NCBI GenBank assembly: GCA_963835575.1 | Contig: CAWIGG010000004.1 | Location: 1,000,016 to 1,064,015 of the forward strand | Source: an uncultured Spirochaetota bacterium | GTDB lineage: Bacteria > Spirochaetota > Brevinematia > Brevinematales > JAOACQ01 | DNA: 64,000 nt | Direction of reading: 5' to 3' | Shown: piece after piece, positions 1 through 64,000 of the stretch | How positions within the stretch are numbered: position 1 is the first letter of the stretch | Layout of the letters: each line of letters starts with the position of its first letter | Translations under genes and position numbers: made by a program | The notes under the pieces: generated by a model | Databases searched by the model: none | Told to the model about the DNA's origin: nothing | What the model saw: only the letters and a program-made list of their open reading frames with translations

Positions 1-242
1 AATTGAAAAAACTCGGGGCGGAAGTCAAAGAATCCGCCGCCGGCCTTGATATATTTCCGAAAAATAATTATAATCATGCTCTTATTGAAACCTATAATGA
101 TCACAGGATAGCAATGGCTTTTTCCATTGCCGGGCTTAAAATTGAAGGTGTGGAAATTTCCAATCCTTCATGCGTGTCGAAAACATTTCCCGATTTTTAT
201 GAATATTTCGGAAGTGTATTTAATAATCAGCATAATTTTTGA
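1..242 (+). CDS. aroA: 3-phosphoshikimate 1-carboxyvinyltransferase (EPSP synthase), C-terminal fragment entering from upstream
   Basis: ORF 3..242. It has the EPSPS C-terminal motifs ETYNDHRIAMAFSIAGL and PSCVSKTFPDFYEYF. The true start lies outside the window. Confidence 0.85.
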   Translation, partial: LKKLGAEVKESAAGLDIFPKNNYNHALIETYNDHRIAMAFSIAGLKIEGVEISNPSCVSKTFPDFYEYFGSVFNNQHNF

Positions 243-282
243 CATTTTTTTAAAAACAAGTGTATAATAAAAAATGCTACGA

Positions 283-355
283 GCCCATATAGCTCAGCTG
301 GTAGAGCACCTCCATGGTAAGGAGGGGGTCGGCGGTTCAATCCCGCCTGTGGGCT
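283..355 (+). tRNA. tRNA-Thr (anticodon GGU)
   Basis: Hand-folded cloverleaf. Acceptor GCCCATA/TGTGGGC, D arm GCTC..GAGC, anticodon stem CCTCC/GGAGG with loop ATGGTAA, T arm GGCGG TTCAATC CCGCC. Confidence 0.85.
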
Positions 356-473
356 AATGTGTGTAACAGGCTGCCGGTTGAAAATTGGGCTTGAAGGGAT
401 CGCTTAAAACCAGCGGCTTGTTGAAGATATATATAAATTTTTATATTAATGCAAATAGAGATGGAGTGTTTTT

Positions 474-626
474 ATGCAGATTGTTACGTTGGAATGCGAA
501 ACCTGCGGAGAAAGAAATTACACAACGAATAAAACGAAAGAAATGGTCCAGCAAAGGGTAAAATTGAATATTAAAAAGTACTGCCCGCGCTGCAGAAAGC
601 ATACGGTTCATAAAGAAGTAAAATAA
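474..626 (+). CDS. rpmG: 50S ribosomal protein L33
   Basis: 50-codon ORF below the ORF-track cutoff: [50 protein letters not shown]. It has the CxxC...CxxC zinc ribbon typical of L33. It sits between tRNA-Thr and tRNA-Trp/secE, the usual neighbourhood. Confidence 0.85.
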
Positions 627-633
627 AGCGGAA

Positions 634-657
634 AGCTAAAAGCTAAAAGCTAAAAGC
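634..657. repeat. Tandem heptamer (AGCTAAA)x3; one arm of a long imperfect inverted repeat whose partner is at about 708-745
   Basis: gaaAGCTAAAAGCTAAAAGCTAAAAGCggg read directly. The reverse complement of 708-745 reads gctcaaagctgaaagtcagaaagcaaaaagccggg. Related AGCTGA/AGCTAA-rich strings recur at 12.55-12.62 kb and 13.43-13.51 kb. Confidence 0.6.
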
Positions 658-751
658 GGGCAGGGAGAAATTTCCTGAAAGCAAGCGATAGTTTTTTATT
701 ATGTATTCCCGGCTTTTTGCTTTCTGACTTTCAGCTTTGAGCTAATAATAT

Positions 752-824
752 AGGCCTGTAGCTCAATTGGCAGAGTAGCGGTCTCCAAAACCGTTGGTTG
801 GGGGTTCGATTCCCTCCAGGCCTG
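752..824 (+). tRNA. tRNA-Trp (anticodon CCA)
   Basis: Cloverleaf. Acceptor AGGCCTG/CAGGCCT, anticodon stem GCGGT/ACCGT with loop CTCCAAA, T arm GGGGG TTCGATT CCCTC. It lies directly upstream of secE-nusG, as in many bacteria. Confidence 0.85.
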
Positions 825-841
825 ATTACTAGGAGTTTAAT

Positions 842-1084
842 ATGGCGACTTTGATATATTGGATTATAATTGGAGCCGGGGTTCTCATTGTCGGAATTGT
901 ACTGATTGTACAAAGGGCTTTTGTCAAGGAAAGCCTGGATGAGTTGAAAAAAGTTACCTGGCCTTCCAGGGAGCTGGCGCTGACTTCCGCTACTGTAACG
1001 ATTATTTTCGTTGTTGTGTTTTCGCTTATGCTGGCTGTACTGGATTATGTCGCTAATTTAGTTGTAAAAGGCATGGTTAGATAG
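842..1084 (+). CDS. secE: preprotein translocase subunit SecE
   Basis: 80-aa ORF with hydrophobic helices. The KESLDELKKVTWPSR motif is followed by a C-terminal TM segment. It lies immediately upstream of nusG. Confidence 0.8.
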   Translation: MATLIYWIIIGAGVLIVGIVLIVQRAFVKESLDELKKVTWPSRELALTSATVTIIFVVVFSLMLAVLDYVANLVVKGMVR

Positions 1085-1085
1085 A

Positions 1086-1649
1086 ATGGCAAGAGGATGG
1101 TTTGTAATTCAGGTCTATACCGGATATGAAAAGAGGACAACGAATGATCTGCTTGCGAAAAAAACCAATGGGTCTCTCAAGGATATTTTGCTGGATGTGA
1201 AAATCCCCGAAGAAGAATATGTAGTTGAAAAGAAAAATAAAAAAGTCGTTAAGAAAAGAAATCTTTATCCTGGTTATATATTAGCCGAGCTGGACCTTCC
1301 CGACGATGATGCAGTCTGGAAGAAGGTTTATTCCGAGATCCGCTCTATTACGGGAGTGGGTATGTTTTTAACGGCCGGGGGCGGGAACAAAAGGCCTTCC
1401 CCGCTGGCTTATGATGATGTAAAGTCCATCTTTGAAAAAACAGGCGAGATTAAACCGCATCTGGCAAAACTGGAATCGGGATTTTCTATCGGCGATAAGG
1501 TCAAGATCAATGAAGGTCCTTTCAAGGATTTTGAGGGCGAGGTCCAGGAAATCCATAATGAGAAGAACAGCCTCACTTTAAGGGTTGAGATTTTCGGACG
1601 GCTGACGCCGGTAGAGCTGGATTTCAATCAGATCCAGCGGATTTCATAG
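1086..1649 (+). CDS. nusG: transcription termination/antitermination factor NusG
   Basis: N-terminal [13 protein letters not shown] (NGN domain) and C-terminal KOW-like [21 protein letters not shown]. Synteny secE-nusG-rplK. Confidence 0.9.
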
Positions 1650-1671
1650 AGGTGAAAGAAGGAGAATTCAA

Positions 1672-2106
1672 ATGGCACCGAAAACAAAAAAGTTAAAAGC
1701 GATTGTAAAATTACAGATTCCCGCAGGGCTTGCCAATCCGGCTCCGCCTGTCGGGACGGCCCTCGGACCTCATGGCATTCCTTTAATGGATTTCTGCAAG
1801 CAGTTTAATGACGCGACAAAAGATAAAGCGGGTTTTATTATTCCCGTTGTTTTAAGCGTTTTTGAGGACAGGACGTTTACTTTTATAACCAAGACGCCGC
1901 CTGCTTCCAATCTCATTAAAAAAGAGCTGGGCCTTGAAAAGGGTTCTTCCGAATCCAATAAGCAGAAGGTCGGGAAGATCACGATGGAACAGTTGAAAAA
2001 GATCGCGCAGATCAAGATGCAGGATTTGAACGCGAAGGACATAGACGCGGCGGCCAGGATTATCGGCGGGACCGCCAGAAATATGGGTATAGAGCTGGAG
2101 GGGTAA
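1672..2106 (+). CDS. rplK: 50S ribosomal protein L11
   Basis: [34 protein letters not shown] is the canonical L11 N-terminal domain. Confidence 0.95.
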
Positions 2107-2820
2107 ATGAAAAGTTTAGTCAAAAACGGCGTTATTTTTAAAGGCGGGAAAAGATACCTGTCTTTGATAGAAAAAAACGACCTCTTCAAGGCTTACGCGT
2201 TTGATGAGGCCTGCAAGATGGTCAAGACATTGGCCACAGCCAAGTTTGATGAATCGATAGACCTGAGCTATAAGCTCAATATCAAGCAGAAGCACACGAT
2301 CCGCGATGTGGTTGTACTTCCGCATTCCATCGGGAAAAAGATACGGGTGCTTGTTTTCGCCGCGGGAGATAAGGCGGCGGAAGCCCAGCAGGCCGGCGCG
2401 GACTTTATCGGCGGGGAAGACCTTGTCGAAAAGATATCCCAGGGCTGGCTTGAATTTGACGCTGTGCTGGCGACGCCGGATATGATGAAGATCCTGAGTA
2501 AAGTAGCCCCGATATTGGGCCGGCGTAAAATGATGCCGAACCCGAAAACCGGAACTGTTACAATGGATATAACCCGTGTCGTGAAAGAATCAAAAGCCGG
2601 AAAGGTCGAGATCCGGGCCGATAAAACCGGGAATGTTCATGTCGTAGTCGGCAAGAAATCTTTGTCCGATCAGGACCTCTTTGAAAACGCGTTTGCCATT
2701 CATAAAGTCCTGATAAAGAATAAGCCTGCGGATTTGAAAGGGGATTATATAAAAACCATGGCCCTGTCCTCAACGATGAGCCCCGCCGTTCAGGTGGATT
2801 TCAAAAAAATTGCCGTATAG
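2107..2820 (+). CDS. rplA: 50S ribosomal protein L1
   Basis: GKRYLSLIEK..., DLSYKLNIKQKHTIRDVVVLPH and AGADFIGGEDLVEKI motifs, in the rplK-rplA order. The exact start codon is uncertain because the N-terminus is longer than typical. Confidence 0.88.
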   Translation: MKSLVKNGVIFKGGKRYLSLIEKNDLFKAYAFDEACKMVKTLATAKFDESIDLSYKLNIKQKHTIRDVVVLPHSIGKKIRVLVFAAGDKAAEAQQAGADFIGGEDLVEKISQGWLEFDAVLATPDMMKILSKVAPILGRRKMMPNPKTGTVTMDITRVVKESKAGKVEIRADKTGNVHVVVGKKSLSDQDLFENAFAIHKVLIKNKPADLKGDYIKTMALSSTMSPAVQVDFKKIAV

Positions 2821-2857
2821 AATCCCGGTTTAAAATTGAGTTATAAGGAAGGTTTGT

Positions 2858-3376
2858 ATGCCGAATCCAGAAAAAATAAAGTATGTGGAAGCGATAAAAG
2901 AGGACCTGAAAGGGATTGACGGCCTGGTGCTGGCCGATTTTAAAGGCCTGACTGTTCTGGAGCAGGATGATCTGAGAAAAAAAGTTGATAAGGAAGGCGG
3001 TTCGGCCAGGGTTATCAAAAACACGCTCTTAAAAAAGGCCTTTGATGATTCAAAGATCGAAGGCTTGAACGATTTCTTGATCAACAACACCATCGTTTTT
3101 TCTTCAAAGACCGATATTATGCGGCTTCTTAAAATCGTCTCGGATTTTTCCAGACAGCATGACAAGTTTACGCTTAAGGGCGGTTATCTTGACGGCAGGG
3201 CATATGATAAGGCCGGTGTTATCGTGATGGCCCAGATGCCTTCAAGGAAGGAATTGCTCGGTCAGATTGCCGGCAATATGTACGCGATGGTCGGGAATGT
3301 TGTCGGGGTACTGGACGCTATTGTGACCAAATTTGTTGGTACAGTTGAAGCGCTTGAAAAAAAGAAAGAAAACTAA
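2858..3376 (+). CDS. rplJ: 50S ribosomal protein L10
   Basis: 172-aa ORF between rplA and rplL. L10-like N-terminal region (KIKYVEAIKEDLKGIDGLVLADFKGLTV). Confidence 0.88.
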   Translation: MPNPEKIKYVEAIKEDLKGIDGLVLADFKGLTVLEQDDLRKKVDKEGGSARVIKNTLLKKAFDDSKIEGLNDFLINNTIVFSSKTDIMRLLKIVSDFSRQHDKFTLKGGYLDGRAYDKAGVIVMAQMPSRKELLGQIAGNMYAMVGNVVGVLDAIVTKFVGTVEALEKKKEN

Positions 3377-3405
3377 GCTTATAAAATAATAGAAGGAGTA
3401 CAAAT

Positions 3406-3792
3406 ATGGCTGAAAATAAGATTCAGGAAGTCATCGATTTAATTTCTAATATGACTGTATTAGAATTGAACGAACTCAGAAAGGCGATGGAAGAAAAGTT
3501 TGATGTAAAAGCGGCTGCTCCGATGGCCTTCGCGGCTCCTGCGGCCGGCGCCGGCGCTGCTCCTGCTGCGGAAGAAGCTTCTACGGTTTCTGTTTTCATT
3601 AAAGATGCAGGCGCCAAGAAGATTGAAGTAATTAAAGTTGTCAGAAATATTACAGGACTTGCTTTGAAAGAAGCGAAGGAACTGGCTGAAGGCGGCGGAA
3701 AGTCGGCTGTTAAGGAAAACATTTCCAAAGCGGACGGCGATAAGCTCAAAAAAGAGCTTGAAGAAGCCGGAGCTGTCGTTGAGGTTAAGTAA
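3406..3792 (+). CDS. rplL: 50S ribosomal protein L7/L12
   Basis: Ala/Pro-rich hinge ([22 protein letters not shown]) followed by [27 protein letters not shown]...[11 protein letters not shown]. Confidence 0.95.
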
Positions 3793-3916
3793 GCATTTCT
3801 TACCCATACTGTTTCATCTCTTATTTAATGTAGTCAAATGTTGAGTTGTATCTTCCCCTTCTTATTAAGGAAGGGGAAGTTGTGTTTATTTTATAAATAA
3901 GGCAGGGGAGTAATAT

Positions 3917-6900
3917 ATGGTAGTGAGTCAAGAAAGGATTACATTCGCGAAGAATAAAGACAGAGCGCCTCTTCCCGATCTGCTTGATATTCAATTAAGG
4001 TCCTTCAAAGATTTTCTCCAGATTGATAAAAAACCCACCCAGAGGGAAAGCAAAGGCCTGGAGCATGTTTTCAGGAGCTTTTTTCCCATCGAAGGCGCTA
4101 ACGGCGAGATCATTATTGAATATGTCAGTTATGAAGTGGGCGCGTGCAAATATACGGAAGACGAGTGCTTCGATAAAAATCTGACTTACAGCGTTCCCGT
4201 CAAGGCGATATTCCGTTTGATCGACAGGAAAACAGGCGAAATAAAGGAAAAAGATATATACATAGGCGATTTTCCCCTGATGACGAAGAGGGGGACATTT
4301 ATTTTTAACGGCGCCGAACGGGTTGTCGTGAACCAGATCTATAAATCGCCCGGCGTTCTTTTCAGCTATAAAAACAAGGAATTTTCCTCAAAAATCGTGC
4401 CTGAGAAAGGTTCCTGGCTCGAATTTATTATAGACACGAAAAAGGACCTGATGTATGTCCGTATCGACTCGAGAAGAAAAGTCCTGGTTACCATGTTCCT
4501 CAGGGCCCTAGAGCTGAGCACGGCCGATATCATCAACGCATTTTTCAAAATCAGGAAGATTGACCTTTCCAGGATCGAGAAGGATGAGGCCATCACGCGT
4601 CTGGTCGGCAAGTATGTGGCCGAGGACGTTCTGGACGAAGAGAATAATATTATGATAGGAGCTGTCGAAAAACTCTTCCCGAACAGCATCAACCAGCTCT
4701 ATCAGAAAGGGAAGACGATCATTAAAATTATCGATCCCAAATCGGTCATAGAAAACAGGCCGCTCATCAATACCCTCGAAAAGGATGACACCAAGGACGC
4801 TGTTAATAAGGCCATCAAAAAGATTTACAGCATTCTTCATCCCGGCGAAGCGGCGCCTCTTGAAAGCATCGTGAAGGAACTCCATAATATGTTCTTCAGC
4901 CCCAAGATGTACGACCTGGGCGAAGTCGGCCGGTACAAACTGGTACTCAAGCTCTATCCCGAAATAACGCAGGACGAGAAGAACGCCCTGATCGAGCAGA
5001 GGACGCTGTCCTTTGAGGATATCAACAGGACGCTGTCGCATCTTGTCAAGGTTTATAATAAACAAACAAACCTGGACGATGTCGATCATCTGGGCAATAG
5101 AAGGGTCCGGAACGTGAATGAGCTTCTTGTGAACCAATTGATCTCCGCTTTTACGAAAGTGGAAAAATCGATCCATGAAAAGCTTTCTTCAAGGGAAATA
5201 GAAGACCTGACGCCCCAGAGCATCATCGCGATCAAGCCCATTGTCTCGGCTTTGAATGATTTCTTCGGGATGAGCCAGCTTTCCCAGTTTATGGACCAGA
5301 CGAACCCGATTTCCGAATTGACGCATAAAAGAAGGCTCTCTGCCCTCGGCCCCGGCGGCCTCTCAAGGGACAGGGCCGGATTTGAAGTCCGCGACGTTCA
5401 TAATACGCATTACGGCAGGGTCTGCCCCATTGAAACGCCGGAAGGCCCGAACATCGGCCTGATTGTTTCTCTGGCGACATATGCTAATGTTAACAACTAT
5501 GGATTTCTCGAAACCCCCTATGTGGTCATTAAGAACAGAAAAGTAACGGATGAGATCCGCTATCTATCGGCCACTGAAGAAGAAAATTATTATATAGCCC
5601 AGGCCAACGCGAAGCTCAACGCCAAAGGCGAAATCGTGGAAGATTTTGTCCAGTCACGATATAAAGTGGAATTCGAGCTGGCCCCGAGCGATAAGATCCA
5701 GCTGATGGACGTTGCGCCGAAACAGATCCTTTCCGTATCGGCTTCCATTATTCCCTTTATCGAGCACGACGACGCCAACCGCGCCCTGATGGGCTCGAAC
5801 ATGCAGAGACAGGCTGTTCCTCTTCTTGCATCCGACGCGCCCATCGTGGGAACAGGTATGGAATATTATGTGGCGAGGGATTCACGCGCTGTTGTTCTCT
5901 CCGAAGTGGACGGCAAAGTCTTAAAAGTGGATTCGCAGGCCATCACGGTCCATGAAAACCGTAAGGGCGACGTGACATATAATCTTGTCAAGTTCAGAAG
6001 GACCAATCAGGATACAAGCTTCAATCAGAAGCCGATCGTCGATGAGGGCGATATTGTCAAAAAAGGGACTGTCCTCGCGGACGGTTTCGCGAGCGCGGGC
6101 GGAGAACTGGCGCTGGGTAAAAATATCCTCGTCGCGTTCATGCCCTGGAACGGCTATAATTATGAAGATGCGGTGCTCATCAGCGAAAAACTTCTTAAAG
6201 ATGATGATTTTACTTCCATATACACGACGGTTTTTGAATGTAAAGCCCTGGAAACCAAGCTGGGCAGCGAAGAGATAACCAATGAGATCCCCAATGTAGG
6301 CGAGGACGCCGTCAGGAACCTGGATGAAAACGGGATCATCCGCGTCGGGGCATATGTCAAACCCGGCGATATACTGGTCGGCAAAGTAACTCCGAAAGGC
6401 GAGCCGACGGAAACCCCTGAGTTCAGGCTTCTCCATGCCATCTTCGGCGAAAAGGCCAAGGACGTCAGGGACACATCGCTGCGCGTGCCGCATGGCGAAG
6501 GTGGCGTTGTCGTGGATGTCAAAGTGTTCAGCGCAGACAAGGGCGACGAGCTGGCGCCCGGAGTGCTCAAGCTTGTCAAAGTCTATATGGCAAAGAAAAG
6601 AAAAATAAAACCCGGCGATAAAATCGCGGGACGCCATGGAAATAAAGGTGTCATTTCCCGCGTTCTGGCGGAAGAGGATATGCCTTATCTGCCTGACGGG
6701 ACGCCGGTTGATATCGTATTGAACCCTCTCGGCGTGCCGAGTAGAATGAATATCGGCCAGCTTTTTGACAGCCTTCTGGGACTGGCGGGCTGGAAACTGG
6801 GCGTGCAGTATGAATGCCCCGTTTTCGAAGGCGCGACACTGGAAGAAATTGAAAAGCAGCTCGAACTGGCCAATGATAAAACGAAAAAGGAAATCATAAA

Positions 6901-7447
6901 GGAAAGGAAGAATTACGGCGAATCGGACAGGGAAATACACCGCTATTATGAAAGGATCAAGCTTCAGAAAGACGGCAAATTCCTGGTCAGGGACGGCAAA
7001 ACGGGCGACTTATTTGAAAAGCCCGTGTTTGTCGGCGTGATGTACATTATGAAGCTGCACCATATGGTGGATGATAAGATACACGCGCGCTCCGTCGGCC
7101 CGTACTCGCTTGTGACCCAGCAGCCGCTGAGAGGAAAGGCGAACTTCGGAGGGCAGAGGCTCGGCGAAATGGAAGTCTGGGCGCTGGAAGCTTACGGCGC
7201 GGCGAACCTTTTACAAGAGATGCTGACAATAAAATCGGATGATACGGACGGAAGGGTGAGGATTTACGAAGGCGTCATCAAGGGCAAGTACACGGCTTCG
7301 CCCGGTATTCCGGAATCGTTCAATGTGCTGGTCCAGGAACTCCGCGGTCTGGCGCTGGACATCCAGGTTTATGACAAGAACGGAAAAAGGGTCCCTCTGA
7401 ACGATAAGGAAAAAGAATTGATCGATATGAAGGTGCATTTAATATAA
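3917..7447 (+). CDS. rpoB: DNA-directed RNA polymerase subunit beta
   Basis: 1176-aa ORF with conserved beta motifs: GNRRVRNVNELL, RLSALGPGGLSRDRAGFEVRDVHNTHYGRVCPIETPEGPNIGLI, GRHGNKGVISRV, KLHHMVDDKIHARS. Confidence 0.97.
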   Translation: MVVSQERITFAKNKDRAPLPDLLDIQLRSFKDFLQIDKKPTQRESKGLEHVFRSFFPIEGANGEIIIEYVSYEVGACKYTEDECFDKNLTYSVPVKAIFRLIDRKTGEIKEKDIYIGDFPLMTKRGTFIFNGAERVVVNQIYKSPGVLFSYKNKEFSSKIVPEKGSWLEFIIDTKKDLMYVRIDSRRKVLVTMFLRALELSTADIINAFFKIRKIDLSRIEKDEAITRLVGKYVAEDVLDEENNIMIGAVEKLFPNSINQLYQKGKTIIKIIDPKSVIENRPLINTLEKDDTKDAVNKAIKKIYSILHPGEAAPLESIVKELHNMFFSPKMYDLGEVGRYKLVLKLYPEITQDEKNALIEQRTLSFEDINRTLSHLVKVYNKQTNLDDVDHLGNRRVRNVNELLVNQLISAFTKVEKSIHEKLSSREIEDLTPQSIIAIKPIVSALNDFFGMSQLSQFMDQTNPISELTHKRRLSALGPGGLSRDRAGFEVRDVHNTHYGRVCPIETPEGPNIGLIVSLATYANVNNYGFLETPYVVIKNRKVTDEIRYLSATEEENYYIAQANAKLNAKGEIVEDFVQSRYKVEFELAPSDKIQLMDVAPKQILSVSASIIPFIEHDDANRALMGSNMQRQAVPLLASDAPIVGTGMEYYVARDSRAVVLSEVDGKVLKVDSQAITVHENRKGDVTYNLVKFRRTNQDTSFNQKPIVDEGDIVKKGTVLADGFASAGGELALGKNILVAFMPWNGYNYEDAVLISEKLLKDDDFTSIYTTVFECKALETKLGSEEITNEIPNVGEDAVRNLDENGIIRVGAYVKPGDILVGKVTPKGEPTETPEFRLLHAIFGEKAKDVRDTSLRVPHGEGGVVVDVKVFSADKGDELAPGVLKLVKVYMAKKRKIKPGDKIAGRHGNKGVISRVLAEEDMPYLPDGTPVDIVLNPLGVPSRMNIGQLFDSLLGLAGWKLGVQYECPVFEGATLEEIEKQLELANDKTKKEIIKERKNYGESDREIHRYYERIKLQKDGKFLVRDGKTGDLFEKPVFVGVMYIMKLHHMVDDKIHARSVGPYSLVTQQPLRGKANFGGQRLGEMEVWALEAYGAANLLQEMLTIKSDDTDGRVRIYEGVIKGKYTASPGIPESFNVLVQELRGLALDIQVYDKNGKRVPLNDKEKELIDMKVHLI

Positions 7448-7451
7448 TACA

Positions 7452-7485
7452 CCGGTAGAGACGTTGCATGCAACGTCTCTACCGG
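7452..7485. repeat. Perfect 34-nt palindrome in the rpoB-rpoC spacer (GAGACG...CGTCTC hairpin family)
   Basis: CCGGTAGAGACGTTGCA|TGCAACGTCTCTACCGG; the two 17-nt halves are exact reverse complements. The core GTAGAGACGT...ACGTCTCTAC is shared with three copies inside the rhs ORF. Confidence 0.9.
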
Positions 7486-7513
7486 GACAACATTAAAATA
7501 AAAGGAGATAAAC

Positions 7514-10500
7514 ATGAAGGGATCGACCAGTTTTGGAGCGATATCCATTCAGCTTGCTTCTTCTGAACTTATCAAGAGTCTATCCTACGGCGAGGTCAAG
7601 AAGCCGGAAACAATAAATTACAGAACGCTCAGGCCCGAGCGGGAAGGCCTTTTCTGTGAAAAGATCTTCGGACCGACAAAGGACTATGAATGTTCGTGCG
7701 GGAAATTCCGCTCCATCCGCTACAAGGGCATTGTCTGCGACAAGTGCGGCGTGGAAGTGACGGAAGCGAAGGTCAGGCGCTACAGGACAGGCCATATCGA
7801 GCTGGCTGCGCCGGTGGCCCATATCTGGTACTACAGGATTGTGCCGAGCAAGATCGCCCTTCTCCTTGAAGTCGCTCCCGCGGATATCCAGAGCATCCTT
7901 TATTTTGAAAAGTATATTGTCATCGATCCGGGCGAGACGGACCTGGAACAGAACCAGGTGCTGACGGACGAGGAATTTGAGGAATACAAGGAGAAATATA
8001 AAGAGGCTTTTACGGCCGACACGGGGGCCGTGGCCATTAAAAAGATCTTAAAGAACCTCGATCTGGACGTCCTGATCGATATGCTTCGCAATCATGTGGA
8101 CAGCAAACTGAAAGTGGACAAAAAGGTATTAAAGAGGCTGGAGCTTGCCGAGGAGATCCGGAAGTCCAATAATAAGCCCGAATGGGTGGTACTGGACATT
8201 ATTCCCGTCATTCCGCCGGATTTAAGGCCGATGGTTCCGCTGGACGGGGGACGGTTCGCCACTTCCGACATTAATGATTTATATAGAAGGCTCATCAACA
8301 GGAATAACCGTTTGAGGAAACTCAAATCGGTTAACGCGCCCGATATCATCATCAAGAATGAAATGAGAATGGTCCAGGACGCCGTTGATTCGCTTTTTGA
8401 TAATTCAAGGCGCTCACACCCCGTGACGGGGAACGGCGACAGGCCGCTCAAATCACTGTCCGACATATTGAAAGGAAAACAGGGGCGTTTCAGACAGAAC
8501 CTTCTCGGAAAGAGAGTGGACTACTCCGGACGTTCCGTTATTATAGTAGGCCCGAACCTCAAGCTGCACCAGTGCGGCCTGCCGAAACTGATGGCGCTTG
8601 AGCTTTTCAAGCCCTTTGTCATGCGCGGGCTGGTCGAGCAGGGTTACGCTCATAATATCAAAGCCGCCAAGCGGATGATCGAAACGGAGCATGAACTGGT
8701 ATGGGGAATTCTGGAGAATGTCGTCAAAGGGCATCCGGTGCTGTTAAACCGCGCTCCGACGCTCCACAGGCTCGGCATCCAGGCCTTTGAGCCGATCCTG
8801 ATCGAAGAAAAAGCCATTCAGCTTCATCCCCTTGTCTGTCATGCCTACAACGCGGACTTCGACGGCGACCAGATGGCGGTCCATGTCCCTCTGACGCCTG
8901 AAGCCCAGATCGAGGCGTGGCTTTTGATGCTTTCATCGAGGAACCTGCTGAACCCGGCAAACGGAAAACCGATCGTCTATCCGACGCAGGACATGGTGCT
9001 CGGGATTTACTACCTGACAAAACCGGAAGGCGATGTCCCGAAACGGTACAAGCATTTTGACAATATAGAGGAAATATTTCTGGCCATTGAAACAAGAAAC
9101 GCGCAGTATAACCAGAGGATAAAATTTAAAAAGAACGGCAAATGGATAGAAACGACATACGGCAGGGTGATCTTTAATGAAGTTATTCCCGCACAGATGG
9201 AATTTATCAACGACACGCTGACAAGCAAGAAAATAGAAAATCTGATCGCCGCCTGCTACAAACTTTATGGGATCAAGGAAACAGCGCAATTGGTGGACGA
9301 TCTGAAAACACTCGGGTTCAAATATTCGACAATTTACGGCGTGACCATTTCCGTATCGGATGTGGAAATTCCGGAAGAGAAGTATGAGATCGTTGAGAAG
9401 ACCGAGAAAGAAGTGGAAAAGACGGAAGACAACGCCCGGAAGGGTTTGATCACGCATGATGAAAAATACAACCAGGTGATCGACCTCTGGGCCAGCGCCA
9501 ACGAAAAAGTAAAAAAGCTGGTCGAGGCGAAATTGAAGGAAAGCGACAAAGGCTTCAATTCGCTTTACGCGATGATGGACTCCGGCGCGAGAGGCTCGAG
9601 GGAACAGATCCGCCAGCTGGCGGGAATGAGAGGCTTGATGGCAAAACCGTCGGGCGAAATCATCGAGCTTGCCATTAAATCGAATTTTAAAGAAGGGCTT
9701 TCCGTGCTTGAGTACTTTATCTCGAGCCACGGCGCGAGAAAGGGTCTGGCCGATACGGCTCTCAAGACGGCGGACGCCGGCTACCTGACAAGAAAGCTGG
9801 TTGATATCTCGCAGGATGTCGTGGTCACGGAAACAGACTGCGGCACTGTCAAGGGTATTGATATTTCCTCGATAAAGGAAGGCGACGAAGTGATCAAGCC
9901 TTTAAAGGAAAGGATCCTCGGACAGACTGTCGTGTCGAATATTTACGACCCGCGCAACGGTAATCTGCTTGTTCAGGCCAATGATCTGCTTGATGAGGAA
10001 AAGACCAAACTGATAGAAGATTCGGGGATTGAAACAATAAAGATCCGCAGCGTGCTGACATGCGAAGCGGCACATGGCGTATGCGGAAAATGCTACGGCT
10101 GGGACCTCTCCGCGCGTTCGCTTGTGAATATCGGCGAAGCCGTGGGAATCATAGCGGCGGAATCGATCGGCCAGCCCGGCACACAGCTGACGATGAGAAC
10201 ATTCCATATCGGCGGTACGGCGGCGACGCAGCTTGAGGAAAGCGAATTGAAGCTGACTTACGATTCCTATATTGTCGACCTGCCCGAAAACCTTATTTCC
10301 AAGGAAATGGACGGGCTTGAAAAAGTGATCGTTCCCAGGAAGTCTTATGTCAGGGTCAGGAAGATCGTCCAGGTATTCAACAGGGCGGACATTGACAATA
10401 AGAAGGAACTGCCGTCGCTCAACGGCAAGGAATTCCTCAGCGAAAAAACCGTTTTTGTTTTAAAAGACGGGACCGAGGTGAAATTCGGAAAGAAAATCTT

Positions 10501-11596
10501 TGTCGTCATCAAGGACAAGGATGTTTATATACTGGAAAGCTCTATAAATGAATATCCCGTAAAGATCGGCTCGTTCATCTATGTCAAGCAGGGGCAGGTG
10601 GTGAAAAAAGGCGAGAAGATCGCCGACTTTGACCCGTATAACGAAGTATTCATCAGCGAGCATGACGGTATTGTCGGGTTCGCCATGGAAAAATCCGGCG
10701 AAGAGGAAGAAAAGAATAAAAATATTCTGGTCATCTATAGCGATAAAAAGAAAGAATTGGAAAGGTTCGTTCTAGTCCACGGTACAGCGCTGGCCGTTCC
10801 CGAAGGGGACAAGGTCCGCCGCGGCGATATCGTGGCGAGAAGGCCTGTGGCCAAGAGAAGAACAAGAGACATCATCGGCGGTCTGCCGCGCGTGACGGAA
10901 CTGTTTGAATCGAGGAAGCCGAAAAACATCGCGGTCATCTCTAAGATCAACGGTATCGTGGAAGATATCGAGCAGAAGAAGGGAAAATACATCATTCTGA
11001 TAAAGGGCAGCAACGGCATAAGCTTCTCGCATGTCGTGCCGACGGGCAAGAACATCTTCGTGAGGATCGGCGACAAAGTCCAGGCGGGAGAATCGATCTG
11101 CGACGGCGTCGTCAGCTCGCATGACATCCTGAAGGTCCTCGGCTATACGAAAGTGAACGAATTCCTTCTGAACGAGATCCAGTCCGTTTACCGCCTGCAG
11201 GGCGTGGACATCAACGAAAAGCACATCAGCGTGATCATCCGCCAGATGCTCAAAAAGGTTGAGGTAGTCAACCCCGGCGATACGGAATTCATCACCGGTC
11301 AAAATATCGACAAGAGCAAGTTCTACAAGGAAAACGAAAAGATCTCCAGCCAGGGCGGCCAGGCCGCGAAGGCGCGTCCGATCCTGATGGGCCTCACCAA
11401 GGCCTCGCTCTTTACCGAAAGCTTCCTTTCGGCCGCGTCGTTCCAGGAAACGCCCCGGGTGCTCTCGAGCGCCGCTTTGAAGAGCGCGAGGGACAAGCTC
11501 GAAGGCCTGAAGGAAAACCTCGTGATCGGCCAGCTCATCCCGGCCGGCACGGGCATCAAGAACTACCAGGGAGTCAAGATCAAGATACCGGATTGA
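7514..11596 (+). CDS. rpoC: DNA-directed RNA polymerase subunit beta'
   Basis: 1360-aa ORF with the zinc-binding [23 protein letters not shown], the catalytic [12 protein letters not shown] motif, and the [17 protein letters not shown] and trigger-loop regions. Confidence 0.97.
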
Positions 11597-11607
11597 TTGG
11601 GTTTCAC

Positions 11608-11678
11608 CACGAAGACACGAAGAACACGAAGAAACACCAACAGGGTAGCACGCGAATTCATGCGAATAGACGCGAATA
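11608..11678. repeat. Two short tandem repeat blocks: (CACGAAGA-like)x3 and (CGCGAAT-like)x3
   Basis: caccacgaagacacgaagaacacgaagaaacacc and gcacgcgaattcatgcgaatagacgcgaataag read directly. Both motifs reappear in frame inside the rhs genes (37066, 37319, about 48.13 kb, 61821). Confidence 0.8.
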
Positions 11679-11739
11679 AGAAAGAATGGAGAGGTTTAAC
11701 AGGAAGGCGGGAAGAATTCTTATGTTATATATAAATTTA

Positions 11740-11765
11740 CAGGGACGCTGAATGAAGCGTCCCTG
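11740..11765. terminator. 10-bp stem hairpin between convergent rpoC and the 11802..12137 gene
   Basis: CAGGGACGCT-gaatga-AGCGTCCCTG. There is no clean U-tract on either strand, so a terminator role is only suggested by its position. Confidence 0.4.
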
Positions 11766-11801
11766 ATCTGCGTACGGGGGAATATAAATTTTGCGGATCA
11801 A

Positions 11802-12137
11802 TTATTGATTTTTATAAAAGATGAAAAATGTGTAGAAGCTGTTCCCTCTTGGAATATCGGCGCAGTAGGCTGTTTTCAATTCATAGCCTTTAGAGGCCAT
11901 ATCCAGTAATAATTTTGTAACGGAGACATATTTTATAGTCTCTCTTTTCGCAATACCGTAATCAATTTCCGCTTCTCCGGACATTTGATAGACACCCATA
12001 GAGCCAAGCCCGGCAAAGTCATGATTAAATTTAACTATGCATATTTTGCTTTCACCGTCTGCAGAGAGCATAATTAAAGGGAATAACGTTAATATGCATG
12101 CCAGGACCACAACTCTTAAAATAGATTTTTGACTCAT
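11802..12137 (-). CDS. hypothetical secreted protein
   Basis: 111-aa ORF with an N-terminal signal-like segment (SILRVVVLACILTLFPLIMLSA). A GGAGGAAT sequence lies just upstream of the ATG on the minus strand. No recognisable domain. Confidence 0.55.
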   Translation of the reverse strand: MSQKSILRVVVLACILTLFPLIMLSADGESKICIVKFNHDFAGLGSMGVYQMSGEAEIDYGIAKRETIKYVSVTKLLLDMASKGYELKTAYCADIPRGNSFYTFFIFYKNQ

Positions 12138-12546
12138 TTTATTCCTCCTAAAGTATTTTCCTGTTTTAGAATAAATTTTACTCTAACAAGCTGGATATCA
12201 TTTTCGCAGCAGTCAAATTTGTTATCGGAAAGACATAAAATCCATCGGGTATTCCTAACCGTTAACTTTAATCAGCTTCCCGGGATTTTTGAATTGTTGT
12301 AACTTAATGTATATAATACTCCGAAGATCCGGATATTTTGCAAATTAAAAAAATATTTTTATAATTCATAAATGATTTCTGTAATTAAAATTTGACCATG
12401 CGTCTTCCCCTGCAGGCTGCCTCCTGCGGTGTTACCTTTATGGGTACGCTTCGGCAAGCTGCGCATCAGTGCGGGTCACGCCGCAGGCAAAAAGAAAGGA
12501 CTGGGTGTTCGATTATTATCTGAAAAAAGAGGAACGGCAGTTATCG

Positions 12547-12586
12547 GTTGGCTATTAGCGGTTAGCAGGAAACGGATGGAAGCTGA
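12547..12586 (+). repeat. Left copy of a 40-nt direct repeat flanking the first TA module
   Basis: GTTGGCTATTAGCGGTTAGCAGGAAACGGATGGAAGCTGA matches 13450..13489 with one mismatch (A/T). Confidence 0.8.
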
Positions 12587-12691
12587 TGGCTAGAAGCTGA
12601 CAGCTAAAAGCTATATGTGGTGTTCGACTATTATCTGAAAAAAGGAGACTAGCCGTTAGCTGTCGGCAATTAATTTTCAGCAGCTTTTTAT

Positions 12692-12720
12692 TTGACAATA
12701 TAACCAAATGGTTATATTGT
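12692..12720 (+). promoter_or_regulatory. Sigma70-like promoter with embedded palindromic operator for the TA operon
   Basis: TTGACA (12692-12697), a 17-nt spacer, then TATTGT. The spacer is the inverted repeat ATATAACCA-aa-TGGTTATAT (12698-12717), a layout typical of autoregulated TA operators. Confidence 0.6.
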
Positions 12721-12736
12721 TTATAAAGGATAAGAT

Positions 12737-13090
12737 ATGAAAGTCAAATTTTATATTAATTCCGCCGGGAAATTTCCTGTGCTGGATTCTATTAATGTGT
12801 TGGGCAAAGAGGATCAAGTAAAGATCATTGGTTGTCTTGAAAATATTCAGCAATTAGGCTTTAACTGTCCCCGCGTAGAATTCAGGCAGATTGAAGGCAA
12901 ACTCTGGGAAATTAAAATCAGGATCCAAAGCGGCGGTTATAGAATTTTTTATTTATCTATTAATAAAGATATAATTGTGTTATTGCATATGTTTAAGAAG
13001 CAGGGGCAAAAAACACCGGCAAAAGATATAAAAACAGCCATGAATCGTTTAAAGGAGGTGATTGATAATGAAGCCGATTACATTAGATGA
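12737..13090 (+). CDS. type II toxin, phage Gp49-like / HigB-RelE superfamily
   Basis: 117 aa. Small basic protein with the ...WEIKIRIQSGGYRIFYLSINKDIIVLLHMFKKQGQKTP... pattern typical of Gp49/DUF891-type toxins. It overlaps the downstream HTH gene. A paralog lies at 54549. Confidence 0.75.
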   Translation: MKVKFYINSAGKFPVLDSINVLGKEDQVKIIGCLENIQQLGFNCPRVEFRQIEGKLWEIKIRIQSGGYRIFYLSINKDIIVLLHMFKKQGQKTPAKDIKTAMNRLKEVIDNEADYIR

Positions 13091-13367
13091 AGTCATCCGG
13101 GAGAATTTAAAAAATGAAGAATTTGCCATTTTATATGAAAAAGAAAAAATAATAAACAAAATAGCCTGCGCGGTTGTGGACATGAGGCAGAGACAGGGAT
13201 TAACTCAGGAAGAATTGGCTGAAAAGGCCAATACATCGCAGCCGGTTATCGCAAGGCTGGAAAGGGGAGCCGATTCAAGAATCCCGTCATTAGAACTATT
13301 AGGCCGTATTGCGCATGCTCTTGGTAAAGAAATAGTCATAGATTTTAAAACTACTTCACAGCATTAG
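13068..13367 (+). CDS. HTH (XRE-family) antitoxin
   Basis: The LTQEELAEKANTSQPVIARLERG helix-turn-helix. I prefer the ATG at 13068 over the TTG at 13062 given in the ORF track, because AAGGAGG lies 9 nt upstream. The gene overlaps the toxin stop. Confidence 0.75.
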   Translation: MKPITLDEVIRENLKNEEFAILYEKEKIINKIACAVVDMRQRQGLTQEELAEKANTSQPVIARLERGADSRIPSLELLGRIAHALGKEIVIDFKTTSQH

Positions 13368-13449
13368 TAATTATTCATTAGTCATTAAGCTTTACTTGTC
13401 CTATGGAAATATTAATTTTGACTGAAGAAATAGAGGTTAGCTGATAGCT

Positions 13450-13489
13450 GTTGGCTATTAGCGGTTAGCAGGAAACGGTTGGAAGCTGA
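13450..13489 (+). repeat. Right copy of the 40-nt direct repeat flanking the first TA module
   Basis: GTTGGCTATTAGCGGTTAGCAGGAAACGGTTGGAAGCTGA; see 12547..12586. Confidence 0.8.
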
Positions 13490-13773
13490 CAGCTAATAGC
13501 TAATTGTTCCCTCCGTTCCCGAGGCCATTTTCCTCCTGGCTTAAATCTGCAAATAAAACATCTCAATTTCAAGGCGTGTTATCCGCTATTATAATAGAAG
13601 ACTGAAGTACATGTTTTTGACACGGATGTCAAAACCGACGCATAAAGTCATTGGACGGCGAGATAAGGAGGCTATTTCAATGAGGGATCGTTTTATAAAA
13701 CCGGATAACACACATCCATACAAACAGACAGCTTAGTATGAAAATGGCCTCGACCTGTTTTCTTTCTTTAGCG

Positions 13774-13809
13774 CGATATTTCTTTCTTTTCGAAAAGAAA
13801 GAAATATCG
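13774..13809. repeat. Perfect 36-nt palindrome just outside the putative IS left end
   Basis: CGATATTTCTTTCTTTTC|GAAAAGAAAGAAATATCG; the halves are exact reverse complements. Confidence 0.85.
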
Positions 13810-13817
13810 TGATCCCC

Positions 13818-15574
13818 GATTGCCGGTCGTGGCAAAATAGTTGCCGCCGTTGCCTGTCGGTTTTTATAACATGCTTCATGGACATACGGCAGGGTTCCCG
13901 TTAAAATAAAACGGGAGAAAAAGATGGCAAGATTTGAAAAGAACAGCCTGGAGCAGGGTGAGTTCCTCGCGATCAATATAGGCGAGCAGTTTGATGAGAA
14001 TTCCAGAGAATTTATACTAAAAGAATTCATCAAAAACCGTATTAAACTGGAGGATTTCGCGGCTTACTATAAGAACAACCATAGAGGCAGAGAGATTAAA
14101 AATCCTCGGGATGTGATCTGTGCGGTACTCTACGGTTACATTACGGGAAATCGTATCAGCCGAAAGATAGAAGATTTGCTGAAAAAACACATTGGGTTTA
14201 TGTATGTTTCAAACCGGCTGAAAATTGACCATTCGGTAATTTGCGAGTTCAAGGTACTTTTTCAGGAAAAGATCGAGGAGTTGTTCAGCCAGCTTTTATA
14301 TATACTCAACGAAATGGGGTCTATAGATTGGGACATGGTAGTGGGTGACGGCACAAAGATCAAGGCCTACGCGAGTAAGAATAAGAATGTGGGAAAGAAA
14401 CATACCCGGAAGCTGATGGACACTTACCAGAAGATGGCGGAAAAGATTGTGAAACAAGACCTGGAACTGGAAGAATCTTACCGGGAAGGCAAGCTGGAGC
14501 AGCCTTATTACGAAGCGGAGAAGAAGCGGGTATCAAGGCGGAAAAAGATTTACGATAGTGTTTTGAACCAAATCGATGAATACAAAAAACAGGTAGAGAG
14601 AGGGGAAAAGACAGACGAAGAATTCACCAACCTGACTGATCCCGAAAGCAAGCTGATGTCTGGAAATCCGCATAGTGTGTTTATACAGGGATATAATTCG
14701 GCGATGATGGTCAGTAATAATGATGTGATTATAGATTTTGAAGCAATCACAACACCGGAAAAACAGCATACGGAAGAAATGGTAAAGAGGGTGGAACAGA
14801 AAAAAGCGGAATTAAAAGTTGATAAGGCTAGCAAATACCTTTTTGATTCGGGTTTTCAGGACATGGAAGAGACAATCCGGATGGTGGAGGAAGGAAAAGA
14901 CCTTTATGTGGATACGAAAGAGCGGGATTTCAGTGATAAATCACAGAAGCGAAGAGACTTTAAACTGGAAAAGATTGATGACGAATATATCCTGGGATGC
15001 CGGGGCGGCCGTAAGGAAAATGGGTATTTAGATCGAAATAACCAAAGATATACATTTTTGTATTCACGGAAGGGCTGTGAAAGATGTCCATTTTTCAGTG
15101 AGTGTTATAAAAACATCAAACCGAAAACACAGCAAAAGACAGTAATTTTCAGTGAGTTTGAATTGAATAATCGGTCTAAGATTGATGCTTATTTAACAAA
15201 ACTTTACAGCGAAGAAGGGCAAAAGATATACAACCGCAGGATAGGTAAAGAACACGTATTTTCAAACATCAAAACACAGAAGGGTTATGTTCAGACAGTT
15301 TACAGAGGTCAACGGAAAGTGAATTTGGAGCTATGCTGGGTATCCCTTGCGCATAATTTTATGAAATATGCCCAATATTTGAGAAAATAGAGAGGATTTT
15401 GTATAGTCTGAGTATCGATTATTCGAAATTTATTATTAAAATCAGCTAAGCTGACAAAATTTTTATTTGCCCGCTTATTGTAAGGGGCTGGTTTGACTCC
15501 GAAAATGAAATAACCGACAGGCAAGCTGGACAAAAGAAAGTGAACAACCTCTGGCAATAATTGCCAAGCCAATA
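13818..15574 (+). mobile_element. IS1182-family-like insertion sequence (boundaries approximate)
   Basis: A single 488-aa transposase gene. Imperfect terminal inverted structure: the left end GATTGCC..GGCAAAATAGTTGCC..TTGCCTGTCGGTT matches the reverse complement of the right end AACCGACAGGCAA..GGCAATAATTGCC..AAGCCAAT. Exact termini and target duplication were not resolved. Confidence 0.5.
13924..15390 (+). CDS. transposase, IS1182/IS5-like DDE type
   Basis: N-terminal transposase domain pattern (VICAVLYGYITGNRISRKIEDLLKKHIGFMYVSNRLKIDHSVICEFK). A Cys pair before the C-terminus (CERCPFFSEC). C-terminal GKEHVFSNIKTQKGYVQTVYRGQRKVNLELCWVSLAHNFMKY, typical of this DDE group. Confidence 0.75.
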   Translation: MARFEKNSLEQGEFLAINIGEQFDENSREFILKEFIKNRIKLEDFAAYYKNNHRGREIKNPRDVICAVLYGYITGNRISRKIEDLLKKHIGFMYVSNRLKIDHSVICEFKVLFQEKIEELFSQLLYILNEMGSIDWDMVVGDGTKIKAYASKNKNVGKKHTRKLMDTYQKMAEKIVKQDLELEESYREGKLEQPYYEAEKKRVSRRKKIYDSVLNQIDEYKKQVERGEKTDEEFTNLTDPESKLMSGNPHSVFIQGYNSAMMVSNNDVIIDFEAITTPEKQHTEEMVKRVEQKKAELKVDKASKYLFDSGFQDMEETIRMVEEGKDLYVDTKERDFSDKSQKRRDFKLEKIDDEYILGCRGGRKENGYLDRNNQRYTFLYSRKGCERCPFFSECYKNIKPKTQQKTVIFSEFELNNRSKIDAYLTKLYSEEGQKIYNRRIGKEHVFSNIKTQKGYVQTVYRGQRKVNLELCWVSLAHNFMKYAQYLRK

Positions 15575-15650
15575 CTCTGGAGATTATTATATCAAAATCG
15601 AATCGGGTCAAAATTTTAAAAAATAAATTTTTAAAAAGTCAAATATTTAT

Positions 15651-15679
15651 TTGACAGACTTAAAATTACAAATTAGAAT
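15651..15679 (+). promoter_or_regulatory. Near-consensus sigma70-like promoter upstream of the giant S8 protease gene
   Basis: TTGACA (15651-15656), exactly 17 nt, then TAGAAT (15674-15679). It is preceded by the palindrome GTCAAAT-attt-ATTTGAC. It would leave a leader of about 190 nt. Confidence 0.6.
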
Positions 15680-15875
15680 ACTTCCTGTAAACGGAGCCGT
15701 GCTCCGAAAATATTTTTGCTGAAAATTTCATTTTTTCCAGGTCGGGGGAGTATTCTTATAGAGAGAAATTGAAAAGCGGGCAGCTTAAATAACCCCGTTC
15801 ATAAGGCGGTATTATTTATGCTGCCGCTCTCTCATATGATAAATTTGTCGAAAGACAAAATGGCCGGAGAAAAGC

Positions 15876-18800
15876 GTGAAGCGGTGGGCGGTATTTTTAA
15901 TTTTCTTTTTATTCTTTTCCTGCGACAAAATGGCCCGGGACCAGGGGGCGAAAAAACCGGAAGGCCGTTCCGACAGGGCAGCCCTGACGGAAAACGGCGG
16001 CAGGCCTCTTTTGAATGAAAAAAATGAGGAAGCGGCGCGGTTTTTAGAAAAATATCCTGTACGGAAAGGGTTTGAAAACGGGAAAGAGATTATTGCGATT
16101 GGAAATGTCAAATTCACTGGAATCGGCTTCAATAGCAGCCTCGTCAAAAAAGATCCGGAAAGCTACATCATCGAAATCCGTCAATATAATGATGAATACA
16201 AAGGTTATCTTGCCAAAAACGGGATAGTCATCGGCTATTATGTCCCGGATAACGAATTGATCGTCAGATGCCCGAAGGACATTCAGGAACTCAGACGGCT
16301 CAATGGAATAAAAAGCGTCATACCCTACCAGCCGTTCATGAAAATCGCGGAAGCCGACGGCGATACCGCCGGGATAAAAAAGGCCAAGGTCATGCTGTGG
16401 GAAAAAGCGGACAGGGCCTGGTTTGAGGAATACAGCCGGAAGAACGGCGTCCGAATCATGGCAAAAGCCGGCAATGATTATATGGTTGAAACGGAAGACA
16501 TCAAGCCCCTGCTCTTTGAGGACAGGGTCCTGAGGGTGGAAAAGTACAGGGAGCCGGCCGTGTTTTCATTTTCGGCGAATGAGATTGAAAAAGTTCTTAC
16601 TATAAATAACCCGGCTTACTTAAGGGACGCTCCTGTTGCCGTTTCCGTTTTTGACGTCGGTGTGGACAGTTCGCAGAACAACCTTTCGGGCGCGCTGAGA
16701 AATGTCTTTGACACGGCCCTGGACGGCGACAAGGGCGAGTTTGTATCCCACGGCACGCATATCAGCGGCATCATCGCCGGGCGGGGTAATAACTCCATGG
16801 GCGGCGTATCCGGCGTCAACCCGGAAGCGAAGATTGATTTTTACGCCATGGGCGACAGCCTGAAGGGCCTCATCATACCGCCGTCGATGGCGGACCTTTT
16901 CAATACATCGATCAATAATAACGCATATATCGCCAATTTAAGCTGGGGAACATATGACGATGGAAACGAGGGGCGGTACCTGTCCATCAGCCGCGATATC
17001 GACGAATTCATTTATGAACACCCCGGATTTATCATAATCGCCGCGGCGGGAAATAACGGCGTCAGCATCGCGTCGCCCGCGACGGCTAAAAACGTTATTT
17101 CAGTCGGCGCCCTGGACGGGAATGCCCTGGCTTCCTACTCCCCGACTAACTTCTGTTATGACGGAAGGGTCAAGCCGGACATCACGGTACAGGGCAGCGC
17201 GGTTAATTCGCTGAACCTGAACAACGGCTACATCGTTTTAAACGGCACAAGCCAGGCGGCCGCGCTTGTCAGCGGGTTCGTATCGAAGATCTATTACGGG
17301 ATGAAAATGGACTTCGGCATCAGCCCGACGCACAGCGCCGTCAAATCCGTACTGGCCGCCAGTTCCGGGGACGCTGAAACAAAAAACGGCTACGGGTACG
17401 GCAAACTCTTCTTCAACACGCCTTTCTCAAAAAAATATTATGATATAGAGAACCTGGAAGGCCCGTCCGGCGTAATGGAATTTTCCAGATGGCTGACGAA
17501 CGGCGACGAGATCAGGGCCGTACTTTCATGGACTGACCCGCCGGCGTATGAATTCGCCCTTTACGCGCTGATCGACAATTATGAACTGGAGATCGAGACG
17601 CCCGATGGAGAGAAGATAAGGACGGGCGATCCGCTGGATAATATCAAAAAAATCACTTACCATACAACAAAGGCCGGAGTTTACTTCTTCAGGATCATTC
17701 CCGCCGGCGTCCCTCTGCCGGTCAGGGACATGACGCTGGTTGTGAGGAGCCTCGCCGGTGTTATTGAAAACCCGCCGCAGGAAACCAATCAGAACCCGAA
17801 CCCTGTTTCGGGCGGACCGCAGAGTTCGGGCAATTTGCTGGCCGATCAGGTCCTGCATGACGCTCCTTCTGATATTCAGAGCGAGGTCCAGACCATGCTT
17901 CAGGAGAACGGAAGCTCGAGCTCTCCGGCGATGAACCCGCAGAGCGGAAATAACGGCCAGACCGGCGGTGTTCCAGCCGATCCCGGCACAGCGCTCGGCG
18001 GCCTTTCCAGCGCATCGAACGCCGCGGCGGAATATCAGTTATACAGGAAATACGGAATCAACGCCTATTCCCTGCGCGGCCTTGGATTCGATGACGTCGA
18101 CTTCATCGGAGCGACTTTCAGCATTTCCAATCTGCCGGACCAGTATTTTACGGTACCGGTCAAAAGCTTTACGAATGCAAATGATACGAACGAAGGTTAT
18201 AAAAAGGTCCAGCTCAATATCCCGGACAGCTCGGCGATCCTGAACTCTTCCCTTCTTGTCAAAAACGACAATACGCAGGAGACCAACGCTGTTTCCGTCA
18301 AGTTCATCCTGGACAGCACAGCGCCCTCTTTCGGGGACCGCGATCCTTTGAATAACGGTATATTGACTTCGCCTTCAGCCTGGATCGAGATCATCGATAC
18401 ACAGAGCGGCGTGGACACAAATTTTACCGTCAGCGTGAACGGCGCGGCCCTTTCGAACGGCCAGTACGATTATAATTACGGGAATAATAAATTGACGCTT
18501 TATCTCGATAGGGTCCTTGTCCTGACGAACGTGAATATAGTTGACGTCCGGCTCATCAATGTCTGCGACATGGTCGGCAACGCGGCGCCGGCCGAGGAGT
18601 GGAAGTTCATCACATACATAACGAACAACACGACGCCTCCCGCGAAGCCGGAAGGGCTGACGGCCCATGTCTCGAACAGGACGGTATTCCTGGACTGGCA
18701 TGCGAACCGCGAGACGGATTTAAAAGGGTACAAAGTCTATCTTGTCAAGGGCGATTACAGTTCGTCAGAGCCGCTGACGGCGGCCCCTATCGCGCAGAAT

Positions 18801-21800
18801 CATTATGAGATAAACAGGCAGAATGTGGAAATCGCCGGCGTGACGGCTCTGGACCAGGCGGGGAATGAAAGCGAAACGGCCTATGTCGATGTGAGCTATA
18901 TTGATATGAATTACCCGCCGGATATTTTCATTAAAAACGTGCCGGAAAGGACTAACGGGAATGTCATCGCCGATATTCAGATACGGGATGACGGATATAT
19001 CGCCATGACGAACGTCATACTGGACGCGCAGAACCTGTACGGGACCTGGTCGAACCAGGACGGCTATTTTACGATAGACGGGAACGGACCTCATACCCTG
19101 ACGGTGATTGCCCGCGATGACGACGGGAATACCGTGACGAACGCGGTCTCGTTCGAGATCGATAAAAACGCGCCCAATCCGCCGGATTTTGTGACGTGGC
19201 AGGCGCAGAGGAAGAACGTCCTCCTGACATGGGGCGAAGTGAATAAAAACGGAAATAACTGCAGTTACCGGGTTTACCTGAATAATCAGAACCTTGAGGA
19301 AAACTGGCCTTTGAGCAATTATACAATCTCGCCGGCAGATTACGGACGTTTCTCTATAGGCGTGAGCGCCGTCGACAGCCTGGGCAATGAAAGCGCGGTA
19401 AAGTACGTCATCGCCGATACGGAAACAGGCATTGCCGTCAATATCGGCGGAACTCTTGTCAGCGGGAATATCCATGTCGAAGCGGATGCGCTTCTCGCTT
19501 CAACGCGCTATGACAGTCTCGGCGTCCGGTTAAGCAGCGGGAACAGCGTGAAAAACTGGGATTTCGCCGGCACGAATTATATCAATGAGGATTTGAGTTT
19601 AGCGGGCATACCCGACGGGGATTATACATTGACCGTCTTTGTTTCCTCAAACGGCGCGCCGGTCAATACGGCCGCGTTTAATACAAACATCACCGTGGAC
19701 CAGACGCCTCCGGTCATAGTTCTTGCCGACGGGAACATAACGAACACGGCGCCTTTTATGATCACGCGCAGCGATCATGTGGAAATGATCGTGAGCGACG
19801 CGCATTACCAGTCCTGCCTTGTGAACACGGGAAATTCGGCGCCCCTCTATTATTACACAAATCATATCGGCCTTTCCATCGCCGGGGAGGCTTATATCAG
19901 CGTCCGGGCGTCCGACGCGGCCGGCAATACGCTCGAAAAGAGCTTCCGGATCGTAAGCGATACGGAGCCGCCGCTGATCGACATCGCGTACGCAGACGGC
20001 TTTATTTTTGGAAGGATTAACGACGCTTATCTAAAAGGCTACAGCCTGTATTCCGGGATGGGGCCCGATTCCATGACAAACCTGTTCTATTCCTCCGATT
20101 TTCCCGCGGACGGGATCATCTCTTCCGTTCCCTTTGGGAGCAGTACCGTAGAGGCGGTCGCATTCGACATGGCGGGGAACACAAACACGGCTTTTGTCGA
20201 TATTCCCCAGAGTAATACAACAAACGCGCCGGACTCGATCGACGAGATCCTGGTGAATAACGGGAGCGGCGTTTACTTTAACGCCCGTTCAATAGATATT
20301 TCATTCAGGGGCAGCCTGGGCGGCTTTGTCCGCTTTGATGTCTTTCAGAATAACAATCCGCTCGTTTCCTCGGGCGATATTCTCCAGCAGAGCTATACCG
20401 TCAGCGGGCTGAACGACGGGGAATACACGCTCCGCGTGAGCGGCTCGGGGCTCTGGAAGGAAAAGAATATCGTGATCGACACGCTGGGCCCTGTTATCGT
20501 CATCGGCACCAACGCTTTCGCGGGGCAGAAGATAAGCTCCGCCGTATCGATCAATGAGCCCAACCCGGCAAACACGGAATACTGGATCATGAAAGAAGGG
20601 AGCGGCCTGGACCTGCGGCTCGCGGACCCGGACGAGCTTTTTGAACAGGGCCTGTACACCATTCAGGTCAACTGCTCCGACCTCGCCGGCAACACTGCCG
20701 AGAATACCGGGCTGGTGGAAGTCATCGACGCGAGGACGAACTGGCTCGCCGCGCACTTCACCGGCATTACGGACGGCGGATTTTATAATTCGCCCGTCAG
20801 GCTCGGCATACTGGAAAAGGACACGGCCGTACAGTACCGGGTGAACGGCCTTCCGGGCGGGGATTATCTCGACAAAGAAGGCGTCTATTACATAGATGTC
20901 TCGGCCCGCTCGCTTGTATCGAACATGATCTACACCAACAGCGCCGGCATTACTCTTGATTTTACGCCGCCCCTTATCGTCTGCTCCATTACGGACGGAG
21001 GGTATTATCCCGCGCTTCCGCCCGTTTTCATCGACGACCGCTATTTACTGGACAAAGACATCCGGATAGACGGCATGAGCTATTCGAACGGCGATATCGG
21101 CGACGGCCTTCATTCCATCATGGTCCGGGCATGGGACAGGGCGGGCAACTCGAACAGCTTCGCGGCTTCCTTTAATATAGACACGGAACCGCCCTCGGTC
21201 AGCGTCCAGCCTGCGGACGGTTCCTATACGCAGATAAATTTAACGGTCAGCGCGGACGACGGCGGCGGGATCGCCGGCATGGAATACTCCGTCAACGGGA
21301 AAAGCTTCCCGGCGAACGGCTCTTTTGACAGCGAGGGCGATTATTTCCTGACCGTGACGGCTTCCGACAGGGCGGGCAACCAGACCTCCGTTTCCAGGTA
21401 TTATTCCATCGACAGGACGCCTCCGGTGATCGCGCTGAATATAGAAGACGGCGGGTATTACGGAACAAACCTTGTCGTTGCAGGAATGAACCAGGACCTT
21501 CATCCTTCAACGCTTGATATTTACATAGACGGGTTGAAATACACCGGCTTCGGGATCAATACCGAAGGGCCGCATACCCTCCGCGCGGCGGCTTCCGACA
21601 GGGCCGGCAATTCCTCCGTGAAAGAGGCGCGTTTTATCATCGACGGGACGCCGCCTTTGATCTCTGTGAGCGGCGTCGAAAATAACGGCGCGTACAAAAT
21701 GCCGGTTTCTTATTCCGTCAGCGTTTCCGACCCGAATATCGACAGCTCTGAAATCCTTCTGGACGGCGAGACGGCGCCGATGACGGGCTCCGCCGGCACG

Positions 21801-24800
21801 GAAGGCGACCATCTCCTGAGGATCACGGCAAGGGACAAAGCCGGCAATACAAGCATAAAGGAGATCAATTTCTACTGCGGCGAAACACTGCCTCTGCTGG
21901 CGATATCGGGCGTGCAGAACGGGATGAGCTACGGCGGCGCCGTGGAATACAGGGTCGAAAAAACAACGTCGGATGTTTTCGACATCCATGTCGTTCTGAA
22001 CGGCGCGGACGCTGCGGAGAACGGCTCCTGCGCAGACGAGGGGACATATACGCTGACGGCGAGTGCGCATGACGCAAGCCTGAATTACTTTGAAAGGACA
22101 ATCCGTTTTAATATCGATAAAACGCCCCCGCGATTTGTCATAACCGGGATTTCTGACGGCGGGTTTTATAACCATCCGGCCGTCTACAGCTTCGGCGCGC
22201 TGGACGCTAACGGCGCGGACATCGCGGCGTACCATAACGGGGCTCCTATACCTGCGAACGGGACGCTGGACGGCGAGGGGGGCCATTCCGTCCGGCTTAC
22301 GGCTTCCGACATGGCCGGGAACAGGAGCGAAACGAACATCTCTTTTGTCATCGACAGGACCGGGCCGCGCATCAGCATCATAGGCGCGGAGGACGGCGTC
22401 ATATACAGGACAAGCCGGTATATCGAGATCGGCATCGACGAAGCGAACCTCGATCATTATTCGGTAAAGATAAACGGCGACGAGACGAACGCGACTAATC
22501 TCCTGATCTCCGCGGACGGGACATTCAGCCTGGATGTGACGGCGTACGATAAAGCGGGCAACACGGCGGAGGAGCAGGCGAAATTCATGGTCGATTTGAC
22601 CCCCCCGCAGATCAGCCTGGAAGACTTTTCGCCATGCATGAATAACCTCAACGCCGGGATCCATATCGCGGACAGCGAGGTTTTCAATCAATTTTATATC
22701 TACCTGAACGGATCGACCGTCATGCGGGCGTCGAACATCGCGGCGGCCGAAACCAATATTTACCTGAGGGACCTTATGATAAACGGCAGTCCGGCCGTAA
22801 GCGGGGACGGGAATTACACGCTGGAAGCCATAGCGATAGACAGGGCGGGCAACCCGGCCGACACGCGCGTCCAGGGCTTTATTTACGACACAACCCCGCC
22901 GGCGCTGTATTCGCTCTATCCCCCGGACGGCGCGGTGCTGACAAGGGCGGACGTCAGGGCCGTCGTGATGGACCAAAATCTTCAGAGCGCCTCTGTCTAT
23001 TTGAACGGCTCGCTCGCGGCGAGCGTGAACAGCGATACGAACATGATCACGCTTCTGCCCGGAGCTGTCACGGCCGAGGGCGTCTACCATATGCAGGTGT
23101 CCGCGATTGACAAAGCGGGCAATCAGTCCGCCACAAACACCGTTTTTATCATTGATAATACGCCGCCAATCATAACCGTGAACGGCATTACGCCGGGCGG
23201 CTGGTACAACGGAGGCAGGCCCATTACTATTACTAACCTGGACGCGAACCTCGGGGCGTATTACATCACCGACGATTGCCATTACACAAACGGCTGGACG
23301 CCATACGCCCATTCAGGCAGCAACGCTGACGGGGTATATTCTTTCAATTCCGCGAATGAAGGCGCCCATACTTTAACGGTGACGGCCAGCAACAAGGCGG
23401 GCTTAATAACGACGACAAATATTGTTTATTATATTGACGAGCATAGCCCGGAATTATGGATAAGAGGCGGCGTTGATATTACGAATGGCGGGTTCTACCG
23501 CAATGATCCGGGTTTAACCGCCGAAATATTTGATAACATGAACAGTTATGCAATTCCGAATGCCATAGAATCAATCAACCTATGGGTGTCTTACAGTAAT
23601 GCCGCAGGATGGGCCGATTATGAAAACTGGACAAATCTCGGAACATATACCCTCGCTCTTTCCGTGAACAAAACTTACAATATCGGCGCCAGGGCTGTTG
23701 ATAAAGCCGGGAACGCGTTAATAACCAACATAATTATTACTTTAGATTCAATCCCGCCGGATATCGCCGTTACAGGCGTTACAGACAGCGGGAAATATAA
23801 CAGCAACAGGTTTATAAACGTTACGCTTTCGGACGATTACCTGGACCCCACCCGGTGCCTTGTCCGGCTTGACGGCGCCGATCAGGGGCCTCTGGCGCTG
23901 GCCGGAAGAGACCTGACAATGAACGTTCCGGACAGCCGGGAATCAAGCAATAAGGAACTGTTTGTCGAGGCCTTTGACAGGGCGGGGAATTCGAACATCA
24001 GGGACATTCATTACATGCTCGATATGACCCGGCCGTCTGATGTGGTTTTTGCAGGCATCACCAACGGCGCGCTGACGAACGGCGGCTGGCTCGGTATGAC
24101 GTCCGCGGACGCGTGCTCGGGAGTGGAATGGCTTTTCTATACGATAAACGGCATTGAATTCTCTAATAATAATTCGGCATGCAGTAATCATTTCGGAACG
24201 AACGATTCCCCGGCCGCTGTTTTTGATAATAACGGCACGAACAATATAAGCGCTTACGCTGTTGATTACTGCTCGAACCATTCCGCGACAAACTATATGT
24301 CATTCATGTTGGACACGATTTCGCCGCAAGTCGCAATAGAAGGCTGGGACAGCATCAGCAATTATTATTCTACAAATAATATTACACAGAATATCGATAC
24401 GAATACCAGTTTCCGGTTCCGGGTTATAGTCAATGACAATTATCTTCTGAATACGGTCACCGTCTTTGAAAATTCAAACCCGCTGGGCACACTGTCTATA
24501 ACCGGCTCCTCTTTCACGAATGTTTATACCGGGCACACATTTGACGGGAATTGCGGGCCTTTTGACATCACTGTCAACGCTTCCGACAGGGCCGGAAACC
24601 TGACAACCAATAAAACATTTAAATATAGTTTTCAGGATGATACACCGCCGCAAATTATTGTCATGAACTCAAACCAGTTGGTCCAGGACAGCGGTTTTTA
24701 CGCCTCAAGGACGAATTTTACGGGCCTTGTCCAGATCTATGATTCCGGAGGAATTGACTATTCAACTCTCAGGCTGTCCGGTTCAAGATACCAGTCCGGC

Positions 24801-25403
24801 GACAGCGCGACGAACGCGTTTTCTTCATTCAGCCTTGTTTCGAACAGCTGGTCCAACTGCACCGTCATTGTTCCCTGCGGCGGCAATAATATGCAGGAGA
24901 CGGTTTACCAGCTGTCTGTTGAAGTGTCAAACAAGAGCAAATGTTTTACCAGCAACGATATCATGTTCCTGGTGGATGAAAAGCCGCCGGAAGTTACAGT
25001 TTCAGGATTTTCTCATTACGGAGGTGTTACAAACTCAATGATCTGTTATATGGGCGGCTCATGTTCTATATATGATATAGCTCAAAATAGCAGTTTTTGT
25101 TATAACGGGCCCCAAAGCTGTCCTGTAACTATTGAAGTTTTCGATTCATTAAGCTGTCATGGTTCTTTTAACTTTTCTGCCATTAATAGTAATAACACGG
25201 TTTCTTTTAATATTGCTCCCACATATAGCGTGGTAGAAGGAGGCATGTTTAATTTTGGCACACTCAATTATGCGTATAGTTTAAGAATAATTGACGCTGT
25301 CGGGAACACAAATTATTTAAGTGACTCTGATACGAGTTATTGGATTATTTCAAATACAACATGCGGTAATTCATCTGGGAGCGGGGGGGGGAGTGGTCTG
25401 TAA
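15876..25403 (+). CDS. giant surface lipoprotein: subtilisin-like (S8) peptidase followed by about 20 Ig-like repeat domains
   Basis: GTG start with GGAG 9 nt upstream. Lipobox FLFFSC. S8 triad contexts VSVFDVGVD (Asp), HGTHISGIIAG (His) and NGTSQAAALVSG (Ser). Then repeated modules of about 90-100 aa of the form D.TPP.I......DG.Y.........G.H.L.V.A.D.AGN......F.ID. Confidence 0.85.
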   Translation: MKRWAVFLIFFLFFSCDKMARDQGAKKPEGRSDRAALTENGGRPLLNEKNEEAARFLEKYPVRKGFENGKEIIAIGNVKFTGIGFNSSLVKKDPESYIIEIRQYNDEYKGYLAKNGIVIGYYVPDNELIVRCPKDIQELRRLNGIKSVIPYQPFMKIAEADGDTAGIKKAKVMLWEKADRAWFEEYSRKNGVRIMAKAGNDYMVETEDIKPLLFEDRVLRVEKYREPAVFSFSANEIEKVLTINNPAYLRDAPVAVSVFDVGVDSSQNNLSGALRNVFDTALDGDKGEFVSHGTHISGIIAGRGNNSMGGVSGVNPEAKIDFYAMGDSLKGLIIPPSMADLFNTSINNNAYIANLSWGTYDDGNEGRYLSISRDIDEFIYEHPGFIIIAAAGNNGVSIASPATAKNVISVGALDGNALASYSPTNFCYDGRVKPDITVQGSAVNSLNLNNGYIVLNGTSQAAALVSGFVSKIYYGMKMDFGISPTHSAVKSVLAASSGDAETKNGYGYGKLFFNTPFSKKYYDIENLEGPSGVMEFSRWLTNGDEIRAVLSWTDPPAYEFALYALIDNYELEIETPDGEKIRTGDPLDNIKKITYHTTKAGVYFFRIIPAGVPLPVRDMTLVVRSLAGVIENPPQETNQNPNPVSGGPQSSGNLLADQVLHDAPSDIQSEVQTMLQENGSSSSPAMNPQSGNNGQTGGVPADPGTALGGLSSASNAAAEYQLYRKYGINAYSLRGLGFDDVDFIGATFSISNLPDQYFTVPVKSFTNANDTNEGYKKVQLNIPDSSAILNSSLLVKNDNTQETNAVSVKFILDSTAPSFGDRDPLNNGILTSPSAWIEIIDTQSGVDTNFTVSVNGAALSNGQYDYNYGNNKLTLYLDRVLVLTNVNIVDVRLINVCDMVGNAAPAEEWKFITYITNNTTPPAKPEGLTAHVSNRTVFLDWHANRETDLKGYKVYLVKGDYSSSEPLTAAPIAQNHYEINRQNVEIAGVTALDQAGNESETAYVDVSYIDMNYPPDIFIKNVPERTNGNVIADIQIRDDGYIAMTNVILDAQNLYGTWSNQDGYFTIDGNGPHTLTVIARDDDGNTVTNAVSFEIDKNAPNPPDFVTWQAQRKNVLLTWGEVNKNGNNCSYRVYLNNQNLEENWPLSNYTISPADYGRFSIGVSAVDSLGNESAVKYVIADTETGIAVNIGGTLVSGNIHVEADALLASTRYDSLGVRLSSGNSVKNWDFAGTNYINEDLSLAGIPDGDYTLTVFVSSNGAPVNTAAFNTNITVDQTPPVIVLADGNITNTAPFMITRSDHVEMIVSDAHYQSCLVNTGNSAPLYYYTNHIGLSIAGEAYISVRASDAAGNTLEKSFRIVSDTEPPLIDIAYADGFIFGRINDAYLKGYSLYSGMGPDSMTNLFYSSDFPADGIISSVPFGSSTVEAVAFDMAGNTNTAFVDIPQSNTTNAPDSIDEILVNNGSGVYFNARSIDISFRGSLGGFVRFDVFQNNNPLVSSGDILQQSYTVSGLNDGEYTLRVSGSGLWKEKNIVIDTLGPVIVIGTNAFAGQKISSAVSINEPNPANTEYWIMKEGSGLDLRLADPDELFEQGLYTIQVNCSDLAGNTAENTGLVEVIDARTNWLAAHFTGITDGGFYNSPVRLGILEKDTAVQYRVNGLPGGDYLDKEGVYYIDVSARSLVSNMIYTNSAGITLDFTPPLIVCSITDGGYYPALPPVFIDDRYLLDKDIRIDGMSYSNGDIGDGLHSIMVRAWDRAGNSNSFAASFNIDTEPPSVSVQPADGSYTQINLTVSADDGGGIAGMEYSVNGKSFPANGSFDSEGDYFLTVTASDRAGNQTSVSRYYSIDRTPPVIALNIEDGGYYGTNLVVAGMNQDLHPSTLDIYIDGLKYTGFGINTEGPHTLRAAASDRAGNSSVKEARFIIDGTPPLISVSGVENNGAYKMPVSYSVSVSDPNIDSSEILLDGETAPMTGSAGTEGDHLLRITARDKAGNTSIKEINFYCGETLPLLAISGVQNGMSYGGAVEYRVEKTTSDVFDIHVVLNGADAAENGSCADEGTYTLTASAHDASLNYFERTIRFNIDKTPPRFVITGISDGGFYNHPAVYSFGALDANGADIAAYHNGAPIPANGTLDGEGGHSVRLTASDMAGNRSETNISFVIDRTGPRISIIGAEDGVIYRTSRYIEIGIDEANLDHYSVKINGDETNATNLLISADGTFSLDVTAYDKAGNTAEEQAKFMVDLTPPQISLEDFSPCMNNLNAGIHIADSEVFNQFYIYLNGSTVMRASNIAAAETNIYLRDLMINGSPAVSGDGNYTLEAIAIDRAGNPADTRVQGFIYDTTPPALYSLYPPDGAVLTRADVRAVVMDQNLQSASVYLNGSLAASVNSDTNMITLLPGAVTAEGVYHMQVSAIDKAGNQSATNTVFIIDNTPPIITVNGITPGGWYNGGRPITITNLDANLGAYYITDDCHYTNGWTPYAHSGSNADGVYSFNSANEGAHTLTVTASNKAGLITTTNIVYYIDEHSPELWIRGGVDITNGGFYRNDPGLTAEIFDNMNSYAIPNAIESINLWVSYSNAAGWADYENWTNLGTYTLALSVNKTYNIGARAVDKAGNALITNIIITLDSIPPDIAVTGVTDSGKYNSNRFINVTLSDDYLDPTRCLVRLDGADQGPLALAGRDLTMNVPDSRESSNKELFVEAFDRAGNSNIRDIHYMLDMTRPSDVVFAGITNGALTNGGWLGMTSADACSGVEWLFYTINGIEFSNNNSACSNHFGTNDSPAAVFDNNGTNNISAYAVDYCSNHSATNYMSFMLDTISPQVAIEGWDSISNYYSTNNITQNIDTNTSFRFRVIVNDNYLLNTVTVFENSNPLGTLSITGSSFTNVYTGHTFDGNCGPFDITVNASDRAGNLTTNKTFKYSFQDDTPPQIIVMNSNQLVQDSGFYASRTNFTGLVQIYDSGGIDYSTLRLSGSRYQSGDSATNAFSSFSLVSNSWSNCTVIVPCGGNNMQETVYQLSVEVSNKSKCFTSNDIMFLVDEKPPEVTVSGFSHYGGVTNSMICYMGGSCSIYDIAQNSSFCYNGPQSCPVTIEVFDSLSCHGSFNFSAINSNNTVSFNIAPTYSVVEGGMFNFGTLNYAYSLRIIDAVGNTNYLSDSDTSYWIISNTTCGNSSGSGGGSGL

Positions 25404-25566
25404 ATTCTGTTTTTAATGAAGAGAGCATCTTGTTTTTGGAGGTCTGCCGAAAACTGTGCGAGGGCAGGCAGTAAAAGAGAAGACAAGACACTTGCAATGA
25501 CAGACATGGCGGCGAGACACTTAGATTAAAGTTTACAATTAAACAAAATAGAGGAGGACACATTTT

Positions 25567-26154
25567 ATGGATTGGAGAAAAACAGCTTTAGTTACCGTGG
25601 TTATGGGGACAATATTGGTGTTATTGACAGTATCATGCGCCTCGGCGCCCGGTGGAAGCGGGAACGGAGGCGGGAGTTCCGGCGGCCTTGACCTGACCGG
25701 TGAATGGTTAGACCCGCAAGTGGATCAAATGACAAACGGAACTATTTATACAAATTACTTTGGAGCTTTTATCGGTGATACTCTTGAAATAAAGAGCGAT
25801 AATAATATAAATTTAAAATTTTATAATAATATTGGGTCAATAAATCTTATTTATACGGCGACAAATTACGCTAAAATCGTTGTAGATGAAGCCAATAAAA
25901 CTATTACGCTTTGCGGGAATGGCCTTTTTACGAATATATATATTGATCCATTTGAAACTAATACTAATATCTATTATTTTACCAATACTTGGACCTGTAC
26001 AACAATATCATCTACAACAATTCATATTACGAATGTTGTGAAGAACAGATCTTATTTAATGTATGATGATGTGGCTTCGAATTTTGTAACTAATTTTAAT
26101 AGCGTGGGTTATGGAAGCGAATATTTATTTACTGAAGAGGGTAAGCTGCCTTAA
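25567..26154 (+). CDS. hypothetical lipoprotein
   Basis: Signal peptide plus lipobox (ILVLLTVSCAS), then a Gly/Ser linker. GGAGGA lies upstream of the ATG. No recognisable domain. Confidence 0.6.
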   Translation: MDWRKTALVTVVMGTILVLLTVSCASAPGGSGNGGGSSGGLDLTGEWLDPQVDQMTNGTIYTNYFGAFIGDTLEIKSDNNINLKFYNNIGSINLIYTATNYAKIVVDEANKTITLCGNGLFTNIYIDPFETNTNIYYFTNTWTCTTISSTTIHITNVVKNRSYLMYDDVASNFVTNFNSVGYGSEYLFTEEGKLP

Positions 26155-26218
26155 TTCGAAAAAATTGAATTTTTAACGGAATTGAGAACGGGTATTACTA
26201 TAAAGTTTGATTTATGTA

Positions 26219-26416
26219 CAGACAGATTGCTTTGTGCGGAAGCCGACGGCGAGGGAGAAAGCATGGCGCTCGTAATGACGGAGCCGGTGCGGAGCGGCGG
26301 CGTGGAAGTTTTTTTTGCTTGCAATGATGCGGTATGTGCTGAGACGGAGCACAAAAACGTCATTGCGAGAGGAGGGATTTCTGCTGTGACGAAAGCTGGC
26401 GCACGAAGCAATCTGT
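26219..26416 (+). repeat. Nested-palindromic element, copy 1 (198 nt, long variant)
   Basis: Outer arms CAGACAGATTGCTTtGtGC ... GCGCACGAAGCAATCTGT. Inner arms GCTCGTAATGACG ... CGTCATTGCGAG. Confidence 0.85.
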
Positions 26417-26458
26417 AAGGAAAAATAGGAGAGTAAAATAAAAGGGAAAGGCGGATAT

Positions 26459-26728
26459 GTGTATATCCTGGCAGCAAAATATAATAAATTGCTTTATACC
26501 GGTGTAACAAATGATTTGAAAAGAAGGGTATATGAACATAAATCCGGGATTGAAAAAGGATTCTCAAAAAAATACAATGTTAACAAACTTGTTTACTATG
26601 AAAAGTTTGATAGTATCACTCAAGCCATTAGCAGGGAAAAGCAGATAAAAGGCGGCTCAAGGGAAAAGAAGGTTGAGTTAATAGAGAAGATGAATCCTGG
26701 ATGGAAAGATATGTATGATGAGTTATAA
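26459..26728 (+). CDS. GIY-YIG nuclease family protein (UPF0213/YhbQ-like)
   Basis: 89 aa. VYILAAKYNKLLYTGVTNDLKRRVYEHK matches the GIY...YIG...R..EH signature. GTG start as in the ORF track. Confidence 0.8.
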   Translation: MYILAAKYNKLLYTGVTNDLKRRVYEHKSGIEKGFSKKYNVNKLVYYEKFDSITQAISREKQIKGGSREKKVELIEKMNPGWKDMYDEL

Positions 26729-26743
26729 AGGACTCATTTTGTG

Positions 26744-26825
26744 CAGACAGATTGCTTCGCACTGGTGTCAGCGGCGAAGGAGACAGCATGGCGCTCGCAA
26801 AGACGCGATATGTGCCGAGAAGGCC
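26744..26825 (+). repeat. Nested-palindromic element, copy 2 (5' half only)
   Basis: It begins CAGACAGATTGCTTCGCAC, has the inner arm GCTCGCAAAGACG, and lacks the 3' arms. Confidence 0.7.
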
Positions 26826-26845
26826 GAAAAAGCCACCTTTATGTA

Positions 26846-26995
26846 CAGACAGATTGCTTCGCATGAAGGTCGGCGGCAAAGGAGAAAGCATGATGCTCGC
26901 AATGACACGGTATATGCTGAGACGGAATACCAAAGCCGTCATTGCGAGTGGAGAGATTTCTACTGTGACGAAAGCTGGCGTACGAAGCAATCTGT
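26846..26995 (+). repeat. Nested-palindromic element, copy 3 (150 nt)
   Basis: CAGACAGATTGCTTCGCAT...GCTCGCAATGACA...CGTCATTGCGAG...GCGTACGAAGCAATCTGT. Confidence 0.85.
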
Positions 26996-27020
26996 AAGGA
27001 AAAATAGGAACTTTTATGTA

Positions 27021-27169
27021 TAGACAGATTGCTTCGCGCTGGAATCAGCGGCGGGGGAGACAGCATGACGCTCGCAATGACGCGGCATTCGCAGAAACGG
27101 AGCAAAAAAACGTCATTGCGAGTGGAGGGATTTCTGCTGTGCCGAAAGCTGGCGCACGAAGCAATCTGT
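27021..27169 (+). repeat. Nested-palindromic element, copy 4 (149 nt)
   Basis: TAGACAGATTGCTTCGCGC...GCTCGCAATGACG...CGTCATTGCGAG...GCGCACGAAGCAATCTGT. Confidence 0.85.
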
Positions 27170-27194
27170 CGGCAAAAGAAACAGGTTTTATATG

Positions 27195-27343
27195 CAGACA
27201 GATTGCTTCGCGCTGGAATCAGCGGCGAGGGAGGCAGCAGGGTGCTCGCAATGACGCGGTATCCGCAGAAACGAAGTACAAAAACGTCATTGCGAGGGGA
27301 CGGATATCTTCCGGGCCGATGGCTGCAATCCGAAGCAATCTGT
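27195..27343 (+). repeat. Nested-palindromic element, copy 5 (149 nt)
   Basis: CAGACAGATTGCTTCGCGC...GCTCGCAATGACG...CGTCATTGCGAG...CCGAAGCAATCTGT. Confidence 0.85.
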
Positions 27344-27368
27344 CGGTAAAAGAAACAGGTATTATATG

Positions 27369-27450
27369 CAGACAGATTGCTTCGCGCGGAAGCCGGCGGC
27401 GAGGGATCAAGCATGGCGCTCGTAATGACGGGCGTTGTGCGGAGAAGGGG
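27369..27450 (+). repeat. Nested-palindromic element, copy 6 (5' half only)
   Basis: CAGACAGATTGCTTCGCGC...GCTCGTAATGACG, then it ends. It overlaps the artificial upstream extension of ORF 27377..28495. Confidence 0.7.
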
Positions 27451-27469
27451 TTTGACAGGAGTATATTGT

Positions 27470-28495
27470 ATGAATAAACTGTTTATTTTATTGTTGACGT
27501 TATTATTCATATGCGGTTTTATTTACCCGGGTGAGCTTTTTTTGAAAGGGGACTACTCCTTATACAAGATTTACAGCCTGGAGGGCGCGTCGGGGCCGTT
27601 CCCCCCGTCCAATGCGCCGCTGCTGTTATTTGACGGGAGGAAGGACACGGCCGTGTTTGTCAGCACATACAAATACCCGAAGAGCTTTTGGGTTGTTTTC
27701 GGCAGTCCGGTGGAATTCAGCCGGATAGCCCTTTACGGAGGATTTCAGAAAAGCGGAACGGATTTCTATTATTACGCCCGGCCGAAGGCGGTGAACATAT
27801 ACTCGTATGATCCGAAGAAAAAGGAGAAGCGCGGGGCGCTCATCACGAACATAGTCATGGAAGACACGATGGGGGGGCAGGCCGTGGATTTCGAGGGCGT
27901 CCTGACCGAACCGGGGCTTGTGTTTGAGGCCGCGTCGTACTATCCCAGCACGAACTGCTCCTGCATAAGCAGGCTCGCATTCAGCGAGGTCGAGCTGTAC
28001 TACGGGGATGAAAAATACCGGGTCCTGAATTTTGACGCCGCCTCGAAGGAATACAAAAGGACATGCAGGAATGACAGGCTGAGCGAGATGAAGGGCTTCT
28101 TTTCGGTCCTGAGGAAGGCGGAATTCTTCACCAACGCCGATGCCGTCTTAAGCCTCTGGGGACAGCTGGGAGTAAAGAAAAGCGATATTTACATCTATAA
28201 ACAGGCCGGGATGAACGAAATGGCGATGCTGGAGCTGACGTTCAACGGGGAAGGCGGGTATTCCGGGAAGGTCCTCGCCGGCCGGAACGGCGGCAGGTTC
28301 GTCGAGATCAAAAACAACGGAAGAGCGACGGGGCGTTTTCATCTGGCGGAATCCGTCGAACTGGGAAGCTGGAAGATCGACGAGGACGGCGCCATCTGGG
28401 TCCAGGCCGGCCGCGGGCCGTGGAAGGCCTGCACCGGGACGGGATATTTTGAGGGTACGGACATCGGGGCGTTTGAAAGCGTGACGTACCCGTGA
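27470..28495 (+). CDS. hypothetical secreted protein
   Basis: I place the start at the in-frame ATG 27470 (MNKLFILLLTLLFICGFIYPG, a clear signal peptide). The track start 27377 lies inside repeat copy 6. Function unknown. Confidence 0.65.
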   Translation: MNKLFILLLTLLFICGFIYPGELFLKGDYSLYKIYSLEGASGPFPPSNAPLLLFDGRKDTAVFVSTYKYPKSFWVVFGSPVEFSRIALYGGFQKSGTDFYYYARPKAVNIYSYDPKKKEKRGALITNIVMEDTMGGQAVDFEGVLTEPGLVFEAASYYPSTNCSCISRLAFSEVELYYGDEKYRVLNFDAASKEYKRTCRNDRLSEMKGFFSVLRKAEFFTNADAVLSLWGQLGVKKSDIYIYKQAGMNEMAMLELTFNGEGGYSGKVLAGRNGGRFVEIKNNGRATGRFHLAESVELGSWKIDEDGAIWVQAGRGPWKACTGTGYFEGTDIGAFESVTYP

Positions 28496-28496
28496 G

Positions 28497-28535
28497 ACCA
28501 CCCCCGACCCCTCCTCAATGAGGAGGGGAGTCAGG
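28497..28535 (+). repeat. CCCCTCCT/AGGAGGGG hairpin element, intergenic copy, forward orientation
   Basis: ACCACCCCCGACCCCTCCTcaatgAGGAGGGGAGtcagg, starting 2 nt after the stop of the upstream gene. Confidence 0.85.
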
Positions 28536-28547
28536 CATATTATATAG

Positions 28548-28581
28548 CTCCCCTCCTTTTTAAGGAGGGGGTAGGGGTGGT
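28548..28581 (-). repeat. CCCCTCCT/AGGAGGGG hairpin element, intergenic copy, reverse orientation
   Basis: The reverse complement reads ACCACCCCTACCCCCTCCTtaaaaAGGAGGGGAG. It forms a convergent pair with 28497..28535, directly upstream of the DUF559 gene. Confidence 0.85.
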
Positions 28582-28605
28582 GTATAATATAATCAGGAAA
28601 GTTAT

Positions 28606-29034
28606 ATGAATTTTAAAATTAATAATAGAAAAGAATTAAAAGAAAAGCGCAGATTATTAAGGAATAATTTGACATCAGCAGAAGCAAAACTATGGAAATA
28701 TTTGCAAGGGAAAAAGCTGGATGGACGGAAATTCCGCCGTCAGCATAGTGTTGGTTATTATATTCTGGATTTTTATTGTCCGGGTGAAAAGTTATGTGTG
28801 GAATTAGACGGTATGGGACATTGTAGTAATGAAGGCCATGAATATGATATTGTACGAACAGAATATTTGAATAGTTTAAATATAAAAGTATGCAGAATTG
28901 AAAATAAGAGGGTGTTTGAAAATTTAGATGGAGTTTTAATGGAAATAAGCAGTTATTTCAAAACTACTCATGATTCGTCATCAGGAGAAAATAAGGCAGG
29001 TTGTTGTTTGCCGGAGGAATTGAATGAAGAGTAA
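28606..29034 (+). CDS. endonuclease-domain protein (DUF559, Vsr-like fold)
   Basis: LTSAEAKLWKYLQGKKLDGRKFRRQHSVGYYILDFYCPGEKLCVELDG..H....EYD..R..YL is the DUF559 signature as I know it. The 3' end overlaps the rhs start by 11 nt. Confidence 0.75.
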   Translation: MNFKINNRKELKEKRRLLRNNLTSAEAKLWKYLQGKKLDGRKFRRQHSVGYYILDFYCPGEKLCVELDGMGHCSNEGHEYDIVRTEYLNSLNIKVCRIENKRVFENLDGVLMEISSYFKTTHDSSSGENKAGCCLPEELNEE

Positions 29035-32000
29035 ATCGCTAGCTGCAGCGCTCTTATTAACGTGTTTTCTTGTTCTTGTCTACGCGGGGACAAAGATCGC
29101 GCTTCAGATAAACGGCAAAAAGGTGGACATCGCGGCTCAGAACGACAGCAGGAACCCGTACCTTTACAATACGCGCCTCAGGGACATACAGGCAAAGCTG
29201 AATAAAGTCCTCTCTTTCAACCTGACGAATTACGCGCCGATCGAGGAAAACGGCTTTTATAATAAAGAAACGGAAGCGGCGCTCGAGCAGTTCCGGGAGA
29301 TGTACTACAAAAAATACAGCCTCCAGCGCTACTACGCGTTCAGCGCGGAGGATGCCGTGGAGCCTTCGTCTGTTGAAGGACTCCTGGACCGGGAAATACC
29401 GGCGGCGGCGGATTTCGCCCGCGAATACCAGGAGGGGATGAAGCTCAAGAACGGCGACCCTGCGAAGTACTACGGAAATTCCGCGTGGGACGAGGTCCTC
29501 AGGATCGAGAAGGGCATGGACGGCGATACCGTCGATCCCGTAACGGGCGAGCTTTCGAAAACCATACCGCTCTACCAGACGCCGGCCGGGAACGACCATC
29601 TGATGCCGATCCAGCTGACCGCGAGGTACGGATCGCAGTACTCGGGGAACTGCGGCCTGGGCGACAACTGGTACCTGACGGAGAGCTATTCCCTCTGGTT
29701 CAGCTACGAGAAGAACGAGATGATCGTCCAGGACGGGAGCGGCATATCGCAGAAGTTTAATTTTACAAACGGCGGCTTCTCGCGCGATACGAACAACAAT
29801 ACCGACGGGGGGCTGTTCCTCAATGTTATGCTGGACGGGGCGCTGGGCACGGAAGGCAGTACGATCTGTGTTATAACGGCGAGGGGCGAAACGATGATAT
29901 TCGAGTGCGCCGACAACAAAGGCCAGGACTCGGTATCCAATGTCATCGAGTCGATCTCTACAAATAGTCTCGAGGTTTACGGCTACTGTATCGTGGAAGA
30001 CCTGAGGATATATGAAGTGACCAATTATACGAGAGATTTTATGTGGTCATTAAAAACCAATATATCGGTGAGCAATTACGGGCCGACCATAAAAATGGGA
30101 TTGTACGCCGATTCCTCCAATGCCCTGGATATGACTATGACCAACTCGGCATATACCAATTTCAGCGATTGGTTAAATAATGGCCATCAGACGGTCACCG
30201 GACAGAAAATGATCTGCGATAAGGAGGAATTCAAAAATAAAGTATGGAAATTGAGCGACACGTCCGAGGGCGGATGGAGCGTGAGCTATTACGCGGCGCC
30301 CCTGGCGACTAACGCTATTGAGTTTGTAACAAACTGGATCTGGGGGGGTGCGCCGCTTTCCAACTGCACGCAGTCAGACACAAATTTTGACATGCGCGTC
30401 AAGGTAAATACAAACATCGTTTACACGCAGGGCACAAGCTATTCCTTCCGGAGACAGCCCATGGGGCAGGCCGGTATTTACGCCGGCTATGTGCTGACAA
30501 ATTCGATGAACCGGTTCGGGTCGGTAAAAAGCTACAGTTATGACGGCTTTCAGAAGCTGTTGAGCATCAATTCCTATTCCCCCGGCGGAACGGAGATAGA
30601 CGGCGTAAGCATTACCTACTCCCCGGCGGGCGAAAAAGGATTTATCAAAGTGATAACAACCGGGCTTGCGTCCTCCGCGAACGGCGTCATCACATTCAGC
30701 TATACGGGAAACCAGCCCGACCACCAGCTGCTTGATACCGCCGTAGTTATGATGGACGGAAAGGCGGACGCGCACAGGATGGCCTATCATTCCGAGCTCC
30801 TTTTCGGGCCGGGGTCGCCGGATGGGGTGAAGCTCAGCAATTCGATTTTCAGCAATTACAGCGCGCTGACGAACAGCTTTACCTACATAACAAATGAAAT
30901 ATCATTTATAACCAGTAATATAGGGGAATTGGTCCAGCAGAATTATGTCTATTTCTGGGAAATGTACACGAACATTACCGAAACGATAACCCATAACGGG
31001 ATAAATACTACTACAAATATTTCATCGAGTTTGTTCTACGATGATAAATATTATAATAATTCAAAAGACTACTATGACCTTCTTGTCCAGTTTATGGAAA
31101 GCCAGCTGCCCGACCTCATCAGCAATATCAGCAGTCTGACGGACCAGATCTCGAACTACAACAGCGGCGATCTCTTCCCGCGCCTGGCCCTCCTGGATTC
31201 TCATATCGACAGCGCCGGCCCATGGCAGGAGTACCGCTACGGCAGTTTCGACACGAACATGTTCGGCGTCACGAACAGGGAGAGCGCCTTCAGGACGACC
31301 ATCGTGCGGAAGCAGGGCGCGGAATGCCGGCTGGATTACTCCGGCGGCTATACGGAGTACCATAATTTCAGCGGCAATACTTTTAAATTTCATTATGATA
31401 TAAACCAGACGAATTACGACGAAAGGCATGTGGACCGCATTGTTTACCCGGACAATTCAACCGTATCCTTCGGCTATGATAAGAAGGGGAATATCACGGC
31501 CGTGACGAACGAGATTAATAACGCCTATTCATACGGCTATGACGATTTCGGCAATGTGACGAATAAGAGCATGCCCGGGCGGAATTGGTATTATGAATAT
31601 AACAGCGTGATCGGCAGATACCTGGGCCGCCCGACGAAGATAGTCCAGCCCGACCATACGGTTTACACTATGGCTTATGACGAAAACGGTGAAATGACGA
31701 ACCAGACGCTCAAAGCAAACGATGCGGACCAGGGGAAAACCCTTGTCCAGGTCTTTTTCTCGCCGCTGTCCGCCAACGGGTTTGTCAAGACAAACAGGGA
31801 CATGTACGGAAGCGAGACTGTTTACACATACGACGGCAGTCACAGCCCGGTCAGCGTTAAAAATCCCGACGGGGGCGTGACCGCCTATATTAACGACTCC
31901 TTCGGAAAGCCGCTGATCGAGAATAGAAGTAATCTGGTAACAAACATCTGCGTTTATGATTCGAGAGGGAACATCGTCGAGCAGGGCATAGCAGGGCTGA

Positions 32001-35000
32001 ACCACAGCTTCACGGAATACGACGCCGCCGGAAGACGCCTGTCCTCGACGGACCCTATGAGCAATAAAACAATCTATGAATACGGCGCCGGGAACAGCCT
32101 CGCCGGGGTCATTTTCCCCTCGGGAGAGGAAGTCCGCTATTCTTACGACGGCGACGGGAACAAAACGAACGAGGCGTATTACGCGCAGTCCGGCTTTACC
32201 ATCGCGAATAAAAGCATCGTCTACGCGTACGATCCGGAGTACAGGCTGACGAACAAGGCCCTTGTCCAGGACGGCGAGACGTTCAATTATTCCTTCCAGT
32301 ACGACGCCGCCGGCAATATGACCCTCCAGACGGCTGAAAGCGTTCTGCCGGACGGGAATGTCCCTGCCGGCGTCAGCAACAGCTACGCCTACGACGCCAT
32401 CAGCATCCTGACAAATCAGAGCGATTTAATATCAGGGAAAAACATCTCGTATTATTACGATCCGATGGGAAGGCTGACTTTTGAAAACCGGACTGTGACG
32501 AACGGGAGCGGGTACGGATTTTCATTGTCCAATACATACGACATCCTGGGCCGGAACACGGCAAGTTTTAGTTTCACGAACGGGGCCGCCGTCATAATGA
32601 CGTCGAATGACTATCAGGACAATGACCGCGTAACCGTTAAAATCGACCGGTACGGCAATCAGTCCGTGAATTACATGGACTTCCGCAATAACGTGACGAA
32701 CCTGCAGTACTCTGTATTCAATCCGCTGACGGAAGAAAATGAGCTTTATACGCATTCCTATATTTACGACACCCTGGGGAATAAAACAGAGGAAATATAC
32801 CCCGACGGCACGCGCCAGAAATGGCAGTTTGTTTTCGGGAACCGGCTTTTAAAGGAAAGCGGCCGGTATTCGGACGAAAGCGCCGCGGCCTGGAAGACTT
32901 ACTCCCGCGACGCCGCCGGACGCGTGACGGCCGTCAATGATTTTGAGAATAAAACATGGGGAAAATCATACAACAGCCTGGGCCGGCTCAGTTCCGAAAC
33001 CGATCCGGACGGCAGGCAGATTTTTTATATCACGGACCTCTGGGGCAATCCCATGACGGTCCAGCAGGGAAGCCGGCGCAGGGATATTTCCTATAATATC
33101 CTCAACAAGCCCGTTACGGTAAACTACGGGGACGGCGCGGCCGACTCCGCCCTTTATGACGCGATGGGGAATGTTGTTCAGTCTATGCCCGGCGGAGCGT
33201 CCAACCTGCAGACAGTCTCGAGATATGACAACGAGGGGAAAAAGACATATGAAGCCGGCTTCGGCCTCGAAACATACTTCGCCTACGACGCGCAGGGAAA
33301 TTTGATATATAAAAAGGCGGCCACGGCCCCCTCCAACCACCCCCAGCCCCTCCTTAATAAGGAGGGGAGTAGAACTTGGACTTATGCGTATGACGCCTGC
33401 GGCAGGATTACGGAAGAGCATTTACCGGACGGAACGTTCATCAGCCATGACTATGCCGTTTCGAACGGCCTCCTGATTGAGACCGTCTCCGGGCCGAAAA
33501 GGCATAATACATCCGCCGCGGACACGACGGTCAACACATACGACCAGATGGACCGCCTGATACGCAGCCAGGTCTGCGACGATGGACTGGAAGCGGCCTG
33601 CGATATCGGCTTCTTCGCCGGGAAGGGGCTTATCTCCGGCAAGGTGTTCGACAGGGCCGGCCTTCCCGTCAAAGAGGTGCGTCCGGGAAATAAGATAAAG
33701 AATTATAAATACTCGCCGGAAGGCCGGGTGACGAACGAGGAAAACGAGGCCGGCGAAGTGAAAAGTTCCGTTTATGATAAAAACGGTAATCTGACATATA
33801 TGACGGATTTCGACGGGAACAGCTTCAGCAACACCTATTATAATTCCGGTAAATTAATGAAATCATTAGAGCCGGGCAATGCCGTCACTTCTTATTATTA
33901 CGACGCGTACGGGAACATGAATAAGAAAGTACTGCCGGACGGCAGTACATGGCTTTTCGAGACCGACGCGAGGGGAAGGACCGTAAAGGAAACAAACCCC
34001 TTCGGAGGCACCGCGGCGTTCGAGTACGACGCGCTGGGCAGAAAAATGGCCGAAACGGGCCCCGGCGGAAGTTATACCGCCTATGATTATGACGGGAACG
34101 GAATACCGACGGGCATAGAGACGCAGGGCAACGACGGGGAAAACGCAGTCAAGATTTCAGCTGCTGTGGACGGGTTCGGGGAGACGAATAGGGTGGAATA
34201 CCCAACCACCCCCAGCCCCTCCTCAGGCAAGGAGGGGAGTCAGGGTCTGATTGTAACATATCAATATGATAATATGGGGCGGGTGACGAATAAAACAACC
34301 ACCCCCAACCCCCTCCTTAATAAGGAGGGGAGCAGGACCACACGCTATAAATATAGAGAAGATGGAAGGCTGAAAAGGACGGATAATCCGGACGGGACGG
34401 CCGAAATGTACGCCTACAGCGCGGCGTGGCTGCTGACGAACAGGACCGTCCTGGGGGATACTAATAAGGGCGATTTGCCGCCGAAAAGGGTGACGGCGTA
34501 TTATTACGGCGGGTACGGGGACGGAGACGTACGGCCGTACGTCTCTACGGGAGGGTTCGGCGATGTTGAATGCGCTGTTGATTACCGCGGAATTGTCACG
34601 GCGTCGTATTACGATAAGGCCGGGCGGCTGACGAACCGCTCCGAAACGGCGGGGACGGAACCGAGGAATACCATAACGATTTACGGGCTTACTAATATAA
34701 ATAATCTCTTTTATCGGACAATGGAAACATGGAAAGAGGAGACGCACAGCCGTGCGTCTCTACAGATGGAATGGTCAAAAACCGTGACTGATTTCAGGGG
34801 GAATGTCCTGAAGGTTTACCGGATGGAAAAGGGGCAGGAACTGCTGACGGCCGATAACACATACAACGCGGCGGGAAAATTGGTTTCTGAGGTCCGGCAG
34901 GAGGACCTGGGCAGTCCCGAGACAAGATACGAATACGGCGCGAACGGCGCGCTTTCGAAAAAAACGGAGCCCTCGGGACTGATCACCGAATACAGTTACG

Positions 35001-38000
35001 ACAGCGCGGGAAGGATAACGGAAACGAGGGAGTATCCCGCGGACAATTATTCACAGGCGAGGAAAACGGATTATCAATATCACCAGAACGGAAGGCTGAA
35101 GCGCAAAGTATTGTATGATTTTTCCGGCCCGGCGCTGGAGGACACGTCCTATTCCTACGACTTCCGGGGGAACGTCATTAATAAAACGGACAACCTAAGG
35201 AATACCGCTTTTATAACTTTTTATAACGCCTACGGCGAGAAAACAGAGGAAAGCACACTCTGGAACGGAGAGTCATCGGACAGGCATTACAGCTATGACG
35301 CCGCCGGAAGACTTTATCAGACCACCGGCGAACTGGGCAGTGTGACGACTTATACATACGGGGATTTCGGGCAGACGGCGACGAAGGGGATATCGTACAG
35401 AGGAGACGTACAGCCGTACGTCTCTACGAGTTATTTTTATGATTCACGGGGAAATGTAATTACAGAAACCGTATATGGGATGACCCCCTCCGGCTCCCCC
35501 TCAGGCAAGGGGGAGAGCCGGCTATTGTCTTATACCACGAGCTATCAGTACGACGGGTGGGGGAACCGCACAAACACCGTATATCCCGACGGGAGTTTTG
35601 AAACATCCGAATATGACGGGTCCGGGCAGAAGATAAACGAGACCGACAGGTACGGATACCGGACGGCGTATGAATACGATGAGAACGGCAGGGAGACAAA
35701 ACGGACATCCGGCACGCCCAACGGGAACCTGATAACTGAGACAGTTTACGATAATTCCGGGCGGAAGATTTCAGAGACAAGCCATGGGGAAACGGGACCC
35801 TCAAGGACCGCGCAGTATCAATATGACAGTTCGGGAAGGCTGATCAATCAGCAGATTGGGGACGTGTCATCCTCGACAGGGTACGACGCCTTCGGGAATA
35901 AAACATGGACAACCACCCCCGGCCCCTCCTTAAATAAGGAGGGGAGCAGTACCTGGTATTACCAGTACGACGCGGCGGGAAGGACGACCGTCAGCATCGA
36001 CGGAGAGGGGAACAGGACGGAGACGAGCTACGGATTTGACGGCGATTGGAGGCTGACGGTAACTACCACCCCCAACCCCTCCTCAGGCAAGGAGGGGAGC
36101 CGGAAAATTATTTATGACGGGTTCGGGAATAAGATTGAGGATGTTGACGCGAACGGGAACAGCGAATATTACCAATATAACGCGGCCGGCAAGCCGACGG
36201 TATATACCGACAGGAACAGCAATCAGACTGTATATATTTATGACTCTCTGGGAAGACAGACCGCGACTGTCGACGCGAACGGGAGCGTATTGTCGAACGT
36301 GTACGACAGCTTTAATAATATAATTGAGGTCGTTGACAAGGAAGGGCGCCATCTTTACAGGGAATTCGACTGGGCGGGAAGGATGATATGGACGAAAGAC
36401 GCCTTAGGTAATGAGGCGAGATACGAATACACAACCACCCCCAAACCCCTCCTTGGCAAGGAGGGGAATCCGCTTGGGTATGAGGTTGAGGTCTTCACAG
36501 ACGCGGAGGGGAACAAAGCAACCACATATAAATACGGCAAGATGACGCTGGCTGTTCAGGACGCGCTAGGCAATATCACGAGCTATCAATACAACGCCTT
36601 CGGCGAATTAACGGCGACGGTCGACCCGAAGGGGAATACGACAAGTCTTACATATGACTTGCGGGGCAACAAAACAGGTGAAACAACGGCTTTAGGCTTC
36701 AGCACGACATATCAATATGACAATAACGGCAACGTGATAAATGAGATCAACGGCGAGGGCTGGATAAAAACGACATACAACAGGAACAACCAGCCAGTGA
36801 GAAAAGATTATAGCGATGGAAACACAAAAAACTTCCTCTACGATTCTTTGGGAAGGTTGACAAGAGCGCGGGACAATTTCAGCGACTATTCATATCTTTA
36901 TGATAATAATGGAAGCTTGACTAACAGGTATGATAATATCAATAAAGAGACGCTGGCGTATGAGTATGACGGGAACGGGAACCGCGTTAAAATGACTGCT
37001 CAAGATAAGATTGTAAATTATGATTATGACGCTTTAAATCAAATTAAGAAAGAAACGGTATTAACCACGAAGATCACGAAGGACACGAAGGAAGAAATTA
37101 ATGTGGCCTCCGGCTTCATAACGAACCTTTCAATTGATTACAGTTATTCTCCTATGGGGAGGGTCACGAATAAGACATATTCTTCGGGGCTGGTCGTCAA
37201 TTATGAATATGACCCTATTTACAGGCTGATGAAAATAAACAACACGACCAATGGATTGTTTTTATCATCGTTCGGGTATACATACGACAAAGTGGGGAAC
37301 AGGACAAAGGAAACGGCCCGCGAATCCACGCGAATAGGCACGAATGGGGATGGTTCGGCCTCCGGCGGGGAACGGGTGTCGGCGTTTCTTTATGATAAGG
37401 CGTACAGGCTTGTCAAGGCCGATTATAGTGAAGGTAAGTTCGAGGAATTCGAATACGACAATTCAGGTAACCGGCTAAGGAAGACTTCAAATTTAGACGG
37501 CTCTAATACCGTTACGACCGGCTATGTCATCGACAACGACAACAGACTCCTCTGCGAACAGAAGCCTTCCGGCAATATCAGCTTTATTTATGACCGCGCT
37601 GGACGGATTATCAAGAAAGTAGAAGGGGATAAAGTAGAACGCTATCAGTACAACCAGCGCGACTTGATGACGAAGTACACCGTCGAGCAGAACGGCAGTA
37701 TCACTTCCGTAAGTGAATACACCTACGACATCAACAACCTCCGCACCGTTAAGAAAGAAACCCCTGAGACGCCGGGAAGTGTCGGAGATAACACAACACG
37801 CTTTACCTATGACGGAGACAATATATTATATGAAGGCCCGTCTTTTTATTTGAATAACATCTTTATCAATAGTTACGAAGCGGAAATACAGCCGCTGAGG
37901 ACGGCGGTCTATGTAAAGGACGCGCTGGGAAGCGTGAGGGGCGAAATCTACGACAACCCGCTCCCGCCTGTAGAGTCTGGCGGCTCTGGAATCGCGCTGA

Positions 38001-39832
38001 AAGAATTTAATTATACCGCCTTCGGGGAAATGCTGGCTATAGGCGATCAGATTGCAATAGACAACGATGCTAAAAAAGGCATTTCTTATACTGGACATTA
38101 TTTTGATAAAGACACAAAATTATACTATGCCCGCGCCCGCTACTACGATCCGGGCATAGGGCGGTTTATTACAAGTGATCCGATTCAAGACCCATCGAAG
38201 AGATATGCTCCCGCCGGGCTGAACAGGTATGTTTACGGAGATAACTCGCCTCTGCGTTATATCGACCCTGAAGGCCAATTCGGGTTGGACGATCTCATAG
38301 CAGGAATCGTGGGCGGAATTATCGGAGCGATCAGTAATGTTATTGCTGATATAGCCAGCGGGGACTATAAGGACATTCTTCTTGATTCCATACTCGGCAG
38401 TACGGCTGGATTTATAAACGGCGTGGTGGAGCATTATGGAATACCGATGTATATATCGTTCAACACAAGGGGATTCGGCGCCGGAGTGGGCTACAACTTA
38501 GGCGGGGTTGTCAGCGTCGGCGCGGGAATTCATTCAGACTGGAGCGGACAGAATTACGGTTTCAGCGTAAACGCCGGACTTGGCGGTGTTGATAAGTACA
38601 AAGGCCTTAGTCTGGGATTCTCGGCGGGCATTGACTACGGCCCTGAAGGCCAGAAGAGCTACTTCGGGTTTAACGCCGGCGCAGGATCGATTAATTTCGG
38701 CGCTAACTGGAATTATGTTAACGGGCAATACGCCGGTTTCGGGGTTAACGGCGGTTTTGGCGGGGACATCGGTAAAGGTTATTCACTCGGACTTAACCTT
38801 GGAGCGAACTTTGACGCGAAGGGCAATTACTCAGGCGGCAGCGCAGGAATAAATATCGGGTATAATGAGAGGATTAAAGATTCAAAGGATTCAATGCAGT
38901 ATAACGGAAGTCTGGGCATAAATTTCAGCGCGGACGGAAAAGTAACTCCTTACGCTAATTTTACCGCGACGAGGTGTATTAATATTCAGAAGAATGCTGA
39001 AACGGGGAAGAAAGCCGGGAATAAGACGGCTAACGAAATTGAAATGGAGCGGCAGGGCTTGCAGCGGGATATGGCCGAGAGAATGAAAACAACTGTAATG
39101 AGTATGGAAGCCGGGATGGAAAGACCGGAAACGCCGGGAATGATGGTAATCGGCCAGAGTGTGAACGATGCCAATGACAACCAGACTGCGGGCGATGCGA
39201 TGACTGCCGGGAACGAGAAAGTGGCGGCGGCGAAAGCGGCGTATAATCAGGAAAAACAGCAGGCTATTCAGAACGGGACGCTGGGGCAATTCTATAAACG
39301 GGAAATGCTTGAAAATCTTACTTTTAACCAGGATACAGGATATTGGGTAACAACAATAGACGGGCAGACAATAAATATCGGCAGAACAAATATTGATTTA
39401 GATTTCAGCACAACCGCAACCTATACTTTAGATCAAAGTAAGGAACATATCTACACGGTTGTTTCAAATATGACTGATGATGCAATTATTGGGTTTGCCA
39501 ACTTCACAAACCATAATGAAGGCTTCGTTGTTACCAGCATGTGGCGAAATACTAATGATCCTCATGGTCATGGGACTGCTTTTGATATGGTATTCGGAAA
39601 TAACACACCTGTTTATGCGGCTGAAGGTGGTATAGTAACTACTGCTGGGAATTATGGAGGAGCCGGAATTATGATTACAATTAGCGGGACAGATAATTTA
39701 AAATACACTTATATGCACAACAATCAGCTATACTATAGTGTAAATGCAAATGTTGATGCTGGGAATAAAATTTCTTTATCGGGTGGTACGCCAAATTATG
39801 CGCCACATTTACATTTCCAAATTGGTAGATAA
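29024..39832 (+). CDS. RHS/YD-repeat polymorphic toxin with C-terminal M23-family peptidase tip
   Basis: 3602 aa. N-terminal signal peptide and a PG-binding-like segment (ENGFYNKETEAALEQF). Dozens of YD repeats (Y.YD..GN...). RHS core end YYARARYYDPGIGRFITSDP...GLNRYVYGDNSPLRYIDPEG at about 38.1-38.27 kb. Then a Gly-zipper/Gly-rich segment and a tip ending ...GHGTAFD...YMHNN...APHLHFQIGR (M23 metallopeptidase-like). Confidence 0.9.
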   Translation: MKSKSLAAALLLTCFLVLVYAGTKIALQINGKKVDIAAQNDSRNPYLYNTRLRDIQAKLNKVLSFNLTNYAPIEENGFYNKETEAALEQFREMYYKKYSLQRYYAFSAEDAVEPSSVEGLLDREIPAAADFAREYQEGMKLKNGDPAKYYGNSAWDEVLRIEKGMDGDTVDPVTGELSKTIPLYQTPAGNDHLMPIQLTARYGSQYSGNCGLGDNWYLTESYSLWFSYEKNEMIVQDGSGISQKFNFTNGGFSRDTNNNTDGGLFLNVMLDGALGTEGSTICVITARGETMIFECADNKGQDSVSNVIESISTNSLEVYGYCIVEDLRIYEVTNYTRDFMWSLKTNISVSNYGPTIKMGLYADSSNALDMTMTNSAYTNFSDWLNNGHQTVTGQKMICDKEEFKNKVWKLSDTSEGGWSVSYYAAPLATNAIEFVTNWIWGGAPLSNCTQSDTNFDMRVKVNTNIVYTQGTSYSFRRQPMGQAGIYAGYVLTNSMNRFGSVKSYSYDGFQKLLSINSYSPGGTEIDGVSITYSPAGEKGFIKVITTGLASSANGVITFSYTGNQPDHQLLDTAVVMMDGKADAHRMAYHSELLFGPGSPDGVKLSNSIFSNYSALTNSFTYITNEISFITSNIGELVQQNYVYFWEMYTNITETITHNGINTTTNISSSLFYDDKYYNNSKDYYDLLVQFMESQLPDLISNISSLTDQISNYNSGDLFPRLALLDSHIDSAGPWQEYRYGSFDTNMFGVTNRESAFRTTIVRKQGAECRLDYSGGYTEYHNFSGNTFKFHYDINQTNYDERHVDRIVYPDNSTVSFGYDKKGNITAVTNEINNAYSYGYDDFGNVTNKSMPGRNWYYEYNSVIGRYLGRPTKIVQPDHTVYTMAYDENGEMTNQTLKANDADQGKTLVQVFFSPLSANGFVKTNRDMYGSETVYTYDGSHSPVSVKNPDGGVTAYINDSFGKPLIENRSNLVTNICVYDSRGNIVEQGIAGLNHSFTEYDAAGRRLSSTDPMSNKTIYEYGAGNSLAGVIFPSGEEVRYSYDGDGNKTNEAYYAQSGFTIANKSIVYAYDPEYRLTNKALVQDGETFNYSFQYDAAGNMTLQTAESVLPDGNVPAGVSNSYAYDAISILTNQSDLISGKNISYYYDPMGRLTFENRTVTNGSGYGFSLSNTYDILGRNTASFSFTNGAAVIMTSNDYQDNDRVTVKIDRYGNQSVNYMDFRNNVTNLQYSVFNPLTEENELYTHSYIYDTLGNKTEEIYPDGTRQKWQFVFGNRLLKESGRYSDESAAAWKTYSRDAAGRVTAVNDFENKTWGKSYNSLGRLSSETDPDGRQIFYITDLWGNPMTVQQGSRRRDISYNILNKPVTVNYGDGAADSALYDAMGNVVQSMPGGASNLQTVSRYDNEGKKTYEAGFGLETYFAYDAQGNLIYKKAATAPSNHPQPLLNKEGSRTWTYAYDACGRITEEHLPDGTFISHDYAVSNGLLIETVSGPKRHNTSAADTTVNTYDQMDRLIRSQVCDDGLEAACDIGFFAGKGLISGKVFDRAGLPVKEVRPGNKIKNYKYSPEGRVTNEENEAGEVKSSVYDKNGNLTYMTDFDGNSFSNTYYNSGKLMKSLEPGNAVTSYYYDAYGNMNKKVLPDGSTWLFETDARGRTVKETNPFGGTAAFEYDALGRKMAETGPGGSYTAYDYDGNGIPTGIETQGNDGENAVKISAAVDGFGETNRVEYPTTPSPSSGKEGSQGLIVTYQYDNMGRVTNKTTTPNPLLNKEGSRTTRYKYREDGRLKRTDNPDGTAEMYAYSAAWLLTNRTVLGDTNKGDLPPKRVTAYYYGGYGDGDVRPYVSTGGFGDVECAVDYRGIVTASYYDKAGRLTNRSETAGTEPRNTITIYGLTNINNLFYRTMETWKEETHSRASLQMEWSKTVTDFRGNVLKVYRMEKGQELLTADNTYNAAGKLVSEVRQEDLGSPETRYEYGANGALSKKTEPSGLITEYSYDSAGRITETREYPADNYSQARKTDYQYHQNGRLKRKVLYDFSGPALEDTSYSYDFRGNVINKTDNLRNTAFITFYNAYGEKTEESTLWNGESSDRHYSYDAAGRLYQTTGELGSVTTYTYGDFGQTATKGISYRGDVQPYVSTSYFYDSRGNVITETVYGMTPSGSPSGKGESRLLSYTTSYQYDGWGNRTNTVYPDGSFETSEYDGSGQKINETDRYGYRTAYEYDENGRETKRTSGTPNGNLITETVYDNSGRKISETSHGETGPSRTAQYQYDSSGRLINQQIGDVSSSTGYDAFGNKTWTTTPGPSLNKEGSSTWYYQYDAAGRTTVSIDGEGNRTETSYGFDGDWRLTVTTTPNPSSGKEGSRKIIYDGFGNKIEDVDANGNSEYYQYNAAGKPTVYTDRNSNQTVYIYDSLGRQTATVDANGSVLSNVYDSFNNIIEVVDKEGRHLYREFDWAGRMIWTKDALGNEARYEYTTTPKPLLGKEGNPLGYEVEVFTDAEGNKATTYKYGKMTLAVQDALGNITSYQYNAFGELTATVDPKGNTTSLTYDLRGNKTGETTALGFSTTYQYDNNGNVINEINGEGWIKTTYNRNNQPVRKDYSDGNTKNFLYDSLGRLTRARDNFSDYSYLYDNNGSLTNRYDNINKETLAYEYDGNGNRVKMTAQDKIVNYDYDALNQIKKETVLTTKITKDTKEEINVASGFITNLSIDYSYSPMGRVTNKTYSSGLVVNYEYDPIYRLMKINNTTNGLFLSSFGYTYDKVGNRTKETARESTRIGTNGDGSASGGERVSAFLYDKAYRLVKADYSEGKFEEFEYDNSGNRLRKTSNLDGSNTVTTGYVIDNDNRLLCEQKPSGNISFIYDRAGRIIKKVEGDKVERYQYNQRDLMTKYTVEQNGSITSVSEYTYDINNLRTVKKETPETPGSVGDNTTRFTYDGDNILYEGPSFYLNNIFINSYEAEIQPLRTAVYVKDALGSVRGEIYDNPLPPVESGGSGIALKEFNYTAFGEMLAIGDQIAIDNDAKKGISYTGHYFDKDTKLYYARARYYDPGIGRFITSDPIQDPSKRYAPAGLNRYVYGDNSPLRYIDPEGQFGLDDLIAGIVGGIIGAISNVIADIASGDYKDILLDSILGSTAGFINGVVEHYGIPMYISFNTRGFGAGVGYNLGGVVSVGAGIHSDWSGQNYGFSVNAGLGGVDKYKGLSLGFSAGIDYGPEGQKSYFGFNAGAGSINFGANWNYVNGQYAGFGVNGGFGGDIGKGYSLGLNLGANFDAKGNYSGGSAGINIGYNERIKDSKDSMQYNGSLGINFSADGKVTPYANFTATRCINIQKNAETGKKAGNKTANEIEMERQGLQRDMAERMKTTVMSMEAGMERPETPGMMVIGQSVNDANDNQTAGDAMTAGNEKVAAAKAAYNQEKQQAIQNGTLGQFYKREMLENLTFNQDTGYWVTTIDGQTINIGRTNIDLDFSTTATYTLDQSKEHIYTVVSNMTDDAIIGFANFTNHNEGFVVTSMWRNTNDPHGHGTAFDMVFGNNTPVYAAEGGIVTTAGNYGGAGIMITISGTDNLKYTYMHNNQLYYSVNANVDAGNKISLSGGTPNYAPHLHFQIGR
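33336..33369 (+). repeat. CCCCTCCT/AGGAGGGG hairpin element in frame inside rhs (encodes NHPQPLLNKEGS)
   Basis: ACCACCCCCAGCCCCTCCTtaataAGGAGGGGAG. Confidence 0.85.
34205..34239 (+). repeat. CCCCTCCT/AGGAGGGG hairpin element in frame inside rhs (TTPSPSSGKEGS)
   Basis: ACCACCCCCAGCCCCTCCTcaggcaAGGAGGGGAG. Confidence 0.85.
34298..34332 (+). repeat. CCCCTCCT/AGGAGGGG hairpin element in frame inside rhs (TTPNPLLNKEGS)
   Basis: ACCACCCCCAACCCCCTCCTtaataAGGAGGGGAG. Confidence 0.85.
34524..34548 (+). repeat. GAGACG...CGTCTC hairpin element in frame inside rhs (GDVRPYVST)
   Basis: GAGACGTAC-ggcc-GTACGTCTC-TAC. Confidence 0.85.
34739..34763 (+). repeat. GAGACG...CGTCTC hairpin element in frame inside rhs (ETHSRASLQ)
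   Basis: GAGACGCAC-agcc-GTGCGTCTC-TAC. The stem carries a compensatory T/C : A/G change relative to the other copies. Confidence 0.85.
35403..35427 (+). repeat. GAGACG...CGTCTC hairpin element in frame inside rhs (GDVQPYVST)
   Basis: GAGACGTAC-agcc-GTACGTCTC-TAC. Confidence 0.85.
35482..35515 (+). repeat. Variant C-rich/G-rich hairpin in frame inside rhs (TPSGSPSGKGES)
   Basis: GACCCCCTCCGGCTCCCCCtcaggcaaGGGGGAG. Same loop as the 34205 and 36065 copies, with an altered stem. Confidence 0.7.
35912..35946 (+). repeat. CCCCTCCT/AGGAGGGG hairpin element in frame inside rhs (TTPGPSLNKEGS)
   Basis: ACCACCCCCGGCCCCTCCTtaaataAGGAGGGGAG. Confidence 0.85.
36065..36099 (+). repeat. CCCCTCCT/AGGAGGGG hairpin element in frame inside rhs (TTPNPSSGKEGS)
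   Basis: ACCACCCCCAACCCCTCCTcaggcaAGGAGGGGAG. Confidence 0.85.
36434..36468 (+). repeat. CCCCTCCT/AGGAGGGG hairpin element in frame inside rhs (TTPKPLLGKEGN)
   Basis: ACCACCCCCAAACCCCTCCTtggcaAGGAGGGGAA. Confidence 0.85.
37066..37092 (+). repeat. (CACGAAG-like)x3 tandem repeat in frame inside rhs (TKITKDTKE)
   Basis: CACGAAGATCACGAAGGACACGAAGGA; same motif as the intergenic block at 11608. Confidence 0.8.
37319..37345 (+). repeat. (CGCGAAT-like)x3 repeat in frame inside rhs (ARESTRIGTN)
   Basis: CGCGAATCCACGCGAATAGGCACGAAT; same motif as the intergenic block at 11651. It is conserved at the equivalent position of both tip cassettes (about 48.13 kb minus strand; 61821 plus strand). Confidence 0.8.
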
Positions 39833-39848
39833 TGGGAGGATACCTTTA

Positions 39849-40613
39849 ATGAAACACTTTCTAATTTTTTGCCTGATTTTTATTTTTGCCGAATTGTACA
39901 GCCAAGTCAAGTTAAATGTGGTAGCAAAGACAGGTTTGTTTTTGAGAGATAAAGCAGATAAAAATGGAAAGATATTAACTCAAGTTCCCTATGGTTCTTC
40001 TGTGGATGTAATCAAAAAAGACAGAAAATTTACATTTGATAATATTAATGGTAATTGGGTATTTGTTGAGTACAACAAATTAAAAGGTTATATTTTTAGT
40101 GGTTATTTGTCTGACTTGCCTGCACCAATCATAAATAGTAGCATTAAGGACTATTTTATAAAGCAGATAAAAGTTGAAAAAGTTATTAGCTCCAACTTTA
40201 TTATTTACAATGAAACCAATCATTATACGAATGCCAGTTATGTAACCGTGCTTTTTGGATATGATATTGTCCAAGATTATGTGGATGCGGGAATTAAAGA
40301 AGGAGAATACGAAGCGGGATTGTATTATAGCACATATTTGTTCAAAAAAAGAAAAATAGAGGAAGTTTTTGTTGTCTTAAAAGCTCTGGGGTTTTGTAAA
40401 TACATTGACTATTTTCCAATAAGTACAATTAATTTTCCTCAAAAAGATAAAGAAAGGTATTTAATTGATAAAATTCAAGTGAAGCGTAAAAGTAATAGGA
40501 TTGAAGAAATCAAGGTAATTGATTATCCCATGTCAGGTCATAGAGTTATCCAAACTTTAAAGGTTACAAACAATAATGATGTGGTGTATATTTGGGACGA
40601 GTATGGAGATTAG
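39849..40613 (+). CDS. putative cognate immunity protein, secreted, SH3-like domain
   Basis: I start it at ATG 39849 (MKHFLIFCLIFIFAELYSQ, a signal peptide) with GGGAGGA 8 nt upstream. The ORF-track extension to 39744 overlaps the toxin. The segment GLFLRDKADKNGKILTQVPYGSSVDVI...NWVFVEYNKLKGYIFSGYL resembles bacterial SH3. Its position right after the toxin tip supports the call. Confidence 0.7.
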   Translation: MKHFLIFCLIFIFAELYSQVKLNVVAKTGLFLRDKADKNGKILTQVPYGSSVDVIKKDRKFTFDNINGNWVFVEYNKLKGYIFSGYLSDLPAPIINSSIKDYFIKQIKVEKVISSNFIIYNETNHYTNASYVTVLFGYDIVQDYVDAGIKEGEYEAGLYYSTYLFKKRKIEEVFVVLKALGFCKYIDYFPISTINFPQKDKERYLIDKIQVKRKSNRIEEIKVIDYPMSGHRVIQTLKVTNNNDVVYIWDEYGD

Positions 40614-40625
40614 GAAAAACAAAAG

Positions 40626-40659
40626 ATTGAAAGCCCGTAGTGGCTACTTTCAATTTTTC
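40626..40659 (+). terminator. Hairpin plus T-tract after the immunity gene
   Basis: ATTGAAAG-cccgtagtggcta-CTTTCAAT followed by TTTTCA. The loop has internal CC/GG pairing. Confidence 0.55.
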
Positions 40660-40910
40660 AAGTAAGAAATTATAAATGAAAGGGGAAATAAAGTAAAAAA
40701 GAGCGGCAGAAAGGAGAGCAAGCGGAGGGGGTTAAGCCGGTTTCCGGACGGGAATCGGTAAAACCGGATGCTTCAGGTCGCAGGCTGGACGGAGCCGGTT
40801 GATAAGACAGACTGAAGTAAAACGGATGAAGAAGCACGAAGCGATCCGGCGGTTTATGAAGGATTATTTTGACATCCGGGTGAAGGATTGAGATTATTAA
40901 AGACAGATAG

Positions 40911-40943
40911 AAGCCCCGCCGGTAGTTCCGGCGGGGCTTTTTT
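40911..40943 (+). terminator. Strong Rho-independent terminator
   Basis: AAGCCCCGCCGG-tagtt-CCGGCGGGGCTT (12-bp perfect GC-rich stem) followed by TTTT. Confidence 0.8.
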
Positions 40944-41029
40944 GTCATCTCCCCGGCTGGATCGCGCTGATCCGGCTGACCGGGTTGGCCGGATCGGGAG
41001 AAACCGGCGGCTTCTATAGTCCGGATGAT

Positions 41030-41058
41030 TTGACAAAACCATTGCATCGGGATATTAT
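41030..41058 (+). promoter_or_regulatory. Near-consensus sigma70-like promoter inside the IR arm, pointing at the ankyrin gene
   Basis: TTGACA (41030-41035), exactly 17 nt, then TATTAT (41053-41058). GC-rich GATCCGG/CCGGATC palindromes lie just upstream. Confidence 0.65.
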
Positions 41059-41118
41059 TTATTGCTTTCAGATCAAGGGGCTTATGTTCTTATCATTGAG
41101 GTGAGAGTGGGGAAATGG

Positions 41119-41144
41119 GCGATGGCTAAACCGTCGCTTTTTTT
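41119..41144 (+). terminator. Intrinsic terminator/attenuator between the promoter and the ankyrin ATG
   Basis: GCGATGG-ctaaa-CCGTCGC (7 bp with one G-U pair) followed by TTTTTTT. It lies about 60-85 nt downstream of the predicted start site and 22 nt upstream of the ATG at 41166. Confidence 0.55.
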
Positions 41145-41165
41145 ATTTATAGAGGAAAAATAATT

Positions 41166-42092
41166 ATGAAAAAAAGAAACATGAAATACCTTAGACCCAG
41201 TATCAATATCATTACCTCAATGCTGACTCTATTATCCATGGTTTACTTACTTTTTGTAGGATTTGGAATTAAAATAATTGAAAACGACACAGAAGGGATA
41301 ATTGCTATCGTTGCAGGTTTTATAGTTTCTATCAGTTTCATTTACTGGCTATTTTTTGTTTTAATTCTTAATTTAATTCAATTTACAATCAACATTTTTA
41401 ATTCTAAAAGTATATCAGAAGAAACTGCTAATATTCATGACGCCGCTCTTAATGGAGATTTAGAAACTGTTAATAGATTAATAAAAAATGGAACTGCTGT
41501 AAATGCCACAAACGATAAAGGGTTTACTCCTCTTACTATGGCAGCCTTTAATGGACATATTAATATAGTAAAAGCCTTGTTAAATGCAAAAGCCGACATT
41601 AATGCAAAAAATAAGAAAGGGGTAACTTCACTAATGGGTGCAACTTATAAAGGCCATTCTTATATTGCGTGGACTTTACTATCAGCCGGAGCTGATGTGA
41701 ACAAAAAGTCTGAAGTGGGAACAACTGCTTTAATAGGATCGGCAGATAAAGGAAATTATGAAATAATGAGGATTCTTCTAAATGCCGGAGCAGACCCAAA
41801 TGAGAGCGATAATAACGGTCTTACAGCTTTGATGATTGCAGGTTCATACGGATATACCGATATTGTAAAAATATTAATCGAAAAAGGAGCTAATGTAAAT
41901 GCCTATGATGCTGGTGGAGCAACTCCTTTGATGGGGCCATCAGCAAATGGACATGCTGAAATAGTTAAACTTCTCTTGGAAGCAGGAGCTAAAAATGACT
42001 ACAAAACTATCGACGGATTAACTGCGCTACAACTTGCAAAAAGTAACAAACACTTTGATATAGTTGATCTCCTGAAAAATTCTAGGAGTTAA
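41166..42092 (+). CDS. membrane-anchored ankyrin-repeat protein
   Basis: Two to three N-terminal hydrophobic helices, then about 6-7 ANK repeats (e.g. GFTPLTMAAFNGHINIVKALLNAKADINAKN, GLTALMIAGSYGYTDIVKILIEKGANVNA). Confidence 0.85.
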   Translation: MKKRNMKYLRPSINIITSMLTLLSMVYLLFVGFGIKIIENDTEGIIAIVAGFIVSISFIYWLFFVLILNLIQFTINIFNSKSISEETANIHDAALNGDLETVNRLIKNGTAVNATNDKGFTPLTMAAFNGHINIVKALLNAKADINAKNKKGVTSLMGATYKGHSYIAWTLLSAGADVNKKSEVGTTALIGSADKGNYEIMRILLNAGADPNESDNNGLTALMIAGSYGYTDIVKILIEKGANVNAYDAGGATPLMGPSANGHAEIVKLLLEAGAKNDYKTIDGLTALQLAKSNKHFDIVDLLKNSRS

Positions 42093-42188
42093 TTCTTTGG
42101 AGTTTAAATATTCAATGTTAAATAACTTTACATGGCAATAACAATCTTTTTAAAACCATTTGTTTCTATGGGGAATATTAGCGAAATT

Positions 42189-42938
42189 TTATTTAATAAA
42201 CACAGCAAAGGGAAAATAGTAATTTCTTCTTCCTTTGATTAATTCTGGTGTTTGTCTTCCAGATGTTTCTGATATAACTTTTCTATTAGCTAAATCAAAA
42301 GCATCAACTATATCAATAACTCTATAACCATCTTGTGAAAGATCATAATTATCAATATTCATTTCTGAGATTAAGCTACTTGAGAAATATCCGCCTTTTG
42401 AATCTTCCCCTGCACTTTCGTCAATGCGGCATGAATTGATTTGAATTAATCCAGTTTCACAATGTTCAAGATATTTTTCAAAATAATAGCGGGAATAAGT
42501 TGAATCCTGAGACCTACGTTCGCTAAATGACAATTTATATGAATCTTGGATGATTTCCTTAAGTTTTGTTCTACAGCAATCCAATATTAACAATTGTTTT
42601 TTTGCTCCTTTAGTTAATTCTTTATAATCAATATTTTCATTTTGATTTAATTCTAGCATTGTTGTATTTCTTGATTCCGAAAACCAACCATGTCCACAAA
42701 AAACTATAAACGCATAATCTGCTGTAGATTGTATATTAGCTATTGTGCTGATGACTTGATTTTGAGATGGTTTTACTTTTGCAATAATTTCACTAGAATT
42801 CCAAGCGCCACCTATTGGGGATTTTAAAAAAGATTCATAATTTTTAATATCAGCAAAAACACCCGGACAATAATTTTTTGCATTTTCTTCACCAGGATTG
42901 CCAATTAGTAAAGCATATTTTTTAATACTCATTATCAA
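42189..42938 (-). CDS. caspase-like (peptidase C14 / CHAT-type fold) protease
   Basis: 249 aa. ALLIGN at the N-terminus, catalytic His context FIVFCGHGWF and catalytic Cys context QLLILDCCRTK, with spacing as in caspase/metacaspase p20 domains. Last gene of a three-gene minus-strand operon. Confidence 0.7.
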   Translation of the reverse strand: MIMSIKKYALLIGNPGEENAKNYCPGVFADIKNYESFLKSPIGGAWNSSEIIAKVKPSQNQVISTIANIQSTADYAFIVFCGHGWFSESRNTTMLELNQNENIDYKELTKGAKKQLLILDCCRTKLKEIIQDSYKLSFSERRSQDSTYSRYYFEKYLEHCETGLIQINSCRIDESAGEDSKGGYFSSSLISEMNIDNYDLSQDGYRVIDIVDAFDLANRKVISETSGRQTPELIKGRRNYYFPFAVFIK

Positions 42939-42951
42939 CCTCCAACTAATT

Positions 42952-43398
42952 TTATATTATAAAGGAGTTTATATATTTTTGAAATTTTAAATCATAACCA
43001 ACTATATTTTCAATTATTCCGCTTGGATTCTTCCACCAATTTTTATGTCTTATTGCCATTTCTTGAACACTTAAAAACGATTCTATTTTACTTTTACTTC
43101 CTTTAAAATATTTCCATAGATTTTCCAACAAATTAAATACAATGCAACAATAATTATCATAACGCATATATCTTTCTTCTTTTGGATTATTATTATCAAT
43201 CCATTTGCTACAAAAATCATTATCTTCTAAATATGGATATTCAATTGCGATCTGATTTATTTGCAAAATTTGGTTTTCAAGCCACAATTCATATTGCTTG
43301 GCAATTGATTTTCTTACTGTGTAATAAGAAACAATCCAAGCTATAATTGAAGAAACAACAGCAGATATTAAAGTAGATATCGGATTCCAGTCAATCAT
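42952..43398 (-). CDS. hypothetical protein with a single N-terminal TM helix
   Basis: 148 aa. ISTLISAVVSSIIAWIVSYY is a TM anchor. The remainder is Trp/Tyr-rich and soluble. The gap to the caspase-like gene is 13 nt. Confidence 0.6.
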   Translation of the reverse strand: MIDWNPISTLISAVVSSIIAWIVSYYTVRKSIAKQYELWLENQILQINQIAIEYPYLEDNDFCSKWIDNNNPKEERYMRYDNYCCIVFNLLENLWKYFKGSKSKIESFLSVQEMAIRHKNWWKNPSGIIENIVGYDLKFQKYINSFII

Positions 43399-43446
43399 AA
43401 TTTCCTTCCTATCTTTTAAATTAGTTTTTGCCGCAAATCATGATAA

Positions 43447-44256
43447 TTATTTGATTTTAAGTAAAATCCCATTTATAAAAACAAATGAGCTGATCATAAA
43501 GATGATATTAACAATTATATACAAGAATTGAGATTTATAAATTTTACCTATTTTCTCTAATAAGGATATAATCTTTTGATTATTTTTAGAAAAATCGCTG
43601 AAATCTAATATTAGCAAAATTGCATCATATAGAGTTCTCATCAAATTATAAAAAATAAGCAATATTAATAAAACAACACCAATAAATTGCCAAAGTAAAT
43701 AAACTAAGGCCGGACTATTCCATAAGGTAAAAATCACTCTCCAATTATGAGTAATCTCTTTTTTCATAGCCAATAAATTTGAGTTATGCTTTAAAGGATT
43801 ATCAAAGAAATACAAACTTATCAGTGCAAATAACCAAATTATCAACATTAATTTCTGCCTTAATTTTATATCAGAAATATTTTTATCTTTGTTTTTAAGA
43901 AAAATCAAATTTGTTGTTATTGAATAAAGAATTCCAAAAACAGCTAAAACTATAATAATTGAAAATATAATTGATTTGTTTATAAGTAAAAAGATGGAAC
44001 CCGCTATGAGAAATAATAAAAATAATGTCATGTAAACAAATATATTATCTTTTGTATAATTATAGGAAATTGTAATTTTTACTTTATATTCATATATTCT
44101 TTGATATATTAATCGAGTTGATAAAACTATATTTTCTTGTTTTTTGTTTTTATCCAAAAGCTTGAAAACAATTATATCAATTGGAATGAATAAAACAGCA
44201 CTGATCAATCCGGCTAAAATAGGGTCAATATTTTTACTTAACCAATCAACTATCAT
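43447..44256 (-). CDS. hypothetical multi-pass membrane protein
   Basis: 269 aa with about 6 hydrophobic segments. Very AT-rich coding sequence. First gene of the operon, downstream of the mirrored promoter/leader. Confidence 0.6.
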   Translation of the reverse strand: MIVDWLSKNIDPILAGLISAVLFIPIDIIVFKLLDKNKKQENIVLSTRLIYQRIYEYKVKITISYNYTKDNIFVYMTLFLLFLIAGSIFLLINKSIIFSIIIVLAVFGILYSITTNLIFLKNKDKNISDIKLRQKLMLIIWLFALISLYFFDNPLKHNSNLLAMKKEITHNWRVIFTLWNSPALVYLLWQFIGVVLLILLIFYNLMRTLYDAILLILDFSDFSKNNQKIISLLEKIGKIYKSQFLYIIVNIIFMISSFVFINGILLKIK

Positions 44257-44326
44257 AATAAAACTCCTTTTGAATATTCGGTTTATTTAAAAATTCATTT
44301 TGAAGACTTGTAACTCCTCTATAAAT

Positions 44327-44352
44327 AAAAAAAGCGACGGTTTAGCCATCGC
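44327..44352 (-). terminator. Mirror copy of the leader terminator/attenuator, upstream of the membrane-membrane-caspase operon
   Basis: Minus strand GCGATGG-ctaaa-CCGTCGC plus T7; identical to 41119..41144. Confidence 0.55.
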
Positions 44353-44412
44353 CCATTTCCCCACTCTCACCTCAATGATAAGAACATAAGCCCCTTGATC
44401 TGAAAGCAATAA

Positions 44413-44441
44413 ATAATATCCCGATGCAATGGTTTTGTCAA
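44413..44441 (-). promoter_or_regulatory. Mirror copy of the TTGACA-17-TATTAT promoter, pointing at the 43447..44256 operon
   Basis: The plus strand shows ATAATA (44413-44418) and TGTCAA (44436-44441). Confidence 0.65.
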
Positions 44442-44518
44442 ATCATCCGGACTATAGAAGCCGCCGGTTTCTCCCGATCCGGCCAACCGGATCAGCGCGA
44501 TCCAGCCGGGGAGATGAC

Positions 44519-44550
44519 AAAAAATCCCCGCCGGAATGCCAGCGGGGCTT
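44519..44550 (-). terminator. Mirror copy of the GC-rich terminator (slightly diverged)
   Basis: The minus strand reads AAGCCCCGCTGG-cat-TCCGGCGGGGAT followed by TTTTT. One stem position becomes a G-T pair relative to 40911..40943. Confidence 0.65.
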
Positions 44551-44847
44551 CTATCTGTCTTTAATAATCTCAATCCTTCACCTGGATATCGAAATAATCC
44601 TTCATAAACCGCCGGATCGCTTCGTGCTTCTTCATCCGTTTTACTTCAGTCTGTCTTATCAACCGGCTCCGTCCAGCCTGCGACCTGAAGCATCCGGTTT
44701 TACCGATTCCCGTCCGGAAACCGGCTTAACCCCCTCCGCTTGCTCTCCTTTCTGCCGCTCTTTTTTACTTTATTTCCCCTTTCATTTATAATTTCTTACT
44801 TGAAAAATTGAAAGTAGCCACTACGGGCTTTCAATCTTTTGTTTTTC

Positions 44848-45612
44848 CTAATCTCCATACTCGTCCCAAATATACACCACATCATTATTGTTTGTAACCT
44901 TTAAAGTTTGGATAACTCTATGACCTGACATGGGATAATCAATTACCTTGATTTCTTCAATCCTATTACTTTTACGCTTCACTTGAATTTTATCAATTAA
45001 ATACCTTTCTTTATCTTTTTGAGGAAAATTAATTGTACTTATTGGAAAATAGTCAATGTATTTACAAAACCCCAGAGCTTTTAAGACAACAAAAACTTCC
45101 TCTATTTTTCTTTTTTTGAACAAATATGTGCTATAATACAATCCCGCTTCGTATTCTCCTTCTTTAATTCCCGCATCCACATAATCTTGGACAATATCAT
45201 ATCCAAAAAGCACGGTTACATAACTGGCATTCGTATAATGATTGGTTTCATTGTAAATAATAAAGTTGGAGCTAATAACTTTTTCAACTTTTATCTGCTT
45301 TATAAAATAGTCCTTAATGCTACTATTTATGATTGGTGCAGGCAAGTCAGACAAATAACCACTAAAAATATAACCTTTTAATTTGTTGTACTCAACAAAT
45401 ACCCAATTACCATTAATATTATCAAATGTAAATTTTCTGTCTTTTTTGATTACATCCACAGAAGAACCATAGGGAACTTGAGTTAATATCTTTCCATTTT
45501 TATCTGCTTTATCTCTCAAAAACAAACCTGTCTTTGCTACCACATTTAACTTGACTTGGCTGTACAATTCGGCAAAAATAAAAATCAGGCAAAAAATTAG
45601 AAAGTGTTTCAT
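44848..45612 (-). CDS. second, identical copy of the secreted SH3-like immunity protein
   Basis: Translation identical to 39849..40613. Confidence 0.7.
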   Translation of the reverse strand: MKHFLIFCLIFIFAELYSQVKLNVVAKTGLFLRDKADKNGKILTQVPYGSSVDVIKKDRKFTFDNINGNWVFVEYNKLKGYIFSGYLSDLPAPIINSSIKDYFIKQIKVEKVISSNFIIYNETNHYTNASYVTVLFGYDIVQDYVDAGIKEGEYEAGLYYSTYLFKKRKIEEVFVVLKALGFCKYIDYFPISTINFPQKDKERYLIDKIQVKRKSNRIEEIKVIDYPMSGHRVIQTLKVTNNNDVVYIWDEYGD

Positions 45613-45628
45613 TAAAGGTATCCTCCCA

Positions 45629-48174
45629 TTATCTACCAATTTGGAAATGTAAATGTGGCGCATAATTTGGCGTACCACCCGATAAAGAAATTTTATTCCC
45701 AGCATCAACATTTGCATTTACACTATAGTATAGCTGATTGTTGTGCATATAAGTGTATTTTAAATTATCTGTCCCGCTAATTGTAATCATAATTCCGGCT
45801 CCTCCATAATTCCCAGCAGTAGTTACTATACCACCTTCAGCCGCATAAACAGGTGTGTTATTTCCGAATACCATATCAAAAGCAGTCCCATGACCATGAG
45901 GATCATTAGTATTTCGCCACATGCTGGTAACAACGAAGCCTTCATTATGGTTTGTGAAGTTGGCAAACCCAATAATTGCATCATCAGTCATATTTGAAAC
46001 AACCGTGTAGATATGTTCCTTACTTTGATCTAAAGTATAGGTTGCGGTTGTGCTGAAATCTAAATCAATATTTGTTCTGCCGATATTTATTGTCTGCCCG
46101 TCTATTGTTGTTACCCAATATCCTGTATCCTGGTTAAAAGTAAGATTTTCAAGCATTTCCCGTTTATAGAATTGCCCCAGCGTCCCGTTCTGAATAGCCT
46201 GCTGTTTTTCCTGATTATACGCCGCTTTCGCCGCCGCCACTTTCTCGTTCCCGGCAGTCATCGCATCGCCCGCAGTCTGGTTGTCATTGGCATCGTTCAC
46301 ACTCTGGCCGATTACCATCATTCCCGGCGTTTCCGGTCTTTCCATCCCGGCTTCCATACTCATTACAGTTGTTTTCATTCTCTCGGCCATATCCCGCTGC
46401 AAGCCCTGCCGCTCCATTTCAATTTCGTTAGCCGTCTTATTCCCGGCTTTCTTCCCCGTTTCAGCATTCTTCTGAATATTAATACACCTCGTCGCGGAAT
46501 AATTCGCGTAAGGCGTTACCCTCCCATCCGGGCTGACGTTAATCCCTATGCTTTCATTATGAAGCATCGAATCATTAGAGCCTTCAATCCCCTGCCTGTA
46601 CCCGATGTTTACGCCGAAGTTCGCTCCGGCATAATTGCCTTTAGCGTCGAAGTTCATTCCGAGGCTAAGGCCCGCATTGTAGCCTTTGCCGACATCACTG
46701 CCGATGCTTCCGTTAAATCCGTACCCCGCATACTGGCCGTTCTGGAAATTCAGTCCCGCGCCAACGCTTACCGCTCCGAATCCGGCGCTGAAGCCTATGT
46801 TGCTGCTGTTTGTACCGTTAGAATAGTAATCAACACCCGCCGAAAATCCCATGTGGAACCCGCTGTAAGGGTCGGCGCTTCCAAGCCCGGCGTTCACGTT
46901 GAAACCGAAATTAGAATTGTCCCATTTCCCATGAACTCCCGCGCCAACTGTAACGGCATTGCCAATAGAATAGCCGACTCCGGCGCTGTATCCTCTTGTC
47001 GAGAGACTTATATACAGTGGTATTCCATGCCCCGTCATTTCCATTGATGCCGCGCCTGAAAAAGCCCCAAGATTCAGATTCATGAAGTAGTCCCGCCGAA
47101 ATTCATTGTCCCGTTTAACAGATCGCCTATATTTGTTATCGCCGCATTTATAGTCCCGATTACTCCGCCGACTATCGCAAGGAAAAGTTCATATATAAAT
47201 TTTCCTTCGGGGTCGGTGTAACGGAAAGGATTGTTGTTGCCATAGACATATCTGTTTAATCCGGGGGGTGAATACCGCAAATCGGGGTTACTGACAGGAT
47301 CGCTTGAGATAAACCGGCCCGCGCTCGCGTCATAATAGCGCGCGCGGTTATAATAAAGCTTTGAATCCTTATCGAAATAAGAACAGGTATAGGAAATTCC
47401 CTGTTTAGCATTGCCGTCAATAGTTATCGCCGAGGTTTTCCCCAAAGGCGGTGTAATCGAAAGTCTATGAAAGAGAATGAAACCGTAGTGGTATATGATA
47501 GTAATGGGGTTGTCATATATCTCGCCCCTCACGCTCCCGAGGGCGTCCTTGACATAAACGGCCGTCCTCAACGTCTGTATTTCTGCTTCGTAACCGTTTA
47601 TCATAATATTATTGAGATAAAAAGACGGGCCTTCATATAATATATTATCGCCGTCGTAAGTGAAGCGGGTTGTATTGTCCCCCATACTTCCGGCGGTCTC
47701 CGGCGTTTCTTTTTTCAATATTCTTAAATTATTAATATCGTAAGTGTATTCTGAAAAAGCGACTATTTCCCCGTTCCGCTCAATGGTGTATTTCGTCATC
47801 AAATCGCGCTGGTTATACTGATAGCGTTCTACTTTATCCCCTTCGGTCTTCTTGACCAGCCTTCCGGCTCTGTCATAGATATAAGAAATGTTACCCGAAG
47901 GCTTTTGCTCACACAATAAGCGATTGTCGTTATCATAGACGTAGTTTATGGTAACAGTATTGCTCCCATCTAAATTCGACGTCTTTTTCAGCCGGTTACC
48001 TGAATTGTCATAAGCGAATTCCTCAAACTTTCCTCGGTCATAATCGGCCTTGACAAGCCTGTACGCCTTATCATAAAGAAACGCCGACACCCGTTCCCCA
48101 CCGGAGGCCGAACCATCCCCATTCGTGCCTATTCGCGTGGATTCGCGGGCCGTTTCCTTCGTCCTGTTCCCCAC
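45629..48174 (-). pseudogene. orphan rhs tip cassette 1 (inverted), disrupted: core fragment plus a copy of the M23 tip
   Basis: Split into ORFs 47080..48174 and 45629..47083 (4-nt overlap, frame change) at a point where the main gene is continuous. The conserved F-x-Y-T-A-F-G-E motif is out of frame: frame c reads TFDYTAFGENLGDNY flanked by stops at about 47.42-47.47 kb. There is no promoter or start of its own. The last 0.87 kb (from TRCINIQKNAETGKK) is identical to the main gene. Confidence 0.75.
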
Positions 48175-48348
48175 TTTGTCATATTGATATTCTTTTTCTC
48201 TCCCCCATGCGCGTTAAGAAAACAATTCAGGGCTGCCGGAAAAATTATTAATTATTGGCCGGTGGTACTCCCGCTTTTTAAGACCCGCGCACTCAAGCCC
48301 GCGTCCCTGGGAAAAGCCGGCAAACCATAGCCTGAGAGCTATAACCGC

Positions 48349-48386
48349 AAAAAACGGGAGGAATGAGATTAAGCCTCATTCCCCCC
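48349..48386 (-). terminator. Terminator after the 325-aa recombinase gene (left copy)
   Basis: Mirror of 61582..61619: GGAATGAG-gcttaat-CTCATTCC with GC extension, then TTTTTT. Confidence 0.65.
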
Positions 48387-48432
48387 GCCGGAAATAGTTT
48401 ATCAAACTGATTTGAAAAAGGCAAGAAAAGAT

Positions 48433-49410
48433 TTAATTGTTTTCGGGACGCGCCTCATCACCGTCATTGACGAGCATACCGGTACAGCGGGGATGCGTTT
48501 TTTCATAAACCTTCCGCAGATCAACGGGCATGACGCGGGAATAAATCTGAGTGGTGCTGAGGAAGGCATGTCCTAAAAGTTCCTGAACATAGCGGATGCT
48601 TGCCCCGTTGGCGATTAAATGGGTGGCGCAGGTATGGCGCAGGGTATGAGTGGAAACCCTCTTTTTAATCCCCGATTTCAGGACGTAGTTATGCAATGCG
48701 GCGCGGAAAGTTCCGGGGACAAGGCTGTCTCGTCCGACGGTGAAAAACACATTTTCGTTAGCCGCATTATTGCAATAGAGAGGCCGGACTTTATCAAGAT
48801 ACAGCTTGAGGAACCTTTTGGCCTGTTTTGTGATGGGTACAACCCGGTCTTTAGAACCTTTGCCCTTGATGAAAAGGTAGGGGCCTTCAAGGTCGAGGTC
48901 GTTGAGTTTAAGGGAACAAAGTTCCGCGCTTCGGATTCCGCTTCCGTAGAATATTTCAAGGATGGCCCTGTTGCGAAGCCCGACCGGATGTTTTATATTC
49001 GGCTGTCGGAGCAGGAGCTTCATTTCCTCGACGGAAAGGATGTCTTTAGGAAACGGGCGTTCAACGCGTTCCAGCGGAATATTGCGGGCGGGGTTTATGA
49101 AGATCATATCATTATTTTCAAGGAAGGAAAGCCAGAGGCGGAGGAAACTTGTCTCAGTCCTGCGGTAGCTGTCGCTGAAGGGCTTTCCGTTTTTCTTGCG
49201 GTGGTTTTTGAGGGAAAGGATGAATTTCTCAATATGTTCTGTTTTAATGTCCGTAACGTCCCGGACGGAAGGGGTGCACCCCAAAGATTCGAGGAACGGG
49301 AAAAGGTGATTGAAGAAAGTGTCAAACCTCAAGATTGTGGCCCCGCTCAAGTTCCTTTTTCTGAGGTGTTCGATGAACTTTTCCCTTGCGATGTAAATGG
49401 ATTTATTCAT
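48433..49410 (-). CDS. tyrosine recombinase (XerC/XerD-like), 325 aa
   Basis: C-terminal catalytic motifs HTLRHTCATHL (HxxR) and LLGHAFLSTTQIYSRV (catalytic Tyr), plus the earlier GSGIRSAELCSLKLNDLD (Arg box). Confidence 0.88.
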   Translation of the reverse strand: MNKSIYIAREKFIEHLRKRNLSGATILRFDTFFNHLFPFLESLGCTPSVRDVTDIKTEHIEKFILSLKNHRKKNGKPFSDSYRRTETSFLRLWLSFLENNDMIFINPARNIPLERVERPFPKDILSVEEMKLLLRQPNIKHPVGLRNRAILEIFYGSGIRSAELCSLKLNDLDLEGPYLFIKGKGSKDRVVPITKQAKRFLKLYLDKVRPLYCNNAANENVFFTVGRDSLVPGTFRAALHNYVLKSGIKKRVSTHTLRHTCATHLIANGASIRYVQELLGHAFLSTTQIYSRVMPVDLRKVYEKTHPRCTGMLVNDGDEARPENN

Positions 49411-50719
49411 GATTTTCCTCCTGCGTGTTCTCTTGAGATATTATCTCTCTTGGATGGAATGCCCGGAGCATGCGTTTAAGGTCTCCTTTTACCACTCTTG
49501 TGTAGGTTTCCGTCGTGTCGAGGCTTGTGTGCCCCAGCATTTCCTGAATATAGCGGATGTCCGCGCCGTTTTTAAGCATGTGGGTTGCGCATGCATAGCG
49601 GAAGGAATGAGGGATGAGGTGTTTTTTGATCCCGGCCTTAAGGGCGTATTTTTTTATCAGGCTTCCGATGAGGTTAACTGTCATCCGCTTTTTGAAAACG
49701 GAGAGAAAGAGGGCTTTGAGGTGCACCTCTTCATCCGGGTTATGAGGCGTGCCTTCCGGGCGTTCTTTCAGGTAATCCCGGATGCGGGAAAGGGCGATGT
49801 CATTGATCGGGACAGCGCGGTCTTTTTTATTCTTGCCTTTGTAAACGGTGATAAGTTTTTCGGTAAAATCGACGTTCCCGATATCGAGGTTAACCAGTTC
49901 TTTGACCCGGATTGCCGAGCCGTAGAGCGTTTCAATGATGGCGATGTCGCGGGAGCCGTAAGGCACGCCCCTGTGGCTTTTCATTTCGATAGAGCTTATA
50001 AGGCGGTCGATTTCGGCGAGGGTGGGGATATCGCGGGATATCCGCTTCGGGACTTTTGGGATTTCCACGGATTTTGAAGGGTCTGTAAGGATGATATTTT
50101 CGGAGCAGAGGAACTTGAAGAAGTTGCGGACATTCACAAGGATATTCGCGCGGGTGGTAACGTTGTAAGGCTTTTGTATTTTGCTCTTTCCCCGGCTTCC
50201 TTTGTAAACGAGGAGATAAAGGGCATAGCCGGAAACAACTTTTTTATCTACCCGCGCGATGTCCGTTATATTATTATTTTCAAGGTATTCCAGAAAGCGC
50301 CGGATGAGCGAGCGGGTAATATCAAGGGTGCGTTCGGAAACTTCCTTTGACGAGGAGATACGGCGGATATATCTTTCGAGAAGTTCCGTAAAGGGAATTG
50401 CGTTCGGGGAAACGGAATCTCTTGAAGCTCCCGGAATAAAGTTCTTCCATTCGAGGAACCGGACGAACTCGCGGGTCTTAAAGTACCCGGTTTTATTGGG
50501 TTTATGGGAACTCCACTCCCCGGTCCCGTGTTTAATCATGGCGAGATATTTATCCGACTGTTCCCTTGTGAAGCCGGAAAGCGGCATATTGTTCTTCTCA
50601 AGATATTCCAGAAGCTTCCGTGCGTAAAGGGCCTTATGCTTCAAGACATTTTCCTTTAACGGCTTAAAAGCCTTCGCGTGTGTAATGTACTCTTTCAGTA
50701 CGGCGTCTTTATCAATCAT
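49403..50719 (-). CDS. tyrosine recombinase, 438 aa, long N-terminal region
   Basis: GSAIRVKELVNLDIGNVD, HSFRYACATHML and MLGHTSLDTTETYTRV motifs. It overlaps the downstream recombinase gene by 8 nt. Confidence 0.88.
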   Translation of the reverse strand: MIDKDAVLKEYITHAKAFKPLKENVLKHKALYARKLLEYLEKNNMPLSGFTREQSDKYLAMIKHGTGEWSSHKPNKTGYFKTREFVRFLEWKNFIPGASRDSVSPNAIPFTELLERYIRRISSSKEVSERTLDITRSLIRRFLEYLENNNITDIARVDKKVVSGYALYLLVYKGSRGKSKIQKPYNVTTRANILVNVRNFFKFLCSENIILTDPSKSVEIPKVPKRISRDIPTLAEIDRLISSIEMKSHRGVPYGSRDIAIIETLYGSAIRVKELVNLDIGNVDFTEKLITVYKGKNKKDRAVPINDIALSRIRDYLKERPEGTPHNPDEEVHLKALFLSVFKKRMTVNLIGSLIKKYALKAGIKKHLIPHSFRYACATHMLKNGADIRYIQEMLGHTSLDTTETYTRVVKGDLKRMLRAFHPREIISQENTQEENHE

Positions 50720-50840
50720 ACGGTAATACCTCCTTTCAAAATATTTTGGCTCTGCCTCTCCCCCCGCTCCTACCGCTCACACTCGATTCAAGCCTTATTT
50801 TACAAAGGTTTGAAGCTCAAAAGTGTGAGCGCTCGCAGTT

Positions 50841-53723
50841 TCACACACTCACACGGTCGGCAGAGCGAAGCCGGAGTGACATTTCTTCCGGCGTGGGGAT
50901 TCTATCAAGCATTAAACGCTCCATTTCTTCTTCCAGAATGATCCTGTAAGCGTGGGTCTGGCCTCTGAAAGAACCCGATATGATTTCCAGAAACTCATAG
51001 TCGGCGAGAATCCCGGTATATTTCCTCACTTGAAAATGGCTCCAGCCGGAGTATTCCCATACCATCTTCCTGGTAAAGAGAATGTCCTTGACAGGCTTGT
51101 TATTCTCCCCGGATATCTCCGATACCATCTCCCTGATTATTCCATAAAGGTCTCTGGCGTTTTTCGGAATATCGGAAAGGGTGTTCGAGAGGATCCCGCT
51201 TTTGACGAGAAGGTCATAGGTTATTTTATAGTCGTCGAGGCTGGCTTCGATGTACTCAAAGGTTTCTTTTGCCGCCGCGTCCTCAATCGTTTTCCTTTCC
51301 CGCCGGTATTGATTGAAAAAAGTAACGGCGTTAAGCACCTGAATGAATTTCATCTGATCGCGCCGGGCTTCCAGCCTTCTTTCAGGGAATCCCATCAGTT
51401 CGGCGTAAGGATTGATGACTAAAACCGGCTTTAAAAGCTTCTGCGCGGCCTTATGCTTTTCAATGATAGCGGGGATTTTCCGCTTTATGAGGAAGCCGGC
51501 CGGGGTTTGAAGGAATCTCTGATACTCAAGGATTCTTGCCGTCTGTTCCTGCGTTTCATCGACAAAGAGGACAAGGCACCGGTTAAGGTTTTCAGGATTG
51601 AGGTTTTCAATCCTGCTGGCCGTCTCGATGTAGGCGATCGGCCCCTTTGTTTTTATTTTGACGCTTTTCATCTGTCCCGTTTTCTCATCTTTCATCGTAA
51701 CAAAGCGGGTGATCTCCTTACTTGAGATAAGTTCCCTTAACGGGTACTCTATATTTTCATTGCCCTTGCTTTCTCCGAGGCAGACGAACTTATGGCTTAA
51801 ATCGGAAGCGTAGTAGAGTGCTGTGTCCGACGCGCTGGATATGGCGACGACTTCCTCATCAGGCAGGAGCTTCCTGACTGTCTCCACAAGCTTGGTTTTA
51901 CCGGCGGAAGAACGGGAAATGATAATGCTGGCCAGAGGTTCTTCCATCTTCCGGGAAGCGGCGATGAGATAGACAAGGATTTTATTCATTTCCTCCCCGA
52001 TGTAGCCCAATGTCGATAAATCGTTTCTCACTTCCTCAAGGAGGGAAGGACTTTTGAGAAGTTCCAGCCCTATGGCTTTTTCCTCGTCCGAGAGGGAAAC
52101 TTCCACCGCCCCGGCCTTTGAAAGTATCTGGTTATCCCGGAGCCTTTCCAGCCTGTCGAGGATCGTTTCAAGGTGTGAAAGGATTGTTTCAAAGGAAACC
52201 TCGAAGCGCGCCCCGATAGTGTTCGCGAAGGCGGCGCGCATCCGGGCGGAGTAAAGGTTCACGCTGTCATAGAAGAAGTTTTCCTCTTTAAGGTGATGGA
52301 CGCGGACTCCGGCCTTGAGGCTATTTTCAAAATCTTCCTTTATTCCCCTGAGCCGATAAGTAAAGCCGTCGATAGTGAATTCATAATCTCCATTCGGAAG
52401 CTGTTTCATTTCGTTTGATTGTACTTCTTGAGGCGGACTCTCTTCTATTATATTAGAAGCTGGCGCGATGTTTTGAGGCGGAGCTGTGAACCGCGTTTCT
52501 TGAGGTATTACCGGAGGTATCACTTCTTCAACAAGCCGTTTCATTTCTTCGGGGGTGGCCTTACCTGCCGGAATAGATAAAATTTTCTGAGCTATATCAT
52601 CAATGCCCTGCGCTTCCTCGATTAATCTTTTGAGTGAGAGTCCGCCTTCCTCGATGGATGAAATCTTCATCAAGAGTTCATTAATGTCTTTGACTTTGAG
52701 GCCGCGCGTCTCCTCTGGAATAGTCAGGGTAAAGACATGGGAAAAGCCTTCTTTCTTAATCCGTTCGGAAAGCTTTTTTGAAGCGAACTTTCCCGCCCCG
52801 TCATTATCATAGGCTATGATTATTTTGCGGGTATTGTTTTCCTCCATAAGTTTGAGGTGGTTTTCGGTAAAGCCCTGAATTCCGAAAGAAGCCGTTACGT
52901 TCAGGAAGCCGAGCCGGACACAGGACAGCGCGTCAATGACGCTTTCGGTTATTATGATTTCCTCATACACCTTGAAAGCTTTTGAGTTGAACACCCCTTC
53001 GTGTTTTCCCTTAAGGTAGCGGTGCTTGATCTTGGCTTCTTCATTGATAGAGCGTCCATAGATTTCAACAACGCGGTTTTCCCCGTCCATAATCGGAAAG
53101 ATGATACAGCCTTTGAATAACTCAAAGACGCTTTCCTTTCCGGATTTGTTTCTAAGTCTGCCGATGATACCGAGGCTTTCAAGGATTTCCAGCTCTTCGC
53201 CGGTCTTTGAAAGCGTTTCCGGTATGTTGCCTTTAGAAAATCCGAGTTTAAAGGTATTTATTATTTCCGGCGTTCCGATTCCTCTTTGTTCAAGGTATTT
53301 TAGAGCCTCTGGACTTTCTAAAAGGTTTTTATGATAGATTTCAGCAAGTCTTTCAAGAATCGGGATTCTTTTATTCTTATCAAGGCTTACAGGCTCCGGC
53401 GCGGTTTCTTTCTTAAGAGATACTTTCACTTTTTTAACCGGCTCTTGAATGTTCAAATTACCGGCAAGATAATTTACCGCCTCATTGAATTTGAGGCCGC
53501 GCCTTTTCATCACATAGCTGAATATATCCCCGCCCTGTTCACAGCCGAAGCAATGGTAAAGCTGTTTTTCTGTATCGACGGAAAGCGAAGGCGTTTTATC
53601 ATCGTGAAAGGGACAGAGCGTCATAAATTTTCCCTGCCCCGCCGGGATGAGGTCATGCCCCTCCCGCCGGAGGTATTCCTCCAGCGGGAGAGAGTTCTTG
53701 ATTTTCTCTTTAATGTTTTCCAT
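50841..53723 (-). CDS. primase-helicase-like protein (zf-CHC2 + Toprim + P-loop NTPase)
   Basis: DnaG-type zinc finger CPFHDDKTPSLSVDTEKQLYHCFGCEQGGDIFSYV. Toprim ITESVIDALS...IIIAYDNDGAGK. Walker A-like SRSSAGKTKL and Walker B-like CLVLFVDE in the C-terminal half. Confidence 0.85.
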   Translation of the reverse strand: MENIKEKIKNSLPLEEYLRREGHDLIPAGQGKFMTLCPFHDDKTPSLSVDTEKQLYHCFGCEQGGDIFSYVMKRRGLKFNEAVNYLAGNLNIQEPVKKVKVSLKKETAPEPVSLDKNKRIPILERLAEIYHKNLLESPEALKYLEQRGIGTPEIINTFKLGFSKGNIPETLSKTGEELEILESLGIIGRLRNKSGKESVFELFKGCIIFPIMDGENRVVEIYGRSINEEAKIKHRYLKGKHEGVFNSKAFKVYEEIIITESVIDALSCVRLGFLNVTASFGIQGFTENHLKLMEENNTRKIIIAYDNDGAGKFASKKLSERIKKEGFSHVFTLTIPEETRGLKVKDINELLMKISSIEEGGLSLKRLIEEAQGIDDIAQKILSIPAGKATPEEMKRLVEEVIPPVIPQETRFTAPPQNIAPASNIIEESPPQEVQSNEMKQLPNGDYEFTIDGFTYRLRGIKEDFENSLKAGVRVHHLKEENFFYDSVNLYSARMRAAFANTIGARFEVSFETILSHLETILDRLERLRDNQILSKAGAVEVSLSDEEKAIGLELLKSPSLLEEVRNDLSTLGYIGEEMNKILVYLIAASRKMEEPLASIIISRSSAGKTKLVETVRKLLPDEEVVAISSASDTALYYASDLSHKFVCLGESKGNENIEYPLRELISSKEITRFVTMKDEKTGQMKSVKIKTKGPIAYIETASRIENLNPENLNRCLVLFVDETQEQTARILEYQRFLQTPAGFLIKRKIPAIIEKHKAAQKLLKPVLVINPYAELMGFPERRLEARRDQMKFIQVLNAVTFFNQYRRERKTIEDAAAKETFEYIEASLDDYKITYDLLVKSGILSNTLSDIPKNARDLYGIIREMVSEISGENNKPVKDILFTRKMVWEYSGWSHFQVRKYTGILADYEFLEIISGSFRGQTHAYRIILEEEMERLMLDRIPTPEEMSLRLRSADRVSV

Positions 53724-53734
53724 GCTGTCCTCCC

Positions 53735-54100
53735 TTATTTCCAGATAACAAGGAACCGGACGGAGAGTTCAAGGCAGATGCGGAGCGTTGAGCCTGTGCC
53801 TCTGGAAATGCCATCCCAGAACAGGACAACAAAATCGCAATATTTTACCAGCTCCCTATTTCTGACAATGCCCGCAGACCGTCCGTATTTATGCCACAGG
53901 GCCGGAAACACTTTCAAGTCCAGCGCATGGGCGCGGGCATACCGCTCCGCGAGGGCGTCAGCGCCTTGAGGACATCCGCCCGACACCACAACATCGGCGC
54001 AGGACAAATCCAGAGCGTCGAGCGTTTTCTCAAGCTTCGCATAGTCGGTAAAAGAACGCGAGCCGACAACCCCGATTTTCACATAGTTTTTATTTTCCAT
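53735..54100 (-). CDS. SLOG-fold protein (DUF2493 / DprA-like Rossmann)
   Basis: 121 aa. IGVVGSRSFTDY...VVVSGGCPQGADALAERYA...GRSAGIVRNRELV...VLFWDGISRGT matches the DUF2493 pattern as I know it. Confidence 0.7.
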   Translation of the reverse strand: MENKNYVKIGVVGSRSFTDYAKLEKTLDALDLSCADVVVSGGCPQGADALAERYARAHALDLKVFPALWHKYGRSAGIVRNRELVKYCDFVVLFWDGISRGTGSTLRICLELSVRFLVIWK

Positions 54101-54299
54101 TTATTCCTCCCGCCTTCATGCTGGCCGCTATGCCGCTTTTGAAGACGCCCGGTCGTACCCCCGCTGATACCCTTTTGTCAAGTACTTTTTTAGATTTATT
54201 TTACTGATACTTTCAGTACAAAGACTTGAAAAAAGAAAATATCCGGCCTTTGATTAAAAGCCTTAATGACTTTCATAACTAAACACAAACAGGCCATGT

Positions 54300-54345
54300 C
54301 GTTTTGGCATGGGTTTTGACATTCGCAGAAACCCATGCCAAAACG
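54300..54345 (+). repeat. Covarying hairpin H1 (17-bp perfect stem, conserved loop)
   Basis: CGTTTTGGCATGGGTTT-tgacattcgcag-AAACCCATGCCAAAACG. Confidence 0.9.
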
Positions 54346-54378
54346 GAGAAAGCTTTAGAATGGAATAATAAGACATCT

Positions 54379-54426
54379 CCGTTCCGGCATATTTTTTGAC
54401 GGCCGCAAAAAGATATGCCGGAACGG
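54379..54426 (+). repeat. Covarying hairpin H2
   Basis: CCGTTCCGGCATAT-tttttgacggccgcaaaaag-ATATGCCGGAACGG; the inner TTTTT/AAAAA extends the stem. Confidence 0.85.
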
Positions 54427-54503
54427 TGTTACCTCAATTCTTAAAATTATTAGTTTATTAACAATTCAATAATGTCTTTAAGTGTTTTGCAGACTCTTAT
54501 TAT

Positions 54504-54532
54504 TTGACAAAATATCCATATGGGTATATATT
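54504..54532 (+). promoter_or_regulatory. Sigma70-like promoter with palindromic core for the second TA operon
   Basis: TTGACA (54504-54509), 17 nt, then TATATT (54527-54532). The spacer contains CCATATGG with imperfect flanking symmetry. Confidence 0.6.
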
Positions 54533-54548
54533 ATTTTAGGATTGAAAG

Positions 54549-54929
54549 ATGGAATTAAAATTTTTTACGTCAAAAGATGGAAAACAACCTGTTCTTGATT
54601 TCATACGTTCTTTAGAAAAGCCGGACCGTGCTAAAATATACGGATGTCTTGACAGTATAGAAATGTTAGGTTTTGAAACACCCAGAGTAGAATTCCGGCA
54701 AATTGAAGGAAAGCTCTGGGAAATCAAGATAAAGACTGTTTCGGGCGGATATAGAGTATTTTATATATCCATCCATCATCATATCCTTGTTTTACTTCAC
54801 GTTTATAAGAAACAGTCGCAAAAAGCGCCAGCAAAAGAAATAAAGACAGCGAAAACCCGTTTAAAGGAGGTAATTGAAAATGAGGGCGATTACATTAAAG
54901 GAAGCGATAGCGGAAGAAATGAAAGATGA
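54549..54929 (+). CDS. type II toxin, Gp49-like / HigB-RelE superfamily (paralog of 12737..13090)
   Basis: PRVEFRQIEGKLWEIKIKTVSGGYRVFYISIHHHILVLLHVYKKQSQKAP is closely parallel to the first module. Confidence 0.75.
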   Translation: MELKFFTSKDGKQPVLDFIRSLEKPDRAKIYGCLDSIEMLGFETPRVEFRQIEGKLWEIKIKTVSGGYRVFYISIHHHILVLLHVYKKQSQKAPAKEIKTAKTRLKEVIENEGDYIKGSDSGRNER

Positions 54930-55176
54930 GGAATTCGCAGTCCTTTTTGAGAATGAGAGAATAATAAATAACTTAGCTAAAACTATAGTGGAGATGAGGC
55001 AAAAAAGAGGCTTGACACAAGCTGAATTAGCCGAAAAAGCCCATACTACACAGCCGGTAATAGCTCGTCTGGAAAAAGGTTCTGATTCGCGGATTCCATC
55101 ATTGGAGCTTTTAAACCGAATTGCTCATGCGCTTGGCAAAGAAATATTCATTGATTTTAAGCCAGACCATCATTAA
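54880..55176 (+). CDS. HTH (XRE-family) antitoxin (paralog of 13068..13367)
   Basis: GLTQAELAEKAHTTQPVIARLEKGSDSRIPSLELLNRIAHALGKEIFIDF. I prefer the ATG at 54880 (AAGGAGG 9 nt upstream) over the TTG at 54874. Confidence 0.75.
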   Translation: MRAITLKEAIAEEMKDEEFAVLFENERIINNLAKTIVEMRQKRGLTQAELAEKAHTTQPVIARLEKGSDSRIPSLELLNRIAHALGKEIFIDFKPDHH

Positions 55177-55305
55177 AACACTCTTCTAAAAACAGTAAAG
55201 CCCTGTTCTTTTTAAAAGCTAAAGTATAATCGCTTTAATATAAGGACAGGGCTTTTTTATTTAAAATGGAAAGTCAGCCTCTCATTTAAAACAAAAAGAT
55301 TACTT

Positions 55306-55350
55306 CACTCTGGTATGGGTTTTGCATCCGCATAAACCCATACCAGAGTG
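55306..55350 (+). repeat. Covarying hairpin H3
   Basis: CACTCTGGTATGGGTTT-tgcatccgcat-AAACCCATACCAGAGTG. Confidence 0.9.
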
Positions 55351-55411
55351 CCGAAAGCTTTTCGCAGTAAAAAAGGAGTTTTCTAATTATGAATAGACAA
55401 ATAGTCGTCTT

Positions 55412-55457
55412 CACTTTGGCACGGGTTTTGACATTCGCACAAACCCGTGCCAAAGTG
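55412..55457 (+). repeat. Covarying hairpin H4
   Basis: CACTTTGGCACGGGTTT-tgacattcgcac-AAACCCGTGCCAAAGTG. Confidence 0.9.
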
Positions 55458-55550
55458 CTGATGGCCTTTCTATTATAATAATAAATGGGTATTATTCATT
55501 AGACAGAAGCCTTTCTTCATCGCCTTATGTTTTTAAAAAAAGCCCTCTTC

Positions 55551-55594
55551 GCCCTGGCATAGTTTTTGACGTCCGCAAAAAACTATGCCAGGGC
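55551..55594 (+). repeat. Covarying hairpin H5
   Basis: GCCCTGGCATAGTTTTT-gacgtccgca-AAAAACTATGCCAGGGC. Confidence 0.9.
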
Positions 55595-55867
55595 GTACAA
55601 ATCTTTTCAAAACGAAAAAGAGAAATTTATCAAAATCCTTTGTTCAAAGGCGGTTATCAACAAACCTTTGTTTTTAAAGAAAGAATTAATTATCTAACCG
55701 TTCACTTTTAAAACATTCCTTGTTATTAAATGCAAGCCATGTGTTTTCAATCCCGTATCAGTAAAATAAATCTAAAAAAGTACTTGACAAAAGGGTATCA
55801 GCGGGGGTAAAGGGGTTTCCCGTCTTCAAAAGCGGCATAGCGGCCAGCATGAAGGCGGGAGGAATAA

Positions 55868-56233
55868 ATGGAAAATAAAAACTATGTGAAAATCGGGGTT
55901 GTCGGCTCGCGTTCTTTTACCGACTATGCGAAGCTTGAGAAAACGCTCGACGCTCTGGATTTGTCCTGCGCCGATGTTGTGGTGTCGGGCGGATGTCCTC
56001 AAGGCGCTGACGCCCTCGCGGAGCGGTATGCCCGCGCCCATGCGCTGGACTTGAAAGTGTTTCCGGCCCTGTGGCATAAATACGGACGGTCTGCGGGCAT
56101 TGTCAGAAATAGGGAGCTGGTAAAATATTGCGATTTTGTTGTCCTGTTCTGGGATGGCATTTCCAGAGGCACAGGCTCAACGCTCCGCATCTGCCTTGAA
56201 CTCTCCGTCCGGTTCCTTGTTATCTGGAAATAA
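55868..56233 (+). CDS. SLOG-fold protein (DUF2493-like), right copy
   Basis: Translation identical to 53735..54100. Confidence 0.7.
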   Translation: MENKNYVKIGVVGSRSFTDYAKLEKTLDALDLSCADVVVSGGCPQGADALAERYARAHALDLKVFPALWHKYGRSAGIVRNRELVKYCDFVVLFWDGISRGTGSTLRICLELSVRFLVIWK

Positions 56234-56244
56234 GGGAGGACAGC

Positions 56245-59127
56245 ATGGAAAACATTAAAGAGAAAATCAAGAACTCTCTCCCGCTGGAGGAATACCTCCG
56301 GCGGGAGGGGCATGACCTCATCCCGGCGGGGCAGGGAAAATTTATGACGCTCTGTCCCTTTCACGATGATAAAACGCCTTCGCTTTCCGTCGATACAGAA
56401 AAACAGCTTTACCATTGCTTCGGCTGTGAACAGGGCGGGGATATATTCAGCTATGTGATGAAAAGGCGCGGCCTCAAATTCAATGAGGCGGTAAATTATC
56501 TTGCCGGTAATTTGAACATTCAAGAGCCGGTTAAAAAAGTGAAAGTATCTCTTAAGAAAGAAACCGCGCCGGAGCCTGTAAGCCTTGATAAGAATAAAAG
56601 AATCCCGATTCTTGAAAGACTTGCTGAAATCTATCATAAAAACCTTTTAGAAAGTCCAGAGGCTCTAAAATACCTTGAACAAAGAGGAATCGGAACGCCG
56701 GAAATAATAAATACCTTTAAACTCGGATTTTCTAAAGGCAACATACCGGAAACGCTTTCAAAGACCGGCGAAGAGCTGGAAATCCTTGAAAGCCTCGGTA
56801 TCATCGGCAGACTTAGAAACAAATCCGGAAAGGAAAGCGTCTTTGAGTTATTCAAAGGCTGTATCATCTTTCCGATTATGGACGGGGAAAACCGCGTTGT
56901 TGAAATCTATGGACGCTCTATCAATGAAGAAGCCAAGATCAAGCACCGCTACCTTAAGGGAAAACACGAAGGGGTGTTCAACTCAAAAGCTTTCAAGGTG
57001 TATGAGGAAATCATAATAACCGAAAGCGTCATTGACGCGCTGTCCTGTGTCCGGCTCGGCTTCCTGAACGTAACGGCTTCTTTCGGAATTCAGGGCTTTA
57101 CCGAAAACCACCTCAAACTTATGGAGGAAAACAATACCCGCAAAATAATCATAGCCTATGATAATGACGGGGCGGGAAAGTTCGCTTCAAAAAAGCTTTC
57201 CGAACGGATTAAGAAAGAAGGCTTTTCCCATGTCTTTACCCTGACTATTCCAGAGGAGACGCGCGGCCTCAAAGTCAAAGACATTAATGAACTCTTGATG
57301 AAGATTTCATCCATCGAGGAAGGCGGACTCTCACTCAAAAGATTAATCGAGGAAGCGCAGGGCATTGATGATATAGCTCAGAAAATTTTATCTATTCCGG
57401 CAGGTAAGGCCACCCCCGAAGAAATGAAACGGCTTGTTGAAGAAGTGATACCTCCGGTAATACCTCAAGAAACGCGGTTCACAGCTCCGCCTCAAAACAT
57501 CGCGCCAGCTTCTAATATAATAGAAGAGAGTCCGCCTCAAGAAGTACAATCAAACGAAATGAAACAGCTTCCGAATGGAGATTATGAATTCACTATCGAC
57601 GGCTTTACTTATCGGCTCAGGGGAATAAAGGAAGATTTTGAAAATAGCCTCAAGGCCGGAGTCCGCGTCCATCACCTTAAAGAGGAAAACTTCTTCTATG
57701 ACAGCGTGAACCTTTACTCCGCCCGGATGCGCGCCGCCTTCGCGAACACTATCGGGGCGCGCTTCGAGGTTTCCTTTGAAACAATCCTTTCACACCTTGA
57801 AACGATCCTCGACAGGCTGGAAAGGCTCCGGGATAACCAGATACTTTCAAAGGCCGGGGCGGTGGAAGTTTCCCTCTCGGACGAGGAAAAAGCCATAGGG
57901 CTGGAACTTCTCAAAAGTCCTTCCCTCCTTGAGGAAGTGAGAAACGATTTATCGACATTGGGCTACATCGGGGAGGAAATGAATAAAATCCTTGTCTATC
58001 TCATCGCCGCTTCCCGGAAGATGGAAGAACCTCTGGCCAGCATTATCATTTCCCGTTCTTCCGCCGGTAAAACCAAGCTTGTGGAGACAGTCAGGAAGCT
58101 CCTGCCTGATGAGGAAGTCGTCGCCATATCCAGCGCGTCGGACACAGCACTCTACTACGCTTCCGATTTAAGCCATAAGTTCGTCTGCCTCGGAGAAAGC
58201 AAGGGCAATGAAAATATAGAGTACCCGTTAAGGGAACTTATCTCAAGTAAGGAGATCACCCGCTTTGTTACGATGAAAGATGAGAAAACGGGACAGATGA
58301 AAAGCGTCAAAATAAAAACAAAGGGGCCGATCGCCTACATCGAGACGGCCAGCAGGATTGAAAACCTCAATCCTGAAAACCTTAACCGGTGCCTTGTCCT
58401 CTTTGTCGATGAAACGCAGGAACAGACGGCAAGAATCCTTGAGTATCAGAGATTCCTTCAAACCCCGGCCGGCTTCCTCATAAAGCGGAAAATCCCCGCT
58501 ATCATTGAAAAGCATAAGGCCGCGCAGAAGCTTTTAAAGCCGGTTTTAGTCATCAATCCTTACGCCGAACTGATGGGATTCCCTGAAAGAAGGCTGGAAG
58601 CCCGGCGCGATCAGATGAAATTCATTCAGGTGCTTAACGCCGTTACTTTTTTCAATCAATACCGGCGGGAAAGGAAAACGATTGAGGACGCGGCGGCAAA
58701 AGAAACCTTTGAGTACATCGAAGCCAGCCTCGACGACTATAAAATAACCTATGACCTTCTCGTCAAAAGCGGGATCCTCTCGAACACCCTTTCCGATATT
58801 CCGAAAAACGCCAGAGACCTTTATGGAATAATCAGGGAGATGGTATCGGAGATATCCGGGGAGAATAACAAGCCTGTCAAGGACATTCTCTTTACCAGGA
58901 AGATGGTATGGGAATACTCCGGCTGGAGCCATTTTCAAGTGAGGAAATATACCGGGATTCTCGCCGACTATGAGTTTCTGGAAATCATATCGGGTTCTTT
59001 CAGAGGCCAGACCCACGCTTACAGGATCATTCTGGAAGAAGAAATGGAGCGTTTAATGCTTGATAGAATCCCCACGCCGGAAGAAATGTCACTCCGGCTT
59101 CGCTCTGCCGACCGTGTGAGTGTGTGA
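56245..59127 (+). CDS. primase-helicase-like protein, right copy
   Basis: Translation identical to 50841..53723. Confidence 0.85.
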   Translation: MENIKEKIKNSLPLEEYLRREGHDLIPAGQGKFMTLCPFHDDKTPSLSVDTEKQLYHCFGCEQGGDIFSYVMKRRGLKFNEAVNYLAGNLNIQEPVKKVKVSLKKETAPEPVSLDKNKRIPILERLAEIYHKNLLESPEALKYLEQRGIGTPEIINTFKLGFSKGNIPETLSKTGEELEILESLGIIGRLRNKSGKESVFELFKGCIIFPIMDGENRVVEIYGRSINEEAKIKHRYLKGKHEGVFNSKAFKVYEEIIITESVIDALSCVRLGFLNVTASFGIQGFTENHLKLMEENNTRKIIIAYDNDGAGKFASKKLSERIKKEGFSHVFTLTIPEETRGLKVKDINELLMKISSIEEGGLSLKRLIEEAQGIDDIAQKILSIPAGKATPEEMKRLVEEVIPPVIPQETRFTAPPQNIAPASNIIEESPPQEVQSNEMKQLPNGDYEFTIDGFTYRLRGIKEDFENSLKAGVRVHHLKEENFFYDSVNLYSARMRAAFANTIGARFEVSFETILSHLETILDRLERLRDNQILSKAGAVEVSLSDEEKAIGLELLKSPSLLEEVRNDLSTLGYIGEEMNKILVYLIAASRKMEEPLASIIISRSSAGKTKLVETVRKLLPDEEVVAISSASDTALYYASDLSHKFVCLGESKGNENIEYPLRELISSKEITRFVTMKDEKTGQMKSVKIKTKGPIAYIETASRIENLNPENLNRCLVLFVDETQEQTARILEYQRFLQTPAGFLIKRKIPAIIEKHKAAQKLLKPVLVINPYAELMGFPERRLEARRDQMKFIQVLNAVTFFNQYRRERKTIEDAAAKETFEYIEASLDDYKITYDLLVKSGILSNTLSDIPKNARDLYGIIREMVSEISGENNKPVKDILFTRKMVWEYSGWSHFQVRKYTGILADYEFLEIISGSFRGQTHAYRIILEEEMERLMLDRIPTPEEMSLRLRSADRVSV

Positions 59128-59248
59128 AACTGCGAGCGCTCACACTTTTGAGCTTCAAACCTTTGTAAAATAAGGCTTGAATCGAGTGTGAGCGGTAGGA
59201 GCGGGGGGAGAGGCAGAGCCAAAATATTTTGAAAGGAGGTATTACCGT

Positions 59249-60565
59249 ATGATTGATAAAGACGCCGTACTGAAAGAGTACATTACACACGCGAAGGCTT
59301 TTAAGCCGTTAAAGGAAAATGTCTTGAAGCATAAGGCCCTTTACGCACGGAAGCTTCTGGAATATCTTGAGAAGAACAATATGCCGCTTTCCGGCTTCAC
59401 AAGGGAACAGTCGGATAAATATCTCGCCATGATTAAACACGGGACCGGGGAGTGGAGTTCCCATAAACCCAATAAAACCGGGTACTTTAAGACCCGCGAG
59501 TTTGTCCGGTTCCTCGAATGGAAGAACTTTATTCCGGGAGCTTCAAGAGATTCCGTTTCCCCGAACGCAATTCCCTTTACGGAACTTCTCGAAAGATATA
59601 TCCGCCGTATCTCCTCGTCAAAGGAAGTTTCCGAACGCACCCTTGATATTACCCGCTCGCTCATCCGGCGCTTTCTGGAATACCTTGAAAATAATAATAT
59701 AACGGACATCGCGCGGGTAGATAAAAAAGTTGTTTCCGGCTATGCCCTTTATCTCCTCGTTTACAAAGGAAGCCGGGGAAAGAGCAAAATACAAAAGCCT
59801 TACAACGTTACCACCCGCGCGAATATCCTTGTGAATGTCCGCAACTTCTTCAAGTTCCTCTGCTCCGAAAATATCATCCTTACAGACCCTTCAAAATCCG
59901 TGGAAATCCCAAAAGTCCCGAAGCGGATATCCCGCGATATCCCCACCCTCGCCGAAATCGACCGCCTTATAAGCTCTATCGAAATGAAAAGCCACAGGGG
60001 CGTGCCTTACGGCTCCCGCGACATCGCCATCATTGAAACGCTCTACGGCTCGGCAATCCGGGTCAAAGAACTGGTTAACCTCGATATCGGGAACGTCGAT
60101 TTTACCGAAAAACTTATCACCGTTTACAAAGGCAAGAATAAAAAAGACCGCGCTGTCCCGATCAATGACATCGCCCTTTCCCGCATCCGGGATTACCTGA
60201 AAGAACGCCCGGAAGGCACGCCTCATAACCCGGATGAAGAGGTGCACCTCAAAGCCCTCTTTCTCTCCGTTTTCAAAAAGCGGATGACAGTTAACCTCAT
60301 CGGAAGCCTGATAAAAAAATACGCCCTTAAGGCCGGGATCAAAAAACACCTCATCCCTCATTCCTTCCGCTATGCATGCGCAACCCACATGCTTAAAAAC
60401 GGCGCGGACATCCGCTATATTCAGGAAATGCTGGGGCACACAAGCCTCGACACGACGGAAACCTACACAAGAGTGGTAAAAGGAGACCTTAAACGCATGC
60501 TCCGGGCATTCCATCCAAGAGAGATAATATCTCAAGAGAACACGCAGGAGGAAAATCATGAATAA
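59249..60565 (+). CDS. tyrosine recombinase 438 aa, right copy
   Basis: Translation identical to 49403..50719. Confidence 0.88.
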   Translation: MIDKDAVLKEYITHAKAFKPLKENVLKHKALYARKLLEYLEKNNMPLSGFTREQSDKYLAMIKHGTGEWSSHKPNKTGYFKTREFVRFLEWKNFIPGASRDSVSPNAIPFTELLERYIRRISSSKEVSERTLDITRSLIRRFLEYLENNNITDIARVDKKVVSGYALYLLVYKGSRGKSKIQKPYNVTTRANILVNVRNFFKFLCSENIILTDPSKSVEIPKVPKRISRDIPTLAEIDRLISSIEMKSHRGVPYGSRDIAIIETLYGSAIRVKELVNLDIGNVDFTEKLITVYKGKNKKDRAVPINDIALSRIRDYLKERPEGTPHNPDEEVHLKALFLSVFKKRMTVNLIGSLIKKYALKAGIKKHLIPHSFRYACATHMLKNGADIRYIQEMLGHTSLDTTETYTRVVKGDLKRMLRAFHPREIISQENTQEENHE

Positions 60566-61535
60566 ATCCATTTACATCGCAAGGGAAAAGTTCATCGAAC
60601 ACCTCAGAAAAAGGAACTTGAGCGGGGCCACAATCTTGAGGTTTGACACTTTCTTCAATCACCTTTTCCCGTTCCTCGAATCTTTGGGGTGCACCCCTTC
60701 CGTCCGGGACGTTACGGACATTAAAACAGAACATATTGAGAAATTCATCCTTTCCCTCAAAAACCACCGCAAGAAAAACGGAAAGCCCTTCAGCGACAGC
60801 TACCGCAGGACTGAGACAAGTTTCCTCCGCCTCTGGCTTTCCTTCCTTGAAAATAATGATATGATCTTCATAAACCCCGCCCGCAATATTCCGCTGGAAC
60901 GCGTTGAACGCCCGTTTCCTAAAGACATCCTTTCCGTCGAGGAAATGAAGCTCCTGCTCCGACAGCCGAATATAAAACATCCGGTCGGGCTTCGCAACAG
61001 GGCCATCCTTGAAATATTCTACGGAAGCGGAATCCGAAGCGCGGAACTTTGTTCCCTTAAACTCAACGACCTCGACCTTGAAGGCCCCTACCTTTTCATC
61101 AAGGGCAAAGGTTCTAAAGACCGGGTTGTACCCATCACAAAACAGGCCAAAAGGTTCCTCAAGCTGTATCTTGATAAAGTCCGGCCTCTCTATTGCAATA
61201 ATGCGGCTAACGAAAATGTGTTTTTCACCGTCGGACGAGACAGCCTTGTCCCCGGAACTTTCCGCGCCGCATTGCATAACTACGTCCTGAAATCGGGGAT
61301 TAAAAAGAGGGTTTCCACTCATACCCTGCGCCATACCTGCGCCACCCATTTAATCGCCAACGGGGCAAGCATCCGCTATGTTCAGGAACTTTTAGGACAT
61401 GCCTTCCTCAGCACCACTCAGATTTATTCCCGCGTCATGCCCGTTGATCTGCGGAAGGTTTATGAAAAAACGCATCCCCGCTGTACCGGTATGCTCGTCA
61501 ATGACGGTGATGAGGCGCGTCCCGAAAACAATTAA
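60558..61535 (+). CDS. tyrosine recombinase 325 aa, right copy
   Basis: Translation identical to 48433..49410. Confidence 0.88.
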   Translation: MNKSIYIAREKFIEHLRKRNLSGATILRFDTFFNHLFPFLESLGCTPSVRDVTDIKTEHIEKFILSLKNHRKKNGKPFSDSYRRTETSFLRLWLSFLENNDMIFINPARNIPLERVERPFPKDILSVEEMKLLLRQPNIKHPVGLRNRAILEIFYGSGIRSAELCSLKLNDLDLEGPYLFIKGKGSKDRVVPITKQAKRFLKLYLDKVRPLYCNNAANENVFFTVGRDSLVPGTFRAALHNYVLKSGIKKRVSTHTLRHTCATHLIANGASIRYVQELLGHAFLSTTQIYSRVMPVDLRKVYEKTHPRCTGMLVNDGDEARPENN

Positions 61536-61581
61536 ATCTTTTCTTGCCTTTTTCAAATCAGTTTGATAAACTATTTCCGGC

Positions 61582-61619
61582 GGGGGGAATGAGGCTTAAT
61601 CTCATTCCTCCCGTTTTTT
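61582..61619 (+). terminator. Terminator after the 325-aa recombinase gene (right copy)
   Basis: GGGGGGAATGAG-gcttaat-CTCATTCCTCCC, then GTTTTTTG. Confidence 0.65.
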
Positions 61620-61778
61620 GCGGTTATAGCTCTCAGGCTATGGTTTGCCGGCTTTTCCCAGGGACGCGGGCTTGAGTGCGCGGGTCTTAAAAAGCGGGAG
61701 TACCACCGGCCAATAATTAATAATTTTTCCGGCAGCCCTGAATTGTTTTCTTAACGCGCATGGGGGAGAGAAAAAGAA

Positions 61779-64000
61779 TATTCATACGATAAAGTGGGGA
61801 ACAGGACGAAGGAGACGGCCCGCGAATCCACGCGAATAGGCACGAATGGAAACGGAGGGAATGAGGGCACCTCCGGCGGGGAACGGGTTTCGACGTTCCT
61901 TTATGACAAGGCGTACAGGCTGGTTAAGGCTGACTATAGCGAAAGCAAGTACGAGGAATTTTCTTACGATAATTCAGGGAACAGGCTGAAAAAAACTTCG
62001 AATTTAGACGGTTCGAATACTGTTATTACCGCCTACGTTTATGATAACGACAACCGCTTACTTTGCGAACAGAAGCCATCCGGTAATATTTCCTATATTT
62101 ATGACAAAGCCGGAAGGATTGTCAAAAAAACCGATGGGGACAAGACAGAACGTTACACCTACGACCAGAGGGATTTATTAAAGAAATTTACAGTAGAACA
62201 AAATGGGAACATAGTTTCTGTTTTAGACTACACCTATGACATTAATAATTTGCGCACCGTCAAGAAAGAAACACCGGAGACACCCGGAAGTATGGGTAAT
62301 TCTGAAATAAAATTTGTCTATGACGGGAATGATATCCTCTTTGAAGGCGGGACTTTCCATCTGACGAAGGTTGATCAGCGAAGCGGATATGAAGCCGAAA
62401 TCCAGCCTTTAAGGATAGCCGTCCACATAAAGGACGCTAACGGAAGTATCAGGGGTGAATTGTACGATGCTCCAATAACCATTGAGACAAAAACGTTTTC
62501 ATATCAGACATTCAATTTTACCGCCTTCGGCGAGCAGATGAAACTCGGCGACGAGAGCGAGGGCGAAAAGGACGGCTTAAGTTTTAAAGGCCATTACTTT
62601 GACCATAGCTCCGGCCTTTACTATGCCGTCGCGCGTTTTTACAATCCCGATACTGGACGCTTTATTTCCCCCGATCCTATCAGCGATCCTTCAAAACGCT
62701 ATTCGCCAGCCGGTTTAAACCGGTATGTCTATGGCATCAACAATCCTTTAAAATATTCCGATCCCGACGGTCAATGGGCCTTCTTCGATGACATTGCCGC
62801 GTTAATAATCGGCGCGGTAGTAGGTGCTATAAACAACATAATAACCGATATAACGAGTGGCGACTGGAAGGATATACTGGCCGATTCCATCCTTGGATCG
62901 GTAAGCGGTGCGGTGAACTTCGAGCTTCAGCATAACGCCATACCGGTTTATATAGGACTCTCGACAAGAGGCTATAGTGCCGGGGTTGGTTTCGGGTTAG
63001 GCGGCGGCGCGTTCAATGTCGGGGCGGGCTTCCATTCCGACTGGAACGGCCAGAATTACGGATTCAGCGCCAGTGCGGGTGTGGGAATGCCCGGAGGGGC
63101 TGGATTCGGGGTCTCCATCGGGGCGGACTACAGCCGGGAGAATGGATGGACAAGCAATATCGGGGCGAACGTAAGCCTCGGAATGACAAAGAATAGCACG
63201 CTGAATCTCGGCGCAAGCCTGAATTTCGACAGCGAGGGAGTGGCCGGAGGCGGCTTCACATTCGGAATGAGCGAGAGGGGAGCGGCGGACGCAAAAACCG
63301 GGGCTTATGATGTAATGGGAGCGACGGCGGGTATAAACACAGACAGATATGGAAGAGCGAGCGAAAGCCTCGGCCTGACGTACGGCCATAACGAGCTGAC
63401 GAAGGACAGCAACGGCAAATACACCAAAGATTATATGAGTTACAATTACGGGTACGGGATAAACGTCAGCGCGAACGGGAAGGTAACGCCATACGGGAAT
63501 TATTCGGCTTCGCTGTATATGGCAAAGCAGGATAATGCCGAGACGAAGAAAATGACTGACACCGGGGCGATGAAGAAGAAAGCGGATGAAGCGAAAAATC
63601 CATACGATCAATATACCTCGATGTATGGAAAGACCGAAATGACTTCCGAGCAGATCAATTTATTAAACGACTACCAGAGACAGGTTCAAGCGGTTCAGCA
63701 TGAAGTAAACAGCCAGCTTGTTCAGGAACAAGAGAATCAAAAAATTCAGGGCAAGCAGTTTGCGCAAGATATTTATGGCGGGATATTGAGAGAGAATGAA
63801 CAGGAATTACAAGCGGGGAATTCATATAAAGATCAAATGACGCATTTTACGGATGATGGCGAGGAGTATGTCAGCGTAGTTATAAAAGGGGTGAAGTTAA
63901 GTTTCGCGAAAGCGGAATTTTATATTCCAGATGACCCTAACAGTACGGAAATTACCGGTCTTGTAGATGGACGCACATGCACAAATATTTATTACGCCAT
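61779..64000 (+). CDS. orphan rhs tip cassette 3 (direct orientation), open to the window end, with a different C-terminal tip
   Basis: Hand translation in the frame starting at 61779. It reads YSYDKVGNRTKETARESTRIGTNG...YDNSGNRLKKTSNLDGSN...RFYNPDTGRFISPDPISDPSKRYSPAGLNRYVYGINNPLKYSDPDGQW, then a Gly-rich segment and a tip unlike the M23 tip (...QLVQEQENQKIQGKQFAQDIYGG...). An in-frame stop lies at 61752 and there is no ATG, so it has no start of its own. It is missing from the ORF track because no stop occurs before 64000. Confidence 0.8.

Follow-up and report, generated by a model that had tools for sequence, protein, structure and literature searches.

In-frame copies of usually intergenic short repeats in turns and loops of a large RHS protein from an uncultured Spirochaetota bacterium

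Introduction

How short repeats of a kind usually found between genes come to be translated in frame, many times over, within a single gene is the question raised by a 64,000-nt stretch of DNA (the window) from an uncultured Spirochaetota bacterium of the class Brevinematia. The gene concerned is an RHS/YD-repeat ORF (Pfam RHS_repeat, E=5.6e-109; Peptidase_M23, E=1.3e-14), whose AF2 model resembles T6SS Rhs effectors, teneurins, and Tc BC shells in structure comparison. It is open over 10.8 kb, with 3602 uninterrupted codons and RHS repeats flanking every element on both sides, and it carries seven copies of family A, three of family B, and two of family C between 33.3 and 37.4 kb. REP and RPE inserts in frame are already known; what is new here is their density, the mix of families, the targeting of turns, and the link to a DUF559 gene.

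The Repeats and Their Distribution

The stretch 33301-37400 (4.1 kb) holds 11 perfect hairpins, counted as such from a stem of 8 bp upwards, whereas about 24 kb of other coding sequence has none; no such hairpin occurs in rpoB, rpoC, a 3175-aa ORF, or the 5′ and 3′ portions of the RHS ORF. Family A is a tagged hairpin, in which the tag AACCACCCC and a spacer of 2-4 nt precede CCCCTCCT-loop-AGGAGGGG. Exact stems of 8-9 bp are present in six copies (33336, 34205, 34298, 35912, 36065, and 36434), as against 0.05 occurrences of the stem pattern expected from shuffles. Two other stem-like matches were rejected as members of this family, one (307-327) being located within a tRNA gene and the other (3855-3876) being the conserved rplL-rpoB leader hairpin, which is found in all congeners.

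Family B is a GTAG-tagged, REP-like palindrome (GAGACG-N10-CGTCTC) with a chance expectation of 0.00 for its three sites. Its relative in the rpoB-rpoC spacer has a folding energy of -28.4 kcal/mol and is absent in two congeners (92% RpoB identity), where the spacers measure 22-24 nt. In one congener, a GTCGACA triple heptamer inside the conserved leader hairpin loop represents an insertion. These differences between congeners point to repeat mobility in the lineage. Family C is a triple-heptamer element, occurring as three CACGAAG units at 37066 and 11608 and as three CGCGAAT-type units at 37319 and 11651; the bipartite block formed by the two types after rpoC borders an island of >52 kb. The three C2 copies (37319, 48121, and 61821) count as one event because the homology between the RHS paralogs begins ~45 nt upstream of them.

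The features are listed in Table 1. The initial annotation of this DNA had described intergenic-type repeats in frame within the RHS ORF, a convergent intergenic pair of family A at 28497-28581, a relative of family B between rpoB and rpoC, and an intergenic match (11608-11678) to the triplets at 37066 and 37319. All of its repeat coordinates in the RHS ORF are confirmed, as are the pair and the match; the rpoB-rpoC palindrome shares the outer arms GTAGAGACG/CGTCTCTAC with family B and has a different centre, and the in-frame placement agrees with the comparison of homologs below.

Table 1. Repeats and associated genes in the window
Feature	Position	Strand	Remarks
34-nt perfect palindrome CCGGTAGAGACGTTGCATGCAACGTCTCTACCGG, relative of family B	7452..7485		rpoB-rpoC spacer
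Bipartite block, CACGAAG x3 / 19 nt / CGCGAAT-type x3	11608..11677	+	intergenic, directly 3′ of rpoC stop codon
Family A doublet	28497..28581	+ and -	plus copy 28497-28532, minus copy 28546-28581; intergenic, tags outward
DUF559 (Vsr-like PD-(D/E)XK endonuclease) ORF, 142 aa	28606..29034	+	PF04480 E=4e-30; PDB 3HRL E=2.5e-20
RHS/YD-repeat ORF, 3602 aa	29024..39832	+	C-terminal M23 peptidase domain; host of every in-frame element
Family A copy	33336..33371	+	read N-H-P-Q-P-L-L-N-K-E-G-S; 1 nt shorter; YD unit 35 aa vs canonical 21
Family A copy TTPSPSSGKEGS	34205..34240	+	full 12-aa addition in native Y-P-Q-G turn
Family A copy TTPNPLLNKEGS	34298..34333	+	8 window-specific residues (homolog alignments); loop in AF2 model
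Family B copy	34524..34548	tag on -	read G-D-V-R-P-Y-V-S-T; P0001 gap, low column occupancy
Family B copy	34739..34763		different frame, E-T-H-S-R-A-S-L-Q; 7-aa gap in P0001
Family B copy	35403..35427		read G-D-V-Q-P-Y-V-S-T; no net gap in P0001; 5 low-occupancy columns (20 homologs)
Family A degenerate variant TPSGSPSGKGES	35483..35518 (35482 in initial annotation)	+	stem CTCCCCCT/AGGGGGAG
Family A copy TTPGPSLNKEGS	35912..35947	+	TTP over canonical T-D-P, EGS over x-G-N
Family A copy TTPNPSSGKEGS	36065..36100	+	tag = canonical unit positions 11-13
Family A copy TTPKPLLGKEGN	36434..36469	+	P0001 reads T-T-T-P-N-G-S there
Family C1, CACGAAG x3, period 9 nt + tail	37066..37110	+	read T-K-I-T-K-D-T-K-E-E-I-N-V-A-S-G; 15-aa P0001 gap
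Family C2, CGCGAAT-CCA-CGCGAAT-AGG-CACGAAT	37319..37345	+	read R-E-S-T-R-I-G-T-N
C2 paralogous copy	48121..48147	-	start of orphan RHS C-terminal fragment
C2 paralogous copy	61821..61847	+	start of second, decayed RHS fragment

Comparison with Homologs and Structural Placement

The nearest homolog, P0001, is a colinear RHS protein with 39% identity. In the pairwise alignment, it shows gaps at 34205, 34298, 34524, 34739, and 37066 and partial gaps at 35482, 35912, and 36434, while the homologs show no clear net gap at 36065, 36434, 35403, and 37319. When 21 sequences were aligned, seven of nine elements fell in columns held by 0-4 of the 20 homologs, against a median occupancy of 19. The clearest case is copy 34205, with a 9+3 aa gap in P0001, 12 columns occupied by the window alone, and a loop in the AF2 model; the degenerate variant accounts for 16 columns at an occupancy of at most 1/20, and the net length change at copy 36065 is small or ambiguous. 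With the nearest homolog at 39% identity, the insertion borders, and the choice between +36 nt and an 18-nt replacement, are taken from repeat geometry.

The initial annotation had proposed both an ortholog alignment and modelling of the inserts on an RHS shell, and it had asked whether orthologs carry the same peptides at the same positions. None of the element-encoded peptides occurs in 120 RHS homologs (246,733 aa), and all nine modelled elements are located between strands, in beta-hairpin loops of an Rhs shell fold, with local dips in pLDDT. By these alignments, the segments are additions to the RHS protein and not native sequence. In addition, P0001 has a 45-nt palindrome of its own, present twice in frame, with one of the two copies at the C2 site (37319). 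This other repeat at the C2 site suggests that the site is permissive and that no particular sequence is needed there.

Reading Frame and the YD Turn

All seven family A copies have the same orientation, and their 3′ arm always reads AAG-GAG-GGG (K-E-G). As for the 5′ tag, five of the six canonical copies have it as ACC-ACC-CCC (T-T-P), and the degenerate copy at 35482 gives M-T-P; copy 33336 is 1 nt shorter, and for that reason its tag is read in a different frame (N-H-P-Q). The single orientation and the K-E-G frame assigned earlier to these copies therefore stand, and a common frame for the tag does not extend to 33336. The shared frame had been attributed to survival after insertion, on the grounds that TTAATAA-type loops carry stop codons in the other frames. 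That is correct for one of the three forward frames and not for the rest, although one reverse frame also has stops. Since three to six of the six frames are stop-free in each family A copy, a filter against stop codons cannot account for the shared frame, and the chance of the K-E-G agreement under it is ~1/36000.

In the actual reading frame, tag and tail give T-T-P...(E)-G-S, which is superposed on the canonical YD-turn T-D-P-x-G-(N/R/S); in 19 homologs, T-D-P stands opposite TTP and x-G-N opposite EGS. The site of integration would therefore be coupled to the frame. In copy 35912, whose tag occupies YD unit positions 11-13 as it does in 36065, only GPSLNK (18 nt) is extra because TTP and EGS overlay canonical turn residues. 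YD units with a family A copy are 26-37 aa long versus the canonical 21. This overlay argument is limited to family A, as family B occurs in two different reading frames, and target-site duplications were not seen at the elements.

The data are compatible with site-coupled integration or replacement at YD-turn codons together with selection on the peptide. Elements would have integrated at, or replaced, the turn codons themselves, possibly by microhomology, gene conversion, or nuclease-break repair templated on another family A copy, and purifying selection would then have purged readings with stops as well as Arg-rich or Trp/Gly-rich ones.

Family A and the DUF559 Cassette

The family A pattern was found at >=120 genome loci in many phyla, where we estimate a few at most by chance. 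Among the matches listed, DUF559 is the sole recurrent neighbour, and 115 of the 120 loci are without a DUF559 gene within 8 kb. From the DUF559 side, GGGGTGGT is present upstream in 12 of 17 loci and ACCACCCC downstream in 10-12 of 14, against a background rate of 0.10. In many phyla, DUF559 gene cassettes are bounded by family A as their inverted terminal repeats. In the window, the intergenic doublet folds at -58.6 kcal/mol (z=-6.6), and its right-hand copy (28546-28581) is the canonical left end of the DUF559 cassette at 28606, whose downstream repeat is missing; the DUF559 ORF and the RHS start codon overlap by 11 nt. The adjacent DUF559 protein would most likely be the mobilising or break-making enzyme for family A, its activity on the repeats being putative.

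Discussion

The best joint explanation, with a probability of about 0.6, is that the twelve RHS segments are solo copies of short repeats that are usually intergenic. Copying has placed these elements in the central 4 kb of the RHS gene, within turns and loops of the YD shell between beta-strands. In translation they would extend the loops by 6-16 residues, and the 10.8-kb ORF stays open.

It is unlikely that random insertion anywhere, followed by survival of the copies that kept the ORF, explains the shared frame. The same account has been given for REP-decorated ORFs elsewhere (PMC3733652), any insert in a functional gene must face purifying selection, and both the intact ORF and the stops in one forward and one reverse frame of the TTAATAA-loop copies agree with it. 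However, beyond the many open frames noted above, it predicts more intergenic than coding copies, whereas the window holds two intergenic ones, seven in the RHS gene, and none in other genes; family A orientation is unbiased with respect to neighbour genes in other genomes (41 vs 48) but alike in seven of seven copies here, and the YD-repeat phase is common to all copies. One or two founding insertions could also have spread within the gene by short-tract gene conversion or unequal recombination among YD units. The equal unit phase of the tag in 35912, 36065, and, shifted by one residue, 34298 would fit such a spread, as would the two loop-sharing pairs (TTAATAA in 33336 and 34298, TCAGGCA in 34205 and 36065) and the three sites where part of the element stands in for native turn residues and the addition is not the full 12 aa. 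This course is nevertheless improbable: the flanks of the copies resemble one another no more than control-turn flanks do (0.33 vs 0.29-0.32), so the copies are not unit duplications, positions within the unit vary (+0, +1, +3, +4, and ~+7 residues), the six exact copies have four different loops, and three further repeat families in the same 4 kb are not explained by conversion of family A units. Intragenic conversion could account for part of the clustering of copies.

An adaptive role, either in diversifying surface or lumen loops of the shell or in pacing the translation and folding of this very large protein through stable mRNA hairpins that carry the SD-like AGGAGG, is very unlikely. RHS loci are known hot spots of diversification, every element is in a loop position, and the in-frame hairpins are stable (-15.5 to -20.9 kcal/mol). 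The earlier suggestion that one arm mimics the anti-SD tail paired with AGGAGG stands as a resemblance of sequence only, the 3′ arm being strongly SD-like and the 5′ arm resembling the 16S tail; these hairpins have a folding energy of about -16 kcal/mol. The inserts, however, are conserved in no homolog, and many phyla carry the same elements as ordinary repeats between genes. Most probably, the inserts are tolerated passengers and not adaptations. Least credible of all is that the segments are native RHS sequence resembling repeats by chance, or that they stem from an assembly artefact or a pseudogene. Frameshifts typical of noisy long-read assemblies do occur in a homolog contig (L001), but the segments are identical over 33-36 nt to elements at >=120 loci in other phyla, their peptides are missing from all 120 homologs, and the reading frame continues into RHS repeats on either side of each element.

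Relation to Known Systems

To our knowledge, RPEs are confined to Rickettsia, and RPE-1 elements are much longer than the RHS elements. RPEs are short palindromes found between genes and in frame in ORFs, where they add a peptide at permissive surface positions (PMC3733652). The RHS inserts are similar in all these respects, and the analogy drawn in the initial annotation is apt, in-frame GTAG/CGTC REPs having been documented elsewhere as well (PMC3733652). The two share no sequence relation, and an RPE-bearing gene usually has one or two inserts, whereas 12 from four families lie within 4 kb here. Intragenic GTAG/CGTC REPs (Di Nocera et al. 2013) add residues to ORFs, probably as linkers or loops, and resemble family B as 22-25-nt stem-loops with GTAG at one end; they are reported mainly from genes for DNA replication and repair, with at most a few inserts per ORF, and no RHS host, turn-specific placement, or four-family mix is reported (PMC3733652). 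The small mobile sequences of enterobacteria (Delihas) are MITE-like intergenic repeats that also supply peptide within ORFs, but their length is greater (103-168 bp), their lineage is a different one, and they show no targeting of turns in a repeat protein (PMC2759123, PMC2229807).

REPtrons and REPINs resemble the arrangement of family A and DUF559, with a small gene between inverted tagged hairpins and with solo copies and inverted doublets elsewhere. REPtrons combine an HUH-Y1 transposase (RAYT) with a GTAG tag, whereas the family A cassette combines a DUF559/Vsr-like nuclease with the tag AACCACCCC. GTAG/CGTC REP families have so far been species-specific or present in some species only (PMC3733652), unlike the family A repeat sequence, which is common to many phyla. 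I-Bth0305I, a Vsr-like (EDxHD) homing endonuclease located in a group I intron of a phage recA gene, cuts a specific target, and repair copying spreads its own gene (PMC3239194). Unlike this intron-borne enzyme, the DUF559 protein is a free-standing, hairpin-flanked, putative nuclease, and the mechanism proposed for it and family A would be of the same type.

Repeat Families within the RHS Gene

The host ORF matches Pfam RHS_repeat (E=5.6e-109) with a YD repeat period of 20-22 aa, and its translation contains a core-like sequence (...YYDPGIGRFITSDP...YVYGDNSPLRYIDPEG) followed by a C-terminal Peptidase_M23 domain; an orphan RHS copy in the window matches TIGR03696 (Rhs_assc_core). By its repeats, core and C-terminal domain, the product is predicted to be an RHS/YD-repeat shell protein. 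The RpoB of the window shares 92% identity with two metagenome-assembled genomes and 80-82% with "Brevinematia bacterium" proteins. When the 1433-aa middle part of the RHS protein was searched against 5.8 billion proteins, the closest relative was P0001, a colinear homolog with 39% identity that was sequenced in the study which also yielded the congeners of the window organism.

Several families of short repeats occur inside this ORF, and all the elements listed in the initial annotation are present at the coordinates given there. Family A is a tagged hairpin built as ACCACCCCC, 2-3 nt, and CCCCTCCT-loop-AGGAGGGG-AG, with six different loops among the eight copies of the window; only two copies are intergenic and none lies in a gene other than RHS. 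Family B is a palindrome whose sole intergenic relative within the 64-kb window is found between rpoB and rpoC, and family C comprises two triple heptamers, C1 and C2. The number of matches expected in shuffled sequence is 0.05 for family A and 0.00 for family B. Moreover, 11 perfect hairpins with stems of 8 bp or longer were counted within 33301-37400, whereas the same count is zero for rpoB, rpoC, the 3175-aa protease/Ig ORF, and the RHS gene in its 5′ and 3′ parts. Chance is ruled out by these shuffle expectations together with the contrast in hairpin density. Each hairpin has a predicted folding energy of about -16 kcal/mol. At the Rfam gathering threshold only two tRNAs were detected, the intergenic family A doublet being covered by chance-level miRNA-type matches alone.

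Two other stem-like sequences were considered as relatives of family A and rejected: the match at 307-327 lies inside a tRNA gene, and the hairpin at 3853-3878 is a conserved rplL-rpoB leader hairpin, kept in four of four genomes with compensatory changes. One further perfect hairpin, GTACTGCC-GGAC-GGCAGTAC, coincides at 33929-33948 with the codons for a native L-P-D-G-S-T turn and could be either a fifth element or a chance occurrence.

Features of the window discussed in the text (positions in nt; L-numbers are loci in other genomes or metagenomes)
Feature	Position	Strand	Remark
Family A, exact stems	33336, 34205, 34298, 35912, 36065, 36434		In RHS ORF
Family A, degenerate variant	35482		In RHS ORF
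Family A, convergent intergenic pair	28497-28581		
Family B, GAGACG-N10-CGTCTC-TAC	34524, 34739, 35403		
rpoB-rpoC palindrome	7452-7485		34 nt; outer arms common to family B
C1, CACGAAG triple heptamer	37066		Matches bipartite block 11608-11677
C2, CGCGAAT triple heptamer	37319		Matches bipartite block 11608-11677
C2 copy	48147-48121	minus	Start of orphan RHS fragment
C2 copy	61821-61847		Start of second orphan RHS fragment
RHS/YD-repeat ORF	29024-39832		3602 aa; C-terminal M23 peptidase domain
DUF559 gene	28606-29034		Directly abuts RHS gene
DUF559 flanked by inverted family A hairpins	28546-29034; L003, L013, L034, L047, L099, L122-L133		Many phyla
Ankyrin-repeat protein	41166-42092		In low-GC patch
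Caspase-like protein	42189-42938		In low-GC patch
Orphan RHS module	44848-48174	minus	
Rhs-associated core	47080-48174	minus	
M23-type peptidase domain protein	45629-47083	minus	
289-aa ORF	44848-45717	minus	Length equals SH3-domain ORF 39744-40613 downstream of main RHS
Primase/recombinase module	48433-53723	minus	One of two inverted near-identical copies
Primase/recombinase module	56245-61535	plus	One of two inverted near-identical copies

Insertion into the RHS Gene

The repeat segments had been interpreted as additions to the RHS gene, and the comparison with homologs bears this out. In the pairwise alignment with P0001, clear gaps coincide with the family A copies at 34205 (12 aa) and 34298 (9 aa), the family B copies at 34524 (10 aa) and 34739 (7 aa), and C1 (15 aa); gaps are partial at 35482, 35912, and 36434, and a net gap is absent at 36065, at the family B copy at 35403, and at C2. 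In a multiple alignment of 21 sequences (the window protein and 20 homologs), seven of nine elements fall in columns occupied by 0-4 of the 20 homologs, the median occupancy being 19. The presence of the same peptides in orthologous RHS proteins would have contradicted insertion; the patterns P[LS][LS].KEG, DV.PYVS, ET..[RG][AT]SLQ, and TK.TK.TK are absent from the 120 best RHS homologs (246,733 residues), the closest of which is the 39% identical P0001. In addition, YD units carrying a family A copy measure 26-37 residues vs the canonical 20-22.

P0001 has a repeat of its own, unrelated to the window families. A 45-nt palindrome, GGPSVQSPGGDHSGTG, is present twice in frame with sharp borders on the P0001 contig (L001, 3284-3331 and 3398-3445); the copies are identical at 43 of 45 positions, their flanks are unrelated, and one of them lies exactly at the C2 site of the window. 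In-frame repeat insertion therefore recurs in the RHS family with another repeat, and the C2 site is a permissive hot spot. The L001 contig also has frameshifts, which suggests long-read errors.

Differences among close relatives are likewise observed outside the RHS gene. In two congeners the rpoB-rpoC spacer is 22-24 nt and does not contain the 34-nt palindrome, and in a third congener, L136, a triple heptamer (GTCGACA/GTCGACA/GCCGACA, ~9920-9945) is located inside the loop of the rplL-rpoB leader hairpin. The L136 heptamers interrupt the loop cleanly, as an inserted C-type element. These differences directly show such elements to be mobile within the lineage.

Placement, Orientation, and Frame of the Inserts

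With regard to the position of the inserts on the RHS shell, an AlphaFold2 model of the residues encoded by 34031-36523 (mean pLDDT 71.8) forms a run of beta-hairpins, and its best Foldseek matches are T6SS Rhs effectors (RhsA 7q97, E=1.4e-28), teneurins, and the TcB/TcC (BC) shells of Tc toxins. All nine elements within the modelled stretch fall between strands, so that they are predicted to occupy loops; local pLDDT dips at the inserts, and most surrounding repeats score ~80-90.

All family A copies lie in the second turn of the YD unit, whose consensus is T-D-(P/A)-x-G-(N/R/S). In the frame used, the 5′ tag ACC-ACC-CCC is read as T-T-P and the 3′ tail GAG-GGG-AGY as E-G-S. At 35912 these residues align with T-D-P and x-G-N of 19 homologs, which leaves GPSLNK, encoded by the 18 nt of the hairpin core, as the sole extra sequence, and at 36065 the tag likewise falls on unit positions 11-13. 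For 36434 the comparison is T-T-T-P-N-G-S in the homolog vs T-T-T-P-K-[PLLGKE]-G-N in the window, and at 34205 the full 12-residue element sits within a native Y-P-Q-G turn. It follows from this overlay that family A either replaces look-alike turn codons or lands within them, by which orientation, frame, and repeat phase are fixed together. Thus, on the alignments, the frame of family A appears to be coupled to its integration site, with tag and tail evidently mimicking T-D-P-x-G turn codons.

The shared frame had initially been attributed to a survival filter against stop codons. This is insufficient as a cause, since three to six of the six frames are free of stops in each family A copy and the probability of agreement on the K-E-G reading through such a filter alone is ~1/36000. 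Recent duplication of whole YD units is ruled out because the mutual similarity of the sequences flanking the family A copies does not exceed that of the flanks of control turns. The coupling could have a mechanistic cause, namely microhomology, short-tract conversion, or break repair at a near-cognate tag, or a selective one, in that this reading would recreate a Pro/Gly-rich hydrophilic turn; the alternative readings of family A are RRG-rich, GWGW-rich, or poly-Pro. Elsewhere (at least 120 loci in other genomes), family A shows no preference of orientation relative to neighbouring genes (41 vs 48), and 120 of 154 copies among the matches listed are outside any long open frame. From the coupling of frame and site, copying guided by homology or by a nuclease seems more likely than blind transposition. 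The three family B copies all have their GTAG tag on the minus strand and are read in two frames.

Family A across Phyla and the DUF559 Gene

One genome per species was scanned with the pattern ACCACCCC-N2-5-CCCTCCT-N4-9-AGGAGGGG, which is found at no fewer than 120 genome loci vs a chance expectation that we estimate at below a few. Hosts include Bacteroidota, Acidobacteriota, Patescibacteria, Thiomargarita, Geobacter, Nitrospinota, Dehalococcoidia, a cyanobacterium, Planctomycetota, sphingomonads, and others. Dense arrays are found in some genomes (L044, L028, L113, and L115 of Thiomargarita sp.; L120), one Thiomargarita array holding seven copies in 1.4 kb, nearly all with the loop TTGGTAA.

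Among the matches listed from these loci, DUF559 is the only protein family that recurs beside family A (five loci, always within 150 nt); no other gene family does so. The window gene matches PF04480 (E=4.2e-30, 104 bits vs a cut-off of 20.6) and PDB 3HRL (E=2.5e-20), and a candidate catalytic motif D...E-x-D was seen by eye in its translation (...ILDFYC...CVELDG...); it is accordingly predicted to belong to the DUF559/Vsr-like PD-(D/E)XK endonuclease family. A metagenome scan starting from this gene retrieved 13 relatives. When these are pooled with the genome loci, GGGGTGGT (at most one mismatch) is present within 200 nt upstream of DUF559 in 12 of 17 cases and ACCACCCC downstream in 10-12 of 14, each against a background rate of 0.10. 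The usual arrangement is hairpin-GTTAG-GGGGTGGTT, the gene, and AACCACCCC-TAAC-hairpin, so that an inverted dispersed repeat on both sides of a DUF559 gene recurs in unrelated genomes. At the DUF559 gene of the window the downstream end is missing; upstream, the canonical end is found at 28546-28581, 24 nt before the ATG, together with one additional copy that faces outward. Doublets with inward tags and no gene (L012, L025, L056, and L061) could, from their layout, be empty target sites. No description of a link between DUF559 and such a repeat was found in the literature searched.

A possible reading, to which we give a probability of about one in four, is that DUF559 is the dedicated enzyme of an undescribed cross-phylum family of tagged hairpins, nicking the AACCACCCC tag and writing hairpins into YD turns. 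Briefly, the hairpin would spread when a nick made by DUF559 at the tag is repaired with another copy as template. In the window genome, the turn codons ACN-GAY-CCN of the YD unit would serve as near-cognate sites, and the DUF559 gene abutting RHS might thus write hairpins repeatedly into the shell turns, each time in the same orientation and frame.

Genomic Context

In three of three congeners (L135-L137), rpoC is followed directly by rpsL-rpsG-fusA-tuf, whereas in the window rpoC borders on island DNA of more than 52 kb (11597 to beyond 64000). This island starts at the C block at 11608, and on it lie a toxin-antitoxin pair, a DDE transposase, the 3175-aa S8 protease/Ig ORF, the DUF559 gene, and the RHS locus. 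GCTGATAGCTGTTGGCTATTAGCGGTTAGCAGG-type repeats (12504-13501) flank the toxin-antitoxin pair, which is of the RelE/HTH type. Just upstream of the family A doublet, tandem and dispersed 174-nt repeats (26212-27456), whose 95-nt core is present six times, extend across overlapping ORFs of both strands; the ORF at 27377-28495 (372 aa) has no Pfam match. A low-GC patch (41166-44256, GC 0.27-0.36) separates the RHS locus from its inverted orphan copy, in which the 289-aa ORF is presumably a copy of the downstream SH3-domain ORF, which has the same length.

Homology of the orphan RHS fragments to the main gene starts ~45 nt upstream of C2. The C2 copies are therefore paralogous, and their origin as three independent insertions was rejected. 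Each primase/recombinase module encodes a 960-aa DnaG-like primase together with two XerC/D-like tyrosine recombinases of 438 and 325 aa and abuts an RHS C-terminal fragment beginning at the CGCGAAT block. These paired modules could form a system that inverts or shuffles RHS C-termini. Between them, at 54285-55592, lie four 58-nt hairpin units (GGCATGGGTTTTGAC...AAACCCATGCC).

Significance

In-frame palindromic repeats are a known curiosity, and the translation of REP/RPE-type repeats within genes is already established. New here are the density of the inserts, the co-occurrence of four families within a single gene, the tie between frame and YD-turn codons, and the cross-phylum link between family A and DUF559. 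With twelve elements of four families, every one in a loop of a regular repeat protein, this gene amounts to a natural experiment on the insertion tolerance of the shell, and the site-coupled frame of family A is relevant to an open question, the mobility of REP-like elements for which no transposase is known. DUF559 is a very common domain of unknown role, and family A offers it a concrete genomic partner: a 33-36-nt tagged hairpin distributed from Bacteroidota to Patescibacteria, Acidobacteriota, Thiomargarita, and cyanobacteria. A functional link between nuclease and repeat would define a new class of minimal selfish element and would also account for a large class of metagenomic "hypothetical proteins" that are spurious.

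Comparison with Known Systems

A GTAG-tagged REP is an imperfect palindrome of 20-40 bp with GTAG at one end only, and Di Nocera et al. reported REPs inside ORFs of several species as well (PMC3733652). Family B, GGAGACG-YAC-RGCC-GTR-CGTCTC-TAC, shares this defining build: CTAC at its plus-strand 3′ end is GTAG on the minus strand, and the 5′ side carries no complement. Similar GTAGAGAC...GTCTCTAC palindromes occur at four unrelated genome loci (L075, L078, L081, and L118), with the arms of family B and different yet still palindromic centres. No RAYT-like (Y1 transposase) gene was detected among the window ORFs scanned, and a literature search with the arm sequences returned only unrelated subjects, as judged by titles. 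Family C, by its layout, belongs to a class of triple-heptamer elements; the same layout is found with another heptamer at L059 (TTTCAC, 7-mer, A, 7-mer, AA, 7-mer), where bipartite blocks are also present.

The analogy with Rickettsia palindromic elements drawn in the initial annotation holds, in that the elements are in-frame additions at permissive sites of an otherwise conserved ORF, as seen from the homolog gaps and the modelled loops. The likeness is one of behaviour only, as the initial annotation also stated; the host here is a Brevinematia spirochaete.

MITEs have terminal inverted repeats, a target-site duplication, a length of 70-300 bp, and no coding capacity. The family A doublet is 85 nt long with 35-nt inverted arms, and solo copies are 33-36 nt; no target-site duplication is evident by eye around either.

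The DUF559 cassette has the same architecture as a REPtron, a gene between inverted dispersed repeats, but the gene encodes a Vsr-like PD-(D/E)XK nuclease and not a RAYT, an HUH tyrosine transposase of the IS200/IS605 type. Since the DUF559 gene has no HUH or Y1 family match, the cassette is an analogue of REPtrons, not a member. Homing endonucleases cleave an empty target site, into which their gene is then copied by repair. Vsr-fold homing endonucleases are known (PMC3239194), which by analogy makes the spread of family A by a nuclease and repair plausible.

What the first reader, a model, noticed from the sequence alone, without database searches (positions are those of the whole stretch)
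37270..64000. rhs tip cassettes sit in inverted and direct orientation around recombinase genes: possible toxin-tip switching by DNA rearrangement
The full-length rhs (29024..39832, plus strand) shares its segment from codons Y-T-Y-D-K-V-G-N-R-T-K-E (about 37279) onward with two promoterless tip cassettes. One cassette lies on the minus strand (48174 down to 45629). The other lies on the plus strand (61779 to beyond 64000). Both keep the RHS core end (..RYYD..GRF.S.DP..GLNRYVYG..DP.G). Cassette 3 then carries a tip unrelated to the M23 tip of the main gene. Recombination between a main rhs gene and a direct orphan is an established route to swap toxins by deletion. Here one cassette is inverted, so exchange with the main gene would instead invert about 10 kb and keep all the DNA. 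Two pairs of tyrosine recombinase genes lie exactly between the cassettes. This layout resembles shufflons and hsdS inversion switches, applied to an rhs toxin. I am not aware of that being described, but the link is inference only.
Basis: partly seen in the sequence, partly recalled or inferred. Interest (0 to 1): 0.8.

Follow-up and report, generated by a model that had tools for sequence, protein, structure and literature searches.

The report
Plasmid-like element that swaps rhs tips
The recombinase genes between the rhs toxin cassettes belong to a widespread, apparently undescribed family of small plasmid-like elements that insert into rhs toxin genes, attach their own toxin tip and leave the old tip behind as a silent orphan; a dedicated inversion switch is the less likely reading.

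Summary
The full-length rhs (29024-39832) shares its 3' part from 37277 with an inverted cassette (48189 down to 45629) and a direct cassette (61779 onward). A 59-nt core occurs exactly three times. Two recombinase pairs lie between the cassettes.

- Each recombinase pair sits in a 5,961-nt arm (SLOG protein, DnaG-type primase, two XerC/D-like recombinases). The two arms form a palindrome with one mismatch around a toxin-antitoxin centre.
- Cassette 1 is frame-broken. Its last 1,906 nt (toxin end plus SH3 gene) are identical to the main gene, so inversion would not change the toxin.
- Cassette 3 is intact, silent and carries a different tip.

Related loci point to integration rather than inversion. 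The primase-recombinase module is followed on the same strand by an rhs 3' fragment in 25 of 64 unselected loci, and in none on the opposite strand. A circular 6.9-kb contig, a free Lonsdalea plasmid and tandem arrays in Spirochaetota MAGs exist. Ralstonia strain IBSBF1503 is the empty site for the Po82 insertion, with a single reciprocal crossover.

Best reading: 37277-61779 is an integrated tip-carrying element and cassette 3 is the displaced tip. That the recombinases catalyse this is inferred.

The parts
29024..39832 (+). Full-length rhs gene (3602 aa) ending in an M23 peptidase tip. The part from 37277 on is read as element-derived.
   Evidence: ORF list. Pfam RHS_repeat x12, DUF6531, Peptidase_M23 at aa 3520-3600.
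37289..37347 (+). S1: conserved 59-nt core at the point where homology with the cassettes begins (37277). Proposed left junction (attL).
   Evidence: 0-1 mismatch in the 36-nt centre in all three copies.
38964..40869 (+). Perfect inverted-repeat arm: last 290 codons of the M23 tip, the SH3 gene and 256 nt beyond it.
   Evidence: No mismatch to 44592-46497. The two SH3 proteins are identical.
39744..40613 (+). SH3-domain protein (289 aa), putative immunity partner of the M23 tip.
   Evidence: Pfam SH3_3. The M23-tip plus SH3-gene pairing recurs in L003 and L176.
41174..44297 (.). U2: unique low-GC cargo between the tip arms. Contains an ankyrin protein (41166-42092 +), a caspase-like C14 peptidase (42189-42938 -), and 148-aa and 269-aa unknowns (-).
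   Evidence: Pfam. GC 27% against about 50% in the flanks. Inverted-repeat limits.
44848..45717 (-). Second, identical copy of the SH3 gene.
45629..48189 (-). Cassette 1: inverted rhs 3' cassette. It is frame-broken (stop at 47080, second ORF from 47083). Identity to the main gene is a mosaic: 95-91% over the first 180 nt, about 60-70% in the middle, 100% over the last 1.9 kb.
48119..48177 (-). S2: the conserved core in inverted orientation, abutting the left arm.
48349..48391 (-). Terminator-like hairpin with U-run between the last recombinase gene and S2. It is the mirror of 61577-61619.
   Evidence: The fold was done on the right-arm copy. The arms are identical here.
48187..54147 (-). Left arm: recombinase 325 aa (48433-49410), recombinase 438 aa (49403-50719), DnaG-type primase/replicase 960 aa (50841-53723), YAcAr/SLOG 121 aa (53735-54100).
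   Evidence: Pfam and NCBIfam. One mismatch to the right arm. Catalytic R-K-HxxR-H-Y kept.
54148..55820 (+). U1: unique centre. Contains a Gp49/HigB-like toxin (54549-54929), an HTH antitoxin (54874-55176), and four copies of a 58-nt hairpin repeat (54285, 54365, 55397, 55535) that may be an origin or priming signal.
   Evidence: Hairpin dG -28.8, z -6.3.
55821..61781 (+). Right arm: YAcAr (55868-56233), primase (56245-59127), recombinase 438 aa (59249-60565), recombinase 325 aa (60558-61535), terminator hairpin 61577-61619.
61791..61849 (+). S3: the conserved core in direct orientation to S1. Proposed right junction (attR).
61779..64000 (+). Cassette 3: intact, silent rhs 3' cassette (881 aa in all, runs past the window) with a different tip. 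Read as the displaced former tip.

Best explanation
Window 37277-61779 (24.5 kb) is an integrated copy of a plasmid-like mobile element.

The family:
- It encodes a DnaG-type primase/replicase and one or two XerC/D-like tyrosine recombinases.
- It usually also encodes a toxin-antitoxin pair, an HTH repressor and sometimes ParA.
- Directly downstream of the recombinase gene(s) it carries a start-less 3' fragment of an rhs gene with a toxin tip and its immunity gene.

Proposed mechanism:
1. One reciprocal crossover occurs between the 5' end of that fragment and the matching sequence of a resident rhs gene. Here that is the S core at 37289-37347.
2. The crossover inserts the whole circle.
3. The resident rhs now reads through into the element's tip (here M23, with the SH3 gene).
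4. The former tip (cassette 3) ends up behind the recombinase genes, cut off from promoter and start codon. It becomes a silent orphan that still carries its immunity gene.
5. Excision between the direct S1 and S3 would restore it.

In this lineage the element is built as a long inverted repeat, like the yeast 2-micron plasmid. Two copies of [SLOG - primase - recombinase - recombinase - S - rhs fragment - tip - SH3 gene] face away from a centre with hairpin repeats and a toxin-antitoxin pair (U1), and converge on a low-GC cargo (U2). Cassette 1 is simply the second arm's cassette. Flipping across S1/S2 or across the perfect repeats can occur but does not change the toxin.

Shown:
- the anatomy;
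- the conserved, strand-specific synteny;
- flanking direct repeats;
- a circular form and a free plasmid;
- an empty site with a single crossover in Ralstonia.

Inferred:
- the recombinases, rather than RecA, make the crossover;
- S is their site;
- the window's element exists as a 24.5-kb inverted-repeat circle and replicates.
For: Evidence within the window lineage:
1. Two contigs from another sample, with recombinases 90% identical, have the same palindrome (recombinase-recombinase-primase-SLOG, then TA, then the mirror image). Their central TA genes differ. The S core sits at the outer ends, followed by an rhs-M23 cassette and an SH3 gene.

Evidence from more distant elements:
2. Elements with 42-48% identical recombinases carry ParA-primase-recombinase-recombinase followed at once by an rhs 3' fragment. 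In one contig two such 16-kb units lie in tandem and are 95-99% identical, so they are separate copies.
3. Loci were picked by recombinase similarity alone. Of 64 with at least 600 nt downstream, 25 have an RHS core end on the same strand within 2.5 kb, and none on the opposite strand. The primase lies directly upstream in 51 of the 80 loci by tblastn.
4. In at least 10 diverse loci the remnant starts at the same motif (..LYY..RYYDPxxGRF) and is preceded by stops.
5. L093 is a 7.4-kb insertion flanked by a direct repeat. The first 42 nt of the repeat match almost perfectly, apart from a 1-nt indel and one mismatch.
6. L164 has a 123-nt terminal overlap, so it reads as a 6,917-bp circle. In it the rhs fragment is preceded by element sequence, which is the attP configuration.

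Evidence from named organisms:
7. In a Spirochaetota MAG a full-length rhs is followed by tip, ankyrin gene, HTH, ParA, primase and two recombinases.
8. The Lonsdalea populi 11.3-kb circular plasmid holds two units. Each is [core-end remnant + nuclease tip + immunity - SymE - HTH - primase], and the second continues with XerC and RelE/DinJ.
9. The Ralstonia solanacearum Po82 megaplasmid has rhs - primase - recombinase - orphan. Strain IBSBF1503 is collinear at 99.5-99.8% but lacks the 8.9-kb insert, and its rhs carries the tip that is the orphan in Po82. There are 44 informative sites in the 1.08-kb duplicated rhs segment. They switch once, in a 68-nt interval lying roughly 125-190 nt from the 5' edge of the element-borne fragment.

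Evidence on the window's own parts:
10. Both recombinases keep all catalytic residues.
11. The cassettes are insulated by a terminator, an in-frame stop and the lack of a start codon.
Against: - No reads were available, so no excised circle, empty site or isomer of this particular locus was seen.
- No full-length rhs with a cassette-3-like end exists in the protein database; the best match is 59% identical.
- The S core is absent from the genome and metagenome DNA collections.
- The single crossover in Ralstonia and the high-identity S block are also what RecA-mediated Campbell insertion would give. Nothing here separates the two enzymatically.
- I found no dyad symmetry typical of Xer-type core sites in S.
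- A 22-nt part of S is also kept in an orphan rhs copy that is not next to recombinases.
- In L171/L178 I found no repeat between the rhs and the DNA behind the recombinases.
- In several tandem units the cassette holds only a toxin domain and no RHS sequence.
- In Ralstonia the orphan starts 1.7 kb after the recombinase gene, not right behind it.
- The 1.5-kb stretch of only about 60-70% identity between the main gene and cassette 1 is unexplained by a simple inverted-repeat replicon. It lies inside otherwise near-identical arms and needs an extra recombination event.
Confidence: 0.6

Rival explanations
1. Campbell-type insertion by homologous recombination only. The element is a small plasmid that happens to carry an rhs 3' fragment. 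RecA crosses it into the resident rhs. The Xer-like recombinases serve plasmid multimer resolution or other plasmid functions, not insertion.
For: - The family has plasmid hallmarks: primase/replicase, ParA and TA genes, a free circular plasmid in Lonsdalea and a circular contig.
- In Ralstonia the element carries 1.08 kb of 95%-identical rhs sequence, ample for RecA, and shows one reciprocal crossover.
- Toxin swapping by homologous recombination with orphans is established (PMC3967940).
- S has no obvious Xer-like dyad.
Against: - The recombinase gene(s) sit immediately upstream of the rhs fragment, on the same strand, in lineages whose recombinases are only 30-50% identical. That is the usual place of attP next to int and is not needed for multimer resolution.
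- Many elements keep only about 45 codons of rhs homology, starting at one fixed motif. That is poor substrate for RecA.
- The Ralstonia crossover lies in the first fifth of the homology.
- In the window the best-conserved block is at the very 5' edge of every cassette.
Confidence: 0.2
2. One reading: a dedicated inversion switch (shufflon- or hsdS-like). The recombinases invert DNA between S1 and S2 to exchange the expressed rhs end while keeping all DNA.
For: - S1 and S2 are inverted copies of the same highly conserved core.
- An intact recombinase pair sits right next to S2. This is the topology of the Mu G segment and of R64 (my knowledge).
- The palindromic module with outward-facing S cores recurs in two other contigs.
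Against: - Cassette 1 ends in the same toxin and the same SH3 gene as the main gene, base for base. It is also frame-broken. The switch would offer no second toxin, at most an off state.
- Cassette 3, the only different tip, is in direct orientation and can be reached only by deletion or excision.
- Most relatives have a single module in direct orientation, tandem arrays or a circle. No relative shows a set of alternative inverted tips.
- A primase, TA genes and ParA have no role in an inversion switch.
Confidence: 0.12
3. Chance neighbourhood or assembly artefact. An unrelated mobile element landed in an rhs orphan array, or the palindromes are fold-back misassemblies.
For: - rhs loci are known hot spots for insertions.
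- Perfect 6-kb inverted repeats can arise from chimeric long reads.
Against: - The association is strand-specific: 25 of 64 loci on the same strand against 0 of 64 on the opposite strand.
- The arms end exactly at the rhs homology.
- The arms enclose a unique 1.67-kb centre and differ at one base.
- The same architecture, with different sequence and different TA genes, occurs in independent contigs.
- The second palindrome has diverged stretches.
Confidence: 0.05

Closest known systems
Rhs (and T6SS effector) orphan cassettes and sequential displacement: Koskiniemi et al. 2014, PMC3967940; Kirchberger et al. 2017, PMC5361080
   Same: - A full-length gene is followed by a start-less orphan 3' cassette with its own immunity gene.
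- The cassette shares core sequence with the main gene.
- A new tip displaces the old one downstream.
- Deletion between direct repeats re-fuses the orphan.
   Different: Those cases are explained by homologous recombination, with no dedicated vehicle. Here the incoming tip rides on a self-contained replicon that has its own primase and tyrosine recombinase(s), and the junction sits next to the recombinase genes.
Small integrative elements with integrase plus primase/replicase that rebuild the 3' end of their target gene: P4-like satellites, PICI-type islands, tycheposons (recalled from my own knowledge)
   Same: - A tyrosine recombinase lies next to the attachment site.
- A primase-type replicase and a repressor are present.
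- The element is flanked by direct repeats that duplicate the 3' end of the target gene.
- Circular and integrated forms exist.
   Different: - The target is a protein-coding toxin gene, not a tRNA gene.
- The duplicated 3' end is deliberately different from the one it replaces, so insertion changes the product.
- There are often two recombinases in tandem.
- This lineage has a long inverted-repeat build.
R64 shufflon (Rci/sfx) and the Mu G / P1 C invertible segments (recalled from my own knowledge)
   Same: - A constant 5' part of a gene could be joined to alternative 3' parts.
- Conserved short sites lie in inverted orientation inside coding sequence.
- The recombinase gene is adjacent.
   Different: - There is only one inverted cassette, with the same toxin, and it is broken.
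- Gin and Cin are serine recombinases.
- Those systems have no primase, TA or ParA genes.
- Relatives of this locus are insertions and tandem arrays, not multi-segment inversion clusters.
rAID-1 recombinase-associated orphan immunity arrays of Bacteroidales: Ross et al., bioRxiv 10.1101/471110
   Same: A XerD-like tyrosine recombinase heads an array of acquired toxin-immunity related genes, and active gene capture is suspected.
   Different: - rAID-1 arrays hold immunity genes with integron-like intergenic repeats and are defined within Bacteroidales.
- They have no primase and no fusion to a resident rhs gene.
- They have no rhs fragment directly behind the recombinase.
Rhs-associated integrase-like genes noted in bee-gut Snodgrassella and Gilliamella: Steele et al. 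2017, PMC5727410
   Same: Integrase genes recur next to Rhs loci. The authors suggest they might help capture Rhs sequences.
   Different: That paper proposed no element structure, site or mechanism, and I did not test relatedness to the family found here.
Yeast 2-micron plasmid (FLP/FRT) (recalled from my own knowledge)
   Same: A circle inferred to be divided by two long inverted repeats into two unique segments, with a tyrosine recombinase whose sites lie in the repeats and a replication origin in one unique segment.
   Different: The circular form of the window's element was not observed. Here the repeats are 6-10 kb and contain the recombinase genes themselves. Any role of flipping in copy-number control is speculation.

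Membership tests
Shufflon-type / Mu-G-type inversion switch | Conserved short recombination sites in inverted orientation that bound the invertible DNA inside a coding region | tested here: met
   S1 (37289 +) and S2 (48177 -) are inverted copies of one 59-nt core.
Shufflon-type / Mu-G-type inversion switch | Alternative, functional and different 3' gene segments at the two ends of the invertible DNA | tested here: not met
   Cassette 1 has the identical toxin end and SH3 gene and is frame-broken.
Shufflon-type / Mu-G-type inversion switch | Both orientations present in a population | not testable with these tools
   No reads are available. No sibling-strain contigs were found.
Shufflon-type / Mu-G-type inversion switch | Recombinase of the matching class: Rci-type tyrosine for shufflons, Gin/Cin serine for Mu and P1 | tested here: inconclusive
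   Both proteins are XerC/D-like tyrosine recombinases, so the Gin/Cin class is excluded. Specific relatedness to Rci was not tested.
Rhs main gene plus orphan cassette (displacement and recombination model) | Orphan in direct orientation, without start codon, sharing core sequence with the main gene and ending in a different tip | tested here: met
   Cassette 3: direct, stop 7 codons upstream, no start codon, intact 881 aa, different end.
Rhs main gene plus orphan cassette (displacement and recombination model) | Orphan followed by its own immunity gene | not testable with these tools
   The cassette runs past the end of the window.
Integrative mobile element with tyrosine recombinase (site-specific insertion) | Element bounded by direct repeats of the target sequence | tested here: met
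   S1 and S3 are direct and 94% identical over 71 nt. The same is seen in L093 and in Ralstonia Po82.
Integrative mobile element with tyrosine recombinase (site-specific insertion) | Recombinase gene adjacent to one junction | tested here: met
   The 325-aa recombinase gene ends 243 nt before the rhs homology that begins at 61779 (S3 core from 61791). The adjacency is conserved in relatives.
Integrative mobile element with tyrosine recombinase (site-specific insertion) | Occupied and empty sites in related genomes | tested here: met
   Met for a family member, not for the window itself. Ralstonia Po82 is occupied and IBSBF1503 is empty, with a single crossover. No empty allele of the window's rhs was found.
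Integrative mobile element with tyrosine recombinase (site-specific insertion) | Circular excised or episomal form | tested here: met
   Met for family members only: L164 with a 123-nt terminal overlap in attP configuration, and the free circular Lonsdalea plasmid. Not seen for the window's element.
Integrative mobile element with tyrosine recombinase (site-specific insertion) | Crossover made by the element's recombinase at a defined core site | not testable with these tools
   This needs an enzymatic or genetic assay. The sequence data fit both the recombinase and RecA.
rAID-1 (Ross et al.) | 5' XerD-like recombinase more than 44% identical to BF9343_RS08045, followed by at least 2 co-directional low-GC genes, with repetitive integron-like intergenic sequences | not tested
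   The reference protein is not at hand. The architecture differs: a primase is present, an rhs fragment follows the recombinase, and no repeated intergenic motif was seen (criteria as quoted).
2-micron-like inverted-repeat plasmid | Two long inverted repeats that split the replicon into two unique segments, with recombinase target sites in the repeats | tested here: inconclusive
   The integrated copy has the predicted order S - tip arm - U2 - tip arm' - S' - module' - U1 - module - S. The circle itself was not observed, and the arms contain a diverged 1.5-kb stretch.

The most novel reading that the evidence does not exclude
The recombinase pair acts on all three S cores. The locus would then be a combined system:
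- Insertion and excision choose between the element's tip and the resident tip.
- Inversion between S1 and S2 toggles the expressed gene onto the broken cassette, an off state, or onto a second tip in other members.
- Flipping of the inverted repeats around the origin-like centre drives 2-micron-style amplification of the excised circle.

More broadly, elements of this family would be the main generators of the rhs orphan arrays seen across bacteria.
Probability: 0.15. Interest if true: 0.85.

Novelty: new variant of a known kind. Interest (0 to 1): 0.72.

Why it matters
How new toxin tips reach polymorphic toxin genes, and why silent orphan cassettes pile up behind them, has been explained mainly by homologous recombination with DNA of unknown origin.

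A self-replicating, self-inserting carrier would supply both the vehicle and the mechanism. It brings a tip plus immunity gene and plugs it in-frame into the conserved part of a resident rhs gene. It would also turn the orphan array into a readable record of past insertions.

The family is found in uncultured Spirochaetota, in many metagenomes, and in cultured Ralstonia solanacearum and Lonsdalea populi, so the idea can be tested at the bench. I found no description of it in the paper library. Only general remarks exist on integrases near Rhs loci (PMC5727410) and on recombinase-associated immunity arrays (10.1101/471110). That library lacks most subscription journals, so prior description cannot be excluded.

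Tried and rejected
Searches that found nothing:
- A degenerate pattern for the S core found nothing in genome contigs or metagenome contigs.
- Exact-protein look-ups of the window's recombinase, SH3 protein and Gp49 toxin found no other contig, so no sibling strain or isomer could be compared.
- A single-protein scan of genome contigs with the 438-aa recombinase gave only remote hits.
- The protein search with cassette 3 found no full-length rhs with that end, so there is no empty-site allele for this organism.
- I looked for a repeat between the rhs of L171 and the DNA behind its recombinases and found none.

Results that did not resolve a question:
- RpoB was used to place the organism. The best matches are only 50-59% identical and spread over Bacillota, Spirochaetota, Cyanobacteria and Actinomycetota, so the phylum stays open. 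Related elements do come from Spirochaetota MAGs.
- The consensus terminator scan did not list the hairpin behind the recombinase gene. Direct folding showed it. My first fold missed its 5' half.
- Folding of S itself shows no special structure (z +0.3).

Ideas considered and rejected:
- L007/L006 as a concatemer artefact of one circle. Rejected because the two units differ by 1-5%.
- The arm end upstream of S as a decayed rhs relic. It remains only a possibility, with weak similarity.
- Histories that build the palindrome from two convergent rhs genes or from inversion between two inserted elements. None reproduces the order module' - U1 - module.
- A 'first ORF downstream' tally, abandoned as too noisy in high-GC loci.

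Full report
**What is in the window**

The rhs gene at 29024-39832 encodes 3602 aa with RHS repeats and an M23 peptidase end. From 37277 onward its sequence recurs twice. One copy is on the minus strand from 48189 down. The other is on the plus strand from 61779.

A 59-nt core at the start of each copy occurs exactly three times in the window, with none expected by chance. Across the pairwise comparisons the three copies are about 93-97% alike over the first 71 nt. The rhs sequence behind them falls to about 60-80%. I call these cores S1 (37289, +), S2 (48177, -) and S3 (61791, +).

**The DNA between the cassettes is a palindrome**

- Positions 48187-54147 and 55821-61781 are inverted copies that differ at one base (50465). 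They end exactly where rhs homology starts.
- Each arm encodes four proteins, read outward. These are a YAcAr/SLOG protein, a 960-aa DnaG-type primase with a long C-terminal extension, and two overlapping XerC/D-like tyrosine recombinases of 438 and 325 aa. The recombinases are 34% identical to each other and keep the full R-K-HxxR-H-Y set.
- A strong hairpin followed by a U-run lies between the last recombinase gene and S. The cassette frame has a stop 7 codons before S and no start codon. The cassettes are therefore silent.
- The 1.67-kb centre (U1) holds a Gp49/HigB-like toxin with an HTH antitoxin. It also holds four copies of a 58-nt hairpin repeat.

**A second palindrome lies to the left**

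- The last 290 codons of the main tip, the SH3-domain gene behind it and 256 nt more (38964-40869) are repeated without a single mismatch at 44592-46497.
- Between these repeats lies a 27%-GC segment (U2). It carries an ankyrin protein, a caspase-like peptidase and two unknown proteins.
- Cassette 1 is therefore a mosaic relative to the main gene. It is 95-91% identical over the first 180 nt, about 60-70% through the shell end, core end and pre-toxin region, and identical in the toxin end. It is also frame-broken.
- Cassette 3 is an intact 881-aa frame. Its end has no Pfam match and departs from the main gene after '..GKVTPY.NYSA'.

**Related loci**

*Close relatives.* The nearest relatives of the 438-aa recombinase (90% identity) lie on two contigs of another metagenome. 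Both show the same palindrome of modules around a toxin-antitoxin centre, and one has different TA genes. The S core sits at the outer ends, and on one side an rhs-M23 cassette, an SH3 gene and a further orphan follow. The palindrome is thus a real, inherited build and not a misassembly.

*Relatives at 42-48% identity.* These have ParA - primase - recombinase - recombinase followed at once by an rhs 3' fragment. In one contig two such 16-kb units lie in tandem and differ by 1-5%.

*An unselected metagenome sample.* A scan with an alignment of the recombinases returned 80 loci chosen without regard to rhs.
- The primase lies directly upstream of the recombinase in 51 of these 80 loci by tblastn.
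- With an RHS core-end profile built from the hits, 25 of 64 loci with enough downstream sequence carry an RHS core end on the same strand within 2.5 kb. None carries one on the opposite strand. This is a lower bound, because several further loci show RHS-like text.
- In at least ten diverse loci the remnant begins at the same motif..LYY..RYYDPxxGRF, and is preceded by stop codons.
- L093 is a 7.4-kb insertion flanked by a direct repeat whose first 42 nt match almost perfectly, apart from a 1-nt indel and one mismatch. Its content is an rhs end with a ParB_N-like tip, a small gene, an HTH repressor, a replicase and two recombinases.
- L164 has a 123-nt terminal overlap. Read as a 6,917-bp circle, it places element sequence, not rhs sequence, in front of the rhs fragment. 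That is the configuration expected of the free form.

**Named organisms**

- *Spirochaetota.* One relative lies in a MAG of uncultured Spirochaetota. There a full-length rhs is followed by its tip, an ankyrin gene, an HTH gene, ParA, primase and two recombinases. A second MAG has tandem arrays of such units, some with only an M23 toxin and an SH3 gene as cassette.
- *Lonsdalea.* The primase has full-length homologues on plasmids and megaplasmids of cultured bacteria. The 11.3-kb circular plasmid of Lonsdalea populi N-5-1 holds two units. Each is [last about 30 codons of an RHS core + nuclease tip + immunity gene - SymE - HTH - primase], and the second continues with XerC and RelE/DinJ.
- *Ralstonia.* On the R. 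solanacearum Po82 megaplasmid a full-length rhs is followed by primase, recombinase and an orphan rhs fragment. Strain IBSBF1503 is collinear on both sides at 99.5-99.8% but lacks the 8.9-kb insert and has no primase or recombinase. Its single rhs carries the tip that is the orphan in Po82.
- *The crossover in Ralstonia.* In the 1.08-kb segment duplicated in Po82, the first 14 informative sites match the upstream copy and the remaining 30 match the downstream copy. This means one reciprocal crossover in a 68-nt interval lying roughly 125-190 nt from the 5' edge of the element-borne fragment. It is direct comparative evidence that insertion of such an element replaces the tip and orphans the old one.

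**Reading of the window**

The segment between the direct cores S1 and S3 (24.5 kb) is one inserted element. Its order is:

S - tip - SH3 gene - U2 - SH3 gene' - tip' - S' - module' - U1 - module - S

This is what insertion through one of two inverted S sites would give, if the circle consists of two long inverted arms separated by U1 and U2. The M23 tip now expressed came with the element. Cassette 3 is the resident tip it displaced. Cassette 1 is the other arm's copy.

The one feature this does not explain is the diverged 1.5 kb in the middle of the arms. That needs an additional exchange with another rhs allele.

**What stays inferred**

- *The enzyme.* The adjacency and orientation of the recombinase genes point to site-specific recombination. 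So do the fixed start of very short rhs remnants and the position of the crossover near the edge of the fragment. RecA-mediated Campbell insertion fits the sequence data almost as well (rival, 0.2).
- *Inversion.* Inversion between S1 and S2 is possible but cannot change the toxin here (rival, 0.12).
- *Literature.* Searches found the homologous-recombination model for orphans, the rAID-1 arrays and a remark on Rhs-associated integrases. They found no description of this element family.

**Verdict**

The best explanation is a tip-carrying integrative plasmid-like element (confidence 0.6). It is a new variant of known kinds: integrative elements that rebuild the 3' end of their target gene, and rhs orphan displacement.

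Noticed in passing
window 33332-33376, 34202-34246, 34295-34339, 35909-35953, 36062-36106, 36431-36475, and intergenic 28493-28537: A 45-nt element with a perfect hairpin (CCCCTCCTT..AAGGAGGGG) occurs six times in frame inside the rhs gene. Each copy encodes about 'TTTP.P(L/S)(L/S)(N/G)KEGS' between YD repeats. It occurs once more just after the stop of the upstream ORF. It looks like a small palindromic repeat element tolerated in coding sequence, as Rickettsia palindromic elements are.
   Followed up: partly
window 27012-27533: Three tandem copies of a 174-nt unit (84-88% identical) overlap several short ORFs just upstream of the rhs locus. Meaning unknown.
   Followed up: no
window 54285-54342, 54365-54422, 55397-55454, 55535-55592: Four direct copies of a 58-nt repeat flank the toxin-antitoxin genes in the centre of the palindrome. 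Each folds into an 18-bp hairpin (dG -28.8, z -6.3). They are candidates for an origin or primase loading signal.
   Followed up: partly
window 41166-44256: The cargo between the two tip copies has only 27% GC. It encodes an ankyrin-repeat protein, a caspase-like C14 peptidase, a 148-aa protein and a 269-aa protein without family. Ankyrin genes also follow rhs tips in the relatives L007 and L171.
   Followed up: partly
window 13924-15390 and 15876-25403: A DDE transposase gene lies downstream of rpoC, about 2.3 kb past its end. It is followed by a 3175-aa protein with a subtilase domain and many Ig-like domains. Together with the rhs gene this makes two giant surface or secreted proteins in 25 kb.
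   Followed up: no
window 28606-29034: A DUF559 / restriction-endonuclease-like gene (142 aa) overlaps the start of the rhs gene by 11 nt.
   Followed up: no
L181 (Lonsdalea populi N-5-1 plasmid NZ_CP072857.1), 2576-4528: The plasmid holds a second, truncated primase copy that is not annotated in the record. The plasmid therefore looks like two fused units of the element.
   Followed up: partly
L170 (ERZ25039512 contig_29797, 2.74 Mb), 10001-13315: An 1104-aa rhs fragment related to cassette 3 (54% identity over 45% of the query) sits among several IS elements, with no primase or recombinase nearby. Not every orphan in these organisms is tied to the element.
   Followed up: no
L003 16060-20100: An orphan rhs fragment spans the S-equivalent position but keeps only 22 nt of the core (GGGAACcGGACAAAGGAAACGG). 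This may mark the minimal conserved part of S, or simply a conserved YD-repeat codon run.
   Followed up: partly

Follow-up and report, generated by a model that had tools for sequence, protein, structure and literature searches.

The 64,000-nt stretch of DNA analysed here (the window), from an uncultured Spirochaetota bacterium, contains an Rhs polymorphic toxin locus with delivery shell, toxin, immunity genes and truncated orphan tips, together with a replication and recombination module that is present twice in inverted orientation (Table 1). The product of the full-length rhs gene has a signal peptide, many RHS/YD repeats (Pfam RHS_repeat, 5.6e-109) and a C-terminal Peptidase_M23 toxin (1.3e-14), with the tip, CT1, starting at 37277. 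The C-terminal half of the toxin and the immunity gene form a second inverted repeat without a single mismatch over 1906 nt, outside which identity falls sharply to about 65%. Between its arms lies a centre whose caspase-like protease was matched by Pfam Peptidase_C14 and by the PADLOC models caspase (7.8e-10) and PDC-M72A. The core-proximal part of the orphan tip CT1' shows ~65-80% identity to CT1 and has three or more frameshifts (three-frame translation and identity profile), while the second orphan tip, CT3, differs from CT1 in its C-terminal region.

Table 1. Features of the rhs locus and of the mirrored module, in window coordinates
Feature	Position	Strand	Basis or remark
Full-length rhs gene, 3602 aa	29024..39832	+	ORF, Pfam
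S1, candidate recombination site	37277..37347	+	Inside intact rhs ORF; attL type (rhs core/tip)
Second inverted repeat, left arm	38964..40869	+	1906 nt; partner 44592-46497
Putative CT1 immunity gene	39849..40613	+	Directly 3' of toxin; signal peptide and SH3_3 (Pfam 2.8e-9)
Centre B	41166..44256		Between arms of second inverted repeat; Pfam, PADLOC, GC content
Ankyrin-repeat membrane protein (centre B)	41166-42092	+	Pfam Ank
Low-GC (28%) three-gene cluster (centre B)	42189-44256	-	Includes caspase-like protease
Second immunity-gene copy	44848..45717	-	Identical 289-aa translation; within exact inverted repeat
Orphan rhs tip CT1'	45629..48189	-	Same M23 toxin; 5'-truncated at S2
S2, 71-nt site	48119..48189	-	Inverted; attP type (element/tip)
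Left arm	48190..54210	-	Repeat search, ORFs, Pfam
Left-arm recombinase B	48433-49410	-	325 aa
Left-arm recombinase A	49403-50719	-	438 aa
Left-arm primase/MCM-like helicase	50841-53723	-	960 aa
Left-arm SLOG gene	53735-54100	-	121 aa
Left-arm spacer	54148-54155	-	8 nt, CCCGGTCG
Left-arm inner block	54156-54210	-	55 nt
Unique centre A	54211..55754	+	Pfam, promoter scan, hairpin search
Five 17-bp-stem hairpins (centre A)	54300-54345, 54380-54425, 55306-55350, 55412-55457, 55550-55595
Sigma-70-like promoter	54504-54532		11/12 match; promoter scan
HigB/Gp49-like toxin	54549-54929	+	Pfam
HTH antitoxin	54874-55176	+	Pfam
Right arm	55755..61778	+	Repeat search, ORFs, mirroring
Right-arm inner block	55755-55809	+	55 nt
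Right-arm spacer	55810-55820	+	11 nt
Right-arm SLOG gene	55868-56233	+
Right-arm primase/helicase	56245-59127	+
Right-arm recombinase A	59249-60565	+
Right-arm recombinase B	60558-61535	+
Right-arm hairpin and T-run, 3' of recombinase B	about 61585-61622	+	Read from sequence
Right-arm decayed rhs remnant	up to 61778	+	In-frame stop
S3, 71-nt site	61779..61849	+	Direct with S1; attR type (element/tip)
Orphan rhs tip CT3	61779..64000	+	Open to window end, 740 aa so far; Pfam RHS_repeat

The mirrored module and its genes

A repeat search of the window placed the inverted arms at 48119-54147 and 55821-61849 (6029 nt), with a further, perfectly matching 55-nt inverted block at their inner ends. Base-by-base mirroring (coordinate sum 109968) gave one mismatch between 48187-54147 and its partner, G at 50465 against T at 59503, a synonymous change in the gene of the 438-aa recombinase; together with the non-matching inner spacers of 8 and 11 nt, this is the only departure from the original prediction of essentially nucleotide-identical arms. 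The mirror copies (48187-54210 and 55755-61781) enclose a unique 1.5-kb toxin-antitoxin centre, and the rhs-homologous flanks beyond 48187 and 61781 are diverged from each other, as had also been proposed, with 5 mismatches in the first 68 nt and 60-86% identity thereafter.

The same mirror layout occurs in L001/L004 and L005, two contigs of another metagenome (ENA sample ERZ25039512); in L005 the centre carries another toxin-antitoxin cargo (PIN). Arm identity is 99.8-99.9% within an element but 85-89% between elements, and both spacer types are conserved across the mirrored elements, so the inverted repeat is ancestral and homogenised. Five arm ends could be read, in three independent elements, and every one of them terminates at the same nucleotide; the tip that follows an L005 arm is 95% identical (amino acids) to the tip on the full-length rhs described here, joined at the same position. 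A fold-back or mis-join during assembly, with only one real arm, would produce just such near-perfect 6-kb identity; we nevertheless regard an artefact as very improbable, given the unique centre, the asymmetric spacers, the one SNP, the different flanks on the two sides, and the recurrence of the layout, with both spacer types, in the two mirrored elements of the other metagenome.

The gene content proposed for each arm is confirmed by Pfam searches and ORF analysis. The 121-aa protein belongs to SLOG/YAcAr, and the 960-aa protein combines a CHC2 zinc finger, DnaG_N, Toprim and a P-loop domain. The latter matches DnaG primase (PDB 2au3, 3.5e-27), and the C-terminal half of its AlphaFold model (pLDDT 82.5) matches MCM, NrS-1 and SaPI Rep helicases, with SaPIbov1 Rep among the structural matches. 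The 438- and 325-aa proteins, whose genes overlap by 8 nt, are Phage_integrase members (2e-38 and 1.2e-39) and Xer-like according to NCBIfam, with XerC/XerD equivalog scores of 202-236 bits against cut-offs of 330-371. As read from the translations, both retain the catalytic R, K, HxxR, H and Y motifs (...GIRSAE.., KGKGSKDR, HTLRHTCATH and LLGH..IYSRV in one; ..AIRVKE.., KGKNKKDR, HSFRYACATH and MLGH..TYTRV in the other), and hence the R-K-H-R-H/W-Y signature of the tyrosine recombinases of site-specific integrative elements. Judged from these motifs and from the model, both recombinases and the primase/helicase look functional. The DnaG primase and MCM-like AAA+ helicase, together with the HigBA-type module of centre A, make up the initiator/helicase and maintenance functions of a replicon. 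The five hairpins of centre A, which are confined to it, have covarying stems (10 of the 17 pairs are compensatory, and none of 500 shuffles was equally good) and are candidates for an origin or other cis sites.

The outer junction and a 71-nt site in rhs

Each arm ends in ...GAGAAAAAGAATAT, followed by a 5'-truncated rhs tip that begins Y-x-YDKVGNRTKE; at the nucleotide level both outer ends read ...CGCATGGGGGAGAGAAAAAGAATAT and then TAT-nnn-TAy-GAy-AAA-GTG-GGG-AAC (Y-x-Y-D-K-V-G-N). Of the earlier claim that rhs sequence starts right at the arm ends, the identical junction at both ends stands, but a remnant of rhs extends ~100 nt further upstream: GAATAT and the ~100 nt before it are decayed, in-frame rhs sequence with a stop codon (..EYHRPIINNFSGSPELFS-stop-RAWGREKE/Y.YDKVGN, compared with ..YEYDPIYRLMKINNTTNGLFLSSFGY/TYDKVGN in rhs, the slash marking the junction). 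The junction is therefore a transition from fixed element sequence to exchangeable tip, and not the outer limit of rhs homology.

Comparison of the sequences around 48187, 61781 and 37277 revealed the shared core that had been anticipated, a common 71-nt site, S, which is also present inside the full-length rhs (S1: TAT ACA TAC GAC AAA GTG GGG AAC..., encoding Y-T-Y-D-K-V-G-N-R-T-K-E). S1 and S3 form a 71-nt direct repeat, 94% identical and 24,502 nt apart, in the manner of attL and attR sharing a core with their target, while S2 is an inverted copy. In both arms the exchangeable sequence starts at the first nucleotide after GAATAT, within a region of high identity that spans roughly 170 nt. 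Around S no Xer/dif-like dyad core was recognised (best 7/11 matches), and no motif is common to S and the inner 55-nt block. A chromosomal XerC/XerD-dif system or an IMEX was considered and rejected, since the recombinases score below the NCBIfam cut-offs, no dif-like dyad was recognised at S, and the recombinase genes are duplicated inside a mobile module.

The nucleotides right after the junction differ (ACA in S1, CAA in S2, TCA in S3); if strands are exchanged at this point, recombination between any two of the sites should be inefficient. Joining 29024-37276 to 61779-64000, as by an S1-S3 deletion, keeps the rhs-CT3 reading frame open. The product of recombination between S1 and S2 would stop 369 aa after S; the S2 tip is frameshifted, and switching to it would therefore give a truncated protein. 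On the element itself the tips are silent, with an in-frame stop 9 codons upstream and a hairpin and T-run 3' of recombinase B (sequence reading).

In shufflons (R64 Rci/pilV, phase-variable hsdS), a tyrosine recombinase acting on repeats in coding sequence swaps the C-terminal part of a protein for silent cassettes. A domesticated, non-mobile switch of this kind, flipping tips between inverted S sites on a single rhs gene, is consistent with S1 lying in the expressed gene, an inverted S2 heading a silent cassette, the adjacent recombinase genes and the two perfect inverted repeats. Spacer/centre pairings also differ among the relatives, so inversion does occur in the element family. Shufflons are, however, purely inversional and non-replicative, whereas direct repeats, a replication module and plasmid forms are typical of the present family. 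The primase-helicase, ParA or SLOG, addiction modules, plasmid or circular-looking relatives and tandem direct arrays point to a moving replicon, the sites are all in direct orientation in most relatives, and the sole inverted cassette here, CT1', is frameshifted rather than functional. A resident switch is accordingly an improbable explanation of the locus.

A primase-recombinase family linked to Rhs tips

The primase-recombinase backbone is widespread, occurring on a circular-looking 9.2-kb contig, a Lonsdalea plasmid, tandem chromosomal arrays and a Ralstonia solanacearum megaplasmid; 74 PLSDB plasmid records hold a homologue, and a scan of viral contigs found no relatives. ParA is encoded in most relatives. 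In most loci with readable downstream sequence, a truncated Rhs C-terminal cassette with an immunity gene lies 3' of the recombinases, bracketed by short att-like direct repeats. The search by tblastn and motif scans located truncated Rhs ends after the recombinase genes, directly or past a toxin-antitoxin pair, in L002, L006, L008-L012, L017, L023, L024, L027, L028, L029, L031, L033, L035 and L036; non-Rhs sequence follows in L013-L015, L025 and L032.

The position of the join is conserved over considerable distances. In L012, whose recombinase is 42% identical, the join to rhs again falls at the YDKVGNRTKE codons, and distant relatives (primase 30-37% identical) are joined at RYYDP or NNPxxYxDPxGL end-of-core motifs, their elements being bracketed by direct repeats of 61-144 nt: three copies of a 61-nt repeat with 93-98% identity in L028, a 67-nt repeat 94% identical in L031, where the two elements themselves are only 75% identical, and three copies of a 144-nt repeat in L029. 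In L029/L030 (two independent assemblies), a full-length SpvB/TcdB/RHS toxin and its immunity gene are followed by HTH-ParA-primase-rec-rec, then by a tip with immunity gene, an orphan and a second element, while the order on the megaplasmid of R. solanacearum Po82 is full-length Rhs, primase, recombinase, tip and orphan rhs. Both gene orders, in L029 with the immunity genes included, are those that would be expected after integration.

Free forms carry tips as well. The 9.2-kb contig, L017, has a 144-nt terminal overlap with one mismatch, implying a 9177-bp circle, and encodes ParA, primase, two recombinases, HicAB and a tip beginning ANWYAYCANNPVKYTDPSGM just past a stop codon; an exact terminal overlap was seen in no contig. 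The 11,289-bp circular plasmid of Lonsdalea populi N-5-1 (L035) bears a primase, an xerC-like gene and two silent tips, which begin ..NYGYVHNPxxWxDPFGL and are each accompanied by an immunity gene. L035 and L036 have a single recombinase only. In a tandem array, the tip/immunity pair is different in each unit.

Conserved genes, those for tRNAs among them, serve many integrative elements as targets, and rhs might similarly be no more than a handy insertion site, its pieces being target remnants and nothing being switched on; the decayed rhs on the element side of the junction is in keeping with this. Such neutral targeting is, however, quite improbable in view of the free forms (L017 and the L035 plasmid) that already bear truncated tips and cognate immunity genes, the variable pairs of the tandem array, and the rhs upstream of integrated copies, which is not truncated at S but complete with its toxin tip and, in this window and in L029, an immunity gene.

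The main rival explanation is that tip-carrying plasmids integrate or swap solely by RecA-dependent homologous recombination, with the short conserved stretch of rhs as the region of homology, and that the Xer-like recombinases do nothing but resolve plasmid multimers or flip the centre. Plasmid-borne Xer-like resolvases are common, L035 and L036 have one recombinase each, and S lacks a recognisable core site. The topology would be no different if RecA mediated a Campbell-type integration over this short homology, and direct repeats on either side are exactly what a single homologous crossover leaves; activation of known Rhs orphans also proceeds by homologous recombination (PMC3967940). We consider this reading unlikely, albeit less so than the others. 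The recombinase genes adjoin the 5' end of the tip even at a primase identity of ~30%, the L031 site is conserved at 94% against 75% for its elements, the truncation point is retained at 42% recombinase identity, and in both arms exchange starts right after GAATAT instead of being scattered over roughly 170 nt.

Proposed mechanism and relation to known systems

The comparative evidence supports the originally proposed site-specific link between a replicative or integrative element and conserved rhs sequence, rather than a simple segmental duplication; carriage or targeting of rhs tips by the element is likewise supported by the common junctions, the att-like repeats and the plasmid forms with silent tips. 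With a probability of about 0.58, we interpret the region as an integrated, plasmid-like, self-replicating element that exchanges the toxin tips of Rhs in frame, within conserved coding sequence. The broad family to which it belongs is characterised by a DnaG-primase/MCM-like helicase, ParA or SLOG, an addiction module, one or two Xer-like tyrosine recombinases and, as cargo, a silent 5'-truncated Rhs C-terminal cassette (shell end and toxin) with its immunity gene. We infer that the element replicates, that the recombinases catalyse tip exchange and that integration switches the tips on.

In the proposed mechanism, the recombinase pair would join S on the element, about 70 nt from Y-x-YDKVGNRTKE, with the same stretch of rhs in a full-length chromosomal gene. 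The crossover would fuse the element's tip in frame to the host Rhs delivery shell, with the matching immunity gene coming along, and the displaced tip would remain, now an orphan, immediately 3' of the recombinase genes. S1 (37277) and S3 (61779) would then represent the attL- and attR-like ends of a 24.5-kb insert, while S2 (48189), attP-like and inverted, would lie inside the insert, next to a decayed tip. Members of this subfamily carry two copies of the 6-kb replication/recombination module; these form an ancestral inverted repeat, kept identical by concerted evolution, on either side of an invertible centre with toxin-antitoxin genes and hairpins. The same link in relatives from many bacteria points to a type of mobile element that would supply its hosts with new toxin "warheads", spliced in frame onto the resident Rhs gene, together with matching immunity genes.

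P4-like elements and PICI/SaPI, integrative plasmids or satellite-type islands with an integrase and a primase-helicase, resemble the present element in combining an integrase with a replication initiator/helicase, a conserved host target and att-like direct repeats. Here, in contrast, the element targets a toxin gene at the end of its coding sequence, integration would rebuild that gene with new cargo, and phage-interference or packaging genes are absent. The yeast 2-micron plasmid has FLP/FRT in inverted repeats, and plastids also possess large inverted repeats. Likeness to these lies in the large inverted repeats, the flipping unique segment, the tyrosine recombinase and concerted evolution, but here the whole replication/recombination module is inside the repeat and chromosomally integrated. 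Amplification of copy number as in 2-micron would be pure speculation.

We found no published description of such an element family in the literature, and as far as we could find it is so far undescribed. In bee-gut Snodgrassella and Gilliamella, integrase-like genes were repeatedly observed near Rhs and suggested to aid Rhs capture (PMC5727410), a position that likens them to the recombinases described here; that study reports co-occurrence only, calls for more work and defines no element, site or replicon. The rAID-1 loci of Bacteroidales, for which integron-like acquisition was suggested, likewise have an XerD-family tyrosine recombinase adjoining polymorphic-toxin-related cassettes, and are defined by a 5' XerD-like recombinase, at least two co-directional low-GC immunity genes and repeated intergenic sequences (bioRxiv 10.1101/471110). 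They differ in having one recombinase, long co-directional orphan immunity arrays and repeated intergenic sites, and lack a primase-helicase, partition genes and in-frame joining to an rhs ORF; the locus described here, where behind each recombinase pair come an rhs tip and a single immunity gene but no immunity array, does not fit that definition.

A further close likeness, in layout and expression, is to arrays of Rhs orphan tips, in which a full-length rhs is followed by silent 5'-truncated tips with immunity genes, homology is limited to the core end, and a toxin is expressed after its tip recombines onto the core. Tip displacement by homologous recombination has been described for rhs-main/rhs-orphan of Salmonella Typhimurium (PMC3967940), and the polymorphic-toxin cassette model notes XerC/D genes beside polyimmunity loci (PMC3482391). 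The published mechanism is RecA-type, between resident copies and without a mobile carrier (PMC3967940, PMC3482391). Unlike in those arrays, the tips here are physically linked to a replicon that has its own dedicated recombinases, and they occur on free plasmids too, and their truncation point is fixed to the nucleotide.

Mirrored arms and their centre

As originally predicted, the element consists of two inverted copies of one gene module: a repeat search placed the arms at 48119-54147 and 55821-61849, together with a 55-nt pair at 54156-54210 and 55755-55809. Along the mirror axis given by the predicted coordinate sum of 109968, positions 48187-54147 differ from their counterpart at a single nucleotide (50465 G versus 59503 T), which on translation is synonymous in the larger recombinase. 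Each arm carries the anticipated genes: one for a SLOG/YAcAr protein (121 aa), one for a 960-aa protein in which CHC2 zinc finger, DnaG_N and Toprim domains are recognised, and a Phage_integrase pair (438 and 325 aa) whose genes overlap. Over its N-terminal third the 960-aa protein is a DnaG primase (PDB 2au3, 3.5e-27), and structural matches for the C-terminal half of its AlphaFold model (pLDDT 82.5) are MCM subunits, the helicase region of NrS-1 and the Rep helicase of SaPIbov1. Both recombinases are Xer-like, with catalytic motifs kept in their translations and scores under the XerC/XerD equivalog cut-offs. PADLOC gave the element's genes no defence-system assignment, generic domain matches aside. 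An origin from a phage or satellite was rejected, as viral contigs yielded a zinc-finger match only.

Inside the arms, mirror alignment resolves a short spacer, a perfect 55-nt block and a unique centre of 1544 nt. The same architecture recurs in two other elements, both from ENA sample ERZ25039512 (contig_45928, covering L001/L004, and contig_45924, L005), whose primases are 79% and 84% identical, respectively, to that of the window. Their gene order is tip (Rhs C-terminal end plus toxin), recombinases, primase and SLOG on one strand, centre, SLOG, primase and recombinases on the other strand, and tip; their arms are ~100% identical internally over 5982 nt and at least 4340 nt. A joint alignment gave 99.8-99.9% identity between arms within elements versus 85-89% between elements, and both spacer types, CCGG and GAAACC, occur in every mirrored element, so the inverted repeat is ancestral and its arms evolve in concert. 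That the duplication is an assembly artefact fits these comparative data less well, and we regard it as very improbable.

The asymmetric spacer is conserved just upstream of the SLOG gene, where it escapes the homogenisation acting on its two sides and overlaps a possible -10 region downstream of a TTGACA facing the SLOG operon. Compared with the window and L004, spacer type and centre flank are combined the opposite way round in L005 and in a further relative, L032, which implies that crossing-over inside the 55-nt block has flipped the centre.

A Gp49/HigB-like toxin and an HTH antitoxin, preceded by an 11/12 promoter match, are encoded in the centre; that of L005 holds a different addiction module (PIN). 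Five hairpins with the loop-region consensus TTTTGAC.YCCGCA.AAA are confined to the centre within the window and are also found in the L004 and L005 centres. Pairing in the stem reaches 99.5% over 11 copies, with compensatory changes in 10 of the 17 pairs, and none of 500 shuffles was as good; one L005 copy has its loop inverted in place. These hairpins are candidate origin or other cis-acting sites. No tRNA or Rfam feature that could serve as integration target or element RNA was found near the element.

Two routes to the palindrome were considered and rejected. A telomere-resolvase or hairpin-replicon origin conflicts with both symmetry axes being unique non-palindromic segments, and an inverted dimer formed by antiparallel recombination at the rhs junction site conflicts with all three such junctions being normal (core/tip or element/tip) and with axes lying away from them.

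Coordinates of features in the window and in the loci of relatives (L numbers)
Feature	Locus	Position (strand)	Details
Left-arm spacer	window	54148-54155	8 nt, CCCGGTCG, CCGG-type
Right-arm spacer	window	55810-55820	11 nt, GGAAACCCCTT (equivalent strand), GAAACC-type; unrelated to left 8 nt
Spacer pair	L004	6144-6151 vs 8143-8153	
Spacer pair	L005	4409-4419 vs 6075-6082	
Spacer	L032	~205-215	
Five centre hairpins	window	54300-54345, 54380-54425, 55306-55350, 55412-55457, 55550-55595	17-bp covarying stems, conserved 12-nt loop
Full-length rhs	window	29024-39832	3602 aa; signal peptide, many RHS repeats, M23 peptidase toxin; SH3-domain immunity candidate next
Six hairpin-forming repeats	window	33332-36475	45 nt (..CCCCTCCTTAATAAGGAGGGG..), in rhs ORF, frame unbroken; encode repeated ..TTPNPLLNKEGS.. 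insertions
Three 10-bp-phased repeats	window	37316-37345; 48121-48150 (-); 61818-61847	CGCGAATCCA CGCGAATAGG CACGAATGG; directly after YDKVGNRTKE site
Exact inverted repeat	window	38964-40869 / 44592-46497	1906 nt, zero mismatches; C-terminal half of M23 toxin, immunity gene, ~250 nt beyond
Low-GC insert (24-35%)	window	41166-44256	between two toxin/immunity copies; ankyrin-repeat membrane protein (PADLOC PDC-M72A-like), three-gene cluster (-)
Orphan tip CT1'	window	45629-48189 (-)	reads from S2
Tip truncation	L002, L006, L012		at/near YDKVGNR
Tip truncation	L008-L011, L023, L024, L027, L033, L029		at YYxxARYYDPxxGRF motif
Tip truncation	L017, L028, L031, L035, L036		at NNPxKYxDPxGL
Bracketing direct repeats	L028		61 nt, 3 copies, 93-98% identical
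Bracketing direct repeats	L031		67 nt, 94% identity; its two tandem elements only 75% identical
Bracketing direct repeats	L029		144 nt, 3 copies
Non-Rhs partner of primase-recombinase backbone	L025	40-149, 13964-14073	
Non-Rhs partner	L013	7436-7630	
Non-Rhs partner	L014	5687-6541	
Non-Rhs partner	L032	5463-6824	

The junction with rhs

Both arms had been predicted to end at the same rhs codon and to adjoin diverged rhs flanks. All five readable arm ends do stop at ...GAGAAAAAGAATAT, followed by nnn-TAy-GAy-AAr-GTs-GGG-AAC-AGG-AC. Homology to rhs extends into the element. The element side is a decayed rhs remnant that keeps its frame but for a stop codon (..EYHRPIINNFSGSPELFS, stop, RAWGREKE, versus ..YEYDPIYRLMKINNTTNGLFLSSFGY in rhs), and GAATAT itself is rhs-derived, since other rhs genes read ..SSFEY-x-YDKVGN. 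This in-frame remnant led us to reject the idea that the sharp junction is just the outer edge of rhs homology. On the flanking side, likeness to rhs continues past 48187 and 61781, yet mismatches set in immediately and identity falls from 86% to ~60-70%. The junction thus separates sequence that is fixed in the element from tip sequence that can be exchanged.

The regions around 48187, 61781 and 37270-37290, proposed for comparison, share a sequence: the 71 nt heading both orphan tips (site S) recur at 37277 in the intact rhs. This copy, S1, has the same orientation as S3 (61779) and the opposite one to S2 (48189). Nothing convincing was found in the way of a dif- or lox-like dyad at S or a motif common to S and the inner 55-nt block. 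Phased repeats follow the site, and other rhs genes have analogous CACGAATT or ACGGATT repeats in the same place (L004 ~19180-19215; L006 6034-6115 and 6331-6412); these could bind accessory proteins or represent a further family of in-frame repeats.

Exchange at the junction is supported by two comparisons. The tip behind an L005 arm is 95% identical in amino acids to that on the window's full-length core, with the same joining position, and L012 is joined at the same YDKVGNRTKE codons despite a recombinase only 42% identical. Joining S1 to S3 leaves the rhs-CT3 reading frame open, CT3 being an intact tip that runs from S3 through to the window end, and ahead of the tips carried by the element come a stop codon and, as read from the sequence, a terminator-like hairpin.

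What the sequences show directly is a module resembling a replicon, in which both recombinase genes are intact, a fixed border with exchangeable Rhs tips, att-like repeats and, among relatives, plasmid as well as integrated tandem forms. In the mechanism we propose, the recombinase pair would act at S to swap DNA between the element and full-length rhs, so that the element's toxin and immunity genes would be installed and expressed and the old tip would be parked behind the recombinase genes. Positions 37277-61778 would then be a single 24.5-kb insert; CT3 would represent the original tip, now displaced, and CT1' together with S2 an internal second 'port'. The main alternative, integration by RecA only, would yield an identical topology; it fits the comparative data less well and seems unlikely to us. 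A purely resident inversion switch also accords less with those data, and we hold it to be still less probable.

Relatives and the proposed tip shuttle

Over 30 related loci were collected from protein searches and one metagenome scan. Among genome representatives, recombinase B alone found no relatives and the primase alignment only one Rikenellaceae MAG. Most loci with a readable downstream region bear out the predicted association with rhs, carrying a 5'-truncated Rhs C-terminal fragment and a small gene after the recombinases, with a truncation point that varies by subfamily. Two loci (L008, L029) are tandem arrays with a separate tip/immunity pair per unit. L029/L030, from two independent assemblies, have the complete order expected after integration: full-length SpvB/TcdB/RHS toxin, immunity, HTH-ParA-primase-rec-rec, tip plus immunity, orphan and next element. 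In L028 (9762-9860, 11999-12097), a third tip has the 61-nt site and also 35 nt of element-side flank with no element ahead, an arrangement that looks like cassettes stacked in the manner of an integron array. Some relatives (L013-L015, L025, L032) join non-Rhs conserved sequences (..FSKPLWGGKFLG..ISIAV.., ..GVSDKKLLWRA.. and a Gly-rich 454-aa ORF), and the primase-recombinase family may serve other polymorphic-toxin types too. That rhs is a neutral target agrees less well with the comparative data and appears improbable.

Exact terminal overlaps, sought as a sign of circularity, were found in none of the loci examined. One locus, L017, has a 144-nt terminal overlap with one mismatch, implying a circle of 9177 bp whose contents are ParA, primase, a pair of recombinases, HicAB and a tip starting just past a stop codon. 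A tblastn search of PLSDB found a homologous primase in 74 plasmid records. The finished 11,289-bp plasmid NZ_CP072857.1 of Lonsdalea populi N-5-1 (L035) holds a primase and a further copy of it that has decayed, a xerC-like gene, toxin-antitoxin modules and two Rhs-type tips that are silent (..NYGYVHNPxxWxDPFGL). One tip is annotated as an endonuclease and lies beside an NTF2-fold immunity protein; the second, annotated as an HNH endonuclease, precedes a small hypothetical gene. In the Ralstonia solanacearum Po82 megaplasmid (NC_017575.1 145695-172328, L036), the locus at about 149.6-164.8 kb has a full-length Rhs, primase, one recombinase, a small tip and an orphan rhs. Existing annotation marks neither as such an element.

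A more far-reaching reading, to which we give a probability of about 0.35, is that a widespread and so far unrecognised class of small replicons ('Rhs tip shuttles') spreads by using a dedicated recombinase pair to splice its toxin/immunity cassette in frame into a host Rhs, producing population-level addiction: element-free cells would be killed by siblings, and the host's toxin-delivery machine would become an addiction system for the element. The mirrored subfamily would use its 6-kb inverted repeats and invertible centre for an extra role; 2-micron-like copy amplification, or two-sided tip capture through a recombination-competent end at each side, are only speculation. The shuttle idea is directly testable, as relatives exist in cultured bacteria.

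Rhs and other polymorphic toxins are among the fastest-diversifying bacterial genes, and tip exchange is usually put down to resident orphan cassettes that recombine by homology, or else to horizontal transfer that is left unexplained. If the shuttle reading is correct, a self-replicating carrier that brings tip and immunity to a fixed coding site would account for the movement of toxins between strains, the ordered pile-up of orphan tips behind rhs genes and the recurrent integrase-like genes in Rhs loci. It would be a rare mobile element that rebuilds a host gene in frame on integrating, relevant to strain competition in microbiomes and a natural system for swapping parts of a protein-coding gene.

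The element combines known kinds, an integrative plasmid-like element and polymorphic-toxin cassette exchange. The closest ideas in the literature are the recombination of orphan tips in Rhs loci (PMC3967940, PMC3482391), the recombinase-associated immunity arrays rAID-1 (bioRxiv 10.1101/471110), an untested remark on Rhs-associated integrases (PMC5727410), shufflons, and integrase-plus-primase islands; in none of these do a replicon, a pair of recombinases and in-frame fusion to the Rhs core end occur together. A full-text literature search found no description of such an element.

The resident rhs locus

The locus is chromosomal, as the window begins with tRNA, ribosomal-protein and rpoBC genes; the source contig measures 1.07 Mb. 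The host belongs to the Brevinematia (Spirochaetota) and is uncultured; its rpoB shares 80-81% identity with 'MAG: Brevinematia bacterium' and 71-72% with Brevinema, and the nearest rpoB relatives found, on contigs of up to 1.9 Mb, reach 92%. Over its last 1906 nt the orphan tip CT1' matches 38964-40869 of the main gene exactly, whereas its core-proximal 1.5 kb are only ~65-80% identical, and the abrupt fall to ~65% outside the repeat suggests recent gene conversion between expressed and orphan tip. That core-proximal part contains at least three frameshifts (one at ~47083, a compensating pair around the FDYTAFGE region), which may reflect genuine decay or indel errors of long reads; homopolymer indels occur in the same tip of L001/L004. 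The low-GC insert between the two toxin/immunity copies could be a module for defence or for effector delivery or function; its three-gene cluster (28% GC) encodes a caspase-like protease along with two proteins of predicted membrane or unknown type.

Upstream of rhs, and overlapping its start by 11 nt, lies a DUF559 (endonuclease-like) gene (28606-29034). A secreted 3175-aa protein with an S8 subtilase and many bacterial Ig-like domains is encoded directly upstream of the locus (15876-25403), and a DDE transposase (DDE_Tnp_1_6) at 13924-15390 has 90% cluster members on several large contigs, making it a multi-copy IS in the lineage. Within rhs itself, the 45-nt repeats look like REP/MITE-type elements tolerated in frame, and a stretch in L002 (..PSPSPIAGEGN..) resembles the insertions that they encode.
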